Source: an uncultured Gammaproteobacteria bacterium (lineage in GTDB: Bacteria; Pseudomonadota; Gammaproteobacteria; Pseudomonadales; Halieaceae). Taken from it: a stretch of DNA of 64,000 nt. The translations under genes were made by a program, and so were the position numbers. Numbering within the stretch: the first letter of the stretch is position 1; each line of letters opens with the position of its first letter. The stretch covers positions 388,671 to 452,670 of the forward strand of contig CAVQGV010000026.1 in NCBI GenBank assembly GCA_963712135.1, given 5' to 3'. Shown piece after piece: positions 1-64,000 of this stretch. Under the pieces are notes generated by a model. That model was given only the letters and a program-made list of their open reading frames with translations. It was not told where the DNA came from and searched no databases.

Positions 1-624
1 AGGACGATTATGGTACCACCGTGGCCTGGACCTTTGCGGCAGGCGGGCGCGTTAGTGCCGAGGATACGACCGGTTGTAAATATGCCGGCCAGATGACGCA
101 AAGCCTCCCTCAATTCAATGTTTTTGAGCTTAAGTTAGTGCTTTCAGATTGCGCGCTTGCGGGGACTTACTCGGGATTGGCCGCGGCCTGGCCGGGCTGG
201 GAACAGCCGTTCGTCCTGGGGATTTCTGTGGAGGACGGAGCAGGGCGAGCGTTGAATTTCATTGTGGGCGGTTAGTTGTCTGTATGTATTCGCTAGTGCA
301 AAGGGAGCCCTCCCCATATTCGCGAGGCAATTTTGGTAAGGTAGTTCAAAGAGGCTTTGCGCCCCCTTCAGTAATGAAAGCGGGACCTGATGCCGGGCCA
401 GATATCCCTGCTTGTTAACGGTCAGCTCCAGCTTCGTAACCTCGCCAAGCCCTGCCCGGTATTTTTGATTTGTTCTGTGAATAGTAAAAATCCCCATCAT
501 TGATTTCAATTATGGAGCTACGGTCTCTACACTAGCCCGGTCTTGACCAGAGGGACCGTGCCCGATTCGACACCCTCTTCCAACTAATTAGATTTCCCGC
601 AACCCAGTATCCAGAGGTACTACC

Positions 625-2220
625 ATGACTACGTTTCAGAATGAACTTGCTGAATTGGCCCGGCTGCGTCAAAAGAACGGCAGCGCCTGGGATCACATCA
701 ACCCCGAGTCCGCCGCCCGCATGCGCCTGCAGAACCGCTTCAGGACCGGCCTGGATATCGCCAGGTACACGGCGGCGATCATGCGCAAGGACATGGCGGA
801 GTACGATGCTGACAGCAGTCAGTACACCCAGTCCCTGGGGTGTTGGCACGGCTTTATCGGCCAGCAGAAGCTGATTGCCATCAAGAAACACTTCGGTGAC
901 ACCAGCAAGCGCTACCTGTACCTCTCCGGTTGGATGATTGCAGCATTGCGCTCTGAGTTTGGTCCTCTGCCCGACCAGTCAATGCACGAGAAAACCTCTG
1001 TGTCCGATCTTATCGAAGAGCTGTATACCTTCCTGCGCCAGGCTGACGCCCGCGAGCTGGGCGGCTTGTTCCGCGAACTGGATGCCGCGCGCGAATCCGG
1101 CAACAAAAGTGCAGAGCAGGCGGTACAGAAAAAAATCGACAACTTCCAGACGCACGTCGTTCCGATCATTGCTGACATCGACGCCGGTTTCGGCAACGCT
1201 GAAGCAACCTACCTGCTGGCGCGCAAGATGATCGAGGCGGGTGCCTGTGCCATCCAGATCGAGAACCAGGTATCCGACGAGAAACAGTGCGGTCACCAGG
1301 ACGGTAAGGTCACCGTTCCCCATGAGGACTTCCTGGCCAAGATCCGCGCCGTACGTTACGCCTTCCTGGAACTGGGTGTTGATGACGGGATCATCGTAGC
1401 CCGTACCGACTCGCTCGGCGCCGGCCTGACCAAGCAGATTGCTGTGACACACACGCCCGGCGATCTGGGCGATCAGTACAACAGCTTCCTCGATATGGAA
1501 GAGCTTTCCGTCGCGGAGATGAGTCACGGCGACGTTATCATCAAGCATCACGATCAGTTGATGCGTCCCAAGCGCCTGCCGTCCAACCTCTACCAGTTCC
1601 GCAAGGGTACCGGTGAAGATCGCTGTGTACTGGATAGCATTACCTCTCTGCAGCACGGCGCTGATCTGCTGTGGATTGAAACCGAGAAGCCGCATATCGG
1701 CCAGATCGGTGGTATGGTCAAGCGCATCCGTGAGGTCATTCCCAACGCCAAACTGGTGTACAACAACAGCCCCTCTTTTAACTGGACGCTGAACTTCCGC
1801 CAGCAGATCTTTGATGCGTGGAGCAAGGCGGGCAAGGACGTATCAGCCTACAAGCGTGACGCGCTGATGAGCGTCGACTATGACGGTACCGAACTGGCCG
1901 CTGAAGCCGACGAGAAGATTCGCACCTTCCAGGCTGATTCCGCGCGCGAAGCAGGTATTTTCCATCACCTGATCACTCTGCCGACGTATCACACCGCAGC
2001 ACTGTCTACTGATAACCTGGCAAAGGAATACTTTGGCGAGCAGGGCATGCTGGGCTATGTGGCCGGCGTGCAGCGCCAGGAAATCCGCCAGGGTATCGCC
2101 TGCGTCAAGCACCAGAATATGGCAGGCTCTGACCTCGGCGATGACCACAAGGAGTACTTCGCCGGTGAAGCCGCCCTGAAAGCTGGTGGTGCACATAACA
2201 CCATGAACCAGTTCGGCTGA
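625..2220 (+). CDS. aceA: isocitrate lyase (long, about 530 aa form)
   Basis: 531 aa ORF with the ICL signature K-[KR]-C-G-H (EKQCGHQDGK); overall long-form ICL architecture. Confidence 0.93.
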   Translation: MTTFQNELAELARLRQKNGSAWDHINPESAARMRLQNRFRTGLDIARYTAAIMRKDMAEYDADSSQYTQSLGCWHGFIGQQKLIAIKKHFGDTSKRYLYLSGWMIAALRSEFGPLPDQSMHEKTSVSDLIEELYTFLRQADARELGGLFRELDAARESGNKSAEQAVQKKIDNFQTHVVPIIADIDAGFGNAEATYLLARKMIEAGACAIQIENQVSDEKQCGHQDGKVTVPHEDFLAKIRAVRYAFLELGVDDGIIVARTDSLGAGLTKQIAVTHTPGDLGDQYNSFLDMEELSVAEMSHGDVIIKHHDQLMRPKRLPSNLYQFRKGTGEDRCVLDSITSLQHGADLLWIETEKPHIGQIGGMVKRIREVIPNAKLVYNNSPSFNWTLNFRQQIFDAWSKAGKDVSAYKRDALMSVDYDGTELAAEADEKIRTFQADSAREAGIFHHLITLPTYHTAALSTDNLAKEYFGEQGMLGYVAGVQRQEIRQGIACVKHQNMAGSDLGDDHKEYFAGEAALKAGGAHNTMNQFG

Positions 2221-2380
2221 GTCTGGCGCAGCCTGCGCTTAGCGCGGCCAAGCCATGGCGAGGGCGGGTTTTCTTCCCGCCCTTTTTTTTGCCCGTTATT
2301 CGAGGGTTCCAGAGAGGAATGGATGTGGTACATTTTAGCCGAATATCCAGTGCTGACGGCATGAGGGTAGCGGGGACTGT

Positions 2381-2899
2381 ATGCGATGGGATGATATCGA
2401 TAAACAGGTGTGTTCGGTGGCGCGCGCGCTGTCCGTGGTCGGTGAGCGCTGGACCATGCTGATTCTGCGCGATGCGTTTCTCGGTACGCGCCGTTTCGAT
2501 CAGTTCCAGAGCAACCTGGGCATTACACGCCACCGTCTGTCAGAGCGACTGACCATGCTCGTGGAGCAGGGTGTGCTGGTGAAGGTGCCTTACCACCAGC
2601 GACCGCTGCGCTACGAATACCGCCTTACCCGCAAGGGTTTGGGACTGTACCCTGTGCTGATGAGTCTGGCGCGCTGGGGCGATGACTGGATGGACAAAGG
2701 TAAGGGCGCTCCTCTGGAATACGTACATCACTCCTGCGGCAACAAAACCCGTCCCACACTTACCTGCAGTGAATGTGGTGAGCCACTACGACCGGAGGAG
2801 GTCGGGGCGCAACTGGGTCCCGCACTGCGCGATCCTGCGCATCCTAACGAGGCCGCGTCTTTGAAGGATATCCCCACGCTAATGAAACGAACGGTATAG
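2381..2899 (+). CDS. HxlR-family winged-helix transcriptional regulator
   Basis: ERWTMLILRDAF motif typical of the HxlR/MarR-like family; 172 aa. Confidence 0.8.
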   Translation: MRWDDIDKQVCSVARALSVVGERWTMLILRDAFLGTRRFDQFQSNLGITRHRLSERLTMLVEQGVLVKVPYHQRPLRYEYRLTRKGLGLYPVLMSLARWGDDWMDKGKGAPLEYVHHSCGNKTRPTLTCSECGEPLRPEEVGAQLGPALRDPAHPNEAASLKDIPTLMKRTV

Positions 2900-3170
2900 A
2901 GCTATGGTGATACGATGTCCAACAGATTACTTGCAGCAGTTCATGATCCCGAACTTGTAGCTTTCCAATATCCCCGATTACTGGAAATCTGTACTCAGTG
3001 TCATTCGGCATATGCCAAATCAAGGTTTCCAGAGTTCGCTTTACCTGATCAGCAGGACCATCATCACTGAGCGAAACATAACGATCCAGGTTATGCCGAG
3101 AAAACTCCGGAAGAATTTTTAGGTATCCGATGGTAGCTATGCCCGTGACACTGGCATAACGGAACATACT

Positions 3171-3938
3171 TCAAAAATATTGCTCAGTCAGAATCTGCCC
3201 AGGCTTGTGATGCAAGTGTTTTTGCATACCACGCGCCGCCAGGATCGATTGAATATCCTTAATCATATTGTGGTTACCGCACAACATTACACTGCTTGTC
3301 GCTTTACTTATGGGAAAACCAACGCTCCGCTCCAGGTCTCCACGATTTAATGTGTCCGTAATACGCCCATTTAATCCAGTAGGGTTCTTTTCTCGGGAAA
3401 CACACGAGAGGTAACGAAATCGTTCAGGATACTTCGATTGAACCAAATTGATCACGTCCTGGTATACAAGCTCTTCACAGTAGGGGACACCATGCACCAG
3501 TACAACATTCTCATATCGCTCCCAGAGTTGGCCAGTTCGTAGGATCGACAAATAAGGCCCCAAGCCAGTACCCGTAGCAACTAGCCAGAGATCTCTCGCA
3601 GAAGGTATTTCGGCTAGAATGAAAAAGCCGCTAGCCGGTTGTGATACTGCCACGGAATCATTCTTCTGTAACGCTGCAAGTGCGTTGGACAGTTTGCCAC
3701 CCGGGACGGTATTGAAGAAAACTTCCACTACGGGATCACCAGGTATATTCACCAGTGAATAGGGCCTTGCTACCTTTTCACCATCGATGTCGAGTTCCAG
3801 TCGTACAAACTGCCCGGCCTCAAATTGTAATGACTCGACGTCCAGACGAAGCGCGTACAAGCGCTTTGTCAGTGCCTCATTGCTCAATACACGCCCATCA
3901 ATCATTCTGGAACGCTGGATCTGTCTGAGAACTGACAT
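3171..3938 (-). CDS. fpr: ferredoxin-NADP+ reductase (flavodoxin reductase family)
   Basis: FAD/NAD-binding FNR fold motifs (RPYSL, GTGLGPYLSIL); start set at internal Met MSVLRQ (position 3938) rather than the upstream ORF extension. Confidence 0.85.
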   Translation of the reverse strand: MSVLRQIQRSRMIDGRVLSNEALTKRLYALRLDVESLQFEAGQFVRLELDIDGEKVARPYSLVNIPGDPVVEVFFNTVPGGKLSNALAALQKNDSVAVSQPASGFFILAEIPSARDLWLVATGTGLGPYLSILRTGQLWERYENVVLVHGVPYCEELVYQDVINLVQSKYPERFRYLSCVSREKNPTGLNGRITDTLNRGDLERSVGFPISKATSSVMLCGNHNMIKDIQSILAARGMQKHLHHKPGQILTEQYF

Positions 3939-3961
3939 ATATTTCTCCTCAATAGAGGCGC

Positions 3962-4733
3962 TTAAACTCCGCTTTTTAGTAGCATGCGCTTGATGTGAAC
4001 TATAGCTCTTTCCGGGTCGAGGTTCTTGGGACAGGTATACGTACAATTTTGAATTTGCCGACAACGGAACAGGCTGAAGGGGTCTTCCAAATTTCTAAAG
4101 AACGAAAAGTATGCAACCACGATAAAATTCGCACTCCACATAACACCCGCGGTCCCCAGCAAGATCTCTCTATACAGCGGTATCATCGATGCCAGGAAAC
4201 GGCTGATTGTTGCGAATCCAATCAATAAAACCACTGCGCAGTAAACGCTTGCGTGAATTTGAGATCGCTTGCTTGATAGCTTCAAAATTATGGTGGAAGA
4301 CAGTGTACCGAGTGCACCGATTGTGATGACATGAAGACTGGCGGTCGTGGAGAGACCTGCGGCCAGGGACATGCTAAAAGCCATCAGTCCTGTTGCCAGC
4401 CACAGATACCCCACGCCCAGTGCCCTGAGGTCTGCGTGGCGCAAATTCAGCCTGAAGATCCGCCAGCCATAAAGCAACCAGGGTGAGCATGTAACCGCGC
4501 CGCTGTTTCCCCACGAGGTAACCCGCAATTAATGCGCCTACGAATCCAAACAGCATGCCCCGTGCAGGAGTGGGCACATCAACGATTAATCCGAATTTTC
4601 CAGATAGTGATATCAACAAGAGCCAGGGCGCTACCGCGGCGAACACAGCGGCAATTGGGAAAAACACCTGCTGCGCTAACAAACCAGCCTGTGGACTTTG
4701 GGTTACATCTCCTGCATTGAATACCGTGCTCAT
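3962..4733 (-). pseudogene. NnrS-family heme-copper membrane protein, split across two frames (frameshift near 4374-4528) and short
   Basis: Two overlapping minus ORFs carrying NnrS-like motifs ([17 protein letters not shown]; [12 protein letters not shown]); combined length about 257 aa versus about 390 aa for NnrS. Confidence 0.45.
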
Positions 4734-4965
4734 CTAAATCATCTCGATACATCATCAGACTGCTTTAGCAATCCAGATGGAACTTACGGCTAACAGCACC
4801 TCTACAGAATAGAAGGAATTTTCGCTAAATCACGGGAATTTTCTCGCCCGCTAAGATATTCAAGTGTTTAATTCCCAATTGTCTGGTAGCAGCTCTGCAG
4901 AGTGCCAGAAAAACCGTGTTTTCACTCGCAATCACTTGACTGCCTCGCACCTGAAAAGGATGCTG

Positions 4966-6240
4966 CTATTTCGCCGCCGCGAGCGCCTGGTCGATATCGG
5001 CCAGGATATCGTCAATGTGCTCAATGCCAATGGACAGCCTGACCATGTCTGCACTGACACCCGCCGATTCCAATTCGCTGGCGTTAAGTTGCCGGTGGGT
5101 CGTACTGGCGGGATGACAAGCCAGTGATTTGGCGTCGCCGATGTTCACCAGGCGCAGTATCAACTGCAGGGCGTCGATAAAGCGCATGCCCGCCGCGATG
5201 CCGCCCTTGATACCAAAACTGAGGATGCCGGCCGCCTTACCCTTGCAGAACTTCTTGCTGTTCTCGCGGTAGGGGCTGTCCGCCAGCCCAGCATAATTTA
5301 CCCAGTTGACCTGCGGGTGCTGCTGCAGGTGCTGTGCCACCTTTTCCGCATTCTCGCAGTGCCGCTCCATACGTAAACTCAATGTTTCCAGTCCCTGCAT
5401 GATCAGGAAGGCGCTGTGCGGTGACAGGGCCGCCCCGGTATTGCGCAGCGGCACCACGCGGCAGCGACCGATGTAGGCGGCCGCGCCCATGGCCTGTGTA
5501 TAGACCACACCGTGATAAGACGGGTCGGGGTTGTTCATGATCGCAAAGCGTTCGTTGTGCGCAGCCCAGTCGAACTTGCCGGAATCGACGATGGCGCCGC
5601 CAATGGTGGTGCCGTGGCCGCCGATGTACTTGGTGAGCGAGTGGACTGCGATATCCGCGCCATAATCGAACACGCGGCAAAGCATCGGCGTCGCCACGGT
5701 ATTGTCGACAATCAACGGTACCCCGGCGGCATGTGCGATGTCGGCCCAGCGCTGTATATCGACAATATTCCCCGCAGGGTTGCCAATGGATTCGCAAAAC
5801 AGTGCCTTGGTGTTGACGTCGATCAGTGCGGCCACTTTGTCGAAATCATCGGCAGCGGCAAAGCGGGTTTCAATACCCTGGCGCGGGAAGGTATGGGCGA
5901 ACAGGTTGTAGGTGCCGCCATAGAGCTGTGAGGTGCTGACGATATTGCTGCCAACTTCGGCTATCGCCTCGATGGAATAGCGTATGGCCGCCATGCCTGA
6001 GGCCACCGTCAGTGCACCCACGCCACCTTCGAGTTCGGTCAGGCGTTGCTCCAGTACGGCATTGGTGGGATTCATGATGCGACTGTAGATGTTGCCGGGA
6101 ACTGCCAGATTGAACAGGTCGGCCCCGTGCTGGCTGTCGTTGAAGGTAAAAGAGGTGGTCTGGTAAATGGGCGTTGTGGCCGCGTTAGTGGTGGGGTCGC
6201 CCGCATAGCCGGCGTGCAGGGCAATGGTTTCTGGTTTCAT
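4966..6240 (-). CDS. metY: O-acetylhomoserine sulfhydrylase / aminocarboxypropyltransferase (PLP-dependent)
   Basis: MKPETIALHAGY N-terminus and PLP-lysine region SLTKYIGGHG; start ATG mapped to 6238-6240. Confidence 0.9.
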   Translation of the reverse strand: MKPETIALHAGYAGDPTTNAATTPIYQTTSFTFNDSQHGADLFNLAVPGNIYSRIMNPTNAVLEQRLTELEGGVGALTVASGMAAIRYSIEAIAEVGSNIVSTSQLYGGTYNLFAHTFPRQGIETRFAAADDFDKVAALIDVNTKALFCESIGNPAGNIVDIQRWADIAHAAGVPLIVDNTVATPMLCRVFDYGADIAVHSLTKYIGGHGTTIGGAIVDSGKFDWAAHNERFAIMNNPDPSYHGVVYTQAMGAAAYIGRCRVVPLRNTGAALSPHSAFLIMQGLETLSLRMERHCENAEKVAQHLQQHPQVNWVNYAGLADSPYRENSKKFCKGKAAGILSFGIKGGIAAGMRFIDALQLILRLVNIGDAKSLACHPASTTHRQLNASELESAGVSADMVRLSIGIEHIDDILADIDQALAAAK

Positions 6241-6374
6241 GGTGGTGTCCTTGTCGCAAGAGAGATCAGTCATTTTCTGGAGCAGAGAGCTTAGCAAAGG
6301 CGGGGCGAAGGGCAAGCACTACGGCATCGATCCGGGTCGATACACTTGCCTCGGCGCAGAGTATCAACCTGGCG

Positions 6375-7202
6375 TTAGCGTACTTGATCCAATTGTTGGC
6401 ACAGGCGCTGTGCACCTAGCAGTATACGGGCGGTGGGGCGCTGCAGGTGATCCGGGTTGATAAAAAAGAGGGCATCGCCTGCCACGGCCTTGAGGGACGG
6501 ATAGGCCCGCCACTGATCCAGCCACTCAGGGCGAGCTTCTCCCATGCCGCTGGCAACGATGGCGTCTGGGTTGCGCAATAGTACCGACTCAACACTGATG
6601 CGCGGGGCGAGTGCGCTGGCATCACCGAAGACATTGCGGCCACCGCACAGCGCGATGACCTCGCTGATCAGGTGCTCGCGGTTTACGGTTTGCAGTGGAT
6701 CGTTCCATATCTGGTAGAACACACCCAGCGCTCGGCTCCGACCGTAGCGGTGGCGCAACGACTCAATTTCACTCTCGATGCGGCGGGCTTCCGCGCCGGC
6801 AACGCGGGTGGTTCCAGCCAGCTCGCCCAGTCGCCGGATGCTTTCAGGCACATCGGATAGCTTCCGTAACTCGCTGACATATACCGGAATGCCGAGTCCT
6901 TCCAGCTTGGACAGCGTTTGCATGCCATTACCCGATCCCCACATGACCACCAGGTCGGGTTGCAGGGCGAGAATCTGCTCCACACTGAAGGCGTTATACG
7001 TTCCCACTTCAGGAAGGTCTTTCGCCTGTGGCGGATAATTACTGTAGCTGACGACACCTACTAGCCTGTCACCGGCGCCTGCGCTGAACAGGTTTTCCAC
7101 GATATCCGGCGCCAGTGCCACAATGCGCCGGGCAGGCTGCTCCAGTGTCACCTCACGCCCGGCGAAGTCCTGCACGGTGATCGCCAGTGCGGGGAGCGTC
7201 AT
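6375..7202 (-). CDS. btuF: periplasmic cobalamin/Fe-siderophore ABC substrate-binding protein (BtuF-like)
   Basis: 275 aa class III periplasmic binding protein with signal-like N-terminus; last gene of a btuB-cobO-btuCD cluster. Confidence 0.7.
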   Translation of the reverse strand: MTLPALAITVQDFAGREVTLEQPARRIVALAPDIVENLFSAGAGDRLVGVVSYSNYPPQAKDLPEVGTYNAFSVEQILALQPDLVVMWGSGNGMQTLSKLEGLGIPVYVSELRKLSDVPESIRRLGELAGTTRVAGAEARRIESEIESLRHRYGRSRALGVFYQIWNDPLQTVNREHLISEVIALCGGRNVFGDASALAPRISVESVLLRNPDAIVASGMGEARPEWLDQWRAYPSLKAVAGDALFFINPDHLQRPTARILLGAQRLCQQLDQVR

Positions 7203-7235
7203 TGTGCAGAGCAGCAGCGCGAGGTAGCAGTTTCT

Positions 7236-8031
7236 TCATAAAAATTGTTGGCACGGCGTGATCAGGGGGAAATCTCCCTGCGGATGGCTACTGATGATGA
7301 CATCAACATCAAACACCTCTTTGAACAATGCTTGCGTGAATACCTGATCTGGCGTTCCCAGGGCTGCCTGCTGGCCCTTGTCCAATACCAGTATCTGGTC
7401 TGCGACACTGGCTGCCAGGTTGAGATCGTGTATCACCAGCACCACGCTGCAACCCCGCTCGGGCCAGCTGACGTATTGCCAGGAGCACCTGTTGCTGATG
7501 GGCCAGGTCCAGGGCCGAGGTGGGTTCGTCCAGTAGTAGGAGTCTACCCGATCAGGGACTTCTCGCCACAGACCTGCGCGAATACTCTGGCCAGTTGCGT
7601 GCGCTGTTTCTCGCCGACGGAAAGTTGCGTGTAGAGCCTGTGCCTCAGGTGCAGTGTGTCGGTAAGTCGCAGCGCCTCGCTCCACGACTTCCCTGTCTGT
7701 CTGATGGCCGCTGCTGTGGGGTATGCGTCCCAGCATGACCACTTCATCAACGGTATAGGGGAAGTTAAGCAGGGACATCTGTGGCAGCACGGCCATGTGT
7801 TGTGCGCGGTCCTGCGGTGACCACTGCGCCAGTGATCGACCACCGAAGGTCAGTTGGCCCGGTGCTGATCCGGATGTCACCTGCGATGAGCTGCAGCAGG
7901 CTGGACTTACCCGCGCCGTTGGGCCCGGCGAGTCCGAGTACAGCGCCGGGTTCGAGGGTAAAGGTAATGTCCTTCAGCAGCGCCTGGCCCCAGGGTGCAG
8001 CATGGACACCGGCAAGTTGTAAGGTGCTCAC
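7236..8031 (-). pseudogene. btuD: ABC transporter ATPase (BtuD/FecE-like) broken into 3 frames
   Basis: Walker A GPNGAGKSSLL (ORF 7765-8031), ABC signature LSVGEKQR (7544-7843) and C-terminal domain (7236-7880) lie in three different frames. Confidence 0.7.
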
Positions 8032-8066
8032 GGGTTAACACCGTTTCGAGTTGCGCTGCGCTTGCA

Positions 8067-9216
8067 TTACTGCATTCCATAATGGTGGCGTTTGCGCAAC
8101 AGCGAGATAAAGAAGGGCACGCCGACAATGGTGGTGATGACCCCAACAGGTAATTCGGTGGGTGCCACCAGGACGCGGGCCAGAGTATCTGCCACGACCA
8201 GCAACAGCGCACCGGCCAGCGCCGAGGCAGGCATCAGGTAGCGATGATCGGGTCCCGCCAGCATGCGGATCATATGCGGCACTACGAGACCCACGAAGGC
8301 GATCGTGCCTACCAGGGCCACCGAGGTGCCAACTCCGATAGCTACCCAGGTAATCAAGGCCACCTTGATACTGTCAACCCTGATACCCAGATGCCGGGCC
8401 TCGGATTCACCGAGCAACAGCGCATTCAGCGCCAGGGCGTAGCGGGGCAGTGTCACCAGCAATGCGGAGCTCACCACCGTGGCCAGCAGCAGTCGAGGGT
8501 AGTTGGCCCCGTCCAGCCCTCCCATCTTCCACACGCTGATGCGTCGCAACATGTCGTTGTCGGCGAAGAACTCCAGCAGGCTGCCGATTGCCCCAGACAG
8601 GGCGGTGATCGCGATGCCAGCCAGTAACATGGTTGCCACCGATGTGCCATTGGGTGATGTTGCCAGTCGGTACACAAAAAGCACAGCGATCACACCGCCT
8701 GCAAAAGCACCGGCGGACACCAGGGTGAGCCCGGTATAGCCCTGTAGCAGGTTGCCTCCGGTTACGATGACCAGCGCCGCGCCCAGCGAGGCCCCGGCAG
8801 TGACGCCAATCAGAGAAGGGTCCGCCAGTGGATTGCGAAACAGGCCCTGCATCGCGGCTCCGCTAATCGCCAGTGTCGCACCCATGACCGCCGCCAGCAG
8901 AACGCGCGGCAAGCGTATCTGTCCGACGATCAACGCGTTCTGGTTACCGGTCTCTCCCGACAGCGTATCCGTCAGTCCCTGCACGACGTCGGACAGCGGA
9001 GAGGCTGACAGCGCCGCTGGCCAGGCTCAGCGCCATGGCGCAGGGCAGTACGGCTGCCAGTGCGACAATCAGCAATCGCGCGCGCTGTTGTCGCTGTGAG
9101 TACAGGCCGGTGTTAATAATCGACGCCCTTGCGGGCCTTGATGCCGGCCTTGAACGCGTGTTTGACCTCCCTGACTTCCGATACGGTATCCATAATCCTC
9201 TGCAGCGCTGTGCCAC
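8067..9216 (-). pseudogene. btuC: FecCD-family ABC permease (BtuC-like), frameshift near the N-terminus (about 8984-9000)
   Basis: 305 aa permease body (8067-8984) plus a separate-frame N-terminal signal anchor segment RARLLIVALAAVLPCAMALSLASGAVSLS (8944-9216). Confidence 0.65.
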
Positions 9217-9723
9217 CGCCGCGACCGGTGACTGACCACGCTTTGCGTAGCGGGGCGCTCGCTGATGGCGTGGATGATCTCGTCCTCGGGCAGATAGTCG
9301 TAGGCAATCATGTAGGTCAGCTCATCCAGCACAACCAGATCGAAGCTGGCATCGCGTAACATGCTCCTTGGCCACTGCCCAGGTCCTGATAGCTGCAACG
9401 ATATCGCCGCTGCGGTCCTGGGTGTCCCAGGTAAAGCCGGTGCCCATCTGGTAGAAATCTACCTGCGGGCAGTGTTCCTTCAGGTAGATTTCCTCGCCGG
9501 ACAACTGTTCACCCTTGATGAACTGCACCACGCCGACCTTCTGGCCGTAGCCCAGGGCGCGCATCACCATGCCGAAGGCAGAACTGGATTTACCCTTGCC
9601 ATCGCCTGTGAGTAGAACGGCGACACCACGCTCGGTACTGGCAGCGTCAATGCTGGCATCGACGCTGGCCTTCTGCTTTTGCATGGCTGCCTTGTGTTTG
9701 GCGTCCTTACGACTGTCACTCAT
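9113..9723 (-). pseudogene. cobO: cob(I)yrinic acid a,c-diamide adenosyltransferase (CobO/BtuR) in 3 frames
   Basis: N-terminal P-loop region VLLTGDGKGKSS (9322-9723), middle FDLVVLDELTYMIAYDYL (9069-9398) and C-terminus VTGRGG...GIKARKGVDY (9113-9307) each in a different frame. Confidence 0.7.
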
Positions 9724-9733
9724 GACGCATCCT

Positions 9734-11603
9734 CTAAAAGGAATATCTCAGACCGGCGTAGGCGGCGGCACCACTGGTATTGTAAGTGGGAATTTCCTCG
9801 TAGTCTTCATCCAGCAGATTTTCAACTCGCCCGTAGACATCCAACCCGTCGACCAGTTCAGTAACTGGCGGTGAAATCCAGCACTTCGTAATTGTCCAGA
9901 TCCTCGCCCTCCAGTCCCTCGGCATCGCGCGCCATGCGTACATAGAGTGCCAACACCAGCCGTTCAGCCAGAGGCTTCCAGCTCAATCCGAGGTTTGCCA
10001 GATGCTTGGGGCGGAATATGCGGTTGGTACCGCTGTTGGTCTCGGTTTCGTTATAGGTATAGTTACTGCTGAGCCACACAGGTATCCAGAAGCGGCGCCT
10101 GCGCTGTCAGCTCTACACCGTTTGACTGCGTATCACCATTGCTTTGCAGGTAGCCCGAGAAGTCCACGATGTCGAAATAAATCTCGTCGTTGACAGTCTG
10201 GTCGAAATAGACGGCTTCCAGGTACAGGCCGGCTGCGGTTGACCAGGATAATCCCAGGTCGAAGCCTTCACTCTCCTCCTCCGAGAGCTGAGTACCCTGC
10301 GCGGGCGGGTAGGCGAAGGGTCCCTCGTTGAAGGCAATTTCATACAGGCTGGGCGCACGAAAGCCAGTGCCGTAGGTCCCTTTTAACTTGAGTTCGCCGT
10401 CAGATACATCGAATCAGGTAGGCACCACTCACGCGGTAGGTGGCGTGCGTGCCGAAATCATCGTTGTCGTCATAGCGCGCACCAGTGGTGACGAAAAAGC
10501 GATCATTGAAGCCGCCCTGGTATTCCAGGTAGTACCCATCCTGGCTGCGGTCGGTGTCGAAGCTGCCGTCATCCATCGATTCGGTTTCCAGGTCAACGCC
10601 GTATACCAGCTTCAGTGCGTCGCCCCCGGCAAAGCTGCCCAGGTAGCCGCTGCGTTCCAGGGTGCCCTGGGGCTTGAAGCTGGATACACCGTCTGAGTAG
10701 AAATTGCGCTCTGTGTCGCTGTCACTATAGAACAGCTGGTGATTGAAGCGACCGAGTTCATAGTCACCCTGAGCGCGCCAGGCCTGTTGTTCGTAATCAT
10801 TCTCGCAGCGATCAGTACGTTCGAAATTGGAGTCGGAGCACTCGTCATAGTCGTTGGTGGCGTCGATATCGTGGACTGCCAGTCCCAAGTCGCAAATTGT
10901 CGCTGGCGTTCCAGCCGAAACGACCGTGCACAGTGGTGTTATCGTAACCATCGTCATCTGCGAGCGTATTGTCGTCGGTGCGCGCGTTGAATCCGTCGGT
11001 CGAAAAATCTGCGGCGGAGAGGTTGAAGTCCACAGTTTCATTGCCGCCACCCACATTGCCAGCGAATTGTTGTGTACCGTAGCGGCCGCCCTCGGCACTG
11101 ACTTCACCGCCGAGGCCATCCCGGGGCGCAATGGTTGTGATATTCACCACGCCGCCGGCGTCAGCTCCGTACAACAGCCCCTGCGGACCGCGCAGGATCT
11201 CCACCCGCTGTATTCCGGAACTGAGCAGTTGCTCTACCCGCGGACCGATCTGTGGCGAGGATGTGTCGGAGATGTCAATGCCATCCAGCAACATCAGGGT
11301 ACGGTAGCCTTCCTCACCGCGAATTCTCAGCGATGTTGGGCTGCCCGCGCCACCCGCGTTGCTGACGGCTACGCCGGGCTGCGTGCGCAGTATCTCGTAC
11401 AAGGAGGTAAAACCTGATTGCGAGATTTCCTCCTCTGTAATAACCGATACCGAGGTGCCGATCTCGCGCAATGGCATTGGCACACGGGATGAGGTGACAA
11501 TGATTTCTTCCAGCTTATCCCTGGATGGAGTGCTTTGTGCAACTGCTTGCCAGGGGCTGGCGGCGGCAAGTGCCAGTAAAGTAAAAACTGATAGCTTGTT
11601 CAT
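9734..11603 (-). pseudogene. btuB: TonB-dependent outer-membrane receptor (BtuB-like) in at least 4 frames
   Basis: Signal peptide plus plug domain (10845-11603), barrel segments (10400-11131, 9858-10079) and C-terminal ...YAGLRYSF terminal Phe (9734-9943) occupy different frames. Confidence 0.75.
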
Positions 11604-11624
11604 GTGGTGTCCTCAATTGCCGTA

Positions 11625-11880
11625 AGATCAATGGCGATTGAGGGAGGGGATCTGGAAACGCAATGCAAGCATTGAGCAACCGTGTATGAAGCCCTCCGCT
11701 CCATCGTTGCGCATCACCAGGCAGGTGTCGGGCTCACAGTCGTCGACTGTATACCGTTGCGGGGGCAGCGGTGGATTGGGCAATTGCCGTTCCACACTTC
11801 CCATTTAACCCACCCAGTGAACAACTAAAATGTGCACGGTGGGCACCTGGTTACGGGGTGGACTCTAGAGATACGGAGTG
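11625..11880 (-). ncRNA. cobalamin (B12) riboswitch in the btuB leader
   Basis: Minus-strand read shows TTAAATGGGAAGTGTGGAACGGCAATTGCCCAATCCACCGCTGCCCCCGCAACGGTATACAG, matching the conserved AxGGGAA...GTG..AA...GCTG.C.CGCAACGGTA core of the E. coli btuB leader; positioned directly 5' of btuB. Confidence 0.6.
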
Positions 11881-11923
11881 ATCTTGTCAACCGAGGAGGG
11901 CCCCGCTCGCTGCCAGGTGATTC

Positions 11924-12526
11924 TTGCGGCTTTTGCAAAAAGTGTATTTGCGCGCCTGCGCTGCTGCCAAAATTGTCGGCGATTTCGTAGAATGCTCTCA
12001 TCAGAACAAACAGCGGTACCAGCGTTTGAGTCTAGCTCCCCATGTTGTTGATCAGGTTGCGGTCCTGCTCGGCAGGCCGCCGCGTGGATTGGAAGAGATC
12101 GCTGTCATGGGCCCCGCCGGTGAGCCGGTGGTCATCCGTGTTGCTTCCCTGGTGGATGACAGACCTTTCCCGACCTTGTTCTGGCTGATTGATCCCGGGC
12201 TGTGTTACCGCATCGATCAGCTTGAGGCCGCTGGCTTGATCCGGCAGCTGCAGCAGCGCATCGATGCAGATCCTGATTTACAGCGTCGCATGCGCAACGA
12301 TCATCTGGCGCATATCGCGTTGCGTGATCGCTGTATGCCTTCGCTGGTTCGCCTACGACTTCAGGAATTGGGCTTTGCAGAGGCACTGGTCAACAAGGGT
12401 ATCGGAGGTATTGCGGATTTTACCCGTATTCGCTGCCTCCACACCTGGTATGGCGCCCATCTTGTGGTACCCAATACCGTGGGAGGCCTGCTGGACGACT
12501 GGTGGTGTCAGCACAGCGGCGGATAG
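11924..12526 (+). CDS. DUF501-like conserved hypothetical protein
   Basis: 200 aa ORF; PFPTLFWLIDP segment resembles the DUF501 family; assignment from memory only. Confidence 0.4.
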   Translation: MRLLQKVYLRACAAAKIVGDFVECSHQNKQRYQRLSLAPHVVDQVAVLLGRPPRGLEEIAVMGPAGEPVVIRVASLVDDRPFPTLFWLIDPGLCYRIDQLEAAGLIRQLQQRIDADPDLQRRMRNDHLAHIALRDRCMPSLVRLRLQELGFAEALVNKGIGGIADFTRIRCLHTWYGAHLVVPNTVGGLLDDWWCQHSGG

Positions 12527-12610
12527 CGCTGGCTGGCGTATCATTGTGGTATATTACACGCCCCCTGATTCAGGACTTTTCCTCCTGAAAGAAACAAATT
12601 GGAATAGAGC

Positions 12611-13666
12611 ATGACAGCGAGAACCGATGATCTTCGCATCCAGCAGATCAATGAACTGATTTCCCCGGAACAGTTGATCAAGGATATCAGTGTCAGTGAG
12701 CAGGCGGCGGAAACGGTGGCCCGGGCCCGGCATACAATCCATCGTATTCTTGAAGGTGACGATGATCGTTTGCTGGTAATTGTCGGGCCCTGTTCGATAC
12801 ACGATCCGGCTGCTGCCCTGGACTATGCCGCCCTGCTGAAACAGGCTGCGCGGGAGTTGTCTGAAGAGCTGTTCGTAGTCATGCGCGTCTATTTTGAAAA
12901 ACCGCGCACTACGGTGGGCTGGAAGGGGTTGATCAATGACCCGGACCTTAACAACAGTTTCCAGATCAACAAGGGTTTACACCTCGCGCGGCAGTTGTTG
13001 TCAGATCTCGCTGACATGGGCCTGCCCTCGGGTACGGAGTATCTGGACCTGATCACGCCGCAGTACTGCGCCGATCTGGTGTCCTGGGGAGCCATTGGCG
13101 CGCGCACCACTGAGAGCCAGACGCATCGGGAATTGACCTCCGGCCTGTCCTGCCCCGTGGGTTTTAAAAACGCCACAGATGGCGATATACAGGTGGCCAT
13201 TGATGCCATAAAGTCAGCTTCCCAGCCGCATCATTTCCTGTCGGTGACTAAACAGGGGCGCTCCGCTATTTTCCAGACCACCGGTAACGAAGACTGCCAT
13301 ATCATCCTGCGCGGCGGTAAACACCCCAACTACGATATGTTTTCGGTGGAGGATGCGCAGGCGATGTTGGCGAAAGCGGGGCTGCCCGCGCGTATCATGA
13401 TCGATGCCAGTCATGCCAATAGTCGCAAAGTACCCGCCCGCCAGGTTGATGTAGCCACTGATGTCGCCACGCAGGTGGCCCGCGGTAGTCGCAGCATCTT
13501 TGGATTGATGCTCGAGAGCAATCTGGTGGAAGGGCGGCAGGACGTGGTGGCGGGCCAGCCACTGACCTATGGGCAGAGCATCACTGACCCCTGTATCAAC
13601 TGGGATGACACCCTGCCTCTGCTGCAGAAACTGGCCAGCGCGGTGCGACAGCGCCGCTCCCTGTAG
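12611..13666 (+). CDS. aroG: 3-deoxy-7-phosphoheptulonate (DAHP) synthase, class I alpha
   Basis: 351 aa; VIVGPCSIHD, KPRTTVGWKGL, GARTTESQ(T)HRE motifs. Confidence 0.9.
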   Translation: MTARTDDLRIQQINELISPEQLIKDISVSEQAAETVARARHTIHRILEGDDDRLLVIVGPCSIHDPAAALDYAALLKQAARELSEELFVVMRVYFEKPRTTVGWKGLINDPDLNNSFQINKGLHLARQLLSDLADMGLPSGTEYLDLITPQYCADLVSWGAIGARTTESQTHRELTSGLSCPVGFKNATDGDIQVAIDAIKSASQPHHFLSVTKQGRSAIFQTTGNEDCHIILRGGKHPNYDMFSVEDAQAMLAKAGLPARIMIDASHANSRKVPARQVDVATDVATQVARGSRSIFGLMLESNLVEGRQDVVAGQPLTYGQSITDPCINWDDTLPLLQKLASAVRQRRSL

Positions 13667-13699
13667 TACCGCCCACATCTTACTAGCGAGGTAGACACC

Positions 13700-14557
13700 A
13701 TGTATTTGGGATTCAGCTCCATGAACACGGCGGATGACCCCGCCCCGCACCTTCTGGCAAAGATTCTGGAGGAGGCCGGTTTTGAGTCTCTGTGGTACGG
13801 CGAGCACAGCCACATCCCGGTCGAGCGGCGCACGCCGTATCCGCCCGGGGGCGAGTTACCTGAGCCGTACAAAAAAATGATGGACCCTTACGTCTCACTG
13901 ATGGCGGCTGCAGCCGCTACCACGACCCTCAAACTGGGCACGGGCATTGCCCTGCTGATGGAGCGCGAACTGTTTTCCCAGGCCAAGACGATCGCCACAC
14001 TGGATAGGCTTTCCAACGGTCGTGTGGTGATCGGATGCGGTGTGGGCTGGAACCAGGAGGAATTCGAGAACGCAACCGATTTGCCGTTTAACCGCCGGTA
14101 TCTGGCGCTGAAGGAAACGGTGTTGGCCCAGCGTGCGTTACTTACGGATGCGGAGCCGCAGTTCCATGGTGAACTGATCGACTTCGATCCGGTGTGGTTC
14201 GAGCCCAAGGCGATGCGTCCCGGCGGTCCGCCGGTTACCCTTGGGGCGATGGGTCCCCTGGGTATCAAGCACGCTGCACAGTGGGCAGACGGTTGGATGC
14301 CGGTGGATGTAGCGATGGGGGATATCGAGCAGGAGATAAAGAATTTCCGCCAGATGGTGCGGGACAATGGCCGCGATCCGGATGCTGTGGAAATCACGCT
14401 GGTGGTAATGGCACCGGTGACCGCTGAGCTGCTGAAGTCCTACCGGGATATGGGTGTCGATCGCTGCAACATCGGCGTGGGCATGCAGAACTGGGACAAG
14501 CCGGAGATCGTGATGCCCATGATCGAGCAATTCTCCAGAATTATTCCAGAGCTCTAG
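13700..14557 (+). CDS. LLM-class (luciferase-like) flavin-dependent oxidoreductase
   Basis: 285 aa; bacterial luciferase-like TIM barrel signature; ESLWYGEH N-terminus. Confidence 0.75.
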   Translation: MYLGFSSMNTADDPAPHLLAKILEEAGFESLWYGEHSHIPVERRTPYPPGGELPEPYKKMMDPYVSLMAAAAATTTLKLGTGIALLMERELFSQAKTIATLDRLSNGRVVIGCGVGWNQEEFENATDLPFNRRYLALKETVLAQRALLTDAEPQFHGELIDFDPVWFEPKAMRPGGPPVTLGAMGPLGIKHAAQWADGWMPVDVAMGDIEQEIKNFRQMVRDNGRDPDAVEITLVVMAPVTAELLKSYRDMGVDRCNIGVGMQNWDKPEIVMPMIEQFSRIIPEL

Positions 14558-14584
14558 CGTTTGGGGAGCGGTTCAGCCAATTGC

Positions 14585-15646
14585 TCACTGCGCCTCCTGT
14601 GCCAGCCACATACCGATCAACTTGTACATGATGGACAGTATGACCGCCCCGACAAACAGCCCAATAAGGCCGGACATGATCATGCCGCCGATGGCGCCCA
14701 CCAGGATTACCGGCATGGGTATGTCCAGCCCGCGTCCCATCAATAATGGCTTCAGGACGTTGTCGCTGGCGCCCGCCAGTAACTGGTAGACAGTGAAAAT
14801 CACGGCCGTAGTCGTATCCGCGGTTGTCCATATGTAGACCGTGATAGGCGCTACGACCAGCAATGGAGGCAGCTGTGCGATGGCCAGCACCAGGATGATG
14901 CTGCTCCACAGCGGGGCTGCGGGTACACCTGCCACGAACAGCCCGATAGCGATCAGGGTCGTTTGTATCACCGCCACGCCCACGACACCCAGCAGGACGC
15001 TTCTTACCGTGGCCACGGCGAGAGGTGCCCACTCGCCGCCCGGATTGAGTCCGCCCACCCGCACGAAAAAACGTTTAGCCGCGGTGCCGCAACCGTCGGC
15101 AAACGTCATGAAGCCTCCGGCGATGACTATGGCGACGACAAAATTGAGGACACCCAGCAAACTGTTGCCGAGCCGCTTGAGTAAAAAGCCGCTCAACTCC
15201 TTGATCTGGTTCGCACGGGCCAGGAGAAATGTTTCCAGGTCACTGCTGGCGCTGCTCCAGGCACTGTAGAGTCTTTCGCCGATCACCGGCCATTCCTCGA
15301 CCTTAGCGGAGGGCGGAGGCACTCTCAAGTCGCCATGTTCCAGCGCCGCGGAAACGTGTTTGATACCGCCTACGGCCGCCTCAGTAACCGACAGGGCCGG
15401 TATCACCAGGATTAGCAGGAAACTGAGACTGACCAGCGCAGCGGCGAGGCCGCGCCGTCCACCGACCTTCGGCTCCAGCCACCGCACCAGCGGAAATGCC
15501 GCTATGGCAATGATGGCGCCCCACAGGATGGGTACGGTGAAGGGCCTGATAATCTGGTAGGACACAGACAGCAGCAAGGCCAGCAGAGCGATGCGCAGGG
15601 TCGATTCGATCATGTTTCGTACAAACAATGGATCGTAATCTGCCAT
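14585..15646 (-). CDS. AI-2E family transporter (PerM/YdiK, UPF0118)
   Basis: 8-TM profile and conserved C-terminal region; start placed at MADYDPLFVRN. Confidence 0.8.
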   Translation of the reverse strand: MADYDPLFVRNMIESTLRIALLALLLSVSYQIIRPFTVPILWGAIIAIAAFPLVRWLEPKVGGRRGLAAALVSLSFLLILVIPALSVTEAAVGGIKHVSAALEHGDLRVPPPSAKVEEWPVIGERLYSAWSSASSDLETFLLARANQIKELSGFLLKRLGNSLLGVLNFVVAIVIAGGFMTFADGCGTAAKRFFVRVGGLNPGGEWAPLAVATVRSVLLGVVGVAVIQTTLIAIGLFVAGVPAAPLWSSIILVLAIAQLPPLLVVAPITVYIWTTADTTTAVIFTVYQLLAGASDNVLKPLLMGRGLDIPMPVILVGAIGGMIMSGLIGLFVGAVILSIMYKLIGMWLAQEAQ

Positions 15647-16070
15647 GGGGTTTTTGTTGTCCACGATGTTCTCCCGTTCCATTCAAGTTTGCTTTGCAAC
15701 CCTGCTGTTAGTACCTGCCGGATTAGCGCCTGCCACAGCCATTTAAAGGTACCGTTAATGGCCTGCATGCAGGCCCGTAGTCCGGGTGACCGGCGGCGCC
15801 GGAGTGATATCGCCATAACCGCTCGATGTCATGGTGATTACGCTGCAATATAACGCTGTACCCAGATTATCATGCCACTTCCTGTAGTCGATACCACCGG
15901 TGAAAAGCAAAAGCCCGTGTGACCCCCGGGCTTGCATGCTAGACTTCCTGGACCTTTAACGAGCGGACGCTCGCAAGGGAATGCAGTCAGCCGTGGCAGC
16001 GGCTAAGATAAAAATAACTTATGCCTGGATCGCCAATTGCGTCACGGGCAGTGGTACAGGAAGTGAGAGT

Positions 16071-16622
16071 ATGGCGCTTGCACACGCAATCATGACCGCC
16101 CTGATCGATGCTGACCTCTCGGGCTTTGAATTGGCCCGCGATTTCGAGAAATCCCTGGGCTTTTTCTGGCATGCCTCCCATCAACAGATTTACCAGGAGC
16201 TGCATAAGCTCGCGGAGAAATCCTGGCTCAACAAGCGGGAAGTACACCAGAGTGGCAAGCCCAACAAGATTGTCTACGGTTTGACCAAGGCAGGCCGGGA
16301 CGCTCTGGCTGAGTGGGTGTACGGCGCGACCAAAACCCAGTCGGCCAAGGATGAACTGGTGATCAAGTTGTACAACCTTAGCGCTGACAATGCTGCGCAT
16401 CTGGCGGCTGAGATTACAGACCGCAGGGAGCAGATGATGCGCCTGCTGTACGTGTACGAAAAAATACGCCTGCGACACTATAACGATCCGCACTCCCTGC
16501 CAACTCGCAGCAAGGGAGCGTACCTGGCGCTGGTCCGCGGTCTTGGACATGGTCAGCAGTTCCTGGCCTGGTGCGACGAGGCGCTGGAGTTGATTGCCAG
16601 TGTTGATGATGCGGCTCACTGA
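16071..16622 (+). CDS. PadR-family transcriptional regulator with C-terminal dimerisation domain
   Basis: PadR wHTH motifs (GFELARDFEKSLGFFWHASHQQIYQELHKLAEKSWL); start at MALAHAIM. Confidence 0.75.
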   Translation: MALAHAIMTALIDADLSGFELARDFEKSLGFFWHASHQQIYQELHKLAEKSWLNKREVHQSGKPNKIVYGLTKAGRDALAEWVYGATKTQSAKDELVIKLYNLSADNAAHLAAEITDRREQMMRLLYVYEKIRLRHYNDPHSLPTRSKGAYLALVRGLGHGQQFLAWCDEALELIASVDDAAH

Positions 16623-16657
16623 GCGTATGAGCCGCTCCCGCGTTAGGGATATCCCCG

Positions 16658-17253
16658 TCAATCCCCGATCTGGGTAGCTGCCTCGCTTCCCCATAGCTGT
16701 TGCAGTCGCTGGTCGCGCCCGCAGTTCCAGCGATAGTACTTGTAGCGTACCGGATTCTTCAGGTAGTAATCCTGGTGGTAATTCTCCACTGGCCAGAACG
16801 CGCCCGCATCGAGAATCTCGGTGTACACAGTTCCTGACCGCTGAAGCGCGCCGCGACCGCCGTCTTTGATTGTTCGGCCATTTCTCGTTCCGCAGCACTA
16901 GCCGGAAAAATGGCGCTGCGGTAGCTGGAGCCCTTGTCACAGAACTGGCCTTTATCGTCGAAGGGGTCGATATTGCGCCAGAACAGGTCAAGCAGTTCCT
17001 GATAACTGACCACAGTGGGGTCGTAGGTGACTTCAACGGCCTCGAAATGACCCGCGTGGTTCCCCGAGTAGGTGGGGTTTTTCAGAGTGCCGCCGGTAAA
17101 GCCGGAGACCACGCCCGTGACTCCTTCCTGCTCTTCATACGCGGACTCCATACACCAGAAGCAACCCCCGGCGAATAGCGCGGTGGCAGAGCCCGCCATT
17201 GCCGGGGTAATGAAGGCGAGTAGGGTGATCAGGAGCAGGGGTATGTGTCGCAT
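16658..17253 (-). pseudogene. msrA: peptide methionine sulfoxide reductase MsrA with one frameshift near 16840
   Basis: GGCFWC active site in the 16759-17253 ORF; the true C-terminus TEILDAGAFWPVENYHQDYYLKNPVRYKYYRWNCGRDQRLQQLWG is found in another frame ending at 16658. Confidence 0.8.
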
Positions 17254-17493
17254 GGAACGGAGTTCTCAGTAAGTGCCTGTATTGATAGATAGTTATCCAA
17301 AAAATTAGTTCATCTATGGCTAAATAAGTCAACATAATGTTAAAAGTTGGTTTAAATCTCTTAATTTTTCGATAGCACCCATTTTTTTCGGTTATCTGGA
17401 GAAATCTCCAGTTTTTGGTCGCCTATTGGTTATGGGAGTGGCTATTCTGTATGCATCCTGAGATATAACTCGGGCAAATAGGGAACAGGGACA

Positions 17494-17800
17494 ATGAAAA
17501 AGTTAGCTTTTACTGCACTGCTACTGCTGGTACCGCAGCTCGCTGCGGCGCGGGTCTATATGTGCGTGGATCAGGCAACGGGCCAGACCAGCTTTACCGA
17601 TCAGGCCTGTGATACAGCCAGCTGTGCGTGAAGAAGTTCGAGTGCCGACCGCCAACCTGGACTCAGGTCAACATTATGCCGCGCCCGCAAAGCGCAAGAC
17701 ATGGCGCAGCCAGGCAGATATCAGGAAGACCGGTACAGATTACAATGCCGAACGACGTCAGCTGTATGAAAGTAATGCTACAGCCGCTGCCGCGCGATAG
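17494..17800 (+). pseudogene. DUF4124-like small secreted protein (signal peptide plus RVYMCVDQATGQTSFTDQAC), interrupted by a stop/frameshift near 17630
   Basis: Signal peptide MKKLAFTALLLLVPQLAAA followed by the DUF4124-type motif; continuation is found in another frame (17609-17800). Confidence 0.35.
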
Positions 17801-17876
17801 CAGGACAGCTAACCTGGGCCATGTAGAAGCGATTTATTAATTCGCACACGCCATCCTTTTCGATTCTCCTCAGCAT

Positions 17877-19211
17877 CTAGAGTGCTTTCTCCTGTTTGAC
17901 GGAAGGCGCAACATTCGGCTGTGGATGTGGTCGCGCAGGCGGGTTGTAAATGCCGAGGGAAACTGCAGTTGTGACGATTGAACGGGTTTCGTTCTTTGTC
18001 GCCCCGAGAGCCCAATACACCCCTCGATTGTAGCCAACTACCCGCTTTTCCAGCATCTGTTGCAGACTTGGTTGATACGTATTAAATGACGATCCCCAAT
18101 ATAAGGCGCACATAAGGAGAATAATCGAATAGGTGATCAGGTTTTGCCGGCGTGCTGGTAAATGATAAGCGAGTCCGGCAATTATTGTCATCAGTAGCAA
18201 TACCGAGGGCAGTGCGTAGCGAGAGGATAAAGCATATTCAACTTCCGTCAGTACAGCGCGACCGAATGTCACTGCAAGCAGTGAAAGGATAAGATACCAG
18301 GCGTAGAACTCCAGAGTGAGGTCTTCCTGGCTGAAGCGGCGAACAGAGGAGTAGCTGACGACACACAACATGACACCACCAGCGCTTGCGGCCAACAAGA
18401 CGCTGCTGCCGCTGACAGCGTTACCCATTAGAGTAAGAAAATAGGTTATCGGGTGCAGCGGCGCTGAGAGTAACGCCTGCAATATATTCGGTACTGTATA
18501 GCCCTCCTCAAATCCAATGTGCCAGACAATTAAGATAACCAAAGCGCTAAGGAGCCAACCAAATGCATAGATCAGCGATGTGCGGCGTAGAATGAGCGAC
18601 TGATGCAACAGACTGCCAAAACCAACCAGCCAAATTAACTGCCCGTTAGCGAGGGTAAAAGTGCCAAGCGAAGCAAAAATCAGCGCCGCCACGAAGCGCA
18701 CCAAGCGAACCTTTCGCAAGCAAATTAAACTGGCAAATCCATAAACGTAGACATACATATCGTCCATGGGTGCGGCCCAAAAACTCAGTTCATAGGTTCG
18801 AAGCCCAAACAAGATCAGCGCAGCAGAAAAAAGCACCAACCAGCGGTGGGTCTGATGGCGGACTGTGAGATAAAGCAACATCAGCAACAGAGGAAGCACT
18901 AGGTTCGCCAGGAATACGGTCGTGCGAAAGTTGACTTCCCCCGTTGCCAGAAGCACCAGGTAATAGAACAGGCGGTTTGACAGGGTGCGGTGATTAAAGT
19001 ATTGCGCGTAGAGCAGCCCGAAGGTTTCTTGCCAGTCGTTTGCATGCACTGTGAGATTCAGGACCTGCAGCATGTCCAAGATATCGTCGGCGTACGGTAT
19101 GTTCACCGCATGCTGGTAAACAAACAGCGCGTAATGCAGCACCACAGCCACAACACCAACGGAGGGCACCCATTGGGTGACAACCTTATCCAGTATTTTT
19201 CTAGACATCAC
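17877..19211 (-). CDS. polytopic inner-membrane protein of unknown function (at least 10 predicted TM; possibly Wzy_C/O-antigen-ligase-like or GT-C)
   Basis: 444 aa, very hydrophobic, lower-GC context; no catalytic motif recognised. Confidence 0.5.
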   Translation of the reverse strand: MMSRKILDKVVTQWVPSVGVVAVVLHYALFVYQHAVNIPYADDILDMLQVLNLTVHANDWQETFGLLYAQYFNHRTLSNRLFYYLVLLATGEVNFRTTVFLANLVLPLLLMLLYLTVRHQTHRWLVLFSAALILFGLRTYELSFWAAPMDDMYVYVYGFASLICLRKVRLVRFVAALIFASLGTFTLANGQLIWLVGFGSLLHQSLILRRTSLIYAFGWLLSALVILIVWHIGFEEGYTVPNILQALLSAPLHPITYFLTLMGNAVSGSSVLLAASAGGVMLCVVSYSSVRRFSQEDLTLEFYAWYLILSLLAVTFGRAVLTEVEYALSSRYALPSVLLLMTIIAGLAYHLPARRQNLITYSIILLMCALYWGSSFNTYQPSLQQMLEKRVVGYNRGVYWALGATKNETRSIVTTAVSLGIYNPPARPHPQPNVAPSVKQEKAL

Positions 19212-19528
19212 CAGAGCCTTAGTTAGGCATGGATGGAAAATCAGCCAGGAATTCTAGCAAGAAAGTGTTCTTATCCTTCGAGACGGCAGTAAATTTCACT
19301 TCGCAATCGCCGCTTGTAGAGGAGCACCATGGCCTGGATCTTTATTATTTTGATGCGATCGTTCCTATTCGGAGTGCGGCTTTCTTCGTCCATGATATCA
19401 GCTTTTGAGAATACCCCAGAATGCGTGGTGCAGACAATAATCCGGACAGGTCGTTCGCCAGTTCACCGTGATCCCGCAAAAGTAGTATGGTGCTTTTGGC
19501 AACGAATGCTGTCTTCAGGCGCACGATA

Positions 19529-20411
19529 TCAGGACGACAGAGTGGGCTGGTCTTGATCCCGCGCCAGGTAAATCGTCAGCAGGGCGCCGGCAATGACCAG
19601 TGCGCTTCCCAATAGCGACCAGCGATCAGGGACCTGATTCCAGAACAACCAACCCCACAGCCCGGCCAGCACTACCGAGAAATAATTGATGGGTGCGATA
19701 GCTGCCGTTGGCGCCATGCCATAGGCCCAGGTGTACAGCACCAGGACCAGATAAATGGCAATCCCTACATAACAAAGTGCAATCCAGTCCAGTGTGGCGA
19801 TACCACGGAAGTCATGGAGACTGAAGGGCGCCACGCAAGCCAGCGAAAGTGCGCAGTAATAAAATAAAATTCGCGCTGTCGGTTCGGTGCTGGCAAGTTT
19901 GCGCGTGCCGACCATGGATATGGCCAGCCCCAGGGCGGATAAAAATCCACCAAGGTGCCACCAGCTGAGCCCAAGTGGGCTAGGCCGGAGGATGATGGCA
20001 ATGCCGGCAAATCCGATGGTCAGCGGCAGCCAGGCACTCGTCGCGATCTGTCTCGCGACTCCAGATCCACATGACCAGTGGTACTGCCAGTGGTGCGCTT
20101 TGGCGCAGCATCATGGCATCCATCAGTGAAATGTGCTCGAGCGCCGCATAGAAAAGGTAGAAGCTCGCCACACCGGCCAGCCCGCGCATGAGGTGGAGTC
20201 CAAGGCGTTCGGTGCGCAGTGTCCGCACTCCGGAGCGCAGTATCCGGGGCAGGCACAACAGGGTGCATATGAAGTACTGAAAGGTGACGATAGCCTCAGT
20301 CGTGACATGAGCAGAGACGTATTTGGTGGCCGCCGCAGCGGTGCTGCCCAGCATGACCATCAGAACGGAGAGAAAGATAGCGCGGTGTACAGCATGCCGT
20401 TCAGCGGTCAT
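19529..20411 (-). pseudogene. EamA/DMT-family transporter in 3 frames
   Basis: N-terminal EamA half (19980-20411) and C-terminal half (19529-19915) in different frames, with the linking segment in a third. Confidence 0.6.
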
Positions 20412-20563
20412 TGATTTTGGCTCAAATATGTAGGGCAGCGCGACAGCATTTTATGTCGAGTCGCCATGATCGATGGCGCCGCGCAATGGGCTGCAGTGAC
20501 CGTGATCCAGTCCAGCGGTACGGATCACTGCAACAGTCTTGAAGGCCCCGATAGTATTCGCGA

Positions 20564-21205
20564 CTATTTTTCCGCTAACAGCCGCAGTTGAGCAATATCG
20601 GTAAACGTGGACGCTGCCACTTGTGGGTTGATCACGTCGGGTGACAGGTCGCCTCCTAAATCGGTGTGCATGATATAGGTAAGTTCAACCTGCTCAGCGC
20701 TGATCGTTTTTATCGTGTACTCGCCGCTGGATTCAGCACGTACATAATCCTTGGCAGGGTGCCTGGAAGAAGCAGGCGCCAGCTGCACAGTTGCTGTTCT
20801 GGATGCTGGGTCAATTTGGGCAGTCGAATGTATCACCATGTCACGATCCGATAATGGCCACGGCAAATCCAGTACCAGGTAGACATAGCGCTCTGTGTCC
20901 GAAACCGTGCTCAGGACCTCGGAGGATTTACACAGGGCGCGCCATGCACTGCAGCCGTCACCGTCACCGAAGGCGTCCGCTACTTTTGTCATTGGCGCGT
21001 TGATCAAAGTGATCGCCTTGACTTCAAGGAAAGGTGAACCGGACACGGGGCGCGTATAAAGCTGAATGTGTTCTTCGTCTTTTTCAAGTGTCCACTCTGC
21101 CTCGGTGGATACAGCCGTGGAAGATGCGGCCAACGACGCTGATAACAGCAGCAGGCGGGCGGCCCTGTCCAATTTTCCGAGCCTTTTGTTCGATACTCTC
21201 GACAT
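20564..21205 (-). CDS. secreted SRPBCC/START-like lipid-binding domain protein
   Basis: Signal peptide after MSRVSNKRLGK; fold assignment tentative. Confidence 0.45.
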   Translation of the reverse strand: MSRVSNKRLGKLDRAARLLLLSASLAASSTAVSTEAEWTLEKDEEHIQLYTRPVSGSPFLEVKAITLINAPMTKVADAFGDGDGCSAWRALCKSSEVLSTVSDTERYVYLVLDLPWPLSDRDMVIHSTAQIDPASRTATVQLAPASSRHPAKDYVRAESSGEYTIKTISAEQVELTYIMHTDLGGDLSPDVINPQVAASTFTDIAQLRLLAEK

Positions 21206-21288
21206 AGCGGGTCTCTCGTAGCATGCGTTGATCGTGTTGTTATCAATTGGCATCATTTCATCCTTGGCCTGGCTAACAGTTGGCCCCG

Positions 21289-22764
21289 TTATCCCAGCTT
21301 CAGGTAGGCCATTTCTCCAAAGTTCGAGGAGGGGTCCAACTGGATGACCTTCTCGAAGTACTGACGGGCCTTTATACCATCGCCACCGGCTTCGTGCAGC
21401 TGTCCCAGGTAGAAATTGGTATACATCTGGTACACCACGCGCGCACCCTCAAGCGGCAGTCCGAGGTCTTCAATGCTGCTGCCTTCAAGGCTTTGCAGCA
21501 TGGTTTCAAGATCCCTGATCGCCTCCGGTCCCTTGCTGATCGCATCCGGGAACAGGGTGTTCGCCCTGGCTTGTAGTAAGCAGGCTTCAAACCGGTCAAT
21601 TTCGTCTTTCGGTGGTATTACTGGGTCGCGGAACAGCTCGGCGGCGTCTTTTAGCAGGCCAGTTGTATCGGATACGCCGCCCAACTTCGCTGCTTGCATA
21701 AGCAGCGCCAGTAAACGCGCTTCCAGCGCGACAGGGTGGCGACTATCCGACGCTTCAAGTCGCCTTGCATAGAGCAGGGCCTGCTCCAGATTCTTATCCA
21801 TGCTGTACGCGAGACTCTTGCAGGCAAGCGCGAGCTCGTTATCGGGCACGAGCGCCAGGGCGGCGTCCGCAAATGCAATGGCCCGCTCGAAATCCGTCAA
21901 CAGCAGGCAGGCGCGACATGCGTCATGGATGCTATGCAGGTCCCCGGGACGCGATTCAAGCCTTTTTCCCAGGAGTGCCAGTTCCTCTTCAATCCGGAAC
22001 CGCTTGTGAAACACCTTGCTGGGAAAATAAATTGCATCATGGATGGTGGACAGCGCTTTTTCGGAATTGTCCATGATGCGCTGGAACATGCGCCTGGCCT
22101 GCCGGGTTTTCTCACTGATCATCCAGCGATTGATCACGCGATCAGTGTTTGTAACACTCGTGGCCACCGCATCGAAATCCAGCCCGGGCCTGGGTGTGGC
22201 AATCAGTGCTTTTACTTCAAGGTCAGCCAGTGTCCGCAGCTGCTTCCCGGCGGCCTGAAAAAAGGCAAGCGGTACCCCCTCATTGCGAGCCGCCCACAAC
22301 AACCCGGCTATTTCGATCTGGCTGGCATCAATGGGACCCTCTTTTTCCAGTAGCCCATGACTGTAAAGTTCCTCAATAAATTCCTGCGGGAAGCTGAGGC
22401 TGACGTTGTTTTTGGTCTCGGCCGCAAAGGGAATAATGAAATCACGTCTGCCAGCACTGTATTTATCGGACAGTAGTTCGATCTCTATCGTATGGGGGTC
22501 AAAGTTTGCCGCCATGAATACTGCGGCAATCTCCGGCAGCGACAACGTGGTCTGCTGCTGGATGCGCAGTATCAGTCGGATCAACGACAGGTGATTTTCA
22601 GTGTAAAGCGACAGATTCGGCCTGGGCTTGATTGGTTTCGGTAGCAGGTGAGCGCGCAGGTAATACTTGATCATGTCGCGGGAGACGCCAGACGCGTCAA
22701 CCAGTTCGGAGATGCGGTACTTCCTGTCACCCGTCGCGGGTGCTTTCAGTCGGTGTTTGGCCAT
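21289..22764 (-). CDS. MerR-family transcriptional regulator with long C-terminal TPR-like domain
   Basis: N-terminal MerR HTH (YRISELVDASGVSRDMIKYYL); 491 aa; helical repeat C-terminus. Confidence 0.75.
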   Translation of the reverse strand: MAKHRLKAPATGDRKYRISELVDASGVSRDMIKYYLRAHLLPKPIKPRPNLSLYTENHLSLIRLILRIQQQTTLSLPEIAAVFMAANFDPHTIEIELLSDKYSAGRRDFIIPFAAETKNNVSLSFPQEFIEELYSHGLLEKEGPIDASQIEIAGLLWAARNEGVPLAFFQAAGKQLRTLADLEVKALIATPRPGLDFDAVATSVTNTDRVINRWMISEKTRQARRMFQRIMDNSEKALSTIHDAIYFPSKVFHKRFRIEEELALLGKRLESRPGDLHSIHDACRACLLLTDFERAIAFADAALALVPDNELALACKSLAYSMDKNLEQALLYARRLEASDSRHPVALEARLLALLMQAAKLGGVSDTTGLLKDAAELFRDPVIPPKDEIDRFEACLLQARANTLFPDAISKGPEAIRDLETMLQSLEGSSIEDLGLPLEGARVVYQMYTNFYLGQLHEAGGDGIKARQYFEKVIQLDPSSNFGEMAYLKLG

Positions 22765-22824
22765 ACTGGTTTCTTATCGGGTGTGGGGTCAGGTTATTAT
22801 AGATAATTTATTGACTCACTCAAT

Positions 22825-22841
22825 GGATAATACTATTATCC
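22825..22841. promoter_or_regulatory. perfect inverted repeat GGATAATA-c-TATTATCC next to a TTGACT -35 box (22811-22816), candidate MerR-type operator
   Basis: Lies in the divergent intergenic region between the MerR-TPR gene and the di-iron protein gene. Confidence 0.4.
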
Positions 22842-22886
22842 AACATAAGCTTCACTTAAACTCTTTAATTGTTGGAAACCATTCAA

Positions 22887-23750
22887 ATGGGTGCTGCAGA
22901 ACACATTAGTCAATCCAACACACCGGTCAACATAGAAGTCAGGCAGTTTGATCCGGAGGCGACTCGGGCTGCCGGGGAGTATTTTTTTGATAACGACCCC
23001 TTCAAAACGCACTTTATGAATGGGCTTTCCATTCTGTTCCCGGAAGGCGAGCGCTTCTTTATTCGCTCTGTGCTGGCCTACCGGGAACAGATCAGTGATC
23101 CGAAATTGCTTCAGGAGATCAGGGAGTTTTGCGCGCAGGAGGCGCAGCATACGCTGGTGCATGAGGCGATGAACGCTCTCGCCGCGCGTTACGGGTATCC
23201 TGTGGCAAAACTGGAATCCTGGGTGCGTCGTGATCTGCGCCGCTTCAGCAACCGTGGCAAGAAGAGCAGGGCTGCACGCCGGGCAGCGCTCGCGATGACA
23301 GTGTGTATGGAACACTTTACCGCGATCCTCGCTTTCCAGGTGCTGACCAATGCAGCCGCTACCCAGCAGGGGCTTGATCCTGCGGTGCAGGCCCTGTTCA
23401 AGTGGCATGCCCTGGAAGAAACTGAACACAAGGGAGTCGCCTTTGATGTCTACCAGGCAACTAAAGGCAGCCCCTTCTTCCTGCGCTTCGCTATGATCTT
23501 CTCGACCTTCTTCTTCCTGCTGGGTTTGTTTGTGAATGTCACGGTGCTGCTTTTCAAGGATGGCAGCATCCGCAAATGGTCAACCTGGAAGACTGGTGCA
23601 CAGTTTGTGTTTGGCCCCAGGCAGGGCTTTCTCGTGCGGCCGTTCCGCGATTGGCTGGCATTTTTCAAGCCGGGTTTTCATCCCTGGAAGCAGCACATGG
23701 ACCTCGACATACAGCCCACCGTCGCAGGAATCGGCGCCTACATCGTGTAA
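22887..23750 (+). CDS. ferritin-like di-iron / predicted metal-dependent hydrolase family protein with C-terminal TM segment
   Basis: Two ExxH motifs (EAQHTLVHE, EETEHKG) typical of di-iron carboxylate proteins. Confidence 0.5.
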   Translation: MGAAEHISQSNTPVNIEVRQFDPEATRAAGEYFFDNDPFKTHFMNGLSILFPEGERFFIRSVLAYREQISDPKLLQEIREFCAQEAQHTLVHEAMNALAARYGYPVAKLESWVRRDLRRFSNRGKKSRAARRAALAMTVCMEHFTAILAFQVLTNAAATQQGLDPAVQALFKWHALEETEHKGVAFDVYQATKGSPFFLRFAMIFSTFFFLLGLFVNVTVLLFKDGSIRKWSTWKTGAQFVFGPRQGFLVRPFRDWLAFFKPGFHPWKQHMDLDIQPTVAGIGAYIV

Positions 23751-23830
23751 ACACCCGTCATAGCTTTGCTGCCAGCGCTTGGGCATAATGCCAGCAGATC
23801 AAAACGCACAGGCCACTGGCTCGCGACTGC

Positions 23831-25559
23831 ATGTATTATCAATATTTCGGGCTGACTGAAGCACCCTTTTCGATAGCGGTAAACCCGCGCTACCTGTTTA
23901 TGAGTCCGCGCCATCGGGATGCCTTGGCGCATCTGCTCTACGGGGTGGGCGCAGGCGGTGGCTTTATCCTGTTGACGGGCGAGGTGGGCACAGGAAAAAC
24001 CACGATCAATCGCTGCCTGTTGGAGCAACTGCCCCCGGACACGGATGTTGCGATCATTCTCAACCCGGCACTCAATGCCATTGAATTGCTGGCCAGCGTT
24101 TGTGATGAATTGGGGATTCAGTATGATTCGCAGCAGCACACCCTCAAAGCGCTGACGGACAAGCTGCACAGCTTTCTCCTCGAGAATCACGCCAGGGGAC
24201 GCAAGACCGTACTGCTGATCGACGAGGCGCAGCATCTGGACTTTGACGTGTTGGAGCAGATCAGGCTGCTCACCAATCTGGAAACCAACAGCGAGAAACT
24301 GCTACAGATCATCCTGATCGGCCAGCCGGAACTGGCCCATATGTTGGGGCAACCAGAGCTGCGCCAGCTGAACCAGCGCGTTACCGCGCGTTACAATCTG
24401 GAACCGCTGACGCTAGATGAGACCGGGACCTATATCCAGCACCGCTTGCAGGTGGCGGGTATGAGCCCGGAGCGGGTGATTTTTTCCGCTTCCGTGGTAC
24501 GGGGTATCTACAAGGCCACGCGGGGCATCCCACGTGTGATCAATGTGCTGTGTGACCGTATGCTCCTGGGTGCCTATGGCCGCAAAAAATCCCGTGCGGA
24601 CCACGACATGCTGAGATTGGCGGTGCGCGAGGTATTGGGCGGGCAAGACCCGGCCCCGGCGGTCTGGCGCTGGCTGGCAGTGGCTGCCGCTGTGCTGCTG
24701 TTGGTGTGGGCGGGTGGCTGGCTGCTGGGAAGCTACACTGCCGCTCCTGCTGTAGACATCGCTTCGAGTGAGGAAATAGCCGCGCCAACGCCGGACGTCG
24801 GCACCGTCCCTGCCCCGGAGGCGCTGCAGGAGGTCCCAGTCACACCCACCGAAGCGGTGGCAGCACCTGCGGCGGAAGAACTTGCGGTAGCAGCGACTCC
24901 GACTGGCGCGCCGCAGGCAGAAACGGTGAGCATAGCCGGCGCCATGCATGCTCCGGGCGACGCCATGGCCAGGCTGTGGATGCTTAATTCTGCACAACCG
25001 GCCCCGGAGATTCCCTGTTCACAGAATGTCCAACACGGCCTGGCTTGCGTCGAAGGAGAGGTCTGGACCTGGAATGAACTGGCCGTGTTCGACAGGCCAA
25101 TGGTATTGCAGACGATTAATCCGGAGCGATTTTCTGCCGAGATTCTGCTGTTGGGTGTCTCGGATACAATGGCCTGGCTATTGACGGAGGCGGGTCCTGT
25201 ACAAGTCGGTCTGGCCGAGCTGGCGCCCTATTGGACGGGGCGCTATCGCTTTCTCTGGCACCCGCCAGCGGGTTTTGAAAAACCGCTGGCACTGGGCGAT
25301 GACAGCGAGGTAGTTGCTGCGGTCGCGCAGCTATTTGCGTCGCCTCGATGCACAGCCAAAGCCTCTGGCAGGCCGGCGCTTCAACGCGGCACTGCAACAG
25401 CGGGTGCGCCTCTTTCAGCAGCAAAATGCATTGGCGGACGATGGCGTGGTCGGGGTGCAAACACTGCTTAAATTGAATGAACTATTGGGTATCGATGTAA
25501 CCGCGGCCCAGTCAAGACAACAACTGCAGGCAGCTGCAGTGGAGCCCTCACCACCATGA
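23831..25559 (+). pseudogene. gspA: GspA/ExeA-type AAA ATPase with C-terminal peptidoglycan-binding domain, frameshift near 25330
   Basis: MYYQYFGLTEAPFSIAVNPRYLFMS N-terminus, Walker A GEVGTGKTT; PG-binding motif FNAALQQRVRLFQQQNALADDGVVGVQTLLKLN sits in a separate frame (25314-25559). Confidence 0.75.
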
Positions 25560-25593
25560 ACCGAAACAGTTCTCTGCCAGCCGCTGAGGAAAC

Positions 25594-26563
25594 GTGCCTG
25601 TGTCGTTGATTCTTGATGCTCTGAACCGCTCCCGACAGGATGCGAATCCTGTGCCTGGTTTGGGCACACATCACCCGGTGGACCCCAACCCGGCAGACTG
25701 GCGTCAGTATCTCGTCTGGGTGGCCCTGGCAGTGGCGCTGGTGGTGATTGCCTGGATGGTGATGGAACGCTTCAGTGCGCCGCCAGTACCCGTCGCAGAT
25801 ATCGGGGCCCCCGTGGCTGAACTGTCGAGTAATTTCGGCAGTGCTGTCACGTCCGTCACAACCGAGCTCAAAGCACGCGCCGCCGCTTCGGCACCGCAAG
25901 CGGCGGTGGCGGCGCAACCCGCAGTAGAAGTTACCCGGTCTCAAGCCGAGCACAACGGCGCCGGTAGCGGCGGCACTCTTCCGCTGCAGATCCCGGAGCC
26001 AGCGGCGGCGACGCCAATCTGAGCCGAGTCCGACGCAGGACTCTGCTGACGCCGCAGCGCAGACGATGAAAACTCCCTCCCTCCGTGCAGCGGAAAATGC
26101 CGCAGTAGCGGAGCTTTACCAGAATCGTGAATTGCAGCAAGACCCTGTAATGCCGGAGCCGGTATCGCGATCGGACTCACGGCCAGCGCAGGCCAGCGAG
26201 CGAGGCGCCACAGCGGAAAGTTCCAGAGTTGCTCCGCTAGAGCAGTCTGTCGATATCGACCAGATTCTGCAGCAGGCGCGGGAGGAAGTTGAAGACGCCA
26301 GCCTGGATGACCATCCCGTGCCGTTCCTGGCCGACTTGTCGCAGCAAACCAAGGATGGCATTCCTACGCTGTATTACCAGCGTCATGATTATTCAAGTGA
26401 CACGAATCTATCCACGATTGTGTTGAATGGCACGCCAGTCAAAGCAGGAGGAAGTCCACTGCCGGGGATGAAGGTTGAAGAAATCCTGCCGGATTCGGTG
26501 GTGTTAAATTATCGCGGCACGCAATTCAGGCTGCGCGCGCTGAATAGTTGGATCAACCTGTAG
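25594..26563 (+). pseudogene. gspB: GspB/ExeB-like general secretion pathway protein B, interrupted around 26022-26066
   Basis: N-terminus MPVSLILDALNRSRQD (GspB hallmark) with TM segment; C-terminal GspB domain (VVLNYRGTQFRLRALNSW) lies in the following ORF. Confidence 0.55.
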
Positions 26564-26581
26564 CTCTGCGGACGCACCCGT

Positions 26582-28000
26582 TCAGAGCCCAAGATAGTCC
26601 CGGGTGATCGCGAAAATTTGCGGTTGTTGAATAAACGGCGGTATCCGTCCCAGGCTCTCGCTATTGCCGAACAGCGGGACAGCCGCTCCCGTGTGTTCCT
26701 CCTGTTTGAAGCTGTTCGTGGCGTAGTTGACCGCCATGTGACCGCCCTCGGGTGTCATTATCCGGGCCAGCTTACCCGGCGTGTAGATGGGAATGGGGAA
26801 AGCCGCGTAGAGGCTCTCATAGGGAACCAGCTGCGCCGCCTGGGCGTGATCCGCGGTCACCAGGATCAGTGTATGCAGATGTGTCTGCGCAAACGCCAGG
26901 GCGCTGGCCAGGGCCTCTTCCAGCTGCGCCACCTCACCGATCGAGCCACAGGGCTTGCGCTCGTGGGACTGTTTATCGATGGAAGCAGACTCGATCATCA
27001 GAAAGAAGCCCCTGTCGTTTTCGCGGCTCAGGTGGTGCAGGGCAGCGTCGGTCATTTGTTGCAGCGTTGGAACCTTGCGGAAGTCCGGATTGGGTTCACA
27101 GGCCATGGGTGCAGGCAGCGTCACGCTGCCCAGGTAGGGGTGTAGTCGATTGAGCCAGCTCGGCTTGGGTGTTTCCGCTTCCCGGCCACCTTCACCCTGT
27201 AAACGCACCGGCAGGGTGCTCGGGGCAAACAGGCCCAGCAGCCTCTGGTCCGGCGCTGCCGCCGCCAGCGCCGCCGCATTAGTGACCATCTGGAAACCGT
27301 GCCGCTGGGCCAGCTCTGCTACCGTCACGGTCTCGCCCTCGGCGGTAGGGGTAAAGTGTTCGCTGCCGCCGCCGAGTATCACGTGCAGGGAAGATGCCGC
27401 CAATTGCTCGGCAATTGAACCTTTGCCACCGTTCGCCTTCAGGTCGTTGGAGCAATCTCCCAGGGGAACATCTTTATAGCGGACGTTCACCATGGTGTCC
27501 GGGTCTTCGCACAGGCGAAAGCTTATGTGTGTAGCAAAGGCCGCGGGCGTGGCGTCAGTAACGCTGGCCGTTGTGACGATGCCCGAGCGCAGCCCAGCGG
27601 CAGCTGCCAGTTCGACGATGGTGGTGAAGTCTTTATCCGTGCCGGCGCTGGTGCTGATGCGCCCGGTACTGGTGACTGCCCCGGTGGCCATACTGGTGGC
27701 GGTATTGGCAGAGTCCGCGACATAGACAGGCTTGCCGTTCGGCCGTTCCTCGGTGGTGAGAATCTGCACCGCTGCGCGTAGCGGCATCTGGTCCAGTAGC
27801 AGCTGTCCGGCAGCGCCTTTGAGATAGTTGCGGGCGATTGTAATCTGCTGTTCGTCCATGCCATCGCCGATAATGAGGATCACCTGGCGGGGTTGCGTGG
27901 CAGGACTGGCGTTGGCCGTCAATGGGTTGTCCTGGGCCATCGCCAGCGCGGCACAGAGCAGGAGGCTGCCCAGCAGGCCGCGTGTCATTAACAGATTCAT
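26582..28000 (-). CDS. phoA: alkaline phosphatase (PhoA family)
   Basis: 472 aa with signal peptide; PhoA active-site regions (DSANTATSMATG, ADH..A). Confidence 0.9.
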   Translation of the reverse strand: MNLLMTRGLLGSLLLCAALAMAQDNPLTANASPATQPRQVILIIGDGMDEQQITIARNYLKGAAGQLLLDQMPLRAAVQILTTEERPNGKPVYVADSANTATSMATGAVTSTGRISTSAGTDKDFTTIVELAAAAGLRSGIVTTASVTDATPAAFATHISFRLCEDPDTMVNVRYKDVPLGDCSNDLKANGGKGSIAEQLAASSLHVILGGGSEHFTPTAEGETVTVAELAQRHGFQMVTNAAALAAAAPDQRLLGLFAPSTLPVRLQGEGGREAETPKPSWLNRLHPYLGSVTLPAPMACEPNPDFRKVPTLQQMTDAALHHLSRENDRGFFLMIESASIDKQSHERKPCGSIGEVAQLEEALASALAFAQTHLHTLILVTADHAQAAQLVPYESLYAAFPIPIYTPGKLARIMTPEGGHMAVNYATNSFKQEEHTGAAVPLFGNSESLGRIPPFIQQPQIFAITRDYLGL

Positions 28001-28206
28001 AGGATTATTCCATTATGCAGAAGCAGAAATCGCGTATTGATACCATGCCATTGGGGCCGATGCACGAGAACATCCGGCTTTGATCTACTGTAACAGGACG
28101 CTGTAGGCTGCGCCAAACTGTGGACGTTCCAGGGGGTACTACCCGACGCCCGGCAGCGGTCAGTATTGGCCAGTTAGCCTCTAAAACTGTGAGCAAAAAT
28201 ACTTAG

Positions 28207-28356
28207 CCACTACACCTTACAGACACAAAGATCAGGAACGCCAAGCCCCAGGAAAAGTCCTACCGCCTCTTCGATGAGCGGGGCCTATATCTGGAGGTTT
28301 CGCCCACGGGTGGCAAGTGGTGGCGCTTTAAGTATTCATCCGACGATTCTACCTAA
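28207..28356 (+). pseudogene. int: P4-type tyrosine integrase, N-terminal roughly 45 aa remnant only
   Basis: Translation LTDTKIRNAKPQEKSYRLFDERGLYLEVSPTGGKWWRFKY is the canonical N-terminal arm-binding (DUF4102) start of P4-like integrases; the ORF stops after about 45 aa. Confidence 0.7.
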
Positions 28357-28458
28357 TCCAGCTAGTTAAGTTGTCGGCACCAGAAATAGTAATCATTTAT
28401 TGATCGTGTGTTATTCCTATACTTGACCCTCGTAGGGTGATCCTTTATTGTCCGAGAA

Positions 28459-31013
28459 ATGGATGTAGATAAAAAATCTTCGGCGCCTGCCGCTGCGCCG
28501 AAGAAGCGTGTGATTCGCGCTTTCGGAACCTATCAGGCCGGTCTTGACGGCCTTCGCGGATATACCATCTTTTGTACTCTGCTTTTTCACGCCCGCTTGG
28601 GCCCCTACGAAGGTTTTTACCTGTCGTTGTCGCTGTTCTTCTCTCTCTCCGGTTTCCTGATAACAGCGATCCTACTCGATGACAGCGAGCGTGCCGGCCG
28701 ACTCGATCTCGTGCGTTTCGGCGCCCGTCGCCTCCGCCGCATCACTCCGGCCGCGCTCGCAGGCGTCGTGCTGGCCATAATCTTCGGCGCGACCATCGCG
28801 ACCCGCAGTCAGGCCGAGCAGCTTGTAGGCGATCTCATTGGCGTGGTCTTCTACGTGGTCAACTGGACCTTTATCGTCACGGAGCAATCATATATTGATG
28901 TTTTCTCCCCCCCTCCCCAGTTCAGCATTATTGGTCGCTCGCTGTCGAGGAGCAGTTTTACGCGGTGATCCCGTTGTTTTTGGGGATTCTTATGTGGGCC
29001 AGGGCTTCTCACCGTGTCGTCGTGGGCCTGCTGAGCACCGTAGTCATTGGCTCGACCTTCTGGATGTATTACCTCCACAGCACAGGCACCAGCATCGATC
29101 GCCTTTACTACGGGACCGATACGCGTATTGCCGAGGTGATGGTGGGTGTCCTGCTCGCCGTCGTCATGCACCACCGCAACGGCGCGATCAGTGAGAGGGT
29201 GCGGCAGATACTGTCGTGGGCAGGCTGGCTGGCGATCCTCGTCCTGGGCTACATGTGGACCAACTTCAGTATCACTGAGTCGTTCGCGTATCGGGGAGGG
29301 TTCCTGCTCAACGCGCTGCTCACCTCACTGGTGATCATGGCGATCATCTCCCGGCGTGGAATAATCGACCGTGTCTTCAATTGGCCCCCGGCAATCTGGG
29401 TCGGTGTCCTTGCCTATGGGCTCTATATCTATCATTTCGTGATCTTCCTCTGGCTGACGCCGGAGCGAACCGGGCTCGATCCGTGGCCAAACCTGGCCCT
29501 GCGGCTCGCGGTAACGTTCCTTTTCGCGTGGACCTCTCACCGTTTCCTCGAAATGCCCATCCTCAAGGGCGCGACGTTCGGCCTTCCCAAGGCTGGCCAA
29601 CTGATGCTCTATCCGGTCGTGGGGCTCACACTTATTGGCATCGCCAGCCTGACTGCCAACACAGGCGGCGCGGATCCCCTCGCGACACTGCGCGATGACG
29701 GGCGTTCGCAGCGAGCGCCGGTGGCCGCCGCGGACGGCGTACTCGATATTCTCGTTATCCACAGCGCGGAGCACGCAGCGATCGTCGATGAACTCGAAGC
29801 TAAGCTAGCTGATGACCCTCAGATTCGCGTCAGCGCCCGCTCCGTATTTTCCTGCGACGGCGGGTGGGTGGACGTCGACGGCTCTCCCACGTGTGCGAAC
29901 TGGGCCTCTGAATGGCCTGCTCTTATCGCCGAACACGACCCCGACAGTATCGTGTTTTTCGTCGACGACTGGGCCGGCGATGACATCAGCAAGTTCGCCA
30001 TCGAGGGCGCGGGGAGCAAACGGGCGATCGGCAGAGCCCTCCTCGGTACCGGATTCGACATACTCACATCCCAGGGCGCGTCCGTCAGCCAGATCGGATC
30101 GGGCCAGGCGTTTGCAACGGCCTTTGCCCGCGCTTTGTCGTCCCCCTTTTACCAATCGCTCGCCGACCTGAGTATGCGCCCCGACGTCAATCGGGGGAGC
30201 GATGGCTCCATGCCTAACCCGACCGAAGTCGACGCGACTGAGTATCTCAGCGCGTCCGCCGATGTCTTGCTCGAACTCGCCGTACTCTACCAACGTGCCG
30301 ACCGAGCGGGTATGCCGCGGGTTCTCATCATCGGCGACTCCCAGGCGCGCTCCCTCGGTTATGGCTTCGAGCGATGGGGTGTCGATCATGGTATTTGGGT
30401 GTGGAATGCCGCCACCAATGGTTGCGGTATTGCCGACGAGGGCTACGTCTACTACTGGGGTGAGAACAAGGAGGCTCCCCTCCGGCCGGAGTGCATCACG
30501 GCAGTAGCGGCGTACAAGGACCAGGTCGCGCGCTTCGAGCCCGACCTCGTGCTCGTGTTGTCGAGTGCATGGGACATCGGCCTGCGCCGACTCGATGGAT
30601 GGCCCGAGCCGCTACACGTGCAGAATCCGGAGTTCAAGGCCTACCTCACCCGCGAGTATCGCGAGGTCGCCGAGACTCTCACCGAACGCGGCGCGAAGGT
30701 CGTGTGGATGCAGGCGCCTTGTGTCGATAGGAGTACCGAAAATGCAACTCATATCAATTGGTTCACCCGCGACGACCTCGATACCCTCAATCTGGAGATT
30801 CTGCCGTCGATCGCGGCGGAGTATCCGGACAATATCGTGCTCTACGATCTCGACGAAATCCTGTGCCCTAGCGGTGAGGCTCTAGGTGAGATCGACGGCA
30901 TCTCGCCCATCCGCGGTGACGGCGTGCACTTCGGCCCCGAATCCAGCGGCTGGTTTGCCGAGACCTACGGCCCCTCAATACTCGAGGCAGGTGGCCTCGG
31001 CCCGTCACCCTGA
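28459..31013 (+). pseudogene. OafA/YrhL-like acyltransferase-3 with C-terminal SGNH-type domain(s), interrupted at a C7 homopolymer (28907-28913)
   Basis: N-terminal LDGLRG..LFH, then the conserved ...QHYWSLAVEEQFYAVIPLFLG motif in a different frame downstream of the tract tctcccccccctcccc; GC (about 65%) is higher than the flanks. Confidence 0.75.
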
Positions 31014-31066
31014 TCCCCGTCAGACTTCATATCAACATTCGCGAACTCGTGGTCGTTTTGGGTTAG

Positions 31067-31087
31067 CTAAGGCCACTGTGGCCTTAG
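31067..31087. terminator. perfect hairpin CTAAGGCCA-ctg-TGGCCTTAG downstream of the acyltransferase gene (no T-tract)
   Basis: 9-bp stem palindrome about 50 bp after the stop at 31013. Confidence 0.25.
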
Positions 31088-31301
31088 CGTGGATGGGGAT
31101 GGCTCATTACCTTAGAACTCTTTCTGCTGCTTGAAGCTCAACCACCCGCTTCTAAACCCCCGGACCGACAAAATGGCATAGATTCCGATCAGCCCTGCGT
31201 AGGTGTCCGGTTGGCGGTCCTGGTACTGCCAGATGTTGCCCGCGCGCAGGCTCTGTAATCCTGAGATCAGGTATTACTTGTAGTCTCGCGCTTTCGCGGG
31301 A

Positions 31302-32471
31302 TCAAATCTCAAACGATTCAATGTTTGCTCTGATATCGTTCATGAACCTGGCCGCGCCGATACCATTGACGATGCGATGGTCGAAGCAGAGTGTCGCATT
31401 AGCCATTGTTACGAACCGGAAAGAATCACCCTGAGGAAACGGATGTGCAAACGTTTCGCCAATAGCAAGGGTGGCTGCTGCAGGGGCGACGATGGCGGGA
31501 ATTCCCACGTGCATCCTGCCCATACCAATGTTCGAAACGCTGATAGTTGTGGCTTCATCGGCCTGGTCCTTGCCGTTGCGTGCCAGATCGACCTGTCTGT
31601 CATATGCCGCAAAAAATTCATTGGCTGAAAGCTGGTCAGCGTTACTGACTACTGCAGTGACCAATTCGTCGTTTGGTAATGCGACCGCAACCCCCAGGTT
31701 GACGTGGTGGAAGACTTTTAATGATTTTCGTTCGACATTTATGACACTGCGAAATTTCGGGCTATCTTGCAATGCTTGAACGACCGCCCAGCACAGCATG
31801 GCGAACTCTGTTGGCCCGCCGCTCGAGCGCACTTTATTACGCGCGCGCTCTAAAGAAGTCCATTCAATGTCGGTCATGATTGTGACCGGTATGCATCCTT
31901 TAGCACTTTGTGCGAGGCGGTAATTCAATACGATCTGGGATTTTGGTAGCGGCTCGATGGTATAGCGATCTGACAAAACGCTGGCAGCGGCTTGGCCGGC
32001 AAGGTAGGCGTCGACATCTTCGGGCATCAGCTTGCTGCCGGCGCTGGGAATGTGGTCCGCGATGTCGAGTAGATTGTGCTCTTTCAGATATTTTCTCGTC
32101 TTTGGAGGGATGAGAGTCCTGGTCGCGTGTCGCTGTACGCTCACGATTGGCGGTATACGTCCGCCACTGCTCCGGGAGGAAGACCCGTCCTGATCCGGCT
32201 GGTGCTCCGCGGAAACTTCCGCCACGCGATCGGCGACATCTATAGTCGCGATTACGGCCCCGATCGCCACGACTGAATCGGGCTCAAACAGCCATTCAAC
32301 GAGGGTGCCGCTGTAGGGTGACTCCACTTCCGTTGTGGCCTTGTCGGTTTCCATGGTGTAGATCGGCTCGTCGCGCGCGATCTTGTCCCCGGGTTTTTTA
32401 AGGCACTCGACAAGCAGTGCTTCGCGCAGGCCTTCGCCAAGTTGTGGAATTTTAATAGCAATGACGGCCAT
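31302..32471 (-). CDS. 2-oxoacid dehydrogenase E2 (dihydrolipoamide acyltransferase), single lipoyl domain
   Basis: Lipoyl-lysine motif METDKATTEVESP and catalytic DHRIVNG. Confidence 0.85.
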   Translation of the reverse strand: MAVIAIKIPQLGEGLREALLVECLKKPGDKIARDEPIYTMETDKATTEVESPYSGTLVEWLFEPDSVVAIGAVIATIDVADRVAEVSAEHQPDQDGSSSRSSGGRIPPIVSVQRHATRTLIPPKTRKYLKEHNLLDIADHIPSAGSKLMPEDVDAYLAGQAAASVLSDRYTIEPLPKSQIVLNYRLAQSAKGCIPVTIMTDIEWTSLERARNKVRSSGGPTEFAMLCWAVVQALQDSPKFRSVINVERKSLKVFHHVNLGVAVALPNDELVTAVVSNADQLSANEFFAAYDRQVDLARNGKDQADEATTISVSNIGMGRMHVGIPAIVAPAAATLAIGETFAHPFPQGDSFRFVTMANATLCFDHRIVNGIGAARFMNDIRANIESFEI

Positions 32472-32477
32472 GGCCCT

Positions 32478-34448
32478 TCAGTCCTCCAGTGTAAGTCGGA
32501 TTGCATCGATCACTTTATTCGTGTCTGGTAATGCAGCGTACTCGTAGTTCGGGTTGTAACCGATATATACGTCAGGTGTCGCGACCAGTTGCGGCGCGCT
32601 GACAAAATAGCAAAAGCTTTCCGGGTCGCCCATGATCTCACTGATAATCATCTGGCCGACGCTACACGAGCGATTGTCTTCCTGGACGATGACCAGCCGT
32701 CCGGTCTTTTCAACGGATGCCAGGATCGTGTCCTTGTCCCAGGGTTGGATCGAGCGCAAGTCAATGATCTCAATTGAGGCCTCCGGGGCCAGAAGGTCCG
32801 CCGCTGCGAGAGCCTGTTCAATGCAGTTCCCCCAGGCCACGAGGGTGACATCGTCACCCTCCCGACGAATTCGCGCCTCGCCAAACCCAACCGCAGGAAC
32901 GTCCTGCGGGACAGTCATTGGTTGGCGTAACAAGTGCTTTGGAATCAGGAAAATGGTGGGGTCATTCGCGTGCATTGATGTCCACATCAATGCCGCCGCA
33001 TCTTCCGGTGTACTGGGTACCACGACGCGGACTCCGGGACAGTGAGCGAGCAGGGATTCGTTAGCCTGGGAGTGCCACAGTGAACCGCCGGGAAGGTAGG
33101 CGCCGTAGGGCGCGTACAACACCATAGGGCAACACCACTCACCGTTGGACCGCCAGCGAAGTGTGGCAAGATTTTGTGTGATCTGGTTCATTGCCGGCCC
33201 CATGAAATCGACGAACTGGAGCTCGAAGATTGGTCGTTTTCCGAAACAGGCCATGCCAATTCCGATGCCTGCAATCGTGGCTTCGGCAAGCGGTGAGTTG
33301 AATACTCTGGCGGGGAAATGGTGTGACAGTTCGGCGGTCAGCCCGAATACCCCGCCCTTGGGGGCTTCTATATCTTCCCCGAAGAAAATGAATGATTCGT
33401 CTGTCTCGAGGCCGTGTTTAAAGGTCTGGTTAAGGGAGTCGACGATGCGCCAGGTTCTGTTTCCATCGATGGGTGGTTTCTCCGCAGCAGGAGGCTCGTC
33501 CAATAGTTGTGTCATCAGGTCGGCAGAAGTTGGATCCCCTTCGGCTTCTGCAGCGATGTATTCCTGTTCGATTTGTTGATCAATGTCCGCTTTGATAGAT
33601 TCCCACTCTTGCTCGCTCAGTTCGCCCGCCTCGATCATTTCCCGGGCGGTGACCAGAATCGGGTCCCGATCAAACATGGCGTCTATTTCTGCCTGGGGTC
33701 GGTAGACGCGGTGGTCATCAGAGCTTGTATGGGAACAAAGGCGGTCCAGTTCGGCGATGATTACAGTGGGTCCGCCACCACTGCGTGCTTTCTCCATTGC
33801 AGGTCGCGTTGCATTGAACACACGATCAGGATGCCGGGCGTCAATTCGCAGAAGATGGCTCTCGCCAAAAACTCCGAGCTTGAACGGGTTGAACCGGTCG
33901 GTGTTAGTGCTTATCCCGTAGTTATTGTCTTCAACAACAAACACCACAGGCAACTGCCGCTCGATTGCAAATGCGACGGCTTCGTAGAACTCCCCCTGCC
34001 TGGAGGCGGCGTCGCCAATCGTCGCAATAACAATATTGGGTTCATTGTCCAATTGCATGGACCAGGCAACACCACAGGCAGGGAGAGCATTGGCGGCGGT
34101 GGGCGTGAGTACGCTCCAGATGTTGCGTTCTTTGTCCGAGTAGTGGCCGGGCATTTGCCTGCCGCCGCTAGAGGAGCCGGCTTTTGCAAAATAGGCGCTG
34201 GCCAATTCGGCGTTGGTAACGCCTTTGGCCAGGACCATCGCGCGATCTCGATAGTAGGGAAACAGATAATCCCCAGAATACATCTGAATTGAAATGGCGA
34301 CCAGCGCTTCGTGTCCCATGCCTGCCACCTGAAACCAACCCTTTCCCTGGCGATGCAGAATACCCTCCCGGCGGTCGCCCTCGCGACTGAGGTACATCAA
34401 TTTCAGAAGCTCCAGTCGGTTACACGTTATGTTTGTCTGGGAGTTCAT
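32478..34448 (-). CDS. 2-oxoacid dehydrogenase E1 component, alpha-beta fused (TPP-dependent; pyruvate/acetoin-dehydrogenase-like)
   Basis: 657 aa with E1-alpha TPP motif (IGDAASRQGEFYEA...VVEDNNYGIST) followed by E1-beta transketolase-like domain; start at MNSQTN (34448); the stop overlaps the E2 start. Confidence 0.85.
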   Translation of the reverse strand: MNSQTNITCNRLELLKLMYLSREGDRREGILHRQGKGWFQVAGMGHEALVAISIQMYSGDYLFPYYRDRAMVLAKGVTNAELASAYFAKAGSSSGGRQMPGHYSDKERNIWSVLTPTAANALPACGVAWSMQLDNEPNIVIATIGDAASRQGEFYEAVAFAIERQLPVVFVVEDNNYGISTNTDRFNPFKLGVFGESHLLRIDARHPDRVFNATRPAMEKARSGGGPTVIIAELDRLCSHTSSDDHRVYRPQAEIDAMFDRDPILVTAREMIEAGELSEQEWESIKADIDQQIEQEYIAAEAEGDPTSADLMTQLLDEPPAAEKPPIDGNRTWRIVDSLNQTFKHGLETDESFIFFGEDIEAPKGGVFGLTAELSHHFPARVFNSPLAEATIAGIGIGMACFGKRPIFELQFVDFMGPAMNQITQNLATLRWRSNGEWCCPMVLYAPYGAYLPGGSLWHSQANESLLAHCPGVRVVVPSTPEDAAALMWTSMHANDPTIFLIPKHLLRQPMTVPQDVPAVGFGEARIRREGDDVTLVAWGNCIEQALAAADLLAPEASIEIIDLRSIQPWDKDTILASVEKTGRLVIVQEDNRSCSVGQMIISEIMGDPESFCYFVSAPQLVATPDVYIGYNPNYEYAALPDTNKVIDAIRLTLED

Positions 34449-34729
34449 TAGTTTTATCAGCTCCGCGGCGAGTTTCCCCCGGGGGGATCCTGCAACAGTG
34501 TAAAAAACAGTAAATGCAAAAATCAGGTCTATCAGGATACCTGATCGAGGTATTTCGCGGGCAGATGATAGCTCTTTGCGCCACGATAATGGGAGATAAC
34601 TCACACTTACTCCCCGATGATCTCCCACAGACGCTAGTCAGTGGGACTATTACGCTGCATGAACTCGGGCACTTGCTTCACCGGGGTTACCACGTTAGCT
34701 TTAGTCCCGTCACTTTTGGAGCAAGGCTG

Positions 34730-34918
34730 ATGAGTAAAATCAGGTATCACGATTTTATGCCAAAGGAAAAACAGCGGGGCGGCTTGTTTGGCGGGGTGGA
34801 TTTTTCCGGGTTTGACAGCTGTGTTAGTGCCATGAATGATTGGCTGGCGCAGAAACCGGTGAATGTTATCCGCGTGGAGACGGTTACCCTGCCCAATATC
34901 CACAATGTAAAATTATAG
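34730..34918 (+). CDS. small conserved hypothetical protein, paralog A (62 aa, probably C-terminally truncated)
   Basis: 55% identical over 60 aa to the ORF at 48132-48407 (GLFGGVD(F/Y)S.F.SCV.AMN.WL.Q.PV..(I/V).VETVTLPN(I/M)H.V). Confidence 0.4.
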   Translation: MSKIRYHDFMPKEKQRGGLFGGVDFSGFDSCVSAMNDWLAQKPVNVIRVETVTLPNIHNVKL

Positions 34919-35188
34919 GAAATATTAAGGCCCTGTTGAAAGTAGATCCCCCCGCTGATTCTGTTACCACGCGCCTGTCAACTGGGCTTGCTGATCTGTC
35001 GATTTTCCCGCCTATTGACCCGAAAATTCTGTTCGCGGCGTTAAGCATGCCATTCAAATCCGTTCATTCCTGAACGGGTGCACGCGACAGCCCATGGCAT
35101 GTGGTTTTCACTGGCTTTCTTGATAGTGGAGTGCTGTTGTGCTGGAATCCTTTCCAGCGAAAAGAGCCAATGTCTCAGGTGGTGCCCA

Positions 35189-36352
35189 AGGGAAGCTCTG
35201 AAAAACTCCAGTAGTCTGGCATACTTTGAGGAACCTGATCCAGAGATAGAATGCTATGGGCCAGCTGACCTTTGCCGAAGCGGAATATGCCAATAAGAAG
35301 CGTAAAACTCGTCGGGAGAAGTTTCTGGAGAAGATGGATGAGTTAATGCCCTGGGCGCGGCTGGAAAAAAAGATTGCCCGGTATTATGTGAAGCCGGGTA
35401 ACCAGGGAGGAAGACCGCCCTATCCGCTGTCGACCATGCTCAGGGTGCACTGTCTGCAACTGTTCTACAACCTGAGCGATCCCGGCATGGAGGACGCCCT
35501 GTACGAAGTGGAGTCGATGCGCCGGTTTGCACGAATCAGCCTGGACCGCGTGCCGGATGAGACCACCATCCTGAACTTCCGGCACCTGCTGGAGCGTCAT
35601 GAGTTGGGTAAAAAGCTGTTCAAGGAGATCAATGCGCACCTGCATGACAACGGCCTGATGCTGCGCGAGCGCACTATTGTTGACGCCACCATCATTGCCG
35701 CGCCCACCTCGACAAAGAACCCGGAAGGCGAACGAGATCCGGCTATGCACCAGGTGAAGAAGGGCAATGAATGGCACTTTGGCATGAAGATGCATATCGG
35801 AGTGGACGACGCCCTGAGCCTGATCCACAGTGTGGAGACCACGCCAGCCAACGAGCATGACATCACCGTGGCGGACAAATTGCTGCACGGGGAGGAGCGG
35901 CGAGTCTGGGGCGACGCGGGGTATGTTGGCATCGACAAGCGCAGGGAACATGAGGACCGCGAGACGGACTGGTTGATAGCTTTGCGTCCTGGGCATCGTC
36001 GACTGCTGGAGGCGGGCAGTGAGCTTGCTGAGGCGGAGCGGATCAAAGCCAGCGTGCGCGCCAAGGTGGAGCACGCATTCTTCTACATCAAACGGATGTT
36101 TGGTTATAGCAAGGTGCGTTACCGGGGACTGGAGAAAAACACCAATCGGCTGTACGTGTTGTCGGGGCTGTCCAATCTGTTGCGCAGCCAGAAATACCTG
36201 CTGGCGTGGGGTGAGTGCGCCTGAATTCTGCGAAATGGCGGAATTCAGGAGAAGAAACGAACACTACGGACAGATTCGTTGCCGGAATTTAGGCTTTGCC
36301 GGGGCGAACTCGGGTTGAAGCAAGAATCGAGAGGTTAATCAGAGCTTCCCCA
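35189..36352 (+). mobile_element. IS5-family insertion sequence (about 1.16 kb)
   Basis: Imperfect terminal inverted repeats GGGAAGCTCTGA (35190-35201) and TCAGAGCTTCCC(C) (about 36339-36351) flanking a DDE transposase gene. Confidence 0.65.
35256..36224 (+). CDS. IS5-family DDE transposase
   Basis: 322 aa with high similarity to E. coli IS5 InsH across its length (LTFAE.E.SKRR.TRRE.FL..M...PW, YNLSD..MEDALYE..SMRRFAR, HFGMK.HIGVD, DAGY.G, RAKVEH.F..IKR.FG). Confidence 0.85.
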   Translation: MGQLTFAEAEYANKKRKTRREKFLEKMDELMPWARLEKKIARYYVKPGNQGGRPPYPLSTMLRVHCLQLFYNLSDPGMEDALYEVESMRRFARISLDRVPDETTILNFRHLLERHELGKKLFKEINAHLHDNGLMLRERTIVDATIIAAPTSTKNPEGERDPAMHQVKKGNEWHFGMKMHIGVDDALSLIHSVETTPANEHDITVADKLLHGEERRVWGDAGYVGIDKRREHEDRETDWLIALRPGHRRLLEAGSELAEAERIKASVRAKVEHAFFYIKRMFGYSKVRYRGLEKNTNRLYVLSGLSNLLRSQKYLLAWGECA

Positions 36353-36572
36353 GAAAATTCAATATTGATTTGTGGTACCTGGTTGGGGACGACAGGGACG
36401 AACGACAGCCTTTCCCAAGCAGGATTTCTCCCATTTGGGTGCGCATGGCTGTTAACCTTTGCACCACAATGTGGCAGGATGCGGGTTCCGCTTCGTCCCG
36501 TGACGGAGGAAGCTGCCCTGTACGCCCCGCAGATCCGAAAAGACATAATTCAACGGGGCAATATAATGGTGA

Positions 36573-36920
<348 letters not shown>

Positions 36921-36922
36921 CT

Positions 36923-38242
36923 ATGCTGAAATCAAGCGAGGCACTGCAAGGAAATGTGCTGCTGGCAGCGGCTTTGGTGGTGTTTTCGGCCGGCGCCAGC
37001 GCCGATGATCTGAACGGTGCGGACACGGCGTGGATACTGACCTCCACTGCCCTGGTGTTGTTTATGACGATTCCCGGGCTGTCGCTGTTTTATGCCGGCC
37101 TGGTGCGAGTCAAAAATGTGTTGTCGGTGCTGATGCAATGTTTCGCCCTGACCTGCCTCATGTCAGTGCTGTGGTTTGCGGTGGGCTACACCATTGCCTT
37201 TGGCAGCGATGGCGTTGAACAAGGCAAGTATATCGGCGACTTTGGCAATGTGTTCTTTGGCGCCATGACAAAAGATTCAATGAAGGGTACCATCCCGGCC
37301 AGTTTGTTTGCCATTTTCCAGATGACTTTCGCTATTATCACACCTGCCCTGATCGCAGGTGCTTTCGCCGAACGTATGCGTTTTTCGGCCATGCTGATCT
37401 TCAGCGCGCTGTGGCTGGTGGTGGTGTATTCACCGGTGTGCCACTGGGTCTGGGGTGGCGGCTGGCTGGGAGCGATGGGTCTGCAGGATTTTGCCGGTGG
37501 TACTGTGGTGCATATTACGGCGGGCGTTGCGGCGGTGGTCGTGGCCCTGCTCATGGGACCGCGCAAAGGTTTCGGCACCGTGGCCATGCCACCGCACAAT
37601 CTGACCATTACCGTCGCCGGCGCCGGTATGTTGTGGGTCGGCTGGTTCGGCTTTAACGCCGGGTCTGCGCTGGCCGCCAATAACGCCGCCGCGATGGCCA
37701 TGCTGGTCACGCATCTCTCCGCCGCCTGCGGTGCACTGGCGTGGATGACCATGGAATGGGTGCGCCACGGCAAGCCGTCGGTGCTGGGTATTGTTACCGG
37801 CATGGTGGCGGGACTGGGTACCATCACGCCCGCCTCCGGTTCAGTGGGACCCGCCGCCGCAGTCGTTATTGGGTTGAGCGCTGGTGTCATCTGTTACTTC
37901 GCCACCACCTTCCTGAAAAACGCTATGAAAGTTGACGACAGCCTGGATGTCTTTCCGGTGCACGGTGTCGGCGGTATCCTCGGCACACTGCTGGCGGGCG
38001 TTTTTGCCTCCACGCAGCTCGGGATATTCAGCGGCCACGGCTTCTCGGCGGGAATCGACAGCATGGGCGGCCAGCTGGCAGTGCAGGCCACCGGCGTGGT
38101 GGCGACCTTTGTCTACTCCGGCATCATGACCTTTATTATTCTCAAACTGGTCGATATGCTGGTTGGTTTGCGGGTCGACAGTGACGCGGAAACCCAGGGC
38201 CTGGACCTGGTGCTCCACGACGAGCGCGGTTACGACCTGTAA
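36923..38242 (+). CDS. amtB: ammonium transporter
   Basis: 439 aa Amt family; signal peptide; conserved His pair; tightly coupled to glnK. Confidence 0.92.
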   Translation: MLKSSEALQGNVLLAAALVVFSAGASADDLNGADTAWILTSTALVLFMTIPGLSLFYAGLVRVKNVLSVLMQCFALTCLMSVLWFAVGYTIAFGSDGVEQGKYIGDFGNVFFGAMTKDSMKGTIPASLFAIFQMTFAIITPALIAGAFAERMRFSAMLIFSALWLVVVYSPVCHWVWGGGWLGAMGLQDFAGGTVVHITAGVAAVVVALLMGPRKGFGTVAMPPHNLTITVAGAGMLWVGWFGFNAGSALAANNAAAMAMLVTHLSAACGALAWMTMEWVRHGKPSVLGIVTGMVAGLGTITPASGSVGPAAAVVIGLSAGVICYFATTFLKNAMKVDDSLDVFPVHGVGGILGTLLAGVFASTQLGIFSGHGFSAGIDSMGGQLAVQATGVVATFVYSGIMTFIILKLVDMLVGLRVDSDAETQGLDLVLHDERGYDL

Positions 38243-38304
38243 ACTCCTGTGCTGCAGACCACAGGCCACCGCTGGTGGCCTTTTTTCGTTAGGGGAGCCT
38301 CATT

Positions 38305-39280
38305 GTGAACTGGCAACATCACCATGCCACCATCAACGGCATACACATGCACTATGTGGAGCAGGGGGAGGGCATGCCGGTGGTGCTGTGCCACGGCTTT
38401 CCCCACCTGTGGTTTAGCTGGCACCGGCAAATCAGTGCACTGGCTGATGCGGGCTACCGGGTAATTGCCCCGGACATGCGCGGTATGGGACAGACCGAGG
38501 CACCACCTGATCCGTCATCCTACGACATTGATCACATCACTGGCGACCTGCTGGGGTTACTCGATCATATCGGCGTGGAGCGCGCAGTATTTGCCGGCCT
38601 GGATTTCGGCGCCTTTGCTATCTACGACCTTGCCCTGCGCCACCCCGAGCGCGTCATCGCGCTGATTGGCCTGGAGAATCCGGCGGCGCCCCATAATCCT
38701 GCACGAGCCTCCGCTCACCGAGTACCGGCGCATGGGGCAGGCGCATTTTCTGCATATCGAGTACTTTCGCGTGCCGCCGCGGGCCGACGAGGAACTTGCA
38801 GCGCAGCCGCGCCGCTTCCTGCACAAGGTCTTCCATACGCTGAGTGGTGCGGGTAATTATTTCGATGTGTTCAATTACCCGCCGGGTACGGCCTATATCG
38901 ACGCCATGGCCGAACCGCCGCCGCTGCCCTGGCCATGGTTGTCCGAGCTAGAGCTGGAATTTTTTGTCAGCGAGTACAGCCGCAGCGGATTTACCGGTGG
39001 CCTCAATTGGTACCGCTCATTCGACTTGAAGTGGGCGCAGCGCAAGCCCTTCGAAGGCGTGCAAAGCGCGGTGCCCGCGTATTTCCTGGGCAGCGAGCAC
39101 GATGTGGACCTGGAGGGTTTTCACGGCGATGATCCCATCGCCCAGATGCGGGCGATTTTTCCCGGAATTGCGCGAGGTGCGCATGATTCCCGGTGCGGGT
39201 CATATGGTGCAGTTGGAAGCGTCGAGTGAAGTGAATGCAATTCTGCTCGACTACCTGCAGGATATTCGGCAGCGCCTTTA
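38305..39280 (+). pseudogene. alpha/beta-fold hydrolase (epoxide-hydrolase-like) with two frameshifts (about 38690 and about 39185)
   Basis: HGFPHLWFSWHRQ motif and nucleophile elbow region; the remainder continues in two other frames and ends ...IPGAGHMVQLE... Confidence 0.6.
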
Positions 39281-39314
39281 GCAGTACACCTTTTGCGCAA
39301 ATCGGCGTCGTGGC

Positions 39315-40823
39315 TCAGCTTATCGACAGTTTCAGCCCCGCCTTGCCCAACACCACTTTCTCGCTCTCCAGTGCATGGGCGGTGAGGGGGTGATCCTCCA
39401 GCCAGCCCTTGGGAAAATCCAGGGTGAGGGATTTCTCCTTCGCGGCAATGGAAAAATCGGGCAACTGCTCCAGCTTCTCCACGTACTTGAAACAGCTGGC
39501 CAGACGCATGATGGCCAGCAGATACATTACTCTCGTCAGATCCGCATCCGCCGTGGCCGCAAAGAAATCCGCACCCAGTTTGCCGCGATGACCGAGGGCA
39601 AGTACCGCCAACAGTTCCTGCTCATCCTGGGAGAAGCCGGGCAGATCGGCATGGCGCAGCAGGTAGGCAGTGTGGCGATTGAAATGCTTGTGTGAAATCG
39701 CCATGCCGATTTCGTGGGTGTGCGCGAGCCAGTGCAGTAATTCCCAATCATCGCTGGTTAGCTGCCAACGGTTGCGCGTGGCAGCAAAGAGCGTGCGCGC
39801 CCGGCGTTCCACGATGTCTGCTGTATCTGCATCCACGGCATAGCGCTGCATCAGCGCGTTTACCGTGCGCTCGCGCACATCCTCATGGTTGAGTCGTCCC
39901 ATCAGGTCGTAGATCACGCCTTCCCGCAGAGCCCCCCTGGAGGTGCGCATGCGGTCTATGCCCAGCACATCGAACACGGCGCTGGCGATGGCGACGCCGG
40001 GCAGGATCACATTGCGCCGCTGGGCGACCAGTCCCTCCACCTGGATATCATCCATCAGTTTGTATTTGATCAGGTTCTTTTCCAGCGTCGACAGGCCCTG
40101 GCGATCAATGCCACCTTCACTCCAGCCGTTTTGCGTCAGGATGGTCTCGATGGCCTGCAGGGTACCTGATGAGCCTACGCACTCTGCCCAGTGCTTCGAG
40201 CGGAAACTGTGGCGAATTGGAACGGTCTGGGCGCGTGCCTGGTTATAGGCATTGCGGAAATTGTCCCGGCTGATCCTGCCTTTGGGAAAAAAGGTTTTGC
40301 CGTAGGAGACACAGCCCATCTGCAGGCTTTCCATGAACTGCGGCTCAAAGCGTTGCCCGATGATGAATTCGGTACTGCCGCCCCCGATGTCGATGACCAG
40401 GCGTGAGTGTGCATCGTCAGCCAGGGAATGGGCCACACCCAGATAGACCAGGCGAGCTTCTTCCAGACCGTAGATCACGTCGACCCGGGTCCCGAGAATG
40501 CGCCTGGCGGGCCCGGTAAATGCCTTGCGGTTTTTCGCCATGCGCAGCGCATTGGTGCCCACCACACGCACGCGCTGGATAGCCACGCTGCCCAGCAACT
40601 GGGCGAAGCGCGACAGGCAGTTGAGGCCGCGCTCAATAGCCTCATCAGAGAGCAGGCCGTCTTCCAGTCCGGCACCCAATTGGACTTTCTCCGCCAGCGC
40701 CTCCACCGGCCTGATTTCTCCGTGCTCGATTTTGGCGATGAGGAGATGGAAGGAGTTGCTGCCCAGGTCTATGGCTGCCAGCAAACTGCCCTCGGGTAGT
40801 TCTTCCTGCGCGACTGCACTCAA
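39315..40823 (-). CDS. ppx: exopolyphosphatase / guanosine pentaphosphate phosphohydrolase
   Basis: 502 aa; Ppx/GppA N-terminal ASKHA fold (AAIDLGSNSFHLLIA) and C-terminal HD domain. Confidence 0.9.
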   Translation of the reverse strand: MSAVAQEELPEGSLLAAIDLGSNSFHLLIAKIEHGEIRPVEALAEKVQLGAGLEDGLLSDEAIERGLNCLSRFAQLLGSVAIQRVRVVGTNALRMAKNRKAFTGPARRILGTRVDVIYGLEEARLVYLGVAHSLADDAHSRLVIDIGGGSTEFIIGQRFEPQFMESLQMGCVSYGKTFFPKGRISRDNFRNAYNQARAQTVPIRHSFRSKHWAECVGSSGTLQAIETILTQNGWSEGGIDRQGLSTLEKNLIKYKLMDDIQVEGLVAQRRNVILPGVAIASAVFDVLGIDRMRTSRGALREGVIYDLMGRLNHEDVRERTVNALMQRYAVDADTADIVERRARTLFAATRNRWQLTSDDWELLHWLAHTHEIGMAISHKHFNRHTAYLLRHADLPGFSQDEQELLAVLALGHRGKLGADFFAATADADLTRVMYLLAIMRLASCFKYVEKLEQLPDFSIAAKEKSLTLDFPKGWLEDHPLTAHALESEKVVLGKAGLKLSIS

Positions 40824-41164
40824 GTGTTGTTAGTTCCCGTTGCGGTATATCTTCGAGCCATGTTAAAGGATTCTTTGCTTCGGCGCACATCTGCAAGGGA
40901 TCTTAGACTTCTGCGGATTGTTGCAGTTTGCCGGGTCTGCGCTGGCACCATCCTCTGGGGCACTTGCGACATTGAACAATGCCTGGTGACCGCATAGCGC
41001 TGCCAGATGAAAACGTCGTAGGAGGTCTTGAGATATAGCGCCACAGAAGTTTCAACTTCTTCCGCTTGTGTGCCAGACAGGTAGTGGACGTCATTTGCGC
41101 CAGAGTATAAACTGCCCTCCTGTTTTGAGCGCCGTTGACAGACCTGTACTAAGGAGTCTTTGAG

Positions 41165-41401
41165 TTGAGCAAAGAAGTCGAAGTTATCGAAATGATAAAA
41201 ACCATACTCAAGCATCAGGCCATGCCAGAAGTCGCGGTAGAGTTGTCCTCGGAACTTTACGATGACGGTATTGGACTGGACTCCCTGTGTGTCGCTGAGC
41301 TGTCCGCCATGCTGGAAAAAGCCTACGGGAGGGATCCTTACACCAGCAAAATCATGCCCCGCACGGTTAACGATATTGTAAGTTTCTATGGTGACGACTG
41401 A
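41165..41401 (+). CDS. acyl/peptidyl carrier protein (phosphopantetheine attachment site DSL)
   Basis: 78 aa; GIGLDSLCVAEL matches the carrier-protein Ser motif; AAGGAG-like RBS upstream; start may be TTG at 41165 or ATG at 41192. Confidence 0.7.
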   Translation: MSKEVEVIEMIKTILKHQAMPEVAVELSSELYDDGIGLDSLCVAELSAMLEKAYGRDPYTSKIMPRTVNDIVSFYGDD

Positions 41402-41403
41402 CG

Positions 41404-42762
41404 GTGATTGCGGCCCGATTTAGTGGTGCGCTCGAGCGTTGTCCCGAACGCCCCTTTTTACTGAGTGCTGCCATCGAATACAGCTATTCCGATTTTTTTC
41501 AATACTGCCGCAAGCTGGGTAACGGGTTTTCTAAACTTGAGGGAAGCCGACTGGCTTGCCATATGGCTGATTCACCCGTGTTGGTCGCCGTGATGCTCGC
41601 TGCGGGGATGAGCGGTAAGTCCCTGCTAATGCTGAACCGCGACTTCACAGATCAACAGTTGCCCGACTTGTTGCAGCGCTATAAAGTGGATGTGCTGATC
41701 AGTGATTCAGTGCCAACAGTCGCAATTCCCGCTAGTTTGCAGAGCGCTGATACACTAGATCGACTGTCCACTGGTGCGCCACTGCATAACTACAGTGAAG
41801 GCGAAATACTGATTTTGACATCCGGAACGACGGGGCAGCCCAAATGTGCTCGCTACACATGGGCCGATCTTTTTGCTCAGGTAAGTGAACGGCATGCACC
41901 GGCGGATGAGCGCTGGCTGCTGGCCTACCGCCTCAATCACTTTGCTGGCTTGCAGATGTTGGTTCACGTTCTGCAAAACCGCAGCACCCTGGTTCTGGCA
42001 GAATCGACGCGAGTCGCCCATGCACTTGACACCATGCAAGCATTTGCCGTCACACATGTCAGTTCCACCCCCACTTTTTGGCGATATGCGCTGGCAACTC
42101 TGCCCGCAGCGGGGCATAAGTTGAAACTCAAGCATATTACACTTGGCAGCGAAGCGGTTTCGTCGTCCTTACTGGAACGGCTACACCATACATTCCCCGA
42201 TGCCCGTATTGTCCATATTTATGCATCTACCGAAGCTGGTTCCTGTGTCTCTGTTAGTGATATGCGTGCTGGGCTGCCAATTTCAATATTGCATCGGGAT
42301 GCTAATGCAGATGTGCAGTTCCGCGTGGTACAGGACGAGCTGCATATCCGCAGTGCGCATGGAATGCGCGGCTACGCAGGCCCGGGAGAGATTGCCAGTA
42401 AGGATGAGGATGGTTGGCTCGCTACGGGGGATCTTGTGCGAATCGAGGATGACCGAATACTCTTCATGGGCAGACGATCAGAAACTATCAATGTCGGTGG
42501 TGTCAAGGTACATCCAATGGAGGTAGAGAATGTGATTTCTTCTCTCCCTGGAGTAAAGCTGGCGCGTGCGTTTGGAAAAGACAATCCTGTAGTGGGTCAA
42601 ATTGTAGCCGTGGAAGTGGTAATTAATTCAGGCTGTAACGAACCGGAAGTCGAGGAATCCATCCGCGAAGCCTGTTTGGTGCTGACCCGCCATGCGCGCC
42701 CACGAATCATCACTTTTGTTGATACAATAGAAACCAATAATTTCAAACTAAAAAGGCAATAG
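41404..42762 (+). CDS. ANL-superfamily adenylating enzyme (AMP-binding), short form, candidate carrier-protein ligase
   Basis: 452 aa; AMP-binding core TSGTTGQPK; translationally coupled to the upstream carrier protein (stop/start 41401/41404). Confidence 0.8.
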   Translation: MIAARFSGALERCPERPFLLSAAIEYSYSDFFQYCRKLGNGFSKLEGSRLACHMADSPVLVAVMLAAGMSGKSLLMLNRDFTDQQLPDLLQRYKVDVLISDSVPTVAIPASLQSADTLDRLSTGAPLHNYSEGEILILTSGTTGQPKCARYTWADLFAQVSERHAPADERWLLAYRLNHFAGLQMLVHVLQNRSTLVLAESTRVAHALDTMQAFAVTHVSSTPTFWRYALATLPAAGHKLKLKHITLGSEAVSSSLLERLHHTFPDARIVHIYASTEAGSCVSVSDMRAGLPISILHRDANADVQFRVVQDELHIRSAHGMRGYAGPGEIASKDEDGWLATGDLVRIEDDRILFMGRRSETINVGGVKVHPMEVENVISSLPGVKLARAFGKDNPVVGQIVAVEVVINSGCNEPEVEESIREACLVLTRHARPRIITFVDTIETNNFKLKRQ

Positions 42763-42770
42763 AGCGCACA

Positions 42771-43493
42771 ATGAAAGTAGTGCTTATCAGCGGCGGCAGC
42801 AAGGGTCTTGGTGCAGGCCTGGTGGACAGTTTCCTAGGTCGCGGGTTCAAGGTTGCTACCTTTAGTCGCGCTGCAACTGACACGACCAAACAGTGGCAGC
42901 AGCAATATGGTGACAATTTCTATTTTGAAACCTTGAGCTTAGCCGACAAGGCTGCATGCAAACAGTACGTAGAAAATGTTCAGCGGCAACTGGGCGATAT
43001 CAATATCCTGGTTAACAATGCCGGAGTTGCACATACAGCGTTGTTGGCACTGACCGACGACGAAGCCATTGATCGCCTGATCGACACCAATCTCAAGGGC
43101 ACCTTTTACCTGACCCGTCTGGTCTGCCGCCCAATGCTTTCTTTGGGTTGGGGGCGCATCATCAATATATCGTCTATTGTCGGTCTTTCTGGTTATCGCG
43201 GCCTTTCAGTGTACAGCGCCACCAAAGCTGGCTTGGATGGCTTTACGCGTTCTCTTGCCAGGGAATTGGGCTCTCGTAATATTACTGTCAACTCTGTCGC
43301 GCCAGGTTATCTCACCACGGAAATGACGGAGGAACTGGGTGCCAGGCAGCGTCGTCAGATAGTCGGGCGCACACCGATGGGGCGCATGGGCACAGCCGAG
43401 GATGTTGCCGGCGCAGTTCAATTTTTGGCTGGTGACGACGCTAACTTCATCACAGGCCAGGTACTTGTTGTCGATGGGGGCATTACCTGCTAA
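42771..43493 (+). CDS. SDR-family oxidoreductase (FabG-like 3-oxoacyl reductase)
   Basis: 240 aa; N-terminal GGSKGLG Rossmann motif, NNAG, catalytic S...YSATK. Confidence 0.85.
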   Translation: MKVVLISGGSKGLGAGLVDSFLGRGFKVATFSRAATDTTKQWQQQYGDNFYFETLSLADKAACKQYVENVQRQLGDINILVNNAGVAHTALLALTDDEAIDRLIDTNLKGTFYLTRLVCRPMLSLGWGRIINISSIVGLSGYRGLSVYSATKAGLDGFTRSLARELGSRNITVNSVAPGYLTTEMTEELGARQRRQIVGRTPMGRMGTAEDVAGAVQFLAGDDANFITGQVLVVDGGITC

Positions 43494-44350
43494 TGGCCGA
43501 TTTGCCCGTATCTCCCATTTCCCCCGGCAGCGAACCGGTGCACCACTACGATACCGTGGTGGGCGCCTGGGGCGATCTGCTTGAGGAAGACCTGCATTAC
43601 GGCTATTTTCACAGTGGCAATGAATCACTCATTGAAGCCACCAATGAACTCACCAACCAGATGCTGAACCTGGCTGAGCTTCGATCTGGTCTTCATGTGC
43701 TAGATGTGGGCTGCGGTACTGGTAAAGCCGGCTGCCGCTTGGCGGGGGAGTACGCTGCGAGGGTAACCGGCATTTCGCCCAGCAGCGCCTGCGTAGAAAG
43801 AGCCCAGGCGTTGGCGAGGGAAACGAGGCAGCAGGATCTCGCTATTTTTTGTCACGGCGATGGCACATCTCTGTCCTTCGATGACAATACCTTTGATTGC
43901 GTTTGGGTGATGGAATCCTCACACCTGATGCAGGACAAGAAGGCGCTTATCTCAGAGTGCACGCGGGTACTTCGTCCCGGCGGACGTGTTGTACTTTGCG
44001 ACATCATGGTCAAACGCAAACTTACTTTGGAAGAAGTTATCGAGTACCGGGACGAATTTCTGCTTCTTAGAGACGTCTTCGGTCGAGCGATCATGGAGCC
44101 ATTGCAATTCTATCGGCAGCAGTTCGAGTCCAAAGGGTTAAATGTTGCTGCCGCGTCAGATATTTCTGCGCCCACATACCACACTTTTGCGCGGTGGCGC
44201 CAGAATGCCTATGAAAACCGGGAGAGCGTTTGCAGAATGATTGGCGAGCGTGCCTGGGAGCAATTCATATTATCCTGTGATGTGTTGGAGCAGTTTTGGC
44301 AGAGTAATATCCTTGGCTATGGAATTATCTGCGCGCACAAATACGCGTAG
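43493..44350 (+). CDS. class I SAM-dependent methyltransferase (CFA-synthase / mycolate-MT-like)
   Basis: 285 aa; VLDVGCGTG motif I; N-terminal YDTVVGAWGDLLEEDLHYGYF resembles the CMAS family; start overlaps the SDR stop. Confidence 0.7.
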   Translation: MADLPVSPISPGSEPVHHYDTVVGAWGDLLEEDLHYGYFHSGNESLIEATNELTNQMLNLAELRSGLHVLDVGCGTGKAGCRLAGEYAARVTGISPSSACVERAQALARETRQQDLAIFCHGDGTSLSFDDNTFDCVWVMESSHLMQDKKALISECTRVLRPGGRVVLCDIMVKRKLTLEEVIEYRDEFLLLRDVFGRAIMEPLQFYRQQFESKGLNVAAASDISAPTYHTFARWRQNAYENRESVCRMIGERAWEQFILSCDVLEQFWQSNILGYGIICAHKYA

Positions 44351-44354
44351 CGAC

Positions 44355-45893
44355 TCAAAACTGGAAGTACAGAAATTCGCTGACTTCCGTCAGGTTTACA
44401 ATAGATGCAACGGCCAGAACAGCAATACCAACAGACCAGCCCCGACTGGCCTGCCACTGCAGACTGATCACTGGTTCCCGACCCGCCAGCGGTTTGTCAA
44501 TGGCAACCTCGCAGTGGCGAAAAAGCTGGTAAGTGCTGGGCAGTATCCAGCAAGCTGCCAAAGCCATTGCAAGAAGCAGGAAAACCACACTGACTGCGTA
44601 GCTTTCCCCGAATAACATGGAAGTGAGTTGAAGGTTTTTATTACCCTTCAGTGCGGCCATGTACTCAGGCACAAACTGCAGCCCATCCCAGTTAAGGATC
44701 GCGTTATACACATGGCCAGCTGAGGCCAGATTATCTGCGCGAAAAACCACCAGGGTTAACGCCACCACCAAAAACGTAAGCAGCTGTGCCGCTGCCTTAT
44801 AATCTCTTCTGCCCACCAGTCCCAGCGGCCCGGAAACCTTGATCCGCCAGAGTTGATGGATCACCACGTAACTACCATGACAAAGTCCGTATACGACAAA
44901 GGTCCATCCGGCGCCGTGCCAGACCCCACCGATGAACATCGTGGCGAACAGGTTAAATCTTTGCCTTGCAGGACTACAGAAAAATCCGCCCAGGGGAGTG
45001 TAGACATAGTCCCTGAGGAAACGAGAAAGAGTGGCGTGCCACATACGCCAGAAATCGCTGATATTCAATGCTCGATAAGGCGAAAAGAAATTTACTGGAA
45101 GTTTGATTCCGAACATGCAGGACAGTCCAATAGCCATATCGCAGTAACCGGAGAAATCAAAATAGAGCTGGAAAGCGTAACTGAATGCTCCGGCAAGCGC
45201 ATCGAGTGTAGAAAGATTGCTGCCCTGCGACGCCAGAGAAAAAACTGGCGTTGCGAACTTGGAAAAGCCATCGGCAATAACAACTTTCTTAAACAGGCCA
45301 ACAACCATGATAGATAGCCCAATACTTAGATTAGTATAGGTTCTTGAACGGTCGGTGAGCGTTCTGAACTGTGACAACATCTCTCGGTGATGCACGATTG
45401 GACCAGCAATCAGCTGCGGGAAAAAAGCAACAAATAGGCAGTATTCAAGGAATCCGTGGTCTTCGGTAAGCCCTTTGCGGGAATCCACCAGATAGGCAAT
45501 CTTCTGGAAAGTGAAAAAAGAAATCCCAAGGGGCAAGATGATCTTCTCGAACTCGAAGCTCCAATCCATTGCCACCCGGAAATTATCAATAAAGAAATTA
45601 GCGTATTTAAAATAGCCCAGCAGGCCGAGATTGAACAGCACTCCGAGCACCAGCCAATGACGACCCTGATTTTTCCCGCCCTTGGCAAGCAAGGTGCCCA
45701 GAAAATAATTCACGCAAGCGGAGAAGATCAGCAGCAGCAGGTAGACTGGGTTCCACCAGCCATAAAAAAACATTGAGGAACTAACCAGCCAGATCAAGAT
45801 CAGGCGAAGATTGCCGACTTTTTGCAGAAACAGGAATCCCGCCAACACCACGGGTAGGAAGAAAAAAAGAAACTCACTGGAATTAAATAGCAT
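44355..45893 (-). CDS. MBOAT-family membrane-bound O-acyltransferase (AlgI/DltB-like)
   Basis: 512 aa; conserved FWRRWH-like motif (FWRMWHATLSRFLRDYVYTPLGG) and GGVWHGAGW; catalytic His region. Confidence 0.85.
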   Translation of the reverse strand: MLFNSSEFLFFFLPVVLAGFLFLQKVGNLRLILIWLVSSSMFFYGWWNPVYLLLLIFSACVNYFLGTLLAKGGKNQGRHWLVLGVLFNLGLLGYFKYANFFIDNFRVAMDWSFEFEKIILPLGISFFTFQKIAYLVDSRKGLTEDHGFLEYCLFVAFFPQLIAGPIVHHREMLSQFRTLTDRSRTYTNLSIGLSIMVVGLFKKVVIADGFSKFATPVFSLASQGSNLSTLDALAGAFSYAFQLYFDFSGYCDMAIGLSCMFGIKLPVNFFSPYRALNISDFWRMWHATLSRFLRDYVYTPLGGFFCSPARQRFNLFATMFIGGVWHGAGWTFVVYGLCHGSYVVIHQLWRIKVSGPLGLVGRRDYKAAAQLLTFLVVALTLVVFRADNLASAGHVYNAILNWDGLQFVPEYMAALKGNKNLQLTSMLFGESYAVSVVFLLLAMALAACWILPSTYQLFRHCEVAIDKPLAGREPVISLQWQASRGWSVGIAVLAVASIVNLTEVSEFLYFQF

Positions 45894-46247
45894 AGATTGG
45901 CCGTGTTCATCTCGGCTGCTAATTCGTTGACGTCCTTGGCCCGAAAGTATATCTTCTTTTACGATAAGTCAGTAGGGATAATGCGAGTCAGAATCGGTAG
46001 CTAGCTATCGGTTTGCAGCATATTAGCTATCTGCGGATTGATATGCTGGTTTCCACACAATCAATACCCAGCAATACATGCGGTATCAACATCGAGTTAT
46101 CGAAGACGGTTATCCTGGCTCTACCGGATTGCGTGGTATACAGTGGCAATCCCGCTGGCTTACTGCCGGTGTAGCGGGGCTATTGCTGAGTATCAGACTG
46201 CCCAACCTAATCGCCGTCAATGAATTTATATACTTTCAGTTCTATTT

Positions 46248-47450
46248 ATGAAGCAATATCTTTTCGGCACTTTAGTACTCATATTTGGCTTCTGCTTGTT
46301 GGTAGCCCTGTTCAATTACCGTGTCGACCCCTACGCAATTTATCACTACAAACAGGTGAATGCAGACTGGCTGAGTCGGATTGATCAGTTCCTCCATTTA
46401 CGGATAACAAAACCTTGGCACGTTGTGCAAATAAAACCTACGGCGATCATTGTGGGGACATCAAGATCTGCATCGGTGAACCCAATGCATTCCACCTGGC
46501 CCCAAAACGCTAGCTACAATCTGTCAATTCCCGGCCTGACGTCGTATGAAATGCTACGATTTATCGAGCATGCCCAGGCTAATGGACCTGTCAGCAAGCT
46601 GATGATTGGGTTAGATTTTGAGGCTTTCATTCATCCGGAGCCACGTTTCCAGTTTGGTTTTGAGGAGTCGCGGATGGCCCGTGATCCCGATGATCTGGCT
46701 TCGGCACATTTTATCTGGCAGCTCATGAGCGATATGAGAAACACATTGTTATCGATGTCGGGTATTAGCCAGAGTGTAATGGCGCTCACCGGCAGTGCGG
46801 AAGTGGGTCGTCGCTATTTTTCGGACGGGACTTGGGAAAGTACCCAATCAAGATTCACGGGTAGACCAGGTTATATCTATATTGGTAAGGAAACTGTATT
46901 TGATCAGCGAAATGAGAAGCTGAGCCTTGATAGAAATCTGGACAATTTCGCTGACATATTGCGCTTTTCCCATCGACAGAAAATAGAAACACGCCTGTTC
47001 ATCACACCCCAACATGTATTCATGATTGATCTTTGGTGGCGTCTGGGTTACAGAGAATTGTGGAAAGAGTTCCACCGCCGTCTGGTAGAGGTAAATGATG
47101 CGGTAGCTATTGAGATGGGAGTTGAGCCTTTTCCTATATTTGGATTTAATCATCTACGGGGGGTTGTCGATGAGCCTATTAGCAGTGCTCAGAATTCCAC
47201 TCGTTCCTTGTTCAGCGATGGCTTGCACTTTCGACCACGACTCGGGAAGCAAATCATGGATGCAGTGTGGACTGATGGTGCTGAGTTGGGAGCTAAACTG
47301 GATGTCAATTCAGTTAATTCCTATCTGTCTCAGGTAGAACAGTTGCATCATACATTCGAGTCTGCCAATACAGAACTCACTGCAGCGTCTACGTCGGGGG
47401 ATTTCCCCCGAATTGGAATAGCTGGCGGCGGTATTTGTGGCCGAAGCTAA
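46248..47450 (+). CDS. N-terminally membrane-anchored extracytoplasmic protein, candidate DltD/AlgJ-like O-acyl transfer partner of the MBOAT
   Basis: 400 aa; single N-terminal TM; IVGTSRSA segment in the position of the DltD GSSE-type nucleophile motif; divergently paired with the MBOAT gene; function is inferred from context. Confidence 0.35.
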   Translation: MKQYLFGTLVLIFGFCLLVALFNYRVDPYAIYHYKQVNADWLSRIDQFLHLRITKPWHVVQIKPTAIIVGTSRSASVNPMHSTWPQNASYNLSIPGLTSYEMLRFIEHAQANGPVSKLMIGLDFEAFIHPEPRFQFGFEESRMARDPDDLASAHFIWQLMSDMRNTLLSMSGISQSVMALTGSAEVGRRYFSDGTWESTQSRFTGRPGYIYIGKETVFDQRNEKLSLDRNLDNFADILRFSHRQKIETRLFITPQHVFMIDLWWRLGYRELWKEFHRRLVEVNDAVAIEMGVEPFPIFGFNHLRGVVDEPISSAQNSTRSLFSDGLHFRPRLGKQIMDAVWTDGAELGAKLDVNSVNSYLSQVEQLHHTFESANTELTAASTSGDFPRIGIAGGGICGRS

Positions 47451-47558
47451 TGACTTGATGCCAGAATCTTTTTGCCGCAAGGGCTCGCCCGCTGGTTTTC
47501 GCAGAAGCGCCGTTGAGTAGCGTATAATCAACTTTGTATACTTATAGGAGAAGAGTAT

Positions 47559-48104
47559 ATGAACAAGGGTGTGTTGATTGGAACCGTGTTAGGAGCTGGT
47601 CTGGCAACTGCCTACGGTGGTTTTGCAGGTTACCGGATGTTGAGCCAACCCGAGTACGCGCAGGTGGTGGATGTCACTACAGTCACCGAGAGCGTCAAAA
47701 CGCCGCGCGAGGAGTGTCGTGACCAGGTCGTGACACGGAAAAAGCCGGTCAAGGATACGCATCAGGTTACCGGCACCGTGCTTGGTGCAGTTGCCGGCGG
47801 CTTGCTAGGCGATGCGATCGGCGGCGGGGGCAAGAACACTGCAGCAAAAATTGCTGGTGCGGCGGCGGGTGGTTATGCCGGTAACAAAACGCAGGAAACA
47901 ATGCAGGAAAATGACACCTACCAGACAACGGAACGCGTGTGCAAGACGGTAGTTGATGTCAGCGAGCGCACCGTGGGTTACGATGTTAAATATCGCATCG
48001 GCGATGTCCCCGGTGAAGTGCGTATGGATCACGATCCCGGTGACACCATTCCACTGGAAGACGGAAAACTGGTGCTTTCCCGTGCCACTGCAGCAGCTGA
48101 TTGA
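47559..48104 (+). CDS. glycine-zipper (SlyB/YMGG-like) small outer-membrane/periplasmic protein
   Basis: N-terminal GxxxG repeats (GTVLGAGLATAYGG) and Gly-rich middle; 181 aa. Confidence 0.5.
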   Translation: MNKGVLIGTVLGAGLATAYGGFAGYRMLSQPEYAQVVDVTTVTESVKTPREECRDQVVTRKKPVKDTHQVTGTVLGAVAGGLLGDAIGGGGKNTAAKIAGAAAGGYAGNKTQETMQENDTYQTTERVCKTVVDVSERTVGYDVKYRIGDVPGEVRMDHDPGDTIPLEDGKLVLSRATAAAD

Positions 48105-48131
48105 AGGATTAGGTAAATTGGAGTTGAATCA

Positions 48132-48407
48132 ATGAGCACTATTGCGTATCGCGACTTCCTGCCACAGGAGACCCCGCGCAGTGGATTGTTTGGCGGCGTG
48201 GATTATTCCGATTTCAACAGCTGTGTGGCCGCCATGAATCACTGGCTGAAACAGAATCCAGTTAGCATAGTGCATGTCGAGACAGTTACCTTGCCTAATA
48301 TGCACAGTGTGTATGAAGATGGCTCCAACGATACAGAACTGCACACCACAGGTCGTACGGTCTGGTACCAGTTTGTGCGGCTGTGGTATTCGGTCGCAGC
48401 GATATAA
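48132..48407 (+). CDS. small conserved hypothetical protein, paralog B (91 aa, full-length form)
   Basis: Paralog of 34730-34918; shares the GLFGGVDYSDFNSCVAAMNHWL..VETVTLPNMHSV core. Confidence 0.45.
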   Translation: MSTIAYRDFLPQETPRSGLFGGVDYSDFNSCVAAMNHWLKQNPVSIVHVETVTLPNMHSVYEDGSNDTELHTTGRTVWYQFVRLWYSVAAI

Positions 48408-48465
48408 GCAGGTAACTATGAGCGCAGACTCGATGCCGTTGGCTGCGCCAGCCCAGTGCGGCCCC

Positions 48466-49844
48466 CTAGATGAGTTTTTTGGGATCTAGCAACGAGGCCA
48501 GTTTTTGCGGTGACAGATCCGTCATTTGTGCAGCTACTTCAATGATCGGGCGGCTTTCCTGGTAGGCGCGTTTGGCGATTTCAGCTGCCGTACTATAACC
48601 GATCTCACGATTCAGGGCGGTCACCAGGATGGGATTTCTCGCCAGGTTGGCCTCAATGTTTGCGCGATTGACCACAAAGTCAGCGATGCACTTATCCGCC
48701 AATGCTGTGCAACTGTTGGCGAGCAGGGTAATGCTCTGCAACAGGTTGTAGGCGATTACCGGCAGCATTACATTGAGTTGGAAATTGCCTGACTGGCCGG
48801 CCACGGTGATGGCAGAGTCGTTGCCAATCACCTGCGCCGCCGCCATTGCTACCGCTTCGGGAATGACCGGATTGACCTTGCCCGGCATGATACTGCTGCC
48901 CGGTTGCAGGGGTTTGAGGCTGATTTCACCCAACCCGGCCAACGGCCCGCTGTTCATCCAGCGCAGGTCATTGGCGATCTTCAGCAGTGCCACTGCCAGC
49001 GTCTTGAGCTGCCCGGAGAGCGCTACGGCAATGTCCTGGCTGGCGAGGGCGGCAAAGAAATTATCTGCCGGTTTGAACGTGGCTGCGCAACTCTCGTTGA
49101 GATAGAAACAGAAACGCGCGGCGAACTGCGGGTCCGCATTGACGCCCGTGCCGACGGCCGTGCCGCCCTGCGCCAACTGGCGCAGCTGTGCGCGACAGGC
49201 ATCGATGCGCTGTGCGGCCTGCACCAACTGTGCGCGCCAGCCAGAGAGCTCCTGCGCCAGGCTCAGCGGCATCGCATCCATCAGGTGCGTTCGCCCCGTC
49301 TTGATACAGTCGGCCAGGCCTGCTTCGCGTGCGGCGATGACTTCCGCCAGGCGGTGCAGGGCAGGCATGAGTGAATTGGCCAGCGCCAGCTCGGCACTGA
49401 CGTGAATTGCGGTGGGAATCACATCGTTGCTGCTCTGGCTGCAGTTCACATGGTCGTTGGGATGCACGGCCTGTCCCGACTGGCGGGAGGCGAGGGTGGC
49501 GATCACCTCGTTGGCATTCATATTGGTGCTGGTGCCCGAACCGGTCTGGAACACATCGACGGGAAACTGCTCCAGATGCTGTCCGTCGGCGATGGACAGT
49601 GCGGCAGCGGCGATGCTCGCCGCCAGTGCGGGGTCCAGCAGACCCAGCTCGGCATTGGCGCGCGCAGCAGCGGCTTTGATCAGGCCGAGAGTGGCAATAA
49701 AACCTGCTGGCATGGGCATGCCGCTGATCTGGAAATTCTCCACGGCGCGCTGTGTTTGCGCGCTATAAAGCGCTGTTGCGGGCACCTGCACCTCGCCCAG
49801 GCTGTCCTGTTCTATCCGCATATCACTCATCGCGATGGTCCTCG

Positions 49845-49848
<4 letters not shown>
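48466..49848 (-). CDS. fumC: class II fumarate hydratase
   Basis: 460 aa; GSSIMPGKVNP signature. Confidence 0.9.
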
Positions 49849-52527
<2,679 letters not shown>

Positions 52528-52559
52528 GGTGGCAGTCCTGTTCCGACAGTAGCGCACCG

Positions 52560-54825
52560 CAGTATAGAGGATAAACATGCTCCCCGCTGTCACTGTAATC
52601 CGGACGCGCCGACATGGCAGCGGGTACAGTACATACACCCCCGCCAATACCAGAGCCGCCCGGAGAGTTGGCCCCGGGATAGGGGATGTCCTAAACGGTC
52701 GCAAGCATTTCCCGTTGCCGTCGGTCCAGGGCACTCGTGCCAGATTCACGGGCCAACCAATTACCCCGTGATGTTTAGGGGAGCAGCAGACCGCTGTTGG
52801 GTACGACAAAGAGTCGGAGTCTAAACGGATACGTTTGAGTGTCAACAAGGGAACCAGGGAAGCTCGGCTGAGTAGGGTAGTCGCACAGCTAGGCCGGTCT
52901 TCGGACCGACCGAAGCACCTACCGATGAGGCAGCCGAGTGGCGGAGCACCCGTAGTAGTCGGAGACGTGAAAGACGTTCACATGGCGAAGGGGTGCAGGA
53001 TGATTCGTGTTTGGATGACTGAAGTGTTCTTTAATTTGGAGGCTTCCAAATGAACATCGAAGAAGTCCAGCGTAGGCTCTGGGAGCAATCGCAGGCCCAC
53101 AAGCAACACAGGGAGTCAGGAACACCGCTCTTTCCGACCAACCCGTACGGTGGCCGGATTCGGAACCTGATGGACCTGATGCACAATCCCACGTGGATTG
53201 CGGCAGCTTGTGACCGCGTGCTGAAACGCTCCCGTGGCAAAGCAGCAGGCGTAGACGGGGTGACGGCTCGCGAGTTCGCAAGAACCGTGAGTCCCGCCTC
53301 GAACAACTACGCCTGGAGTTGAAACGCGGTACGTATCGGCCTCTGCCGCTACGACGGGTGGAAATTCCCAAGGCTAACGGCAAAATGCGCCAGCTTGGAA
53401 TCCCCTGTCTGCGGGACAAGATCGTCCAAGAGGCAATACGTATGGCGTTGGAACCCATCTTCGAGGTCGAGTTCCATGACAACTCCTACGGGTTTCGGCC
53501 CAACCGGAGCACACACCACGCGGTGGCCCGTTGCCGCCATATGGCATTGACGGGCTTCACCTGGATCATCGAGGGCGATGTCAAGGCTTGCTTTGACGAA
53601 ATCTCGCACAAGGCGATCCTGCGGTGCGTCAGGGAAAAGGTGATGGACAACAAGTTTCTCGCTCTGATCCACCTCCTGTTGAAGGCGGGCGTGGAAATCG
53701 ACGGCGTCGTTCATCCGACCGACCAAAGGGGTTCCTCAGGGTGGCGTGGTCTCACCGCTCCTGGCCAACGTCGTGCTGAACAAATTGGATTGGTTTCTCC
53801 ATTCCAAGGGGTTCCACGGCAACGGCCAGCGAGAGGCGGTGCATCGCCACGGCCTGCCAAATGTCCGGTTCTGCCCGCTACGCCGACGATTGGTGCGTGT
53901 TTCTCACGCGCTGCAATCGGCAGCATGCGGAACGGCTACGGGACGAGATCCGCGACTTCCTTCGGGAAACCTGCGGGCTCGAACTGTCGGCCGAAAAGAC
54001 CCGGATTACCCACGTGAGAGACGGGTACGACTTTCTCGGATTCAACATCTCTGTAGGTGTTGGCAAATCCGGGAAGTTGGTGCCCAAAGTCAGGGTAGGC
54101 CGCAAGGCAATCACCAACATCCAGACTCGCTTGGGCGAGGCCCTTCGCTATCGCCCAATGCAGGAAAGCATCTCGGTCCGTCTTGTTCGTGCTTCGGCAG
54201 TCATTCGTGGCTGGTCGAACTACTTCAAGATTGCCCACAACTTCTCGCAAGTTGCTCACGGGCTGGACCACAAGGCTTTCTGGATCGCGGTGAAAGCGAT
54301 ATGTCGGAAGGAAGACATATCGACTGCCCAAGTGTCTCCGCAGGTACCGTCTTCGGAACACCATTGGGGTTCACGAAGACTGTACCCTGGCCCGCTTCCA
54401 AGATACGGCGTCGACGTACTACTGTCCGTCACCGGAACCGTATCAACCCGGCTGCAACCAGCCGTACCTGGAAGACGACGAATGGGAGGCGGCTTTCGTC
54501 TTCCACGAACGTCAACGGCCTGGTTGCGGAGACCTCAAGTGGAAGGCTTTGGTTCGCGACGGCTTTCATTGCCGTGGCTGCGCGGTCGTGGTCACATCCA
54601 AGACCTCGCACGCGGACCATATCGAACCTGTCAACCGCTTTGCCAACCTCGCAATGGCGAACGACTTGGACAACATCCAGACGCTTGTGTCTGCGATGTC
54701 ACAAGCTCAAAACTGCGAGGGAACAATGAGAATAGAATCATCTGGAAAGCCGGATGCTTGGAAACTTGCACGTCCGGTTTGGGGTTGGGGCCGGGGTGAA
54801 ACTCCCCGGCCTACACCACATGCCC
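52560..54825 (+). mobile_element. group II intron (domains I-IV with RT/maturase/HNH ORF); 3' end (domains V/VI) not confidently found and apparently cut at the GC break
   Basis: About 490 nt structured leader with hairpins before the IEP ORF; IEP has RT motifs (YRPLPLRRVEIPKANGKMRQLGIPCLRDKIVQ; YADDWCVF), maturase X and C-terminal HNH (HADHIEP...); only a weak GNRA-capped hairpin GGCCGGGG-TGAAAC-TCCCCGGCC at about 54806-54827. Confidence 0.6.
53050..54799 (+). pseudogene. group II intron-encoded reverse transcriptase/maturase/HNH endonuclease, in at least 4 frames
   Basis: RT domains 0-4 (53050-53760), RT5-7 with YADD (53861-...), X and HNH (to about 54730) are each in different frames. Confidence 0.7.
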
Positions 54826-55540
54826 TGGCGCTGCCGTCGAGTTCGAGCCCCCGGGCACATTCCCCGAGGTGACCGGCTATCGGGGCGGCGGCCCGCACGG
54901 CTTGGCCCCGGGCGAATGGACCGACGACACCAGCATGGCGCTGGCCGACCCCCCTGAGCGGCCCCATCCCGCAATCGCCCGGAGATACTTGGTCGGTACT
55001 TCACCATGCGCTAGTGCGCGGAACGCGGGGGCTGCCAGGCGGATTGACCCTTTCCAAGTTGCTCACGAAACATGGGCTAAAGTGAAGCAGCGCGATCAAC
55101 ATAGCTCGATGGGCTATCGAGCACGCCCGGGACGGGTTGGCCCGCCGATCTTCATCCCTCGCCCAATCGCAGCCGCTCCAGAAAATCGGACCGAATCCGG
55201 TCCCGGACGCCTCCCACAGCAGCGACTCCGCGAGGGCCTGCCCACGCCGGGCCTCCAACTCCGCCAGCCGGGCCGCATGGAACGGAGCACAGCATGGCTC
55301 GACCGATGGCCATCCAGGCAAGCTGGTACGACAATCCACAATATTATGACCTCGCGTATCGCTCAGGGCATGATCCGCGGAGGTGCCGTATCGGGTGGAT
55401 TGATCGGCTATTGCGGAGCCTGTTGCATTGCCGATGGATGGACCCGGCGTTGGACGTCGGGTTCGATAACACCGAAGGTGGCCTCGTACCGCTGGATGGT
55501 CATCATCAAGGCTTGCAACATCCGTTTCGCCGAGAAATAG
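54826..55540 (+). CDS. ADP-ribosylglycohydrolase-family protein, 5'-truncated at the GC break; later part of the ORF doubtful
   Basis: Frame begins mid-domain with ...VEFEPPGTFPEVTGYRGGGPHGLAPGEWTDDTSMALA, the conserved ARH motif, with no upstream N-terminus. Confidence 0.4.
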
Positions 55541-55767
55541 TTGGTGACGATCCGCTGGGTGATAGCAATCGGCACAGTCGGCACCCCGAACGGCTGGGGA
55601 TTGACGCCAAAGTCGAGGATCAGCTCCTCCGGCGTGCCGGTGACTCGGCAGAAGTTGTTGTACATTGGGACGGCCCTTGAGTCATCAATCCGGATCTGCG
55701 GTTGCTGCGCCTGATCCTGGGCAGGGGCCTGCGGGGAGGTGTCAGGATTGCTGCCGGGTTCGACCAT
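55408..55767 (-). CDS. DUF3467-like small protein
   Basis: 119 aa; RAVPMYNNFCRVTGTPEELILDFGVNP resembles the DUF3467 core; from memory. Confidence 0.35.
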   Translation of the reverse strand: MVEPGSNPDTSPQAPAQDQAQQPQIRIDDSRAVPMYNNFCRVTGTPEELILDFGVNPQPFGVPTVPIAITQRIVTNYFSAKRMLQALMMTIQRYEATFGVIEPDVQRRVHPSAMQQAPQ

Positions 55768-56179
55768 GAGTTGGATCCTTTATGTGAAGGTATTGAGTTT
55801 GACCGCCATCCATGGGCGGCCCCACGTATCGCGCTCTCATTGTAGACAGACCGCTTTGCGATGAGAATGGCGTCTACGGGGCTGACACTGGTAACCGATT
55901 GGCCGACCGGCTGTGGTACCGAAAACGGCAGAGCACGGTTCTCGGGGGTCGGCCTTGACTGCGCGAAACCAAAGACCGTATTCTCCCAACCCACGAACCA
56001 CACCATCCGCGGCAACCGCGCTGCCGCAGCGCGTCCAATCGCTCCCGAAGAAGCGAGTCTCCTTACCCCCCTTGGGATACTGGCTTTTCGGGAGCCTTTT
56101 GTTGCGCCCTTCGGTCGCAGGCGGGGCGTGCTTGTCTAGCAGAGTGCATACGGCAATCCATCCAGGGCGGTACGGCGAT

Positions 56180-57293
56180 TCAGTCCGCCGGAAGTCTCCC
56201 GGCTCTCCAGACCAGCCACGCGCCAAAACCAACGGCGCATCCGCCCAGATGCGCCAGGGCGGAAACATGGCCGATTCCCAAAAGCTGCTCGACGGCTAAC
56301 CAGCATTGCAGCAACAGCCAGAGCACCATCGCGACCCAAGCGGGCAGGTAGATCCAGCGGAACCAGAACCAGAATCCGCCACAGGAAGCCCAATCGGGCG
56401 TGTGGGTACCGCAAGGCGTAGAAGGCGATGGCCCCAGAAATGCCCCCGCTGGCACCGACGCACGGGACCGTGGCCCATGGATCGGCCAGGATATGCAACA
56501 GATCGCCGAACAGCGCCGCCCCTGCAATCAACAGTGCATAGCGCCACCGGCCAAGGTCGTCTTCCACGTTGTCGCCGAAGACCAATAGGAAATAGGCGTT
56601 GCCCAGCAAATGGAGGAAGCCCCCGTGCAGAAAGAAACTCGTCAGCAGCGTCAAGCCCCCGTGCCGCCCAAGCTGAGCGGGCACCAGGCCCCAATCGTCC
56701 ACAACGGGCTTCAAGTTCCACGCCGTCAGCGCGAACACCAGCGCCATGGCGGCGGCCAGCCCCCACGTCAACCAGGGCCAACAGCGGATCGGGTTGACGT
56801 CGAACTCGACGGGAAAGCCAAACAGAGCGGGAATCCACTTCCACTCCTCGTCCGGCGATTCCTCGCCAAGGCATGAGGCGCGTTCCTTGGCTTCGAGGGT
56901 CTTCAGTTGCATCAGGGCGATTTGTTCCCGTGCCTTCTCGGGCAGCCGCTCCCGGAGGCTCGGCTCTCGCTTGACGGAAGGGAGTTGCCCCGATTCCATG
57001 GGATCGAGCCACACGAATTGGCAAGCGGGGCACACATCGAGCGCCACTGAACCGACAGACGCGGGGACCGGCACCTCAGCCATCGCGCGGTGGCAGATCG
57101 GACATTCTTTTCCCGGCCAAGCGTCCTCCTGCCGTGCCCGCAGCCATAGGTCTTTCACCAATTTTTCGGGAACGAGTTTCCGCAGTACGGGAATGCCGAT
57201 GGCACGGCCTTTACACTTCGGACAATCGAAGGCAACTCCCTGCGGAATCGCTGTCCGTGCCAGCCGCTGATTGCAACGAGGGCAAAGAGCCAT
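56180..57293 (-). pseudogene. rhomboid-family intramembrane serine protease with N-terminal double zinc-ribbon, frameshift about 56400-56500
   Basis: CPRCNQRL...CPKC and CPICHRA...CPACQ zinc ribbons; rhomboid motifs HLLGN and GASGGISG; catalytic His region AHLGG lies in a separate frame (56180-56527). Confidence 0.6.
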
Positions 57294-58900
57294 CGCCGGT
57301 CCTCCGCTGCTATTTCTCTGGGGAGCACCATGATTGTCTTCTCCGCCCGGCCGCCGCGTCCGCTCTTGTCCCAGACGATCAGCGTCACGCGGTACTTGCC
57401 CGGCTGGTCGAAGGTGTGCTTCGGTTGGGCCGTGACTTCCGGGATGCCGTCGCCGAAGTCCCATAGCCGCTCGACGATCGCCGCCCGCCGGACGCGAGTT
57501 GCACTGGAACTGAGCCGGCTCCCCGGCCCGGATCGTCTCCGGCACGACGGAAGTCGGCCACCGGCGGCGGACTGGGCAAGCGGCTTGGCCGCCGGGAGCC
57601 GGTCGTTCTTGTTCCCCTCGACCTTGCAGTCGGTGAACTCCAGGGCCGTGTACTGCGGAGGGCCGACGACGGCGGCCTGCCCGTTGCCGGTGATCGCGCA
57701 GCGGAGGAAGGCCAGAGCAATCGACGTCCCGTCCGCCGAGCTGCACGCCGTAGCCGCCGTTGTTGCGGAAGGCGCAATCCTCGAAGACCAGTCCCCGGCA
57801 GGCGCCGTTGGTGCGGAAGCCGTGGCCGCTGTCCTGGGGATACCGGGCCTGTGGAGTCGCCGCGGACCGTGTTCTCGAAGACGCAGCGGTAGAAGTAGTG
57901 ATGGGCGATGCCGCCGGTCTCGCCCTGGAACTGGGCACCCCACTGGGCGCAGTCGCGGACCGTGTTGTAGCCCCAGTAGACGTTGTTCTTGACCGGCTTG
58001 TTGGAGACCGACAGGCCGATATGCGCGCCCCGCTTGACGACGTTGTCGGTGACCACCACATCGCGGGCGATGATCTCGATGCCCAGGAACTTGAGCGTGC
58101 CGTCGTCGGTGCCGATCACGTTGCGCCGCACGGCCGATTGGTCGCCGCTGGTCGACGCTGAGCCAGTGGTCGACGACGTTGTCCTCGATGAGCGATCGCG
58201 GGCAGCCGCCCCAGATCTCGATGCCCAGCCCTTCGCCGCCGGAGCCGCTGACGCGGTTGTTGCGGATGACCAGCTCGGCCGAGTGGTCGCCGAAGATGCC
58301 GCCCCGGCCGGTGTTGTGGATCATGTTGCCGAGCACCTGGTTCCGTACCGAGCCCCAGGCCAGGCGGATGCCGCCGCCGTACTCGGCCTCCAGGCCGATG
58401 TTCTCGATCCGGCAGTCGGTGATGCGGCTGTCGGTCACGCCGCCTTCCATGCGTCGGGTTGTGGCCGGAGAAGAGGATGCGCGTGCGGGCCCCAGGTCTC
58501 GGCCTTGCAGGTTGCGGATCGTCAGGTGGTGGAGCCAGAGCCGCCGCGAGTCGCTGCCGCTGATGCCCTGGTGGACCAGCGGATTGTTCTGGCCGTCGAG
58601 CGTCATGTGGGCGATCTCCACGTCCTCGCAGCCGCTGAGGCTGATGAGGACGCCGGGCTTGGTGCCCTTGTAGACCAGCCGCGTCTTGTCCTGCCCGGCG
58701 CCGAGCAGCTTGATCCCCGACTTGGGCCGGATCGGCTCGGCCAGCTCGAACGTGCCCTCCGGCAGGCGGACGGTGTCGCCCGGTGCAGCCTGTCGAATGG
58801 CGGCGGCGATGCTGTGGGAGCCGAATCCCTTGGGCTCAATGACCGCTGAGGGCTTGGCCGCGACAACGAGACGCAGAACATGACTATGGGCAGCATCCCT
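57155..58900 (-). pseudogene. secreted right-handed beta-helix (PbH1 repeat) protein with C-terminal PKD domain, frameshifted
   Basis: Parallel beta-helix repeats (NIG..A.YGGGI; GNMIHNTGRGGIFG; IRNNRVSGSGGEG) and PKD motif WDFGDG...YRVTLIVWD; N-terminal part lies in another frame. Confidence 0.5.
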
Positions 58901-58905
58901 GCACT

Positions 58906-59154
58906 CTAATGAGGGCAGCTCGCGGTGTCAAACAGCCGGCCATCCGCTTCGGCGAGTTCCTGCCGGACCTCCATGCGAATCTCCGCAGAGCTGGTTCCGT
59001 CCCTTTCCCCGGCATATCCCCCAGAAATTGGTTTCTTGGCCGCCTGGAAGGCGTGCTCCACGGTCGGGTATTCGATGCGCTCAAAGGTAATCGGCGCAGG
59101 GTGGAAGTTCGACAGGAAGCTGTACTCTCCCTGGAAACGGTCGATTACTTGCAT
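58906..59154 (-). pseudogene. NADAR-domain (YbiA-like) protein, truncated or frameshifted
   Basis: MQVIDRFQGEYSFLSNFHPAPITFERIEYPTVEHAFQAAK is the NADAR N-terminal core; ORF ends after about 80 aa. Confidence 0.45.
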
Positions 59155-59382
59155 CGTTGGCTTCACGGAATTGACGGGAATCGAACCGCGGGCACCGCTA
59201 TTGTACGAAGATCGGCGTTGGAAACAGGAAGCCCGGAGGCCGGGATCGCTCCCAGCCTCCGGGCATCGCATTCGATCAGAGCAGGTTCACGACCCGCTCG
59301 GCCAGGCCCTTCTCGCCCAGCACGACGTTCAGCTTGCCGCTGGCGGCGACCTTCTCCAGGACTTCCAGCTCCCGGAGCCGCA

Positions 59383-60399
59383 TCAGCGTCGGGTTGTCCT
59401 GCCAGCAGCTTGGCCGTGTTGGCCTGGCTGCGCATGGCCGCCGTCTCCTCGCGGCGGACGATGAGGTTGGCCTCGGCCGCCTTCTTGGCCTCCGTGACCT
59501 TGTTCATCAGGTCCTTCATGTCGCCCGGCAGGATCACGTCGCGGATGCCGACCGAGACGATCTCCAGACCCAACTCGGCCACCCGCTGGCGGACGATCTC
59601 CTCCAGCTCGCTCGGCCACGGCGTCCTTGTCGGCCAGGAACGGGTCGAGTTCGCGGGCGCCGACCACCGCCCGCAGGGCCAACTGCGCCTCGCGGTACAG
59701 CGCCTGGCGGGCGTCGTCGGCCGCGCTGACCGCCTTGCGGGCGTCGACCACGCGGTAGGTGACCACCGCGTTCAGGCGCAGCGTGACCTTGTCGGCCGTC
59801 ATGATCTCCTGGCCGCCGACGTCGAGCATCGTCTCGCGCAGGTCGACCGGCACGAGCTTGACCTCGGCCACGTTCTTCCAGAAGGCGTACTGGCCCGGCG
59901 GCAGCGTCTCGACGTAGTCGGCCGTCCACGAACAGCACGCCCACGTGGCCCTGCTCGACCGCGCAGACGTCCAGCACGCGGTCGGCCATGCGCCGAGCGG
60001 ACGATCACCTGGAGGTCCTCGTGCTCGAAGCGGACCTTGCGGGCGTCGACCACCTCGACGCGCCACCTCGCGGAAGCCGGTCCAGTAGGCGTACAGGCCC
60101 GGCGGCAGGATGTGGCTGAAGCGGCCGTCGATCCAGACCAGCGCCCGCTCGTAGTCCTTCAGGTCCAGCACCACGGCGCGGTCCTCCAGCGCACCCGACT
60201 TGACGATCACGTCGAGCTTCTCGTGGACCAGCCACGGGTCGCGCTGCGAGACGACCTCGACCTTGACCTTGCCCAGCGGGTCGAAGAACCAGTGGCGGCC
60301 CGCGCCGAGCAGGCCCTGGAACTCGCCGTCGCGGAAGTACAGGCCCATTTCGTAGCTGCGGATCTTGATGGTCTTCAGCACAGCACAGTCATCCTTCAC
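59383..60399 (-). pseudogene. SPFH/band-7 domain protein with 2-3 N-terminal repeat modules, frameshifted
   Basis: SPFH core (VDLRETMLDVGGQEIMTADKVTLRLNAVVTYRVVD) preceded by repeated approximately LPPG(L/Q)YA(Y/F)W...EV modules, one of them in another frame (59799-60053). Confidence 0.45.
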
Positions 60400-60827
60400 C
60401 TTCCTTCCTGCGGCCTATTGACGGCCGTCTTCGTTTCGTTTCAGCGTCGTGTCAGGCAACGCCGTCGGGCGGCGGAACCAGCGGCGATCACACGGACAAG
60501 TGCGGAGTGTCGTTTGAGCATCCACGTAGCCTTGCGGCGGCACGGCAGCTTCCGCTCGGCTCGTCGCCGCCGGGGCAAGCCCCGACGCGAGTCGCCGGAC
60601 ATCCGCTGCCGCTTGCCGAAGGCCGGTGGAAGCGGTATCCACGCACTGCATGGCACTCGGCCGTGCTGCCACCGGCAGCCGCGTGCCGGTCGGGCGCCGA
60701 TTCCTCCGGGAGCCGCCCATGGGCGGACTGCCCGGAATCCTCGACGCCGCCGGTCGCTCGCCGCCGGTGGCCGATCACACGTTGGCCCGCCTCCCTCGGG
60801 CCGCTTGGAGCAGGTTTTCAGCCTGCG

Positions 60828-60905
60828 GTGTTGGTACGGGAGTCGAACCCGCGACAGCCAGATTCATGGTCTGGTGCTCTACCACTGAGCTAACCTCGGT
60901 TGACA
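60828..60905 (-). tRNA. tRNA-like gene (T-loop GGGTTCGACTCC, D-arm AGCTCAGTGGTAGAGC); acceptor pairing imperfect, anticodon loop CCATGAA (possibly CAT)
   Basis: Manual fold; the acceptor stem could not be paired cleanly. Confidence 0.35.
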
Positions 60906-61009
60906 CGACCATCGGTCAGAACCCATGTACGGAACACACGTCGCCAACCGCCTCGTTGGAGGACAGGGCGACGTGCGCCGCTGGCCCGGCCGTATCATTG
61001 CTTCCAAAG

Positions 61010-61081
61010 AGACGCCGGTGGGAGTCGAACCCACTTGAAGCTGCTTTGCAGGCAGCCGCCGTGCCGTCTGGCTCCAGCGCC
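61010..61081 (-). tRNA. tRNA-Cys (GCA)
   Basis: Acceptor GGCGCTG/CGGCGTC, anticodon loop CTGCAAA, T-arm GTGGG-TTCGACT-CCCAC. Confidence 0.7.
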
Positions 61082-61091
61082 ACGTTGTCAG

Positions 61092-61164
61092 TGTCCTCGC
61101 CAGGAATCGAACCTGGTCTTCGACCTTCGCAGGGTCGCGTGCGAATCCGGCACACTCCGAGGAC
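61092..61164 (-). tRNA. tRNA-Arg with anticodon GCG as read (G34 unusual)
   Basis: Acceptor GTCCTCG/CGAGGAC; anticodon stem CGACC/GGTCG, loop CTGCGAA. Confidence 0.5.
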
Positions 61165-61179
61165 GTATTCTCGTTCAGC

Positions 61180-61251
61180 GCCCCGCCGAGGAATCGAACC
61201 TCGTCTTGCAGTTTCGAAGACTGCCGTGCTGATCCGGCACACTCGCAGGGC
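61180..61251 (-). tRNA. tRNA-Arg (TCG)
   Basis: Acceptor GCCCTGC/GCGGGGC; loop CTTCGAA; T-arm CGAGG-TTCGATT-CCTCG. Confidence 0.65.
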
Positions 61252-61259
61252 ATGTCAAG

Positions 61260-61331
61260 TGTCTCGACCAGGAATCGAACCTGGATCTGGACCTTCGGAG
61301 GGTCCTATGCGATCCGTTACACCATCGAGAC
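61260..61331 (-). tRNA. tRNA-Arg (CCG)
   Basis: Acceptor GTCTCGA/TCGAGAC; anticodon stem GGACC/GGTCC, loop CTCCGAA. Confidence 0.65.
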
Positions 61332-61337
61332 ATTCAG

Positions 61338-61409
61338 CATCCCGACCTGGAGTCGAACCAGGACCAGGACCTTAGGAGAGCCCCGTGCGATCCGCTACAC
61401 CATCGGGAC
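61338..61409 (-). tRNA. tRNA-Arg (CCT), tentative
   Basis: Acceptor GTCCCGA/TCGGGAT; anticodon stem with G.U pairs, loop CTCCTAA. Confidence 0.5.
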
Positions 61410-61420
61410 ATACACACCAG

Positions 61421-61493
61421 AGCCGACGACTGGATTTGCACCAGCATCGATGCGGTTTACAAAACCGCCGCCTCTCTGTTCGGCCACGTCGGC
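61421..61493 (-). tRNA. tRNA-Thr (TGT)
   Basis: Acceptor GCCGACG/CGTCGGC; anticodon stem GCGGT/ACCGC, loop TTTGTAA; T-loop TGCAAAT. Confidence 0.6.
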
Positions 61494-61500
61494 AATCAAG

Positions 61501-61571
61501 CAGGAGCGCGAGGAGTCGAACCCCGTCCGGCGGCTTTGGAGACCGCCTGCTCTCCCAGGAGCACACTCCTG
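61501..61571 (-). tRNA. tRNA-Trp (CCA), tentative
   Basis: Acceptor AGGAGTG/CGCTCCT; loop CTCCAAA; followed by hairpin GGCCCCCGG..CCGGGGGCC (61571-61608), which is probably the terminator of the adjacent HNH gene. Confidence 0.4.
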
Positions 61572-61615
61572 TATCGGCCCCCGGCCTTGCGGACCGGGGG
61601 CTCTTGGCGTAACGA

Positions 61616-62214
61616 CTACTCTCGCAGCGTCACGTTCCAGTACGCTTCGCTGACGAACTTCGACCAGCTTTCGATCCGCACGTCGTGGTCCGCGTACAGC
61701 GGCTTCCACGTCGGCCGGACCGGCTGCTTGCGCAGCCGCATCCGCGCCTGCTCCGGCGTGCGGTCGGCCTTCCGCTTGTTGCAGGCCATGCACGCCAGCA
61801 CGCAGTTCTCCCAGCTCGACACGCCACCCTGCGACACGCGGCACGACGTGGTCGATCGTCAGTTCCTCGCTGCCCGGCTGCGCACCGCAGTACTGGCAGG
61901 TGTAGTGGTCACGCTTGAAGATGTTCCGCCGGCTGAAGGTCACTGGGCCACCGGCAGCCGGTCGTAGCCGCGTCAGCGCGACCACCTCCGGCACCCGCAG
62001 CCGGAACCGCACCGCCTGGATGAACGGCTCGCCGTCGCGCGGCCGCAGCTTCGACCAGTCCTCCCAGGTGTAGAGCTGGTAGTCGGCCGGGTCCACGACG
62101 CGGGCCGACTCGTTCCACAACAGCACCAGCGCCCGCGCCACGGTGGCCACGTTCACCGGCTGCCAGTTGCGGTTCAGGACCAGCGTCGGCCGCTGGAGTA
62201 TTCTCGGGGTCATG
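61616..62214 (-). pseudogene. HNH homing-type endonuclease, one frameshift
   Basis: HYTCQYCG...IDHVVP (first frame, start ATG 62212-62214) and ...[20 protein letters not shown] (second frame) form the HNH motif; embedded in the tRNA array. Confidence 0.6.
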
Positions 62215-62234
62215 GTCACGTCCTTTCCATCAAG

Positions 62235-62309
62235 GGTGTCCGGGCGGAGTCGAACCCCCACCTTCTGGTTCACAGCCAGCCGTGCAGAAACCGCTACACC
62301 ACAGACACC
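62235..62309 (-). tRNA. tRNA-His (GTG) with encoded G-1
   Basis: G-1 pairs with C73; acceptor GTGTCTG/CGGACAC; loop CTGTGAA; one T-stem mismatch. Confidence 0.6.
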
Positions 62310-62350
62310 ATATGCGGGCCGCCGTCCTACCGGGCGACGGCCCGCTCGAA

Positions 62351-63166
62351 TCAGTCGAGAAACGCCAGATGCCGCATGGAGGCCGCCTGGCTCTCGGTGT
62401 TCGGCACGACCCGGTGCCACCCGTTGAGCTTGACCGTCTTGTGGTCCGGGTGGCGAATCTTGCCGCGAACGTACACTCCGGCGTCCCGCCGCATCACGCG
62501 CCACGGCAGCCGCTTCTTGGCCGGGTTCTCGGCGATCAGTCGCCGATACGCCGACTCGCTGATTCCCTGCGGGTACTCGAAGCAAACGTAGACGTTCACT
62601 CCGCCGCTCCGGTACAGGAACTCAGCCCAATGCGGCTTGCCGCGTCCGCGTGCCAGCGGTTCATTGCTCAGCACCAGCTTCGGGTCCACAACCAGGTCCG
62701 GCTCGGGGATGAAGAACCATTCCCCCTGCCGGATGAAAGCCTTGTTGTGGCGCCGGTTGCGGTGCCGCGCCTTCAGTCCCTTGCGGGCCTGGGCCGCCAG
62801 CACCTCCGAGGGCTTGAGGGCCTCCATGGCGGTGCGGACGGTGGCCACGCCCGACGTCTCCGGCACGGCCGCAGCGAACCAGTCCCGCTCGTCGTGGCCG
62901 CAGAGGAACTTGTGCTTCTCCTCGCGGTGGCCGTCAGGCTCGCGGACGAGCAGCAACAGGTGCCGCTGGCCGGGCTGGATGTCCAGGACCTCCAGTTCCC
63001 GCTCCGCGTCTTCGCCGAGGGTGACATCGAAGAACGGGCCATGCCCGTCCCGGCCGATGTCCACGGCGAAGCCGGTGAAGCGGGAGCGCCGAATCGTCGA
63101 CCGCACGTTCACCTTGAGCCGTGCGCCCATGCGGGCGAACTGCTTCTCCAGTAACGTGGTATCCAT
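62351..63166 (-). CDS. hypothetical protein (phage-like context)
   Basis: 272 aa from MDTTLLEKQ; no recognised domain; in-frame upstream extension not used. Confidence 0.3.
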   Translation of the reverse strand: MDTTLLEKQFARMGARLKVNVRSTIRRSRFTGFAVDIGRDGHGPFFDVTLGEDAERELEVLDIQPGQRHLLLLVREPDGHREEKHKFLCGHDERDWFAAAVPETSGVATVRTAMEALKPSEVLAAQARKGLKARHRNRRHNKAFIRQGEWFFIPEPDLVVDPKLVLSNEPLARGRGKPHWAEFLYRSGGVNVYVCFEYPQGISESAYRRLIAENPAKKRLPWRVMRRDAGVYVRGKIRHPDHKTVKLNGWHRVVPNTESQAASMRHLAFLD

Positions 63167-63323
63167 AACCTTTCCTTTGTGTTGAGGATCATGGCGGCGC
63201 ACGACGCCGCCATGAACGATTGTCAGTCTCGAACAACAGACGCAGGTCGGATTGTTCTGGGCATCAGCATCGCAACACTCCTTTCGCCATAGGGACACGT
63301 CGTCCCACGCAAAGGTTCTCCAG

Positions 63324-63395
63324 CACCCCGACCAGGAGTCGAACCTGGAACACCTCGTTAGAAGCGAGGCATGATTTCCGTTTCACCATCGGGGC
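63324..63395 (-). tRNA. tRNA-Arg (TCT)
   Basis: Acceptor GCCCCGA/TCGGGGT; anticodon stem CCTCG/CGAGG, loop CTTCTAA. Confidence 0.6.
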
Positions 63396-63415
63396 ACATA
63401 ATCCGGCACACCAAG

Positions 63416-63502
63416 CGGAAGGCAAGGGAGTCGAACCCTCATCTCCACGGGGGAGAACCGCGTTAGCAGAGCGGCCCGGCCAACCGTATCCGGCTACCTT
63501 CC
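63416..63502 (-). tRNA. tRNA-Ser (GCT), type II long variable arm
   Basis: Acceptor GGAAGGT/GCCTTCC; loop CTGCTAA; 87 nt with extra arm. Confidence 0.55.
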
Positions 63503-63528
63503 GTAATCATCGATCCATTTCGATCCAG

Positions 63529-63599
63529 TGGACCGCCGGGGAATCGAACCCCGATTTCCTGGGTGCAAACCAGGCGTCTTCCCGTTGGACCAGCGGCCC
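63529..63599 (-). tRNA. tRNA-Ala (TGC)
   Basis: Acceptor GGGCCGC/GCGGTCC; anticodon stem CCTGG/CCAGG, loop TTTGCAC. Confidence 0.65.
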
Positions 63600-63611
63600 G
63601 TATCATCCGAG

Positions 63612-63682
63612 AGGTCCGTCCGGGAATTGAACCCGGTCTTCCTCCTTACCACGGAGGTGTGCTGCCAAAACACCTACAGACC
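63612..63682 (-). tRNA. tRNA-Thr (GGT)
   Basis: Acceptor GGTCTGT/ACGGACC; anticodon stem CCTCC/GGAGG, loop GTGGTAA. Confidence 0.6.
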
Positions 63683-63691
63683 ATTCGCAAG

Positions 63692-63764
63692 TGATCCCGG
63701 ATGGAGTCGAACCATCACTTTCCTGGTTGTCACCCAGGCGTCTTTGCCGTTGGACCACGGGATC
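63692..63764 (-). tRNA. tRNA-Val (GAC)
   Basis: Acceptor GATCCCG/CGGGATC; anticodon stem CCTGG/CCAGG, loop GTGACAA. Confidence 0.65.
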
Positions 63765-63772
63765 GTTCACAG

Positions 63773-63846
63773 TGACCGAGGTGGGAGTCGAACCCACAGG
63801 CACGAGGCTCTCGACCTCGCCGCTTTGCCAATTTGCGTACCCGGTC
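63773..63846 (-). tRNA. tRNA gene, anticodon uncertain (loop reads TCGAGAG; GAG?)
   Basis: Acceptor GACCGGG/CTCGGTC and T-arm GTGGG-TTCGACT-CCCAC are good; anticodon arm non-canonical (C33). Confidence 0.4.
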
Positions 63847-63850
63847 AGTG

Positions 63851-63917
63851 GCGGGTCCGGGGGTCGCACCCGGCGGTCCAGGCTTATGAGGCCCGGCTGA
63901 GCACTGGCCCACCCGCG
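63851..63917 (-). tRNA. tRNA-Met/Ile (CAT)-like, acceptor imperfect
   Basis: Loop CTCATAA; T-arm CCGGG-TGCGACC-CCCGG; acceptor 6/7 bp. Confidence 0.4.
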
Positions 63918-63923
63918 CAAGTT

Positions 63924-63990
63924 GCAGGCCCCGGTATCGAACCGGGCGCACCGGCCTTATGAGAGCCAGTTGGGCACCTGCCGCGCCTGC
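63924..63990 (-). tRNA. tRNA (CAT)-like
   Basis: Loop CTCATAA; T-arm CCCGG-TTCGATA-CCGGG; near the window end. Confidence 0.4.
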
Positions 63991-64000
63991 AATAAGTGGC

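Follow-up and report, generated by a model that had tools for sequence, protein, structure and literature searches.

Frame breaks in a composite Halieaceae and planctomycete-like metagenome sequence are probably consensus insertions rather than genome decay

The window analysed here, a 64-kb (64,000-nucleotide) stretch of a contig assigned to an uncultured member of the Halieaceae, has about 20 genes with broken reading frames, which together carry at least 45 breaks. Comparison with related sequences makes it very probable that these breaks are an artefact of assembly or consensus calling, i.e., non-biological insertions in a composite sequence. Single-base and occasionally two-base insertions would have been left in an incompletely corrected consensus whose source, as far as the platform can be inferred, was most probably a long-read metagenome assembly. 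An extra base throws the sequence after it out of frame, and intact genes would accordingly look like strings of short ORFs. With stray insertions in a composite of two bacteria, the broken genes would not be evidence of genome decay. A preliminary description of this DNA had offered two readings, an error-prone assembly and, as the favoured one, pseudogenisation in a host-restricted lineage; the former agrees with our results, while the latter is not supported by the indel spectrum, the lack of nonsense codons, the dN/dS ratios and the position of the breaks.

Frame breaks and the indel spectrum

Events in the Halieaceae part were resolved by DNA or protein alignment against intact relatives; all features are listed in Table 1. 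The preliminary count of at least 25 breaks was correct but too low, as were those for acnA (at least four; six insertions were found by alignment to a relative) and for the intron reverse transcriptase (at least three; five were found). The genes listed as intact (aceA, metY, E1, amtB, ppx, fumC and MBOAT) all proved to be so, and, where a close relative allowed alignment, they showed no frame-shifting indels and almost no indels whatever. NnrS, described earlier as frameshifted, is instead a truncated remnant that matches Pfam weakly (E = 5.5e-4, which misses the curated cut-off), in fusion with an SdhB-like fragment. Together with a K+ channel tail, an old MBOAT tail and an integrase remnant, the NnrS/SdhB fragments make up the genuine but ordinary remnants in the window.

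Table 1. Features of the window with their frame-breaking events (bases gained or lost) or state; L numbers are related sequences used for comparison
Feature	Coordinates	Strand	Events or state	Evidence
btuD-like ABC ATPase	7236..8034	-	+1 at about 7866, 7683, 7463; +7 at about 7555	L003 alignment, fragment translations
btuC permease	8067..9100	-	one +1 near 8995, splitting the N-terminal ~30 residues from the remainder	three-frame translation vs L003, L004 N-termini
cobO	9116..9735	-	+1 at about 9367, 9234	tblastn (three frames); alignment to L003, L004, L006
btuB TonB-dependent receptor	9737..11600	-	+1 at about 10890, 10414, 10080, 9860; 5' ~650 bp (about 10890-11543) free of events	alignment to intact relatives
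Cobalamin riboswitch	11703-11865		intact, upstream of btuB	
msrA	16658..17253	-	+2 (CT) at about 16830	alignment to L083, L084, L085
DUF4124 gene	17458..17791	+	+1 at 17623	
EamA transporter	19529..20411	-	+1 (C) at 20050	
exeA	23831..25556	+	+1 at 25340; first 1.5 kb free of events	
gspB	25600..26563	+	+1 at 26016	
oafA-type AT3-SGNH acyltransferase	28459..31013	+	poly-C 28907-28913 is C7, C8 needed	
Alpha/beta hydrolase	38305..39281	+	+1 at about 38697, 39166	fragments 93-98% identical to relatives
acnA	49845..52527	-	insertions at 50792, 51270, 51750, 52095, 52115, 52428 (listed sizes +1, +1, +1, +2, +1, +1); 3' 960 bp (49833-50789) free of events	
Junction	52620..52640		Halieaceae DNA abuts truncated group II intron	intron alignment, homology limits
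Group II intron, 5'-truncated	52635..54841	+	RT/maturase/HNH ORF from 53051, with one -1 (53281) and four +1 (53720, 53872, 54327, 54684); Domain V 54745-54819	
DUF3467 gene	55411..55764	-	intact	
Zn-ribbon rhomboid protease	56183..57200	-	one +1 near 56370	Pfam positions 6-94 and 97-138 in different frames
Beta-helix/PKD protein	57158..58927	-	at least 5 frame changes near 58125, 57840, 57710, 57570, 57475	fragment frame tracing and Pfam; indel direction from frame order alone
NADAR fragment	58909..59286	-	at least 1 break; only profile positions 8-51 of 163 matched	frame and Pfam evidence only
SPFH/Band7 gene	59279..60381	-	five +1: 60061, 59989, 59921, 59612, 59401	
tRNA array	60833..63917	-	15-16 genes, continues past window end; single-base indels unique to the window at 63608, 63487, 63221, 61592, 61496, 61448, 61414, in spacers and two tRNA genes	
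HNH endonuclease	61619..62213	-	+1 (61972), -1 (61943), +1 (61835)	
Conserved hypothetical protein, 271 aa	62351..63166	-	intact	

Intact relatives allowed 38 events to be resolved: 3 deletions and 35 short insertions, of which nearly all are of one or two bases (the excess of insertions has a binomial p = 6.5e-8, computed on an earlier tally of 31:2). Of 27 single-base insertions, no more than 8 could be copies of a neighbouring base and at least 19 cannot be; in 19 cases no homopolymer results. Random bases would fit this pattern, and slippage would not (P = 2e-8 if 80% were templated). The bacterial mutation spectrum is deletion-biased and dominated by slippage, and the indel spectrum read from the alignments is thus the opposite of natural bacterial decay.

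Once the extra bases were taken out (for oafA, once one C was put in), every resolved broken gene was restored, and the corrected proteins are full-length and conserved. Neither internal stop codons in the corrected broken genes nor larger deletions inside them were seen, and no broken gene was found to be interrupted by an IS, of which the window holds one copy. Corrected acnA encodes 891 aa with no internal stop and is 89% identical to its relative L002, equal to the neighbouring fumC.

The description of the msrA break as lying outside a homopolymer and of the oafA break as lying inside one was confirmed, and the latter is the sole break located in a long homopolymer. For this single gene a natural origin is possible, though we hold it doubtful: the C7/C8 tract of this surface-polysaccharide acyltransferase may be a slipped-strand phase-variation switch, assembled in the OFF state. 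Surface-modifying genes are familiar cases of switching at homopolymers. The break belongs to the few deletions, one added C completes the AT3 domain (Acyl_transf_3 positions 2-323 of 326 are recovered), and the gene belongs to a strain-specific island, within a 9.7-kb stretch that shows no other error. Against this, homopolymers of 7-8 bases are also a classic site of sequencing error, and the tract length is known from one sequence (C7), no relative of the gene having been retrieved.

Two bacteria joined at a truncated intron

Judged by gene affinities and gene order, the window is a composite, with Halieaceae (Gammaproteobacteria) DNA from base 1 to about 52,630 followed by the intron and Pirellulales-like planctomycete DNA. 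Taxonomic affinity and gene order are not consistent across the whole window and change at about 52,630. On the left, fumC, MerR and metY have Halioglobus/Parahaliea-like relatives in conserved gene order. On the right, the 271-aa ORF, HNH, the tRNA array and Band7 occur in the same order on the environmental contigs L125, L126 and L129 with up to 96% protein identity, and the named relatives are all Planctomycetota/Pirellulales. The 271-aa protein itself is 96% identical to environmental relatives, its named relatives all being Planctomycetota; for DUF3467, a Pirellulales MAG supplied the sole relative with a name among those looked up (64% identity).

Compared with 10 full copies, the intron at the join is without its first ~270 nt, the GUGCG 5' end among them; the missing ~270 nt, beginning GTGCGCCTGA, are common to these 10 other copies, and more than 80 related copies are present in JGI metagenomes. 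The two parts would have been either mis-joined or, as two contigs of one bin, set end to end; the join may stem from the assembler, from a chimeric read or from such concatenation.

It is unlikely, in our estimate, that the right-hand 11 kb are a real, horizontally acquired planctomycete island in a Halieaceae chromosome, with the intron truncated by incomplete retrohoming. Group II introns lacking their 5' part can arise biologically, and the family of the 271-aa protein is also found on IMG/VR contigs, which hints at mobility. However, the 3' flank of the intron has 65.6% GC and carries Pirellulales-like genes, not Halieaceae target DNA, and gene order matches that of planctomycete-like contigs across the tRNA array. 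In addition, the TLP1_add_C gene found at this position in both Halieaceae relatives is missing from the window, and the GC step from 57% to 65% shows no trace of amelioration.

Position of the breaks and the case for decay

In the assessed Halieaceae coding DNA the events are over-dispersed (index of dispersion 1.9, p = 0.002). The first part of the window holds about 0.5 events per kb in patches, with no events at 39,315-50,790, and about 2.5-3 per kb in its last 1.8 kb; the second part holds about 2.5-3 per kb throughout. The boundary between clean and dirty sequence, at about 50,790, falls within acnA, and from there to 64,000 more than 30 events form an unbroken zone of about 2.5 per kb that spans coding DNA, the intron, spacers and tRNA genes. 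Local GC showed a weak association with the event patches in the Halieaceae part (p = 0.07). The breaks, as mapped here, thus track position, not gene. This rate pattern would fit thin read support at the end of one contig and throughout a second, low-coverage contig, if coverage, as we infer, is the cause. The same defect recurs independently in a related public long-read contig (ERZ25039503 contig_58529, L084), where phoA holds four +1 insertions in a cluster and the remaining 16 kb of the comparison hold none.

A comparison of dN/dS between broken and intact genes against relatives, proposed in the preliminary description, was also carried out. The median ratio of dN/dS on the window branch to that of the relatives was 0.86 for broken and 0.93 for intact genes, and a one-sided Mann-Whitney test of whether broken genes have the higher ratio gave p = 0.91; power is limited, as about 0.02 extra substitutions per site is all that six neutral indels in acnA would predict. 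Within this power, relaxed selection on the broken genes appears to be absent.

Real, recent pseudogenisation, in which a Halieaceae under relaxed selection (e.g., one newly host-associated) would be losing B12 uptake, acnA, msrA, type II secretion accessory genes and others, is therefore very improbable. The breaks do cluster by gene (four in btuD, four in btuB and six in acnA) while fumC, ppx and amtB nearby are intact, and the window does contain genuine gene remnants and island insertions. No broken gene is clearly essential, as real decay would also predict, which is a point against an artefact. Decay is countered by the 35:3 ratio of insertions to deletions, mostly non-templated and all but one outside long homopolymers; by the absence of nonsense codons, larger deletions and a rise in dN/dS; and by the limit inside acnA, beyond which an equal density continues in the intron, spacers, tRNA genes and DNA of another phylum. 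The named close relatives of the Halieaceae part are environmental MAGs (Halioglobus, Parahaliea), whose record names (names only, habitat aside) carry no host or symbiont label and suggest no host association.

None of the elements cited earlier as the context of decay holds up: the window has just one IS copy, the integrase remnant is the trace of an ordinary island insertion, and the 5'-truncated intron lies at the join with planctomycete-like DNA, with no demonstrated link to a Halieaceae genome. The supposedly decayed B12 locus contains an intact btuF, and btuC has one break only, at its 5' end.

We give hardly any credence to the view that the insertions are real, the product of a patchy process adding non-templated bases (a candidate being repair by a polymerase with terminal-transferase-like activity) both in marine Halieaceae, including the source of contig_58529, and in a co-occurring planctomycete, combined with a planctomycete tRNA-array island in a gammaproteobacterial chromosome; clustered gene inactivation would then outpace the accumulation of substitutions.

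Comparison with known systems

The significance of consensus insertions in a composite sequence would be mainly cautionary. Annotation of the window at face value would create some 20 spurious pseudogenes, a spurious "decayed B12 locus" with an equally spurious signal of host restriction, and an inter-phylum gene cluster that is not real. Four checks that need no reads separate artefact from decay: indel direction, templating, branch-specific dN/dS and the density of breaks relative to gene limits.

Watson and Warr reportedly described, in 2019, gene-fragmenting consensus indels and false pseudogenes in long-read assemblies. The window resembles such false pseudogenes in its frameshifted genes with each fragment highly conserved, in frames restored by removal or addition of single bases, and in errors that, at far less than 1% of bases, still disrupt a large part of the genes; error density varying with read support may be counted as a further likeness, coverage being inferred for the window. 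In one study, where typical nanopore consensus errors were homopolymer deletions, long-read assembly inflated the share of genes that appear as frameshifted pseudogenes from 5.6% to 23.3% (PMC12007338). Since nanopore errors are mainly of this kind, the insertion-rich, non-homopolymer pattern of the window is atypical for nanopore: the published profile is dominated by deletions, whereas 35 of 38 events here are insertions, most of them non-templated. The window appears closer to the stochastic insertion errors of continuous-long-read PacBio data, or to a mixed-strain consensus.

Host-restricted decay, as in Sodalis glossinidius and Mycobacterium leprae, shares with the window the many frameshifted, unrelated genes, the intact neighbours and the mobile elements. 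It combines nonsense mutations with deletions, IS insertions and frameshifts caused by slippage, is biased towards deletion and raises dN/dS; this mixture, bias and rise are unseen here. Chimeric or contaminated metagenome contigs or bins resemble the window in the abrupt change of phylum, GC and gene order at one point, and in a break that lies inside a multi-copy mobile element, here the intron.

The right-hand segment, with its dense head-to-tail tRNA genes, resembles the tRNA gene arrays that are defined by at least 20 tRNA genes at a density of at least 2 per kb and that few Planctomycetes are reported to carry (Tran et al. 2016, PMC4758250). Two of its environmental relatives meet this definition, with 22 tRNA genes in 4 kb (L126) and 31 tRNA genes (L129). 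Unlike the published arrays, the array in the window includes the conserved 271-aa protein and the HNH endonuclease in fixed order.

Nature of the frame-breaking indels

Proteins of intact relatives were compared with the window by tblastn and DNA alignment, and the frame-breaking events so detected are counted by gene in the table. Since the total reaches at least 45, the "at least 25 frame breaks" of the preliminary description is both confirmed and conservative. Every gene it had listed as split does lie across several frames, except NnrS, for which a simple frameshift was rejected: a sub-threshold N-terminal remnant is joined here to an SdhB-like 4Fe-4S C-terminal fragment. Both lie, together with an FNR-type reductase, in a 2-kb insert missing from the relative locus L003. 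The genes it had called intact, where close relatives are available, show no frame-shifting indels and hardly any indels at all.

Scored against intact relatives, 35 changes are insertions on the window's side: 32 add one base, two add two bases and one adds seven. Three are deletions, located in oafA, HNH and the intron RT. The bias was significant on an interim tally of 31 to 2 (binomial p = 6.5e-8). For 27 single-base insertions, the inserted base was taken to be the base(s) that, once deleted, gave the best recovery of the protein alignment. It is unlike both neighbours in 19 of the 27, with possible duplications numbering at most eight; among random bases, ~44% are expected to equal a neighbour by chance. 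The single-base insertions fit random bases and not slippage.

The break in oafA is the only one inside a long homopolymer, with C7 present where C8 is needed, and addition of one C extends the Acyl_transf_3 profile match from 117-323 (36 bits) to 2-323 (63 bits). This poly-C tract could serve as a phase-variation switch. We consider it possible but rather doubtful that the break represents true slippage or a phase-variation state, which is inseparable from homopolymer error. We also considered that insertions might arise where both alleles at a polymorphic position were retained in the consensus; this would suit a few sites, such as 17623, where the window reads CT and relatives show C or T.

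With the extra bases removed, acnA encodes an 891-aa aconitase with no internal stops, 89% identical to that of L002 (a relative locus on contig_58529), and its dN/dS is 0.10, compared with 0.09-0.12 for the intact neighbour fumC. No nonsense codons are present in any corrected gene. For the 15 genes having two relatives, window-branch dN/dS was divided by dN/dS between the relatives, and the median ratio was 0.86 for broken and 0.93 for intact genes. The rise in broken over intact genes, a comparison proposed in the preliminary description, was not seen (one-sided Mann-Whitney p = 0.91); the test, of modest power, agrees with the indel spectrum.

Frame-breaking events and other features of the window
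Feature	Position	Strand	Events or content
Event patch	7.46-10.9 kb		11 events
Smaller event patches	16.8-17.6, 20.05, 25.3-26.0, 38.7-39.2 kb
btuD			4 events
btuC			1 event
cobO			2 events
btuB			4 events
msrA			1 event
DUF4124			1 event
EamA			1 event
exeA			1 event
gspB			1 event
alpha/beta hydrolase			2 events
oafA			1 event
acnA			6 events
intron RT	53281 (deletion)		5 events
rhomboid			1 event
beta-helix/PKD			at least 5 events
NADAR			at least 1 event
SPFH/Band7			5 events
HNH	61943 (deletion)		3 events
2-kb insert	2900-4950
SdhB-like fragment	about 3965-4070		in 2-kb insert
K+ channel remnant	15701-15898	-	C-terminal, about 66 residues
8.3-kb insertion	28080-36354
Integrase remnant	28207-28353		Arm-DNA-binding
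oafA poly-C tract	28907-28913
Partial gene copy	34730-34909		60 aa of the small gene at 48132-48407
IS5-like DDE transposase	35256-36224
Low-GC cassette	41404-46242		49-53% GC
Ancestral MBOAT remnant	46063-46242		C-terminal, 60 residues
DUF3467 ORF	55411-55764
tRNA array	60833-63917	-	15-16 genes, runs off end
271-aa ORF	62351-63166		intact
CAT-anticodon tRNA	63848-63917	-

Distribution of events along the window

The events are over-dispersed (index 1.9, p = 0.002), and their clusters are positional rather than gene-based. The stretches 28,965-38,697 and 39,315-50,790 are event-free, as are the first 650 bp of btuB and the first 1.5 kb of exeA. The right-hand run opens at 50,792, two thirds along acnA (the 3' 960 bp of this gene are free of events and adjoin fumC, likewise clean), and continues to the window end at ~2.5 events per kb without pause, crossing the intron, protein genes, inter-tRNA spacers and two tRNA genes. 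Local GC was rejected as a cause of the patches, its association with events being weak (0.597 at events vs 0.584 background, p = 0.07). Damage to the tRNA genes was likewise set aside as proof of error: the window's Rfam scores resemble those of counterparts on the relative contigs L126 and L129 and are therefore uninformative on this point.

A composite sequence joined at a truncated group II intron

The best relatives of fumC, the MerR/TPR regulator and metY (87-91% protein identity) come from Halioglobus/Parahaliea-type MAGs, and gene order from ~600 to 52,500 is common to the window and five relative loci (L001/L083, L002/L084, L003, L085). On these two grounds, the window to ~52,500 is identified by sequence comparison as a Halieaceae (Gammaproteobacteria) chromosome segment, which carries a few strain-specific insertions. 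The 8.3-kb insertion interrupts a 51-aa gene, unbroken in L001, and contains, besides the integrase remnant, transposase and partial gene copy, the AT3-SGNH gene oafA and E2/E1 2-oxoacid dehydrogenase genes. The ancestral MBOAT, of which a remnant is left, has given way to the low-GC cassette. This cassette encodes an AMP-ligase, an SDR, a methyltransferase and a divergent MBOAT that shares 43% identity with the MBOAT of the relatives. The K+ channel is full-length in L083 and L084, and no channel gene is called at this position in the closest relative, L085.

Between the left and right parts sits a group II intron whose family is very widespread, with >80 copies in JGI and other metagenome contigs (L131-L210; 80-95% RT identity). 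Alignment of these copies set its 5' limit: homology begins at 52,635, and ten copies share ~270 nt more upstream, the first of them forming the canonical 5' end, GTGCGCCTGA; here the window instead has acnA 5' coding sequence and the ~100 bp preceding its start codon. No matches came from the Rfam models of intron domains I-IV, and a search for a close copy on plasmids returned short and distant matches only. In a mosaic test, the nearest copy shifted from L163 (5' part) to L132 and L133 (3' part), a result left unused because natural recombination among intron copies accounts for it equally well. The intron's 3' flank is 65.6% GC.

In the right part, the 271-aa ORF is up to 96% identical to its relatives, and all three named ones among the best 120 matches are from Planctomycetota; the sole named relative of the DUF3467 ORF, among ten matches looked up, is a Pirellulales MAG protein. 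The very dense tRNA array has counterparts on L126 (1-3963, 22 tRNA genes in 4 kb) and L129 (6719-12523, 31 tRNA genes). The conserved 271-aa protein and a 198-aa HNH endonuclease are embedded in it in fixed order, named relatives are all Planctomycetota, and the order tRNA array, 271-aa gene, HNH, tRNAs, Band7 is common to contigs carrying 271-aa relatives. Such arrays have been reported from only a few Planctomycetes (PMC4758250). A viral origin of this segment was rejected, since relatives of the 271-aa protein reach at most 51% identity in IMG/VR vs 96% in ordinary metagenome contigs. The CAT-anticodon tRNA falls 19 nt short of the corresponding stretch of L126 (about 1313-1478) and of the contigs L127 and L128, where ARAGORN called no tRNA; that stretch may be a long-arm or interrupted tRNA variant.

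Because the intron is truncated, the right part has planctomycete relatives, GC rises from 57% to 65% and a TLP1_add_C gene occupies the intron position in both Halieaceae relatives, we conclude that Halieaceae DNA stops at ~52,630 and unrelated sequence begins mid-repeat. With this join at 52620-52640, the window is either chimeric or a concatenation of two contigs. Such a structure would result from mis-joining, from a chimeric read or from two contigs of a bin being set end to end, and the error-rich final 1.8 kb of the left part may reflect thin support at a contig end.

Probable consensus errors here and in other assemblies

The broken frames are very probably consensus errors in a composite sequence. 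Real genome decay, proposed earlier as pseudogenisation, is highly improbable given the insertion bias, non-slippage bases, lack of nonsense codons, absence of a dN/dS rise and positional clusters. No new biological feature is present here.

Contig_58529 (ENA ERZ25039503), the source of L002 and L084, carries four +1 insertions inside 500 bp of phoA (L084 2380-3790) and none across the other 16 kb compared, and seems to share the window's assembly problem. Owing to this cluster, another public assembly, long-read in style and from a related organism, also shows patchy insertion-type frame breaks. The sister contig_32538 has no such cluster, its only indels being isolated ones in EamA, at the divergent 3' end, and in gspB, where the sequence is of low complexity. 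DUF3604 of contig_58529 is split into 218 and 453 aa (L002 15295-17398).

Gene-fragmenting indels are well documented in long-read assemblies; one study found that correction lowered the share of pseudogenes among genes from 23.3% to 5.6% (PMC12007338). We name no sequencing platform because the window is insertion-dominated, whereas nanopore errors in the same study were mostly homopolymer deletions (PMC12007338).

Follow-up and report, generated by a model that had tools for sequence, protein, structure and literature searches.

A membrane sugar O-acyltransferase gene split at a C7 tract in an uncultured gammaproteobacterium: the case for a young pseudogene

An AT3-SGNH acyltransferase gene in two reading frames

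The locus was analysed within a 64-kb stretch of DNA (the whole stretch is referred to as the window) and holds a gene for a predicted membrane acyltransferase that is read in two pieces, with the remnant of an integrase gene directly upstream. The features are listed below; the Pfam domain coordinates refer to the repaired (frame-restored) protein.

28021–28204, unstranded: left end of the segment shared between strains (boundary at about 28020)
28216–28356, plus strand: stub of a P4-type tyrosine integrase, about 40 aa and a short tail to TAA (Pfam, NCBIfam, PHROG)
28423–28451, plus strand: sigma-70-like promoter match TTGACC-17-TATTGT, 8 nt before the ATG
28459–31013, plus strand: AT3-SGNH acyltransferase gene, 851 aa with a C8 tract, with a −1 frameshift (Pfam, PHROG, AlphaFold)
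28459–28968, plus strand: ORF A, 169 aa, the first 150 residues of the enzyme and a 19-aa out-of-frame tail
About 28537–29534, plus strand: AT3 domain (Pfam Acyl_transf_3, PF01757, residues 27–359, E 2.3e-16)
28907–28913, plus strand: C7 homopolymer, the frameshift site (codon 150 of 851)
28965–31013, plus strand: ORF B, 682 aa, GTG start overlapping the stop codon of ORF A (GTGA)
About 29730–30293, plus strand: non-catalytic alpha/beta domain, additional to the OafA/OafB architecture
About 30306–30959, plus strand: SGNH domain (Pfam PF19040, residues 617–834, E 1.3e-15)
31066–31088, unstranded: perfect palindrome with 11-nt arms, GCTAAGGCCAC T GTGGCCTTAGC, 53 nt past the stop codon
31078–31209, unstranded: downstream segment, 82% shared with the orthologous loci L002–L004

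The acyltransferase gene is cut in two at the C7 tract, at precisely the position given in the first-pass annotation, and ORF A and ORF B lie in different frames. When the length of the tract was changed in silico, C8 gave a single ORF of 851 aa reading ...DVFSPPSPVQHYWSLAVEEQFY... and C5 an ORF of 850 aa; the frame was not restored by C6 or C9, so that of the two lengths suggested earlier, six and eight, only the latter yields one uninterrupted ORF. ORF A contains TMH1–4 with the R-X10-H, FFxLSG and RXXR motifs, and ORF B the remainder of the AT3 domain, the middle domain and the SGNH domain. The exact protein of ORF A is recorded in the 452,670-bp NCBI/ENA contig, in ENA ERZ25039462 and in Logan ERR12036777, and the 452,670-bp contig also carries an identical ORF B, P0122. 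The break was said to fall immediately before a conserved motif, and it does: it lies at codon 151, just 5′ of the invariant PSPVQHYWSLAVEEQFY motif (residues 152–168), which is encoded by neither ORF. A function as split protein was rejected because this most conserved motif is missing from both products; AT3-SGNH enzymes are made as one polypeptide from an uninterrupted ORF, whereas here there are two, of 169 and 682 aa. The tract is the only G/C run of at least seven in the whole 64 kb, where 14.7 were expected from shuffles.

The prediction of an AT3 plus SGNH protein of about 850 aa proved correct, both domains being found by Pfam. The catalytic motifs are all intact (R33-X10-H44, FFSLSG at 60–65, RRLRR at 90–94, GDS at 626–628 and DGVH at 821–824), and G626-D627-S628 and D821-x-x-H824 (blocks I and V) are invariant across 21 homologues. 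The protein thus has the AT3 domain, the fused SGNH domain with its Ser/Asp/His triad, and the R/K-X10-H, FFxISG-type and RXXR motifs as defined in PMC7448272. The AlphaFold model (mean pLDDT 81.8) has a helical bundle at residues 27–399, and its fold matches PatB and the SGNH domain of OafB (6se1); a sequence search of the PDB gave no match.

The fused N-terminal AT3 and C-terminal SGNH architecture is shared with OafA and OafB of Salmonella (PMC7448272, PMC9833829), as are R/K-X10-H in TMH1, the FFxISG-like FFSLSG, RXXR, GDS of block I and DxxH of block V. OafA and OafB are 600–640 aa long, in contrast to about 850 aa here, the surplus being an additional alpha/beta domain of about 190 aa, modelled with confidence, that separates AT3 from SGNH. 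Moreover, they are enterobacterial whereas the present subfamily is actinobacterial, and the gene studied here lies outside an O-antigen cluster and is frameshifted. By analogy with the OafA/OafB family, the AT3 domain (10–11 helices) would take an acyl group from acyl-CoA in the cytoplasm and pass it through the membrane, and the catalytic SGNH domain would then transfer it onto an extracytoplasmic glycan. The one pointer to O-antigen or LPS as the putative substrate is family membership; no glycan cluster is present around the gene, and Actinomycetota have no LPS. Over the AT3 domain, the best NCBIfam match was SucT (NF058601; 82.6 bits, residues 9–370), the protein of Mycobacterium smegmatis; it and other AT3-SGNH acyltransferases of the actinobacterial cell envelope have, like the subfamily here, an actinomycetotal phyletic neighbourhood. 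Identity with SucT was rejected, as the score falls far below the equivalog cut-off of 1275 bits and the length and C-terminal organisation differ.

Integrase remnant, segment boundary and sequence context

The N-terminal remnant of a P4-type integrase that had been noted upstream of the gene was confirmed. The stub (LTDTKIRNAKP...WWRFKY, 28216–28335) matched Pfam PF13356 (Arm-DNA-bind_3) with an E-value of 5.4e-12 over profile positions 1–39 of 83, the NCBIfam integrase PRK09692 with 6e-7, and PHROG integrases. It has no ATG or other start codon, a TAG stands in frame four codons upstream, and L006, a close relative described below, carries indels within it (at 28315 and 28327–8). No integrase catalytic domain follows, leaving the arm-DNA-binding part alone; the stub is dead, and the intact tyrosine recombinase of a tRNA-targeting P4-type genomic island is missing. 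In agreement with the first-pass annotation, no tRNA, tmRNA or fragment of either was found near the gene by ARAGORN or by Rfam (at the gathering thresholds, and at E-values up to 5 on 27950–28480), the nearest tRNAs being at 60.8–63.9 kb. A repeat search likewise returned no att-like direct repeats above chance flanking the segment.

The left boundary at about 28020 lies 20 nt beyond the start codon of a divergent phoA-like gene (26582–28000, minus strand). The SNP density between the window and L006 is about 10% at 27624–28020 and drops to 1% or less exactly at 28020, and two independent contigs, L001 and L010, both begin at 28019–28021. An 11-nt inverted pair (28019–28029/31121–31131) starts exactly at this boundary, but was rejected as attachment sites since it is one of 25 chance-level pairs; the similarity between strains runs far past 31131. 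The integrase stub, the match to the O-antigen acetylases of PHROG (E 7e-64) and the sharp strain boundary recall P4-type islands and the O-antigen acetylases by which phages bring about lysogenic conversion (such as Sf6 Oac; PHROG 6705). Unlike those systems, the locus has no integrase catalytic domain, no tRNA/tmRNA target, no att repeats and no other phage genes.

The gene had also been described as a GC-rich islet, with about 65% GC against about 57% in the flanks, a description that fails. The GC content of the gene is 60.8% and its GC3 73.1%, compared with 57.6% GC for the window; the neighbouring phoA-like gene reaches 61.8% and 72.7%, and amtB and ppx are on a par. A compositional islet was therefore rejected, as GC and GC3 equal those of adjoining host genes.

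The TTGACC-17-TATTGT match is a weak lead to a promoter: one site of this type was found where 1.5 were expected by chance. The stretch is inside the part conserved with orthologous loci (from 28382 or 28422 onward). Downstream, the palindrome at 31066–31088 is likely to be a terminator or a REP-like hairpin. The minus strand of 31078–31209 reads as the tail of an ORF (...GLIGIYAILSVRGFRSGWLSFKQQKEF*), for which a Pfam search gave no match.

The tract in related loci and the origin of the gene

In L006 (Logan SRR32390732), which has the same flanking genes and is 98.3% identical over 7.4 kb, the tract is C8 and the ORF is intact (849 aa; P0124). Close relatives therefore have tracts of different length, and this length toggles the ORF, which is out of frame at C7 and in frame at C8, as expected of a simple-sequence repeat. 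At L002–L005, L007, L008 and L091 the sequence is CCGCCCCC or CCGACCCC, the run being broken by G or GA; the codons are TCC GCC CCC in L002–L005 and L007, and TCC GAC CCC in L008. The residue equivalent to 151 is A, S, L or D, and never P, in 20 aligned homologues, and is followed by P152-S153-P154, invariant in the alignment of 21 sequences. Because the orthologues read CCGCCCCC or CCGACCCC, the homopolymer appears to be a lineage-specific accident (G→C, Ala151→Pro) and not a repeat conserved across orthologues. The first-pass annotation had proposed looking for the tract in related strains, and held that its absence from orthologues with an otherwise conserved N-terminus would count against a switch. 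The close relative L006 does carry it, as C8, but that absence was largely what was found in the more distant orthologues (L002–L005, L007, L008) and the 20 homologues.

In the window's own clade the tract was C7 in four of four contigs, which represent three haplotypes 0–4 aa apart. C7 is present in the k-mer-assembled L010 (Logan ERR12036777), which shows 100% identity with the window across 2112 nt, and in L001 (ENA ERZ25039462), which in 7 kb of unique sequence differs from the window by 10 SNPs but by no indel. In a contig of ERR12035931 the 682-aa ORF B recurs with four amino acid changes, again with an upstream ORF overlapping it by 4 nt. At 90% identity the protein falls in a cluster of six members, the sole full-length one being P0124, and a collection of 15 billion proteins held no full-length (ON) copy of the window haplotype. 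In this small sample, ON and OFF states were thus not seen uncoupled from phylogeny among near-identical genomes, the lone C8 being that of the 1.8%-divergent L006.

Inactivation by other means was found in two further loci. L007 carries TGG→TAG (W136*) and shows no other difference from L005 and L091, in which the gene is intact, and L008 carries TGG→TAG (W332*); these nonsense knock-outs show that natural loss of the gene is genuine. The dN/dS ratio was 0.20–0.25 in deep comparisons and 0.34–0.45 in recent ones involving the window clade and L008, a rise that derives from a small number of changes (within the C7 clade, 2 synonymous and 2 non-synonymous substitutions).

Nearly all of the best 80 genome matches were from Actinomycetota, with one Myxococcota and one Chloroflexota MAG, and the best identity was 49%. 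A scan of GTDB representative genomes found no close relative, Actinomycetota matching at 49% identity or less, and a metagenome scan returned one locus, L091. Close homologues occupy differing gammaproteobacterial contexts, for example prc/cysG-serS-crcB-rarA in L005. In the other lineages the gene stands alone between housekeeping genes, and the copy in the window adjoins the dead integrase stub and the left edge of the segment that is near-identical between strains. Judged from these matches, the 850-aa subfamily is essentially actinobacterial (Acidimicrobiia), with copies in a few uncultured gammaproteobacteria in unrelated chromosomal contexts. On balance, we favour horizontal acquisition from Acidimicrobiia-like Actinomycetota of a gene that is now a young, inherited slippage pseudogene.

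A young pseudogene weighed against other explanations

Our preferred explanation, which we regard as somewhat the more probable, is that the gene is an ordinary young pseudogene of a membrane sugar O-acyltransferase and not an evolved on/off switch. In the ancestor of the group, a G→C change (Ala151→Pro) would have turned CCGCCCCC into a run of C8, which is still intact in L006. Replication slippage would then have removed one C and shifted the frame at codon 151, separating the catalytic residues of TMH1–3 from the remaining enzyme, so that neither product should work, and all known members of the window clade would have inherited the C7 lesion. As the catalytic motifs are all still intact, the lesion is probably young. 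Reversion by +1 slippage is mechanistically possible; none was seen among the known members of the clade. The opposite order is just as parsimonious: the G would have been deleted first, giving C7, and L006 would then have reached C8 by +1 slippage; if true, this would mean that an OFF to ON reversion took place.

The trivial alternative named by the first-pass annotation, an error of sequencing or assembly, is weakened by the reproducibility of C7, and we consider it unlikely. In that case the true tract would be C8 and the gene intact, a platform that under-calls G/C homopolymers having dropped one C in every assembly. The repeat-rich 452-kb MAG contig and the 'contig_N' naming in L001 suggest long-read assemblies, and the four C7 contigs may share one project and perhaps one sequencing platform; a literature search on the sample accessions found no paper. 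Both differences in G/C runs relative to L006 have the window one shorter (C7/C8, and G6/G7 at 34481–34486), exactly the pattern that systematic under-calling would give, while a C6 run has the same length in both. Against an error stands the recurrence of C7: it was seen in four contigs that span three haplotypes and stem from no fewer than three read sets or assemblers, with L010 and L001 showing no indel relative to the window. The nonsense knock-outs in L007 and L008, moreover, are real gene loss.

Other broken genes bear on the same question. In the window, acnA carries at least five frameshifts and btuB four, and further lesions comprise a split hydrolase, a truncated NnrS and an intron remnant; acnA of a related MAG is broken at different places. 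Such abundance could be taken as a sign of error, but these frameshifts are gene-specific and most of them are insertions outside homopolymers, unlike what homopolymer under-calling would leave, and about 29 kb of long ORFs in the window are intact. Multiply hit genes beside about 29 kb of intact ORFs indicate that gene decay is gene-specific in this genome. The fragments of acnA and btuB are recorded from the source contig only, and a homologue search with an acnA fragment gave no exact match. A preference of the acnA and btuB insertions for codon boundaries was rejected, as it held for three of five after re-parsing against references and was not significant.

Phase variation, with the C7/C8 run acting within populations as a slipped-strand switch of a surface-glycan acyltransferase, was the proposal of the first-pass annotation and seems to us improbable. 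The part that stood is the toggling itself: C8 (ON) and C7 (OFF) both occur among strains less than 2% apart, the tract lies in the 5′ fifth of the ORF, it is the sole long G/C run in a window that otherwise strongly avoids them, and the OFF allele keeps all catalytic residues. Selection in favour of losing or varying the modification could explain why the gene was knocked out repeatedly in sister lineages. The part that did not stand is the tract as a maintained feature, as it is missing from every orthologue outside one shallow clade. A homopolymer no older than that clade, with a state that follows phylogeny exactly (OFF in four contigs of three haplotypes, ON in one), speaks against an evolved switch, as do the irreversible nature of the nonsense mutations in other lineages, the missing ON copy of the window haplotype and the unrelated decayed genes of the genome. 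A run of 7–8 C is also at the bottom of the range in which slippage is frequent.

Surface acetylases of the AT3 family are known to be phase-variable. The oafA gene of H. influenzae, likewise toggled by a simple-sequence repeat in its 5′ part, encodes a phase-variable LOS O-acetylase and was first seen frameshifted in the Rd reference genome; its switching has been demonstrated and related to the contrast between carriage and invasive isolates (PMC9558356). Its repeat is a tetranucleotide array conserved across strains (PMC9558356), whereas the C7/C8 run is confined to one shallow clade and its state tracks phylogeny. A newborn contingency locus is a variant that we find similarly doubtful: a single G→C change would have placed a recently imported cell-surface acyltransferase of actinobacterial type under slippage control, C8 (L006) and C7 (window) would be its two states, and the sister knock-outs would stem from selection acting on this same modification of the surface, exerted for instance by phage or host.

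Recoding, by which the C7 allele would still give a full-length protein through a −1 ribosomal frameshift on C_CCC_CCU or transcriptional slippage adding a C, is very improbable: C plus zero-frame CCC-CCU has the formal pattern of an X_XXY_YYZ heptamer, where shifting by −1 gives exactly ...FSPPSPVQHYW..., and polymerase slippage at homopolymers, poly(A) tracts, does rescue frameshifted genes in endosymbionts, but orthologues do not conserve the heptamer, in the intact sister allele the tract is simply C8, folding of 28900–29000 revealed no stimulatory RNA structure downstream of the tract (z-score −0.17), and a run of seven C is a poor template for slippage next to A/T runs of at least nine.

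By itself, the lesion carries little weight, as one more inactivated accessory gene in a MAG, and the gene-specific, multi-hit decay of acnA and btuB is a side result of modest value. If reads showed real C7/C8 mixtures, this would document how a single point mutation gave rise to a phase-variable gene. The locus provides a clean worked example for judging homopolymer frameshifts by comparison of orthologous DNA. Overall, the data point to an AT3-SGNH subfamily with an extra alpha/beta domain that is typical of Acidimicrobiia, has spread to a few gammaproteobacteria and has repeatedly been lost there.

The split acyltransferase gene and its product

The first-pass annotation had placed a frame break inside seven C's at 28907–28913, in a gene for an acyltransferase-3 (AT3) + SGNH protein of about 850 aa beside a P4-type integrase remnant. 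All of this was borne out:

28216–28335, upstream of the acyltransferase gene: integrase stub, arm-DNA-binding domain of P4-type integrases (E 5e-12)
28459–28968, plus: ORF A, 169 aa, in another frame than ORF B
28965–31013, plus: ORF B, 682 aa, GTG start
Repaired protein, residues 27–359: Acyl_transf_3 (Pfam)
Repaired protein, residues 617–834: AT3-associated SGNH domain PF19040 (Pfam)

The tract (C7; 28900–28919 reads GTTTTCTCCCCCCCTCCCCA) is the sole G/C homopolymer of at least seven in the 64-kb window, for which mononucleotide shuffles predict 14.7; for G/C runs of at least six, 7 were observed and 51 expected. Adding one C (C8) restores a single ORF of 851 aa, translated across the tract as ...SYIDVFSPPSPVQHYWSLAVEEQFY..., and removing two (C5) gives 850 aa. 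In silico, C6 and C9 gave no single ORF; between the 6-C and 8-C versions suggested earlier, only the latter is uninterrupted. With the frame lost at codon 151, ORF A retains the TMH1–3 motifs and ORF B residue 170 to the end, while the family's most conserved stretch, P152–Y168, is missing from both; judged from the sequence, both products should be inactive.

The residues defining functional AT3-SGNH acetyltransferases (PMC7448272) are all present in the repaired protein and invariant in the 21 homologues checked: R33-X10-H44, FFSLSG (60–65), RRLRR (90–94), GDS (626–628) and D821-x-x-H824. The protein matched the PHROG 'O-antigen acetylase' family (E 7e-64); the top NCBIfam match, SucT, scored far under the family cut-off. 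An AlphaFold model (mean pLDDT 81.8) predicts a helical membrane domain, an alpha/beta domain and an SGNH domain, with PatB, a Campylobacter GDSL esterase and the periplasmic domain of OafB as closest PDB folds. The well-predicted extra alpha/beta domain between AT3 and SGNH (residues ~425–612; 29730–30293) is covered by no Pfam model; could it bind the acceptor? In the 850-aa subfamily it has conserved Cys and Trp and no catalytic triad. Codon 584 (30207–30209), in the linker leading into the SGNH domain, encodes Ser, Phe and Leu in the three C7 haplotypes and differs in the sister strain L006 too, which points to a mutational hot spot or else to selection at this site.

The integrase stub has neither start codon nor catalytic domain. 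As noted earlier, no tRNA or tmRNA lies nearby, nor does any tRNA fragment or att-like repeat. The proposed GC-rich islet had to be rejected: GC and GC3 of the acyltransferase gene (60.8% and 73%) equal those of the adjacent phoA-like gene (61.8% and 72.7%), and its composition is indistinguishable from that of phoA-like, amtB and ppx. The earlier observation was thus real apart from its GC claim.

The tract in relatives and the origin of the gene

Comparison of the tract across relatives was the decisive one.

Tract and integrity of the acyltransferase gene in the window and related loci (locus; tract; identity to the window; gene).
Window, L001, L010; C7; 99.1–100%; split
L006 (Logan SRR32390732); C8; 98.3% over 27624–35016, same phoA-like, E2 and E1 flanks; intact, 849 aa
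L008; TCC GAC CCC; 94.6% nt; W332* nonsense
L002–L004; TCC GCC CCC TCC CCA; 91% nt; intact, 837 aa
L005, L091; GCT GCC CCC TCC CCG; ~83% nt (79% aa); intact, 851 aa
L007; GCT GCC CCC TCC CCG; 83% nt; W136* nonsense

The homopolymer recurs in L006, with C8 and an intact gene, and is confined to the clade of window and L006; in all homologues outside it the tract residue is A, S, L or D. It was apparently created via a G-to-C change (Ala to Pro). The window allele is one C short of the L006 allele. Either C8 may have become C7 by loss of one C, or a G deletion may have given C7, which later grew to C8 in L006 by +1 slippage, in which case one reversion from OFF (split) to ON (single ORF) would have taken place.

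L010 (Logan ERR12036777) matches window 28021–30132 at 100% identity, C7 included, and L001 (ENA ERZ25039462), also C7, differs by 10 SNPs and no indels across 7 kb of unique sequence. ORF B, again of 682 aa, is encoded on a contig of ERR12035931 too; there it has 4 amino-acid differences, and an upstream ORF runs 4 nt into it. Window/L010, L001 and this contig thus make three C7 haplotypes. Database records place the window's own ORFs on a 452,670-bp NCBI/ENA contig. Of the six members of the 90%-identity protein cluster, the one from L006 alone is full length, and the homologue search returned no ON copy of the window haplotype.

L007 equals the intact L005 except for TGG to TAG at W136, and L008 has TGG to TAG at W332; together with the window frameshift, this makes three inactivations of the gene, each by a different lesion. 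Values of dN/dS were 0.20–0.25 in deep comparisons, 0.34 for window versus L006 and 0.45 for window versus L008, which, with few changes behind the figures, suggests relaxed constraint.

Full-length homologues at 50–67% identity are annotated as Acidimicrobiales, and in GTDB species representatives the 80 top-ranking loci (best identity 49%) are nearly all Actinomycetota, with one Myxococcota and one Chloroflexota MAG. The nearer copies (79–94%) come from metagenome contigs, one labelled Gammaproteobacteria, and their contexts differ from one another: L005 carries the gene between prc and cysG-serS-crcB-rarA, L002–L004 have only 28382–30997 and 31078–31209 in common with the window, and L008 only the gene itself. 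The Actinomycetota-type homologues and differing contexts show that the gene was acquired horizontally and has moved or been re-acquired.

The gene lies at the left end of a segment near-identical between strains. At precisely 28020, SNP density against L006 drops from ~10% (27624–28020) to ≤1%, and two contigs, L001 and L010, begin there as well (28019–28021). Such a sharp mosaic boundary points to a recent recombination or transfer event that involved the entire right-hand segment. Its divergent side is the 5' end of the phoA-like gene; over 28021–35016, divergence is ≤1% through integrase stub, acyltransferase, E2 and E1, with a local rise to ~3.5% in the SGNH-coding part (30000–31000).

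Other broken genes and features of the window

9737–11603, minus: btuB (TonB-dependent B12 receptor), four frameshifts, five segments
11703–11865: cobalamin riboswitch ahead of btuB
35256–36224: IS (DDE_Tnp_1 + DUF772 transposase, 322 aa), intact
38305–39229, plus: alpha/beta hydrolase (epoxide-hydrolase-like), two overlapping ORFs, frame change near GCGCCCCATAAT (~38690)
41404–47450: lower-GC block, GC3 48–56% vs ~73% elsewhere
49845–52403, minus: acnA (aconitase A, PF00330 + C-terminal domain), at least five frame segments
53861–54819, plus: 5'-truncated group II intron remnant (RT C-terminal part and maturase domain, then Rfam Intron_gpII, 54745–54819)
60833–63917, minus: dense array of 15–16 tRNA genes, five Arg isoacceptors, overlapped by long spurious ORFs

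An NnrS fragment is also present. In acnA, two +1 insertions near 52100 are joined by +CC at ~51748, by a complex +1/+4 at ~51270 and by +1 at ~50795; its amino-acid sequence is otherwise well conserved. The btuB segments share 95–99.6% amino-acid identity with P0258, an intact orthologue of 621 aa, and three of the four frameshifts are single-base insertions at non-homopolymer sites. Insertions, mostly of 1–2 nt and at non-homopolymer sites, account for 8 of the 9 lesions in the two genes, a bias towards insertion. Independent contigs gave no confirmation of the acnA and btuB lesions. Such insertions are limited to these genes, and the other long ORFs, ~29 kb in all, are unbroken, which makes a uniformly error-prone assembly unlikely and gene-specific decay the simpler reading of the sequence. 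In a related MAG contig (63,203 bp; P0209, P0261) acnA is broken too, at other positions.

The IS is split by indels in L001 (7238–8189) and partial and inverted in L006 (7385–7984), marking a strain-variable IS site right of E1/E2. A palindromic CCCCCGGGGGG (34476–34486) lies just upstream of the probable true E1 start (Met61 of a 716-aa ORF); its G run (34481–34486) is G6 in window and L001 and G7 in L006. A 165-nt repeat (34740–34904 and 48146–48310, ~73% identity) is called as a 62-aa gene in L001 and L006. In the lower-GC block, an MBOAT-family O-acyltransferase gene (44355–45893) adjoins a 400-aa ORF without Pfam match; the block may be foreign DNA that carries a second system, unrelated to the first, for acylating a surface polymer.

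Interpretation of the split frame

We lean towards a real, inherited slippage frameshift and thus a young pseudogene, since the tract is clade-restricted and its state agrees perfectly with phylogeny, and since C7 is reproduced across contigs, parallel nonsense knock-outs exist and the genomic background is decaying. A systematic homopolymer under-call is rather unlikely. What speaks for it is that the C7 contigs may all come from a single project and platform, and that the window is one base shorter than L006 at both differing G/C runs (C7/C8 and G6/G7). The phase variation proposed earlier is a minority possibility, somewhat less probable still. A tract of 7–8 C is of marginal length for slippage switching, is not conserved across orthologues, and its ON/OFF state is not uncoupled from phylogeny. 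In its favour are only the occurrence of both states among close strains and the analogy with H. influenzae oafA, a phase-variable acetylase (PMC9558356). Recoding, by −1 frameshifting on C_CCC_CCU or transcriptional slippage, is formally compatible with the frame and very improbable, given no supporting structure (z −0.17) and no conservation. We would class the locus as an AT3-SGNH acyltransferase gene, acquired horizontally and recently inactivated, that adjoins an integrase remnant.

Follow-up and report, generated by a model that had tools for sequence, protein, structure and literature searches.

A horizontally acquired five-gene cassette beside a resident SGNH protein in a marine gammaproteobacterium, and its proposed role in carrier-protein-fed envelope acylation

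In the Dlt system of Gram-positive bacteria (DltA, DltC, DltB, DltX and DltD), an adenylating enzyme charges a small carrier protein that stands alone, and the group is then carried through the membrane by an MBOAT. An SGNH protein with the DltD fold, itself anchored in the membrane, transfers it to the polymer by way of an acyl-tyrosine shuttle motif, FxYxxF, which sits on the microprotein DltX. Carrier-protein modules that supply acyl donors for glycans are also known from Vibrio cholerae O1 (RfbK-O, tetronate), from Nod factor synthesis (NodF/NodE with NodB/NodA) and from the flagellin glycosylation locus of Campylobacter jejuni, which has ACP, FabH, AMP-ligase and methyltransferase genes. 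The acyl groups made by these modules are consumed in the cytoplasm by soluble acyltransferases. The methoxymalonyl-ACP pathway (FkbG-K) employs the loader FkbH and acyl-CoA-dehydrogenase-like oxidases, and its product goes to a polyketide synthase.

The tyrosine of FxYxxF bears the acyl group in PatA, and in Dlt the group is borne by DltX (PMC12148441). Apart from Dlt, bacterial MBOAT–SGNH acylation has no carrier protein and draws on acyl-CoA; in PatA/PatB, AlgI/AlgJ/AlgX and WssH/WssI the donor is acetyl-CoA, without carrier protein, ligase or tailoring enzymes (PMC12148441). PMC9558356 lists only AlgI, PatA, WssH and DltB.

The locus described here lies in a window, a 64,000-nucleotide stretch of DNA from an uncultured bacterium of the Halieaceae. 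It shares with Dlt an adenylating enzyme, a small carrier protein encoded on its own, an MBOAT, a membrane-anchored SGNH protein of predicted DltD-like fold and the FxYxxF motif. Unlike Dlt, it has a ligase resembling MenE and acyl-CoA synthetases, a carrier protein that is not DltC by curated models, a shuttle motif fused to the MBOAT, a partner lacking sequence similarity to DltD, and an SDR and a methyltransferase that would tailor the carried group; the host, a marine gammaproteobacterium, is Gram-negative and lacks teichoic acids. With PatA/PatB, AlgI/AlgJ/AlgX and WssH/WssI it has in common an MBOAT of about 500 residues with conserved His and additional C-terminal helices that terminate in FxYxxF, together with an SGNH partner encoded separately, but differs from them in having a dedicated MBOAT clade inherited together with the ACP, ligase, SDR and methyltransferase. 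On balance we think it likely that a horizontally acquired five-gene cassette has been set on a resident SGNH transferase and serves carrier-protein-fed envelope acylation, each catalytic step of this being predicted from sequence.

Insertion of the cassette into a resident operon

The block holds six open reading frames, and their coordinates agree with those of an earlier note on this DNA. Beyond gppA, which is the neighbour on the upstream side and is read from the minus strand, four plus-strand genes follow one another; the note had spoken of five but itself listed only four. They encode the carrier protein, the ligase, the SDR and the methyltransferase, and are tightly spaced, as the note had described, with 2 nt between the carrier-protein and ligase genes, 8 nt between the ligase and SDR genes, and an overlap of the SDR and methyltransferase genes at TAATG. 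Four nucleotides separate the stop codon of the methyltransferase gene from that of the MBOAT gene, which runs on the minus strand.

Homology to a cassette-less relative, L004, ends at 40898 and restarts at 46038 (blastn), and cassettes that occupy other genomic locations (L008, L011, L012) are homologous to the window over about 41098-45955. The relatives L001, L004 and L006 have the order gppA (minus), MBOAT (plus), partner (plus) without the cassette, and this resident two-gene operon looks exactly like an O-acetylation pair of the PatAB/AlgIJ/WssHI type. In the window, a cassette of about 5.1 kb carrying the ACP, ligase, SDR, methyltransferase and MBOAT genes (40899-46037, as delimited by the blastn breakpoints against L004) is inserted into the resident MBOAT–SGNH operon. 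The five genes moved jointly as one unit. The insertion replaced about 100 bp of upstream DNA and roughly the first 447 codons, the 5' four-fifths, of the resident MBOAT gene, and the cassette MBOAT now stands head-to-head with the resident partner and not with its usual one.

What is left of the resident MBOAT is a pseudogene remnant at 45957-46242 on the plus strand, directly 5' of the gene for the 400-aa partner, which the earlier note had missed. It corresponds to the last 94 or so codons: residues 421-455 (37% identity) and 455-514 (58% identity) of the L004 MBOAT match it in two frames (tblastn), with a frameshift near 46061, and the end FIYFQF is retained. In L007 the same region is interrupted by stop codons. 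A repeat search found a 21-nt imperfect direct repeat, with its left copy (ATCTTAGACTTCTGCGGATTG) at 40900-40920 on the plus strand and the other at 46020-46040, both at blastn breakpoints. The copies are identical at 17 of 21 positions and share an exact 11-mer, which is absent from L007, and the role of the repeat is uncertain.

The block was correctly noted to be lower in GC than its surroundings (40899-46037 has 51.2% and the 400-aa gene 47.1%, where the flanks have 58.5-60.5%), but as a sign of horizontal acquisition this is weak, since cassette-less relatives dip likewise over the resident pair; in L004 the MBOAT and partner genes have 50.2% and 54.0% GC against 60.6%. Horizontal acquisition is instead concluded from the synteny break and the pseudogene remnant.

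Proteins of the cassette and the resident partner

The HMM searches suggested in the earlier note gave Pfam or NCBIfam domain matches for the carrier protein, ligase, SDR, methyltransferase and MBOAT. The carrier protein (41165-41401, plus strand; 78 residues from a TTG start) matches the PP-binding family PF00550 with 23.7 bits against a cut-off of 20.8, and its phosphopantetheine-attachment residue is Ser40, within GLDSL. None of the DltC-specific and AcpP models of NCBIfam was passed; the five NCBIfam matches were to generic ACP models, all below cut-off and none to DltC. Identity to other ACPs of the set is 91% for L007, 83% for L008 and 67% for L009. A Shine-Dalgarno-like AAGGAG, read from the sequence, stands 8 nt 5' of the start (41151-41156, plus strand) in an upstream region, 41080-41164, that is conserved with L007.

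The ligase (41404-42762, plus strand; 452 residues from a GTG start) is a short ANL adenylating enzyme with AMP-binding and AMP-binding_C matches (PF00501, PF13193). It has the ANL core motif A3, TSGTTGQPK, at residues 139-147 and a C-terminal catalytic lysine, Lys448, that is invariant across the family alignment; the same alignment shows a family-specific motif, N178-H-F-A-G-L-Q. The N-H-F-A-G of this motif stands where, as we take it, amino-acid adenylation domains carry FDxS (ANL core motif A4). No curated NCBIfam cut-off was reached, MenE (TIGR01923, cut-off 330) ranking first with 146 bits and fatty-acid CoA ligases coming next. In the PDB the best matches were MenE and 4-chlorobenzoate-CoA ligase; FadD and 4CL were also found at E<=1e-10, and there was no DltA chain among the 32 matches at that threshold. 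The ligase is therefore likened not to DltA but to MenE and acyl-CoA synthetases, to which it is nearest though far under their cut-offs, and an alpha-amino acid cargo is for this reason unlikely.

The SDR (42771-43493, plus strand, 240 residues) matches PF13561 (adh_short_C2) with 190.7 bits and PF00106 (adh_short) with 184.4 bits, and has the classical motifs GGSKGLG at 8, NNAG at 82, Ser134 and YSATK at 148. Its scores against FabG models are below cut-off (TIGR01830, 244.1 bits against 297.75; NF004197, 237 against 332), and it is described here as FabG-like, not as a housekeeping FabG. The class I SAM-dependent methyltransferase (43493-44350, plus strand, 285 residues) matches PF08241 (Methyltransf_11) with 79 bits, PF13649 (Methyltransf_25) with 76 bits and the CMAS family PF02353 with 63.6 bits, and carries the SAM-binding motif I, VLDVGCGTG, at 69. 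Among solved structures it is most similar to RebM (3bus, E 3e-32), MitM and the glucose O-methyltransferase 6uv6.

The MBOAT of the cassette (44355-45893, minus strand, 512 residues) matches PF03062 with 112.6 bits. DltB provides its only PDB sequence matches (8jem and 6bug, aligned over residues 118-352) and its only NCBIfam match (TIGR04091, 178.1 bits against a cut-off of 375), and His286 and His326 align with conserved DltB His residues. Its architecture, however, is not that of DltB. Some 160 C-terminal residues extend beyond DltB and end in ...SEFLYFQF, a fused FxYxxF acyl-shuttle motif with Tyr509, as in the PatA/AlgI class, and every complete MBOAT of the related loci (about 25) ends in F[LI]YF[QKR]F. 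A separate DltX microprotein was absent; among small ORFs only 46078-46251 ends in this way, and it is the decaying remnant left by the resident MBOAT, broken in L007. The cassette MBOAT is 42-45% identical to resident-type MBOATs and belongs to a single clade of cassette-linked MBOATs, 11 of whose 12 members lie no more than 2.9 kb from the ligase.

The 400-aa protein (46248-47450, plus strand) had been counted with the cassette. It is instead the membrane-anchored partner of the resident MBOAT that the cassette destroyed, and canonical cassettes carry at this position a different partner (clade B), only 25-30% identical. The fold check proposed for it gave a predicted SGNH fold closest to DltD, with an N-terminal helix and invariant Ser72 and His327. 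Neither Pfam nor NCBIfam had a family that it matched, PDB sequence searches gave no match even when a family profile was used, and similarity to DltD at the sequence level was not found. It belongs to a Pfam-less family of DltD fold that comprises, at 50% identity, at least 3,670 clusters. Near 47385 a frameshift, likewise missed in the earlier note, gives the protein a different end over some 12 residues (native end ...LRRGISPELE); the frameshift may be an assembly error, because acnA and other conserved genes of the window are frameshifted as well, and fine sequence detail is accordingly unreliable here. L007, a Haliea MAG, keeps the same hybrid arrangement with an intact partner of 390 aa. 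Between the window and L007 the five cassette genes and the partner have dN/dS values of 0.05-0.14, indicating purifying selection, and the synonymous divergence of the partner is about three times that of neighbouring genes. In this genome the cassette stands without its usual partner and the resident one has the C-terminal frameshift, observations that count against the proposal made here.

Distribution of the gene set

A search of gene neighbourhoods, also suggested in the earlier note, found the cassette genes co-localised in many genomes, with differing orders. Marine genomes that carry the set include those of Halieaceae and Oceanicoccus, and at least three arrangements occur among them. 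The order ACP, ligase, SDR and methyltransferase followed by a convergent MBOAT and its partner occurs in L008 (Halioglobus japonicus), L011, L012, L014, L015 and L024. Close variants are L030, L031 and L032: in L032 the partner is upstream of the ACP, and in L030 and L031 the MBOAT adjacent to the methyltransferase is from another clade. In L009 (Oceanicoccus) the MBOAT and partner genes precede the ACP, ligase, SDR and methyltransferase genes, and further variants are found in L021, L022 and L085. L020 has a single cassette flanked by three MBOAT/partner pairs, and a partner resembling the clade of the window partner, with its own MBOAT, directly adjoins that cassette. Neighbours at other loci point to envelope glycans and include GT2, Wzm/Wzt-like ABC2, sulfotransferase, GT87 and Wzy genes.

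The ACP-ligase-SDR(-MT) module also occurs apart from MBOATs. Of the 29 loci with sufficient flanking sequence, 15 have an MBOAT no more than 9 kb away, and about half of the informative loci pair the module with cytoplasmic sugar-acylation genes. Such MBOAT-less loci have a hexapeptide transferase, FdtA and DegT (L041), GNAT and NeuB (L079) or CE4 deacetylases (L017, L050, L091, L092, L097) alongside, and L041, L079, L017 and L050 fit the pattern of the RfbK-O, Nod and Campylobacter modules.

Proposed pathway and its significance

On its carrier protein the cassette probably assembles and tailors a small acyl group, for a membrane acyltransferase to pass on to a cell-surface polymer. The substrate adenylated by the ligase would be a small carboxylic acid lacking an amino group, probably a hydroxy or keto acid, which the enzyme would load as a thioester onto the Ser40-phosphopantetheine of the carrier protein. 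On the tethered group the FabG-like SDR may reduce a keto group or oxidise a hydroxyl, and the RebM/MitM-like enzyme would then methylate it, most simply by O-methylation of the new hydroxyl, to give a short hydroxy- or methoxy-acyl carrier-protein thioester. The MBOAT is predicted to receive the acyl group at its cytoplasmic funnel via His326 and to pass it to Tyr509 of its own FLYFQF on the periplasmic side. From there Ser72 of the SGNH protein, assisted by His327 and Asp324, would accept it and esterify an envelope glycopolymer. Like the RfbK-O, Nod and Campylobacter modules, the cassette would use a discrete ACP and a ligase, with tailoring by redox or methylation, to make an unusual short acyl group for a sugar. 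As in FkbG-K, a substrate on a discrete ACP would be oxidised or reduced, then O-methylated and handed off, but the enzymes differ and the product is proposed for an envelope polymer.

The step from carrier protein to MBOAT has to be weighed against two separate activities on one glycan, by which the module would feed an acylation inside the cytoplasm (N-acylation of an amino sugar, for example, with the acyltransferase gene lying elsewhere) and the MBOAT/SGNH pair would O-acetylate from acetyl-CoA like PatA/PatB and AlgI/AlgJ. The ACP-ligase-SDR core does occur in MBOAT-less sugar N-acylation contexts (L041, L079, L017, L050 and others), so MBOAT adjacency may mean only a shared glycan, and in L022 a PapA_C-type acyltransferase gene is located between the SDR and MBOAT genes. 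The MBOAT moreover has the architecture of the acyl-CoA-using class; all fused-motif MBOATs studied so far are acyl-CoA users (PMC12148441), which counts against a carrier-protein donor. Such a donor is nevertheless favoured by the linkage of the MBOAT gene to the ACP and ligase genes: the specific MBOAT clade is co-inherited with the cassette across several rearrangements and at unrelated genomic sites, and in the window all five genes were transferred together. As neither the window nor the canonical cassette of Halieaceae contains a further acyltransferase, a glycosyltransferase or a sugar-nucleotide gene, the MBOAT/SGNH pair is taken as the outlet for the carrier protein, and with this as the sole available outlet, acylation outside the cytoplasm is implied. 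We regard two separate activities as unlikely.

The locus of this genome might also be a dead or crippled hybrid, its 400-aa protein juxtaposed by a recombination accident and sharing no function with the cassette. Only a stump of the resident MBOAT is left, the cognate clade-B partner is absent, and the partner present is frameshifted and unusually divergent at synonymous sites; yet the second genome, L007, keeps the arrangement with the partner intact, dN/dS is low across all six genes, the frameshift may be an artefact of assembly, and in L020 a partner like that of the window adjoins the cassette with its own MBOAT. A non-functional hybrid is improbable. Still further from what we expect, to the point of being scarcely credible, is the reading as a genuine orthologue of Dlt (D-alanylation) in a Gram-negative bacterium. 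The presence of both a carrier protein and an adenylating enzyme, DltB as the only NCBIfam and PDB sequence match of the MBOAT, and DltD as the best structural match of the partner would fit it, but the DltB score is far below cut-off, no DltC model is matched, the ligase lies near MenE and acyl-CoA ligases with no DltA in its PDB matches and N-H-F-A-G in the presumed place of FDxS, FxYxxF is fused to the MBOAT with no DltX, and the SDR and methyltransferase are integral parts of the operon. The core of the earlier note, in which carrier protein, ligase, MBOAT and membrane-anchored partner follow the Dlt logic and a reductase and a methyltransferase tailor the carried group, withstands the refuting conditions set there. 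It gains from the DltD-like SGNH fold, the co-localisation and the dedicated MBOAT clade, and is corrected as to the ligase, which is MenE-like, and the MBOAT, which is not DltB-like; the interpretation as a whole is supported in part.

Carrier-protein-fed acylation through the MBOAT and its SGNH partner is thus preferred, and the locus probably represents an uncharacterised, carrier-protein-using form of MBOAT–SGNH acylation, for which a carrier protein was previously known only in Gram-positive Dlt. In its fullest form, to which we give even chances, the proposal is that Gram-negative marine bacteria have an independent, second MBOAT–SGNH pathway that depends on a carrier protein. A MenE-like ligase would load an ACP, the cargo would be reduced and methylated, and a non-acetyl, non-aminoacyl group would go directly to a fused-motif MBOAT and through its acyl-Tyr shuttle to Pfam-less DltD-fold transferases, leaving a previously unseen ester substituent, such as methoxy-acyl, on an envelope glycan. 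The proposal can be tested directly, as one carrier of the cassette, Halioglobus japonicus, is cultivable and assay formats exist from Dlt and PatAB.

If true, the proposal would break the rule that Dlt alone among MBOAT–SGNH systems uses a carrier protein, would mean that acyl groups made to order can be delivered in the acylation of polymers outside the cytoplasm, and would assign a function to the large unannotated DltD-fold family. The evolution of such systems by cassette insertion and partner exchange is documented here, and the window would then record a swapping of modules in which a cassette of donor genes and MBOAT was captured by an SGNH partner foreign to it, which would redirect the group to a new acceptor.

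Gene content of the locus and condition of the sequence

The open reading frames that the earlier note listed within positions 41165-47450 are all present as described, and Pfam and NCBIfam searches back the domain identities proposed for them, except for the 400-aa protein (46248-47450, plus strand), which matches neither database. The 78-aa carrier protein (ACP) lies barely over the PF00550 cut-off and has Ser40 within GLDSL, the 452-aa ANL adenylating enzyme (the ligase) matches PF00501 and PF13193 and carries TSGTTGQPK at residues 139-147, and the 240-aa FabG-like SDR has strong SDR matches but falls under every FabG equivalog cut-off. They are followed by a 285-aa class I SAM methyltransferase (MT), with CMAS among its matches, and, on the minus strand, a 512-aa MBOAT. 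The plus-strand genes, previously counted as five, number four; gppA, which precedes them, lies on the minus strand. They follow one another closely: the first two gaps measure 2 nt and 8 nt, the last two genes overlap in TAATG, and the MBOAT stop is 4 nt away from that of the methyltransferase. No transposase or integrase is found among the genes of 40899-46037, and no glycan biosynthesis genes lie close to the locus within the window. Promoter- and terminator-like site scans returned numbers near background (8 promoter-like sites against 7.2 expected, 13 terminator-like against 6.4), and none of the sites could be linked to a role.

Several conserved genes in the window are split across reading frames. 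The aconitase gene acnA (49830-52527, minus strand) has at least three shifts, an alpha/beta hydrolase gene (38305-39278, plus strand) has two, a T2SSB-like gene (25600-26560, plus strand) is also split, and the gene for the 400-aa protein is shifted near its 3' end, at about 47385. The split genes are still 64-96% identical in protein sequence to their relatives, and the shifts stem either from indel errors in the assembly or from recent pseudogenisation; base-level details of the window may thus reflect assembly errors.

Other features of the window include a cobalamin riboswitch (RF00174, 56.8 bits) at 11703-11865 on the minus strand, and a segment of about 8 kb (roughly 28.1-36.5 kb) between the alkaline phosphatase gene and P-II, which are adjacent in the relatives L001 and L004. 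An intact 322-aa ORF just upstream of P-II/amtB (35256-36224, plus strand) resembles an IS5-family transposase on reading of its translation only. A group II intron domain (RF00029, 52.3 bits) is located at 54745-54819 on the plus strand, and the overlapping ORFs in different frames ahead of it (53319-54799, plus strand) may encode an intron protein disrupted by frameshifts. At 61009-63917 on the minus strand, 15 tRNA genes, with five different tRNA-Arg isoacceptors among them, form a dense array. The surrounding block, which begins at around 56 kb, has 64-67% GC (window average 57.6%), and the array could be carried on a foreign element.

A cassette inserted within a resident MBOAT–SGNH operon

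A homologue search with the 400-aa protein gave 51 matches, all marine Halieaceae-like, in a conserved neighbourhood of P-II, AmtB, alpha/beta hydrolase, gppA(-), MBOAT(+), the 400-aa partner(+), a glycine-zipper protein, fumC(-) and acnA(-), in which the MBOAT and partner genes are translationally coupled. The flanks of the window locus are the same as in relatives L001, L004 and L006, whose neighbourhood contains no ACP, ligase, SDR or MT. Nucleotide homology between the window and L004 (blastn) ends at 40898 and restarts at 46038, with the five cassette genes in between. A tblastn search with the L004 MBOAT recovered its last ~94 codons at 45957-46242, in two frames and directly upstream of the 400-aa gene, and this stump still terminates in FIYFQF. 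Resident-type MBOATs share only 42-45% identity with the cassette MBOAT, while identity to orthologues is 56-62% for the partner and 86% for GppA. The homology breakpoints, the stump and this pattern of identities indicate that the cassette displaced the promoter region and approximately the first 447 codons of a resident MBOAT, and the 400-aa protein, judged by its neighbourhood, is the partner of that resident MBOAT and not the cassette's own.

The same hybrid occurs in a Haliea MAG (L007, identical to L010), where the cassette genes are 86-94% identical to those of the window, the partner is intact at 390 aa and the stump contains stop codons. All six genes show dN/dS values of 0.05-0.14 between the window and L007. 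The partner (46248-47381 against L007 9904-11037; dN/dS 0.14) has a dS of 1.78, against 0.55-0.95 in the cassette's five genes and in gppA, fumC and amtB. The two genomes share the insertion, yet synonymous divergence at the partner is roughly threefold that of the adjacent genes, which suggests that the partner allele was exchanged by recombination at this single gene.

The only mobile-element signature found at the cassette ends is a 21-nt imperfect direct repeat at 40900-40920 and 46020-46040 (17/21 bases, with the exact 11-mer TCTGCGGATTG), which coincides exactly with both insertion breakpoints. None of the 102 fetched loci, L007 among them, contains the 11-mer, and the repeat could be a microhomology scar or chance. 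The low GC content of the block had been offered as a sign of horizontal acquisition, but it is insufficient as proof, as the resident MBOAT and partner genes of relatives are just as GC-poor.

Within the stump, an open 57-codon ATG ORF (46078-46251, plus strand) encodes one hydrophobic helix and ends in FIYFQF followed by YL, with a stop codon that overlaps the partner ATG. Taken at face value, gene truncation has here produced a microprotein resembling DltX. We rejected a functional role of this kind because the same region of L007 has stop codons, and the ORF is probably merely decaying.

The MBOAT, its partner and the Dlt comparison

The sole NCBIfam and PDB sequence matches of the cassette MBOAT are to DltB. 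It scores 178 bits against the NCBIfam DltB model (cut-off 375), aligns with the DltB structures 8jem and 6bug over residues 118-352 (E 2e-34) and retains both conserved histidines, His286 and His326. Its C-terminus extends ~160 residues beyond the DltB-aligned region and terminates in FLYFQF, and F[LI]YF[QKR]F terminates every complete MBOAT of the related loci. FxYxxF is an acyl-shuttle motif whose Tyr bears the acyl group, located in the microprotein DltX in Dlt and fused to two additional C-terminal helices in PatA, AlgI and other MBOATs (PMC12148441). The fused motif therefore places the predicted architecture of the cassette MBOAT with the PatA/AlgI type, though it lies in an operon with a carrier protein.

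Pfam, NCBIfam and PDB gave no sequence match to the 400-aa protein, also when a 21-sequence profile was run against PDB, and it was placed by fold comparison only. An AlphaFold model built on the 21-member alignment (pLDDT 78, pTM 0.80) has an N-terminal helix at residues 2-26, and the top four Foldseek matches in PDB are the DltD structures 6pfx, 7dxm, 6o93 and 3bma (best E 6.5e-4, probability 0.90-1.0). The SGNH-like fold anticipated for this protein is thus borne out by the model, and by predicted fold it is a DltD-like SGNH protein. Only P28, G70, S72, P254 and H327 are invariant among 45 diverse members of its family. G70-x-S72 falls at the SGNH block I position and D324-x-x-H327 at the block V position, an order of predicted blocks that matches DltD and classical SGNH enzymes. 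At E<=1e-3, a profile search of 1.84 billion representatives returned 3,670 clusters. Pfam has no match for ten diverse or distant members; the family, as delimited by this profile, is large and without annotation.

The cluster had been likened to the Dlt paradigm, and part of that comparison holds: like Dlt, the cassette system would use a carrier protein as donor together with an MBOAT and a transferase, here of predicted DltD-like fold. Membership does not follow, as the cassette system falls outside DltA, DltC, DltB and DltX. The ligase, DltC, DltB cut-off and DltX tests all spoke against a true Dlt orthologue, and that reading was rejected. By its histidines, its FxYxxF motif and its SGNH partner, it qualifies for the MBOAT–SGNH class, but it differs from all characterised members in its linked carrier protein, ligase and tailoring enzymes. 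Full-text literature searches of partial coverage found no description of a carrier protein with an MBOAT outside Dlt or of this ACP-ligase-SDR module in glycan clusters, which is not proof of novelty.

Recurrence of the cassette, its cargo and its outlets

Ligase homologues are numerous, and a census of 102 loci was made by ORF calling and HMMs built for this analysis, which is less than a full genome survey. The canonical order ACP>ligase>SDR>MT> <MBOAT followed by a divergent partner was found in Halioglobus japonicus (L008), four Haliea or Halioglobus MAGs (L011, L012, L014, L015) and a TARA locus (L024). These cassettes occupy genomic sites unrelated to that of the window, and their partners, which share 25-30% identity with the window partner, come from a different clade of its family. 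Near variants occur among metagenome loci L030, L031 and L032; the L032 partner lies upstream of the ACP, and the MT-adjacent MBOAT of L030 and L031 comes from a different clade. Oceanicoccus has a co-directional MBOAT>partner>ACP>ligase>SDR>MT beside GT2 and ABC2-type exporter genes, while L084, L085 and L087 read MBOAT>SGNH-like>ACP>ligase>SDR>GT87. Elsewhere, one cassette is ringed by three MBOAT/partner pairs, of which one partner resembles members of the window-partner alignment (L020), a sulfotransferase and a second MBOAT/partner pair are added (L021), or a PapA_C acyltransferase is added in an O-antigen-like cluster (L022).

The ACP is adjacent in 54/67 informative loci and the SDR in 50/58 (by our own HMMs, which undercount in high-GC loci), and an MBOAT lies <=9 kb away in 15/29 loci with adequate flanks. 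In a neighbour-joining tree without support values, the cassette-linked MBOATs group in a single clade with 12 members, 11 of them <=2.9 kb from the ligase. The resident MBOATs of cassette-less loci make up another clade, and the additional MBOATs of L020, L021 and L031 also fall outside the cassette clade. BLAST clustering of neighbour ORFs in 100 loci gave no single recurrent additional gene, and Pfam searches of selected neighbours were more informative. The gene set recurs together among the fetched loci, in several orders, and from this co-occurrence the cassette is regarded as a conserved unit.

The earlier note had held that a ligase grouping with MenE or ordinary fatty-acyl-CoA synthetases, combined with a 46248 protein devoid of a hydrolase/transferase fold, would point to a chance juxtaposition of fatty-acid genes, as would genes never co-localised in other genomes. 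The ligase does sit nearest to MenE and acyl-CoA synthetases; the predicted SGNH fold and the co-localisation were both found. On our reading, the ligase also has N-H-F-A-G where amino-acid adenylation domains carry FDxS (ANL motif A4), and this, with its kinship, makes an alpha-amino acid cargo such as D-Ala unlikely. The FabG-like SDR suggests ketoreduction on the carrier protein, and among solved structures the methyltransferase is closest to RebM, AtmM and MitM, which are O- and N-methyltransferases. In the simplest reading a short keto acid would be reduced and then O-methylated, giving for example a methoxy-acyl group.

The cassette-less relatives L004 (18642-20748) and L006 (18440-21173) encode a 515-aa AMP-binding enzyme beside an alanine racemase, ~8 kb further downstream than their resident MBOAT and partner, and in L006 a D-amino-acid-aminotransferase-like gene accompanies them. 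This hints at D-alanine activation near the MBOAT–SGNH pair in these relatives; no counterpart of the enzyme was found in the window.

We lean towards a reading in which the carrier protein feeds the MBOAT. Its main rival, that two separate decorations of one glycan are encoded by genes merely co-located, seems improbable but draws on the occurrence of the ACP-ligase-SDR(-MT) core without an MBOAT, amid cytoplasmic glycan-tailoring genes, in the other half of the informative loci. L041 combines it with a hexapeptide acyltransferase, two FdtA isomerases, a DegT aminotransferase and a flippase, read as a 3-acylamino-3,6-dideoxyhexose pathway, and L079 with a cytidylyltransferase, a PseG-like protein, a GNAT, PIG-L and NeuB, read as a nonulosonic acid pathway. 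KAS III is present in L033, L030 and L031. Loci L017, L050, L091, L092 and L097, from soil, peat and Phycisphaerales, have CE4 polysaccharide deacetylases and unannotated 340-400 aa proteins, an arrangement that resembles the NodB/NodA scheme of de-N-acetylation followed by re-acylation. The presence of the module in sugar-acylation loci without an MBOAT backs the chemistry proposed here, yet it also feeds the rival. On our reading of these gene neighbourhoods, the module would serve as a general provider of a short, unusual acyl group that ends up on glycans, and the MBOAT/SGNH pair would be one among several routes for it.

What the first reader, a model, noticed from the sequence alone, without database searches (positions are those of the whole stretch)
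52528..54825. Group II intron with RT-maturase-HNH ORF inserted immediately 5' of acnA, its IEP riddled with frameshifts
The intron begins about 30 bp upstream of the acnA start codon. It is on the opposite strand, so it is intergenic rather than exon-inserted. The encoded protein has all RT blocks, the YADD motif, domain X and an HNH nuclease, but split over at least 4 frames. I could not identify the GUGYG 5' end or a canonical domain V, so the element may be a degenerate or truncated copy.
Basis: partly seen in the sequence, partly recalled or inferred. Interest (0 to 1): 0.5.

Follow-up and report, generated by a model that had tools for sequence, protein, structure and literature searches.

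The report
Truncated group II intron, sequencing-error frameshifts
This is a genuine but ordinary group II intron copy missing its first ~257 bases; its "frameshifts" are single-base sequencing errors that also break the neighbouring housekeeping genes, and it sits next to acnA because two unrelated pieces of DNA are joined there, not because it inserted there.

Summary
A group II intron is present, at 52635-54819 (+), not 52528-54825. It matches nt 258-2438 of full-length ~2.44-kb introns from Planctomycetota/Thermoguttaceae contigs (87% DNA identity). The 5' GUGCG and first ~257 nt are absent.

The RT-maturase-HNH ORF has five frameshifts, all single-base indels. Correcting them gives a stop-free 558-codon ORF: TIGR04416 354 bits, 89% identity to intact proteins, dN/dS 0.15-0.23 as among intact copies.

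The same errors break acnA (7 insertion events from 50793) and genes to the right (rhomboid, Band_7, HNH, NADAR). The 9 kb before 50793 has none. The frameshifts are therefore consensus errors in a poor stretch of a public 452,670-nt contig, not IEP decay.

The intron did not target acnA. Its 3' exon is an ADP-ribosylglycohydrolase fragment in sense. Its truncated 5' end abuts Halieaceae-like intergenic DNA within 10 nt (52625-52634). Gene order, taxonomic affinity and tetranucleotide signature all change there. The join is either a misassembly or the edge of a foreign block; I could not decide which. Interest is low.

The parts
52635..54819 (+). Group II intron fragment, equivalent to nt 258-2438 of the 2438-nt full-length relative L001:3327-5764
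   Evidence: blastn gives 87.3-87.7% identity over ~2190 nt to L001, L004 and L005. Relatives start with GTGCG about 257 nt further 5'. All copies end at ..CCTACACCAC and their flanks diverge from there.
52635..53049 (+). Remaining 3' part of domain I plus domains II-III and the 5' side of domain IV (RNA, non-coding)
   Evidence: Conserved with relatives. Three window-specific indels at 52667, 52712 and 52808. No Rfam D1-D4 model hits this lineage, even in the intact relative.
53050..54729 (+). Intron-encoded protein ORF (RT, domain X/maturase, HNH), interrupted by 5 single-base indels: a deletion after 53285 and insertions at 53721, 53874, 54332 and 54687
   Evidence: Frame map against the intact protein P0001 is 1>3>1>2>3>1. 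Indels located against 4 relatives. The stitched 558-aa protein scores RVT_1 131.8 bits, HNH 34.6 bits and GIIM 22.8 bits against a 23.0 cutoff, so just below it; TIGR04416 354.4 bits against a 300 cutoff; 89% identity and 100% coverage to intact 556-559 aa proteins. The repaired ORF has no internal stop and dN/dS 0.15-0.23.
54747..54780 (+). Domain V (34 nt, AGC triad at 54748-54750, GAAA loop, two U.U mismatches in the upper helix that are invariant in the family)
   Evidence: RF00029 at 52.3 bits, gathering score 40. Invariant in L001 and L004-L006. The same hit occurs in the intact relative.
54783..54819 (+). Domain VI with a candidate bulged branch-point A at 54813; the 3' splice site follows 54819 (intron ends ..AC)
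   Evidence: RF00029 alignment. The conservation boundary lies exactly at 54819.
54820..54946 (+). 3' exon: fragment of an ADP-ribosylglycohydrolase gene in the same orientation as the intron
   Evidence: Pfam ADP_ribosyl_GH profile positions 13-57 of 287, 27.2 bits against a 26.2 cutoff, at residues 3-42 of the frame starting at 54821. No further match in any frame up to 55440.
52625..52634 (.). Junction between Halieaceae-like (gammaproteobacterial) DNA and the truncated intron
   Evidence: Homology to L212 ends at 52624 and intron homology begins at 52635. Tetranucleotide signature correlates 0.80-0.97 among left segments but only 0.41-0.62 between left and right.
52528..52624 (-). Native upstream (promoter) region of acnA, conserved in gammaproteobacterial relatives
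   Evidence: Alignments to L088, L089, L170 and L171 and to L212.
49845..52527 (-). acnA (aconitate hydratase A), 891 codons, broken by window-specific insertions at 50793, 51265, 51749 (2 nt), 52093, 52114 and 52432. The 3' 940 nt are clean.
   Evidence: Frame map against E. coli AcnA and against L088 and L089 AcnA. Indel list against two relatives. The stitched protein is 94% identical to the intact P0121.
50793..64000 (.). Indel-noisy stretch of the contig, from the first error in acnA to at least ~62 kb
   Evidence: Zero frame breaks in the 8 genes or gene parts at 41.6-50.79 kb, against 15 indel events in 50793-54819. Pfam domains are split or cut in rhomboid, Band_7, HNH and NADAR. One indel in rhomboid against L172.

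Best explanation
Window 52635-54819 (+) is the 3' 2,185 nt of a ~2.44-kb bacterial group II intron. It belongs to an endonuclease-positive (HNH) lineage that is abundant in Planctomycetota/Thermoguttaceae metagenome contigs.

How intact relatives work is established knowledge of the family, not tested here:
- They are transcribed within a host gene, and the RT-maturase-HNH protein is translated from domain IV.
- That protein helps the ribozyme splice through the domain VI branch A.
- The lariat RNP then reverse-splices into DNA, the HNH domain nicks the opposite strand, and the intron is copied in by target-primed reverse transcription.

The copy as deposited keeps part of domain I, domains II-IV with the ORF, and a canonical domain V/VI and 3' splice site. 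It lacks the 5' splice site and the first ~257 nt of domain I, so as written it cannot splice or move.

Its five frameshifts are not biological decay. They are single-base consensus errors, mostly insertions, in a low-quality stretch of a long-read-type contig. That stretch begins abruptly at 50793 inside acnA, crosses the junction and continues through the genes to the right.

The intron did not insert next to acnA. It had inserted, in sense, into an ADP-ribosylglycohydrolase gene, a fragment of which is still attached as its 3' exon. It was brought next to acnA as part of a larger block of planctomycete-like DNA. That happened either through a misassembly (somewhat favoured) or through a real acquisition of foreign DNA at a naturally variable site upstream of acnA.
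For: Identity of the element:
- RF00029 scores 52.3 bits against a gathering score of 40.
- DNA identity is 87% over 2.19 kb to elements bounded by GTGCG...CCAC.
- The stitched IEP scores TIGR04416 354 bits and has RVT_1 and HNH above threshold, with GIIM at 22.8 bits against a 23.0 cutoff. It is 89% identical to intact proteins over 100% of its length.

5' truncation:
- Nothing in the 64-kb window matches intron nt 1-257.

Frameshifts are errors:
- The IEP has 4 single-base insertions and 1 deletion.
- The acnA region has 7 insertion events between 50793 and 52550, all relative to two relatives. Substitution identity to L088 is the same (90.6%) in the clean and noisy halves.
- Stitched AcnA is 94% identical to an intact homologue.
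- Eight genes or gene parts at 41.6-50.79 kb are full-length in a single frame. At the noisy rate of 15 events per 4.0 kb, about 34 events would be expected there and none is seen (my calculation).
- Rhomboid, Band_7, HNH and NADAR domains are split or cut.
- The repaired IEP has no internal stop and dN/dS 0.15-0.23, against 0.13-0.21 among intact copies.
- A related contig from the same ERZ250394xx series (L212) also has split acnA, fumC, AI-2E, Ppx and Amt genes.
- The frameshifted rhomboid product itself is on record from the 452,670-nt source contig.

Not an acnA insertion:
- The 3' exon matches ADP_ribosyl_GH positions 13-57.
- Gene order matches Halieaceae-like contigs up to 52624, and four of the five relatives carry a TLP1-like gene, AI-2E and AMP-binding genes upstream instead.
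- The tetranucleotide signature changes at the junction.
- IEP and rhomboid relatives are Planctomycetota, whereas AcnA and isocitrate lyase relatives are Halioglobus/Halieaceae.
Against: - I have no reads, so coverage and base quality are inferred, not seen.
- The noise starts 1.8 kb to the left of the junction rather than at it, which no simple assembly scenario predicts exactly.
- The errors are not mainly in homopolymers, and I could not identify the sequencing platform.
- If the copy really is 5'-truncated it is dead, so some of the IEP indels could be real.
- The junction falls just beyond the stretch conserved among acnA relatives, at a site that varies naturally (L171 has a RES-Xre module there). 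That fits a real recombination site as well as a chimera.
- No clean contig with the same gene order as the right-hand side was found, so there is neither an empty-site nor a full-length reference for this particular copy.
Confidence: 0.85

Rival explanations
1. One reading: a degenerate intron copy whose IEP has truly decayed by frameshifts, leaving a dead retroelement beside acnA.
For: The copy as deposited lacks its 5' 257 nt, so it would be under no selection. Most bacterial group II intron copies are truncated or inactivated (PMC4424553).
Against: - Indels of the same type and density hit acnA, a conserved TCA-cycle gene, and every larger gene to the right.
- They begin abruptly at 50793 after more than 9 kb with none.
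- The repaired ORF has no stop codon, and its dN/dS equals that among intact copies.
- According to PMC4424553, degenerated IEPs are rare in bacteria.
Confidence: 0.07
2. The junction at 52625-52634 is an assembly artefact. A chimeric read or a graph misjoin linked a Halieaceae-like chromosome to planctomycete DNA from the same sample. On this reading both the 5' truncation and the acnA adjacency are artefacts.
For: - Gene order, taxonomic affinity and tetranucleotide signature all switch within 10 nt.
- Both organism types occur in one sample series: L212 is ERZ25039462, and the intron relatives L001-L005 are ERZ25039466-519.
- The junction lies inside a low-quality stretch of the contig.
- The closest relative contig, L212, has the normal neighbours.
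- There are no target-site features at the junction.
Against: - The contig is deposited in both NCBI and ENA as a single 452,670-nt sequence.
- The noise begins 1.8 kb before the junction.
- The breakpoint coincides with a naturally variable boundary upstream of the acnA promoter.
Confidence: 0.5
3. The junction is real. A Halieaceae-like bacterium, perhaps a rare strain, acquired at least 11 kb of planctomycete- or phage-like DNA upstream of acnA. That block includes the tRNA array, and one of its edges lies in an already truncated intron.
For: - The site is variable among relatives: TLP1-like gene versus RES-Xre toxin-antitoxin module.
- The right end carries a 15-tRNA array, an HNH gene and a protein family found in viral contigs within tRNA arrays, which is typical mobile-island content.
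- A low-abundance strain would also explain a noisy consensus.
Against: - Cross-phylum blocks this large, with rhomboid, beta-helix/PKD and SPFH genes, are unusual.
- No second contig shows the junction.
- The window does not return to gammaproteobacterial gene order before its end.
Confidence: 0.35
4. A solo reverse transcriptase or retron-like remnant with no intron RNA.
For: Weak sub-threshold similarity of the RT domain to retron and Drt models.
Against: RF00029 scores above its gathering score. TIGR04416 scores above its cutoff, while the retron models score far below theirs. The non-coding 5' and 3' parts are collinear with full-length introns at 87% DNA identity.
Confidence: 0.01

Closest known systems
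Bacterial mobile group II introns with RT-X-D-En (HNH) intron-encoded proteins (classes A, B, ML or CL)
   Same: - Domain V/VI consensus, 3' AY end, and an ORF in domain IV with RT blocks, YADD, domain X and HNH.
- Relatives have 5' GUGCG.
- Relatives sit in or next to other mobile DNA (IS66 transposase genes in L004-L006), as is usual for bacterial introns (PMC4424553).
   Different: - This copy lacks the first ~257 nt.
- The class was not assigned. The En domain excludes classes C-F (PMC4424553). Solved IEPs (GsI-IIC, LtrA, T.el4h-type) all score alike at 163-186 bits.
- No Rfam D1-D4 model matches this lineage.
The planctomycete intron family represented by L001 (ERZ25039471 contig_9680; its IEP, P0020, is named by NCBI 'MAG: group II intron reverse transcriptase/maturase [Thermoguttaceae bacterium]')
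   Same: 87% DNA identity over nt 258-2438, an identical D5/D6, and 87-89% protein identity.
   Different: Different flanks, 5' truncation, and single-base indels attributable to sequence quality.
5'-truncated or fragmented group II intron copies in bacterial genomes
   Same: Loss of the 5' end with the 3' end retained. Truncations are frequent in bacteria (PMC4424553; PMC4028801). L006 is another truncated and rearranged copy of this family.
   Different: Here the truncation point coincides with a compositional and taxonomic breakpoint inside a low-quality stretch. It may therefore be an assembly breakpoint rather than incomplete reverse transcription or a deletion.
Gene-fragmenting indel errors in long-read assemblies
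   Same: Many genes split by single-base indels, with otherwise highly conserved protein segments (PMC12007338; PMC9262707).
   Different: The noise is regional, absent from the first 50.8 kb of the window. It is insertion-biased and not mainly in homopolymers. The platform is unknown.

Membership tests
Group II intron (ribozyme part) | Domain V: a 34-nt hairpin with the AGC catalytic triad, a 2-nt bulge and a GNRA loop | tested here: met
   RF00029 at 52.3 bits against a gathering score of 40. D5 is 54747-54780, AGC is 54748-50, and the loop is GAAA. Two U.U mismatches in the upper helix are invariant in the family.
Group II intron (ribozyme part) | Domain VI with a bulged branch-point A 7-8 nt from the 3' splice site, and a 3' end of AY | tested here: met
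   The RF00029 alignment places the bulged A at 54813. The intron ends ..CCAC at 54819, where the flanks of all copies diverge. Branching itself was not tested.
Group II intron (ribozyme part) | 5' splice-site consensus GUGYG | tested here: not met
   Absent from the window. Homology starts at intron nt 258. Full-length relatives begin GTGCG. The copy is therefore a fragment of a member, not a complete member.
Group II intron (ribozyme part) | Six-domain secondary structure with a complete domain I (EBS1/EBS2, tertiary-contact motifs) | tested here: inconclusive
   No Rfam D1-D4 model hits the window or the intact relative L001 at E<=1. I did not build a structure. The first ~257 nt of domain I are missing.
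Group II intron-encoded protein (TIGR04416, RT/maturase) | RT domain with YADD plus maturase domain X, scoring above the equivalog cutoff | tested here: met
   The stitched protein scores 354.4 bits against a 300 cutoff, RVT_1 131.8 bits and GIIM 22.8 bits, just under the 23.0 cutoff. This holds only after 5 single-base corrections.
En-plus group II intron lineages (A, B, ML, CL) | C-terminal HNH endonuclease domain | tested here: met
   Pfam HNH 34.6 bits against a 21.4 cutoff, at residues 507-556. According to PMC4424553, classes C-F lack this domain. The exact class was not determined.
Retrohoming insertion at the acnA locus | Both exon flanks belong to the target locus, and the insertion is at an IBS-bearing site | tested here: not met
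   The 3' flank is an ADP-ribosylglycohydrolase fragment. The 5' flank meets gammaproteobacterial DNA at intron nt 258. Four of the five relatives of the acnA locus carry other genes there.
Retron / solo RT | An RT without flanking intron RNA domains, scoring above retron model cutoffs | tested here: not met
   retron_St85_RT scores 58.8 bits against a 235 cutoff. Intron RNA domains are present.

The most novel reading that the evidence does not exclude
The junction is real. On that reading, a Halieaceae-like gammaproteobacterium carries at least 11 kb of planctomycete- or phage-like DNA just upstream of the acnA promoter. The block includes a 15-tRNA array, an HNH gene and an uncharacterised 315-aa protein family that also sits inside tRNA arrays of viral contigs. 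One edge of the block lies in a 5'-truncated group II intron. This would be a cross-phylum mobile tRNA island.
Probability: 0.3. Interest if true: 0.4.

Novelty: new member of a known kind. Interest (0 to 1): 0.12.

Why it matters
For intron biology it matters little. This is one more fragmentary copy of an abundant, already annotated planctomycete group II intron family.

The practical value is as a caution. In this 452,670-nt public contig, everything from window position 50793 onward carries about 3-4 single-base indels per kb. A taxonomic and compositional breakpoint lies at 52625-52634. Any call of a pseudogene, a decayed element or an insertion site in this stretch should be checked against reads first. 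If the junction proved real, the tRNA-array island next to acnA would be the more interesting object.

Tried and rejected
- **Rfam D1-D4 models, to place the 5' boundary and assign a class.** There is no hit in the window, and none in the intact relative either, so this is uninformative.
- **GC3-phase Viterbi and ORF/GC3 filtering as a reference-free frameshift census.** Both were too noisy at 55-60% GC. I dropped them in favour of homologue-based frame maps.
- **Metagenome scan with the 119-aa ORF, and the contig of a 75%-identical rhomboid, to find a clean contig with the same gene order as the right-hand side.** Only the query genes themselves matched.
- **Exact-protein look-ups of window genes, to retrieve the source contig.** Positions were not on record. 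Cluster look-ups gave only the contig length and the sources.
- **The 41-nt 'orphan' at 52594-52634.** It has no repeat, adapter-like or inverted match anywhere. Most of it later proved to be gammaproteobacterial intergenic DNA, through L212.
- **PDB sequence search, to assign an intron class.** All solved IEPs score alike.
- **Considered and rejected.** Programmed frameshifting is implausible: there are five shifts in both directions, and the same pattern occurs in unrelated genes. A retron or solo RT is excluded.
Full report
**1. What is at the coordinates**

A scan of the whole window against Rfam gives one group II intron hit. RF00029 matches 54745-54819 on the + strand at 52.3 bits, above its gathering score of 40 (same hit in the local scan). 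The hit covers several features:
- Domain V is 54747-54780 (AAGCCGGAUGCUUGGAAACUUGCACGUCCGGUUU), with the AGC triad at 54748-54750.
- Domain VI has a bulged A at 54813.
- The 3' end is ..CCUACACCAC, finishing at 54819.

Upstream, the three forward frames together contain a complete RT-maturase-HNH protein cut into six segments. Stitched, it is 558 aa:
- Pfam: RVT_1 131.8 bits, HNH 34.6 bits, GIIM 22.8 bits. GIIM is just below its 23.0 cutoff.
- NCBIfam: TIGR04416 'group II intron reverse transcriptase/maturase' 354.4 bits against a cutoff of 300.
- It is 75-89% identical over 90-100% of its length to 120 listed proteins, most of them intact at 556-559 aa. Sources name some of them as Thermoguttaceae or Planctomycetota.

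**2. True boundaries: the copy is 5'-truncated**

I fetched contigs that encode intact relatives. By blastn the window matches them only over 52635/52640-54819.

Among themselves the relatives L001 and L004/L005 stay similar for a further ~257 nt, up to a canonical GTGCG. This puts the full-length elements at L001:3327-5764 (2438 nt) and L004:3354-5765. The window therefore holds intron nt 258-2438. Nothing elsewhere in the 64 kb matches nt 1-257, and there is no second copy.

At the 3' end all copies are identical through ..CCTACACCAC and differ immediately afterwards. The 3' splice site thus follows 54819. The two U.U mismatches in the upper helix of domain V are invariant in the family, so they are not damage.

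Rfam's D1-D4 models hit neither the window nor the intact relative. They therefore say nothing about domain I.

**3. The frameshifts**

Mapping the intact protein P0001 onto the window gives the frame order 1>3>1>2>3>1. A five-way DNA alignment shows that each change is a window-specific single-base indel:
- one deletion after 53285;
- four insertions, at 53721, 53874, 54332 and 54687.

Three more small indels lie in the non-coding 5' part, at 52667, 52712 and 52808.

Removing the four inserted bases and restoring the deleted one gives a 558-codon ORF with no internal stop. Its dN/dS against the intact relatives is 0.15-0.23. Among the intact relatives themselves it is 0.13-0.21. So there is no sign of relaxed constraint.

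**4. The same damage is in acnA and in the genes to the right, but not in the genes to the left**

acnA lies at 49845-52527 on the - strand and is also split across frames. Against two close relatives (L088 at 90% and L089 at 84% DNA identity), every indel in this region is an insertion in the window. They fall at 50793, 51265, 51749 (2 nt), 52093, 52114 and 52432, plus 52550 in the leader. Substitution identity to L088 is 90.6% in both the clean part (48723-50780) and the noisy part (50781-52527). Stitched AcnA is 94% identical over 891 aa to an intact homologue.

By contrast, the genes at 41.6-49.83 kb each match their L089 orthologue as one full-length, single-frame alignment. These are an AMP-binding enzyme, an SDR, CMAS, MBOAT, two small genes and fumC. 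The last 940 nt of acnA are clean as well.

The noisy stretch 50793-54819 has 15 events in 4.0 kb. At that rate about 34 events would be expected in the preceding 9.2 kb, and none is seen (my calculation). The first 50 kb also contain eleven ORFs of about 440-716 aa.

To the right of the intron, Pfam domains are split between frames or cut short:

| Gene | Profile positions matched |
|---|---|
| Rhomboid | 6-94 in one frame, 97-138 in another |
| Band_7 | 20-122 in one frame, 130-175 in another |
| HNH | 1-24 of 47 |
| NADAR | 8-51 of 163 |

The rhomboid gene differs from a 77%-identical relative by exactly one indel. The relative's C-terminus matches my stitched version.

The frameshifted rhomboid product itself (P0241) and ten intact window proteins from both sides of the junction are on record from a single 452,670-nt NCBI/ENA contig. 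The window is therefore a slice of that public contig, errors included.

A related 93-kb contig, L212, is 92.8% identical to window 36393-52624. It comes from sample ERZ25039462, in the same ERZ250394xx-5xx series as the intron relatives. It has its own split acnA, fumC, AI-2E, Ppx and Amt genes. This data series evidently yields indel-noisy, long-read-type contigs.

Gene-fragmenting indels are a recognised property of such assemblies (PMC12007338; PMC9262707). I conclude that the IEP frameshifts are consensus errors. This is inferred, because I could not see reads.

**5. Why the intron is next to acnA**

The left side of the window is Halieaceae-like:
- AcnA's named relatives are Halioglobus/Halieaceae.
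- The isocitrate lyase at the left end clusters with Halioglobus sp..
- The gene order from the AMP-binding gene to acnA matches L088, L089, L171 and L212.

In L088, L089, L170 and L212, acnA is preceded by a TLP1-like gene, and in the longer of these contigs by AI-2E and AMP-binding genes. In L171 it is preceded by a RES-Xre toxin-antitoxin pair. None of these genes is in the window.

Gammaproteobacterial homology runs to 52593 in the more distant relatives and to 52624 in L212. Intron homology starts at 52635. The junction is therefore confined to 52625-52634.

The tetranucleotide signature correlates at 0.80-0.97 among the left-hand segments. Between left and right (52.6-64 kb) it correlates at only 0.41-0.62.

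On the 3' side of the intron, the frame starting at 54821 reads CPGAAVEFEPPGTFPEVTGYRGGGPHGLAPGEWTDDTSMALA. This matches Pfam ADP_ribosyl_GH profile positions 13-57 at 27.2 bits, against a cutoff of 26.2. No frame continues the match.

So the intron had inserted, in sense, near the start of an ADP-ribosylglycohydrolase gene, of which only a fragment remains. It reached acnA as part of a larger block. It is not an insertion 5' of acnA, and it is not simply 'intergenic'.

**6. Is the junction real?**

I could not decide this.

For a misassembly:
- Gene order, taxonomic affinity and composition all switch within 10 nt.
- The junction lies inside the low-quality stretch.
- Both organism types occur in one sample series.
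- The closest related contig has the normal neighbours.

For a real junction:
- The break lies just beyond the conserved acnA promoter block, at a site that varies naturally among relatives.
- The right-hand DNA looks like a mobile island.

I put misassembly at about 0.5 and a real acquisition at about 0.35. Either way, the 5' truncation may be the breakpoint of the join rather than a property of the retroelement. Truncated copies are in any case common in bacteria (PMC4424553; PMC4028801), and L006 is another rearranged copy of this family.

**7. Comparison with known families**

The element is a fragment of a standard endonuclease-positive bacterial group II intron. The HNH domain excludes classes C-F (PMC4424553). 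I did not assign the exact class, because solved IEPs from classes IIA, IIB and IIC all score alike.

Other copies of this family sit inside IS66 transposase genes. This matches the usual association of bacterial introns with mobile DNA.

**8. Verdict**

This is a real, ordinary intron fragment. The striking features were the 'riddled' ORF and the position at acnA. They are explained by local sequence quality and by a join between unrelated DNA. Interest is low.

Noticed in passing
window 61009-63917 (-): An array of 15 tRNA genes: Cys, five Arg isoacceptors, two Thr, Trp, His, Ser, Ala, Val, Leu and Met. It is interrupted by a frameshifted HNH-endonuclease ORF (about 61.6-62.2 kb) and an intact 315-aa ORF (62351-63298) with no Pfam or NCBIfam hit. 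Relatives of the 315-aa protein (33-51% identity) occur in 39 IMG/VR viral contigs. In several of these they also lie within tRNA arrays (L178: 21 tRNAs; L174: 6).
   Followed up: partly
window 50793 onward, compared with 1-50792: Sequence quality changes abruptly. There are no frame-breaking indels in at least 9 kb before 50793, then about 3.7 single-base indels per kb, almost all insertions and mostly not in homopolymers. The onset is 1.8 kb to the left of the compositional and taxonomic junction at 52625-52634, which I cannot explain with a simple assembly scenario.
   Followed up: partly
L004:3354-5765, L005 and L006 (relatives): Copies of the same intron family are inserted in IS66-family transposase genes, with DDE_Tnp_IS66 split on both sides. 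L006 is 5'-truncated and rearranged: intron nt ~54-254 lie about 1 kb away. In L004 the last bases of the 5' exon (GCTCT) are complementary to an invariant AGAGC in domain I (window 52652-52656). This is a possible EBS1, which I did not test.
   Followed up: no
L171:324-1336 (relative of the acnA locus): In one Halieaceae-like relative, a RES-Xre toxin-antitoxin pair occupies the position upstream of acnA, where other relatives have a TLP1-like gene. The site is therefore naturally variable.
   Followed up: no
window 11703-11865 (-): A cobalamin riboswitch (RF00174, 56.8 bits) lies upstream of two overlapping same-strand ORFs (10400-11131 and 10845-11603). These could mark an isolated frameshift in the otherwise clean left part.
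   Followed up: no
window 54947-55407 (+): About 460 nt lie between the ADP-ribosylglycohydrolase fragment and the 119-aa ORF (55408-55767, -). They have no recognisable coding content in any frame. Homology of 80 metagenome loci to the 119-aa gene stops at about 55387, so this segment is specific to this locus.
   Followed up: partly
window 53827-53829: A window-specific in-frame 3-nt insertion in the IEP, between RT blocks. Unlike the single-base indels, it looks like natural variation.
   Followed up: no
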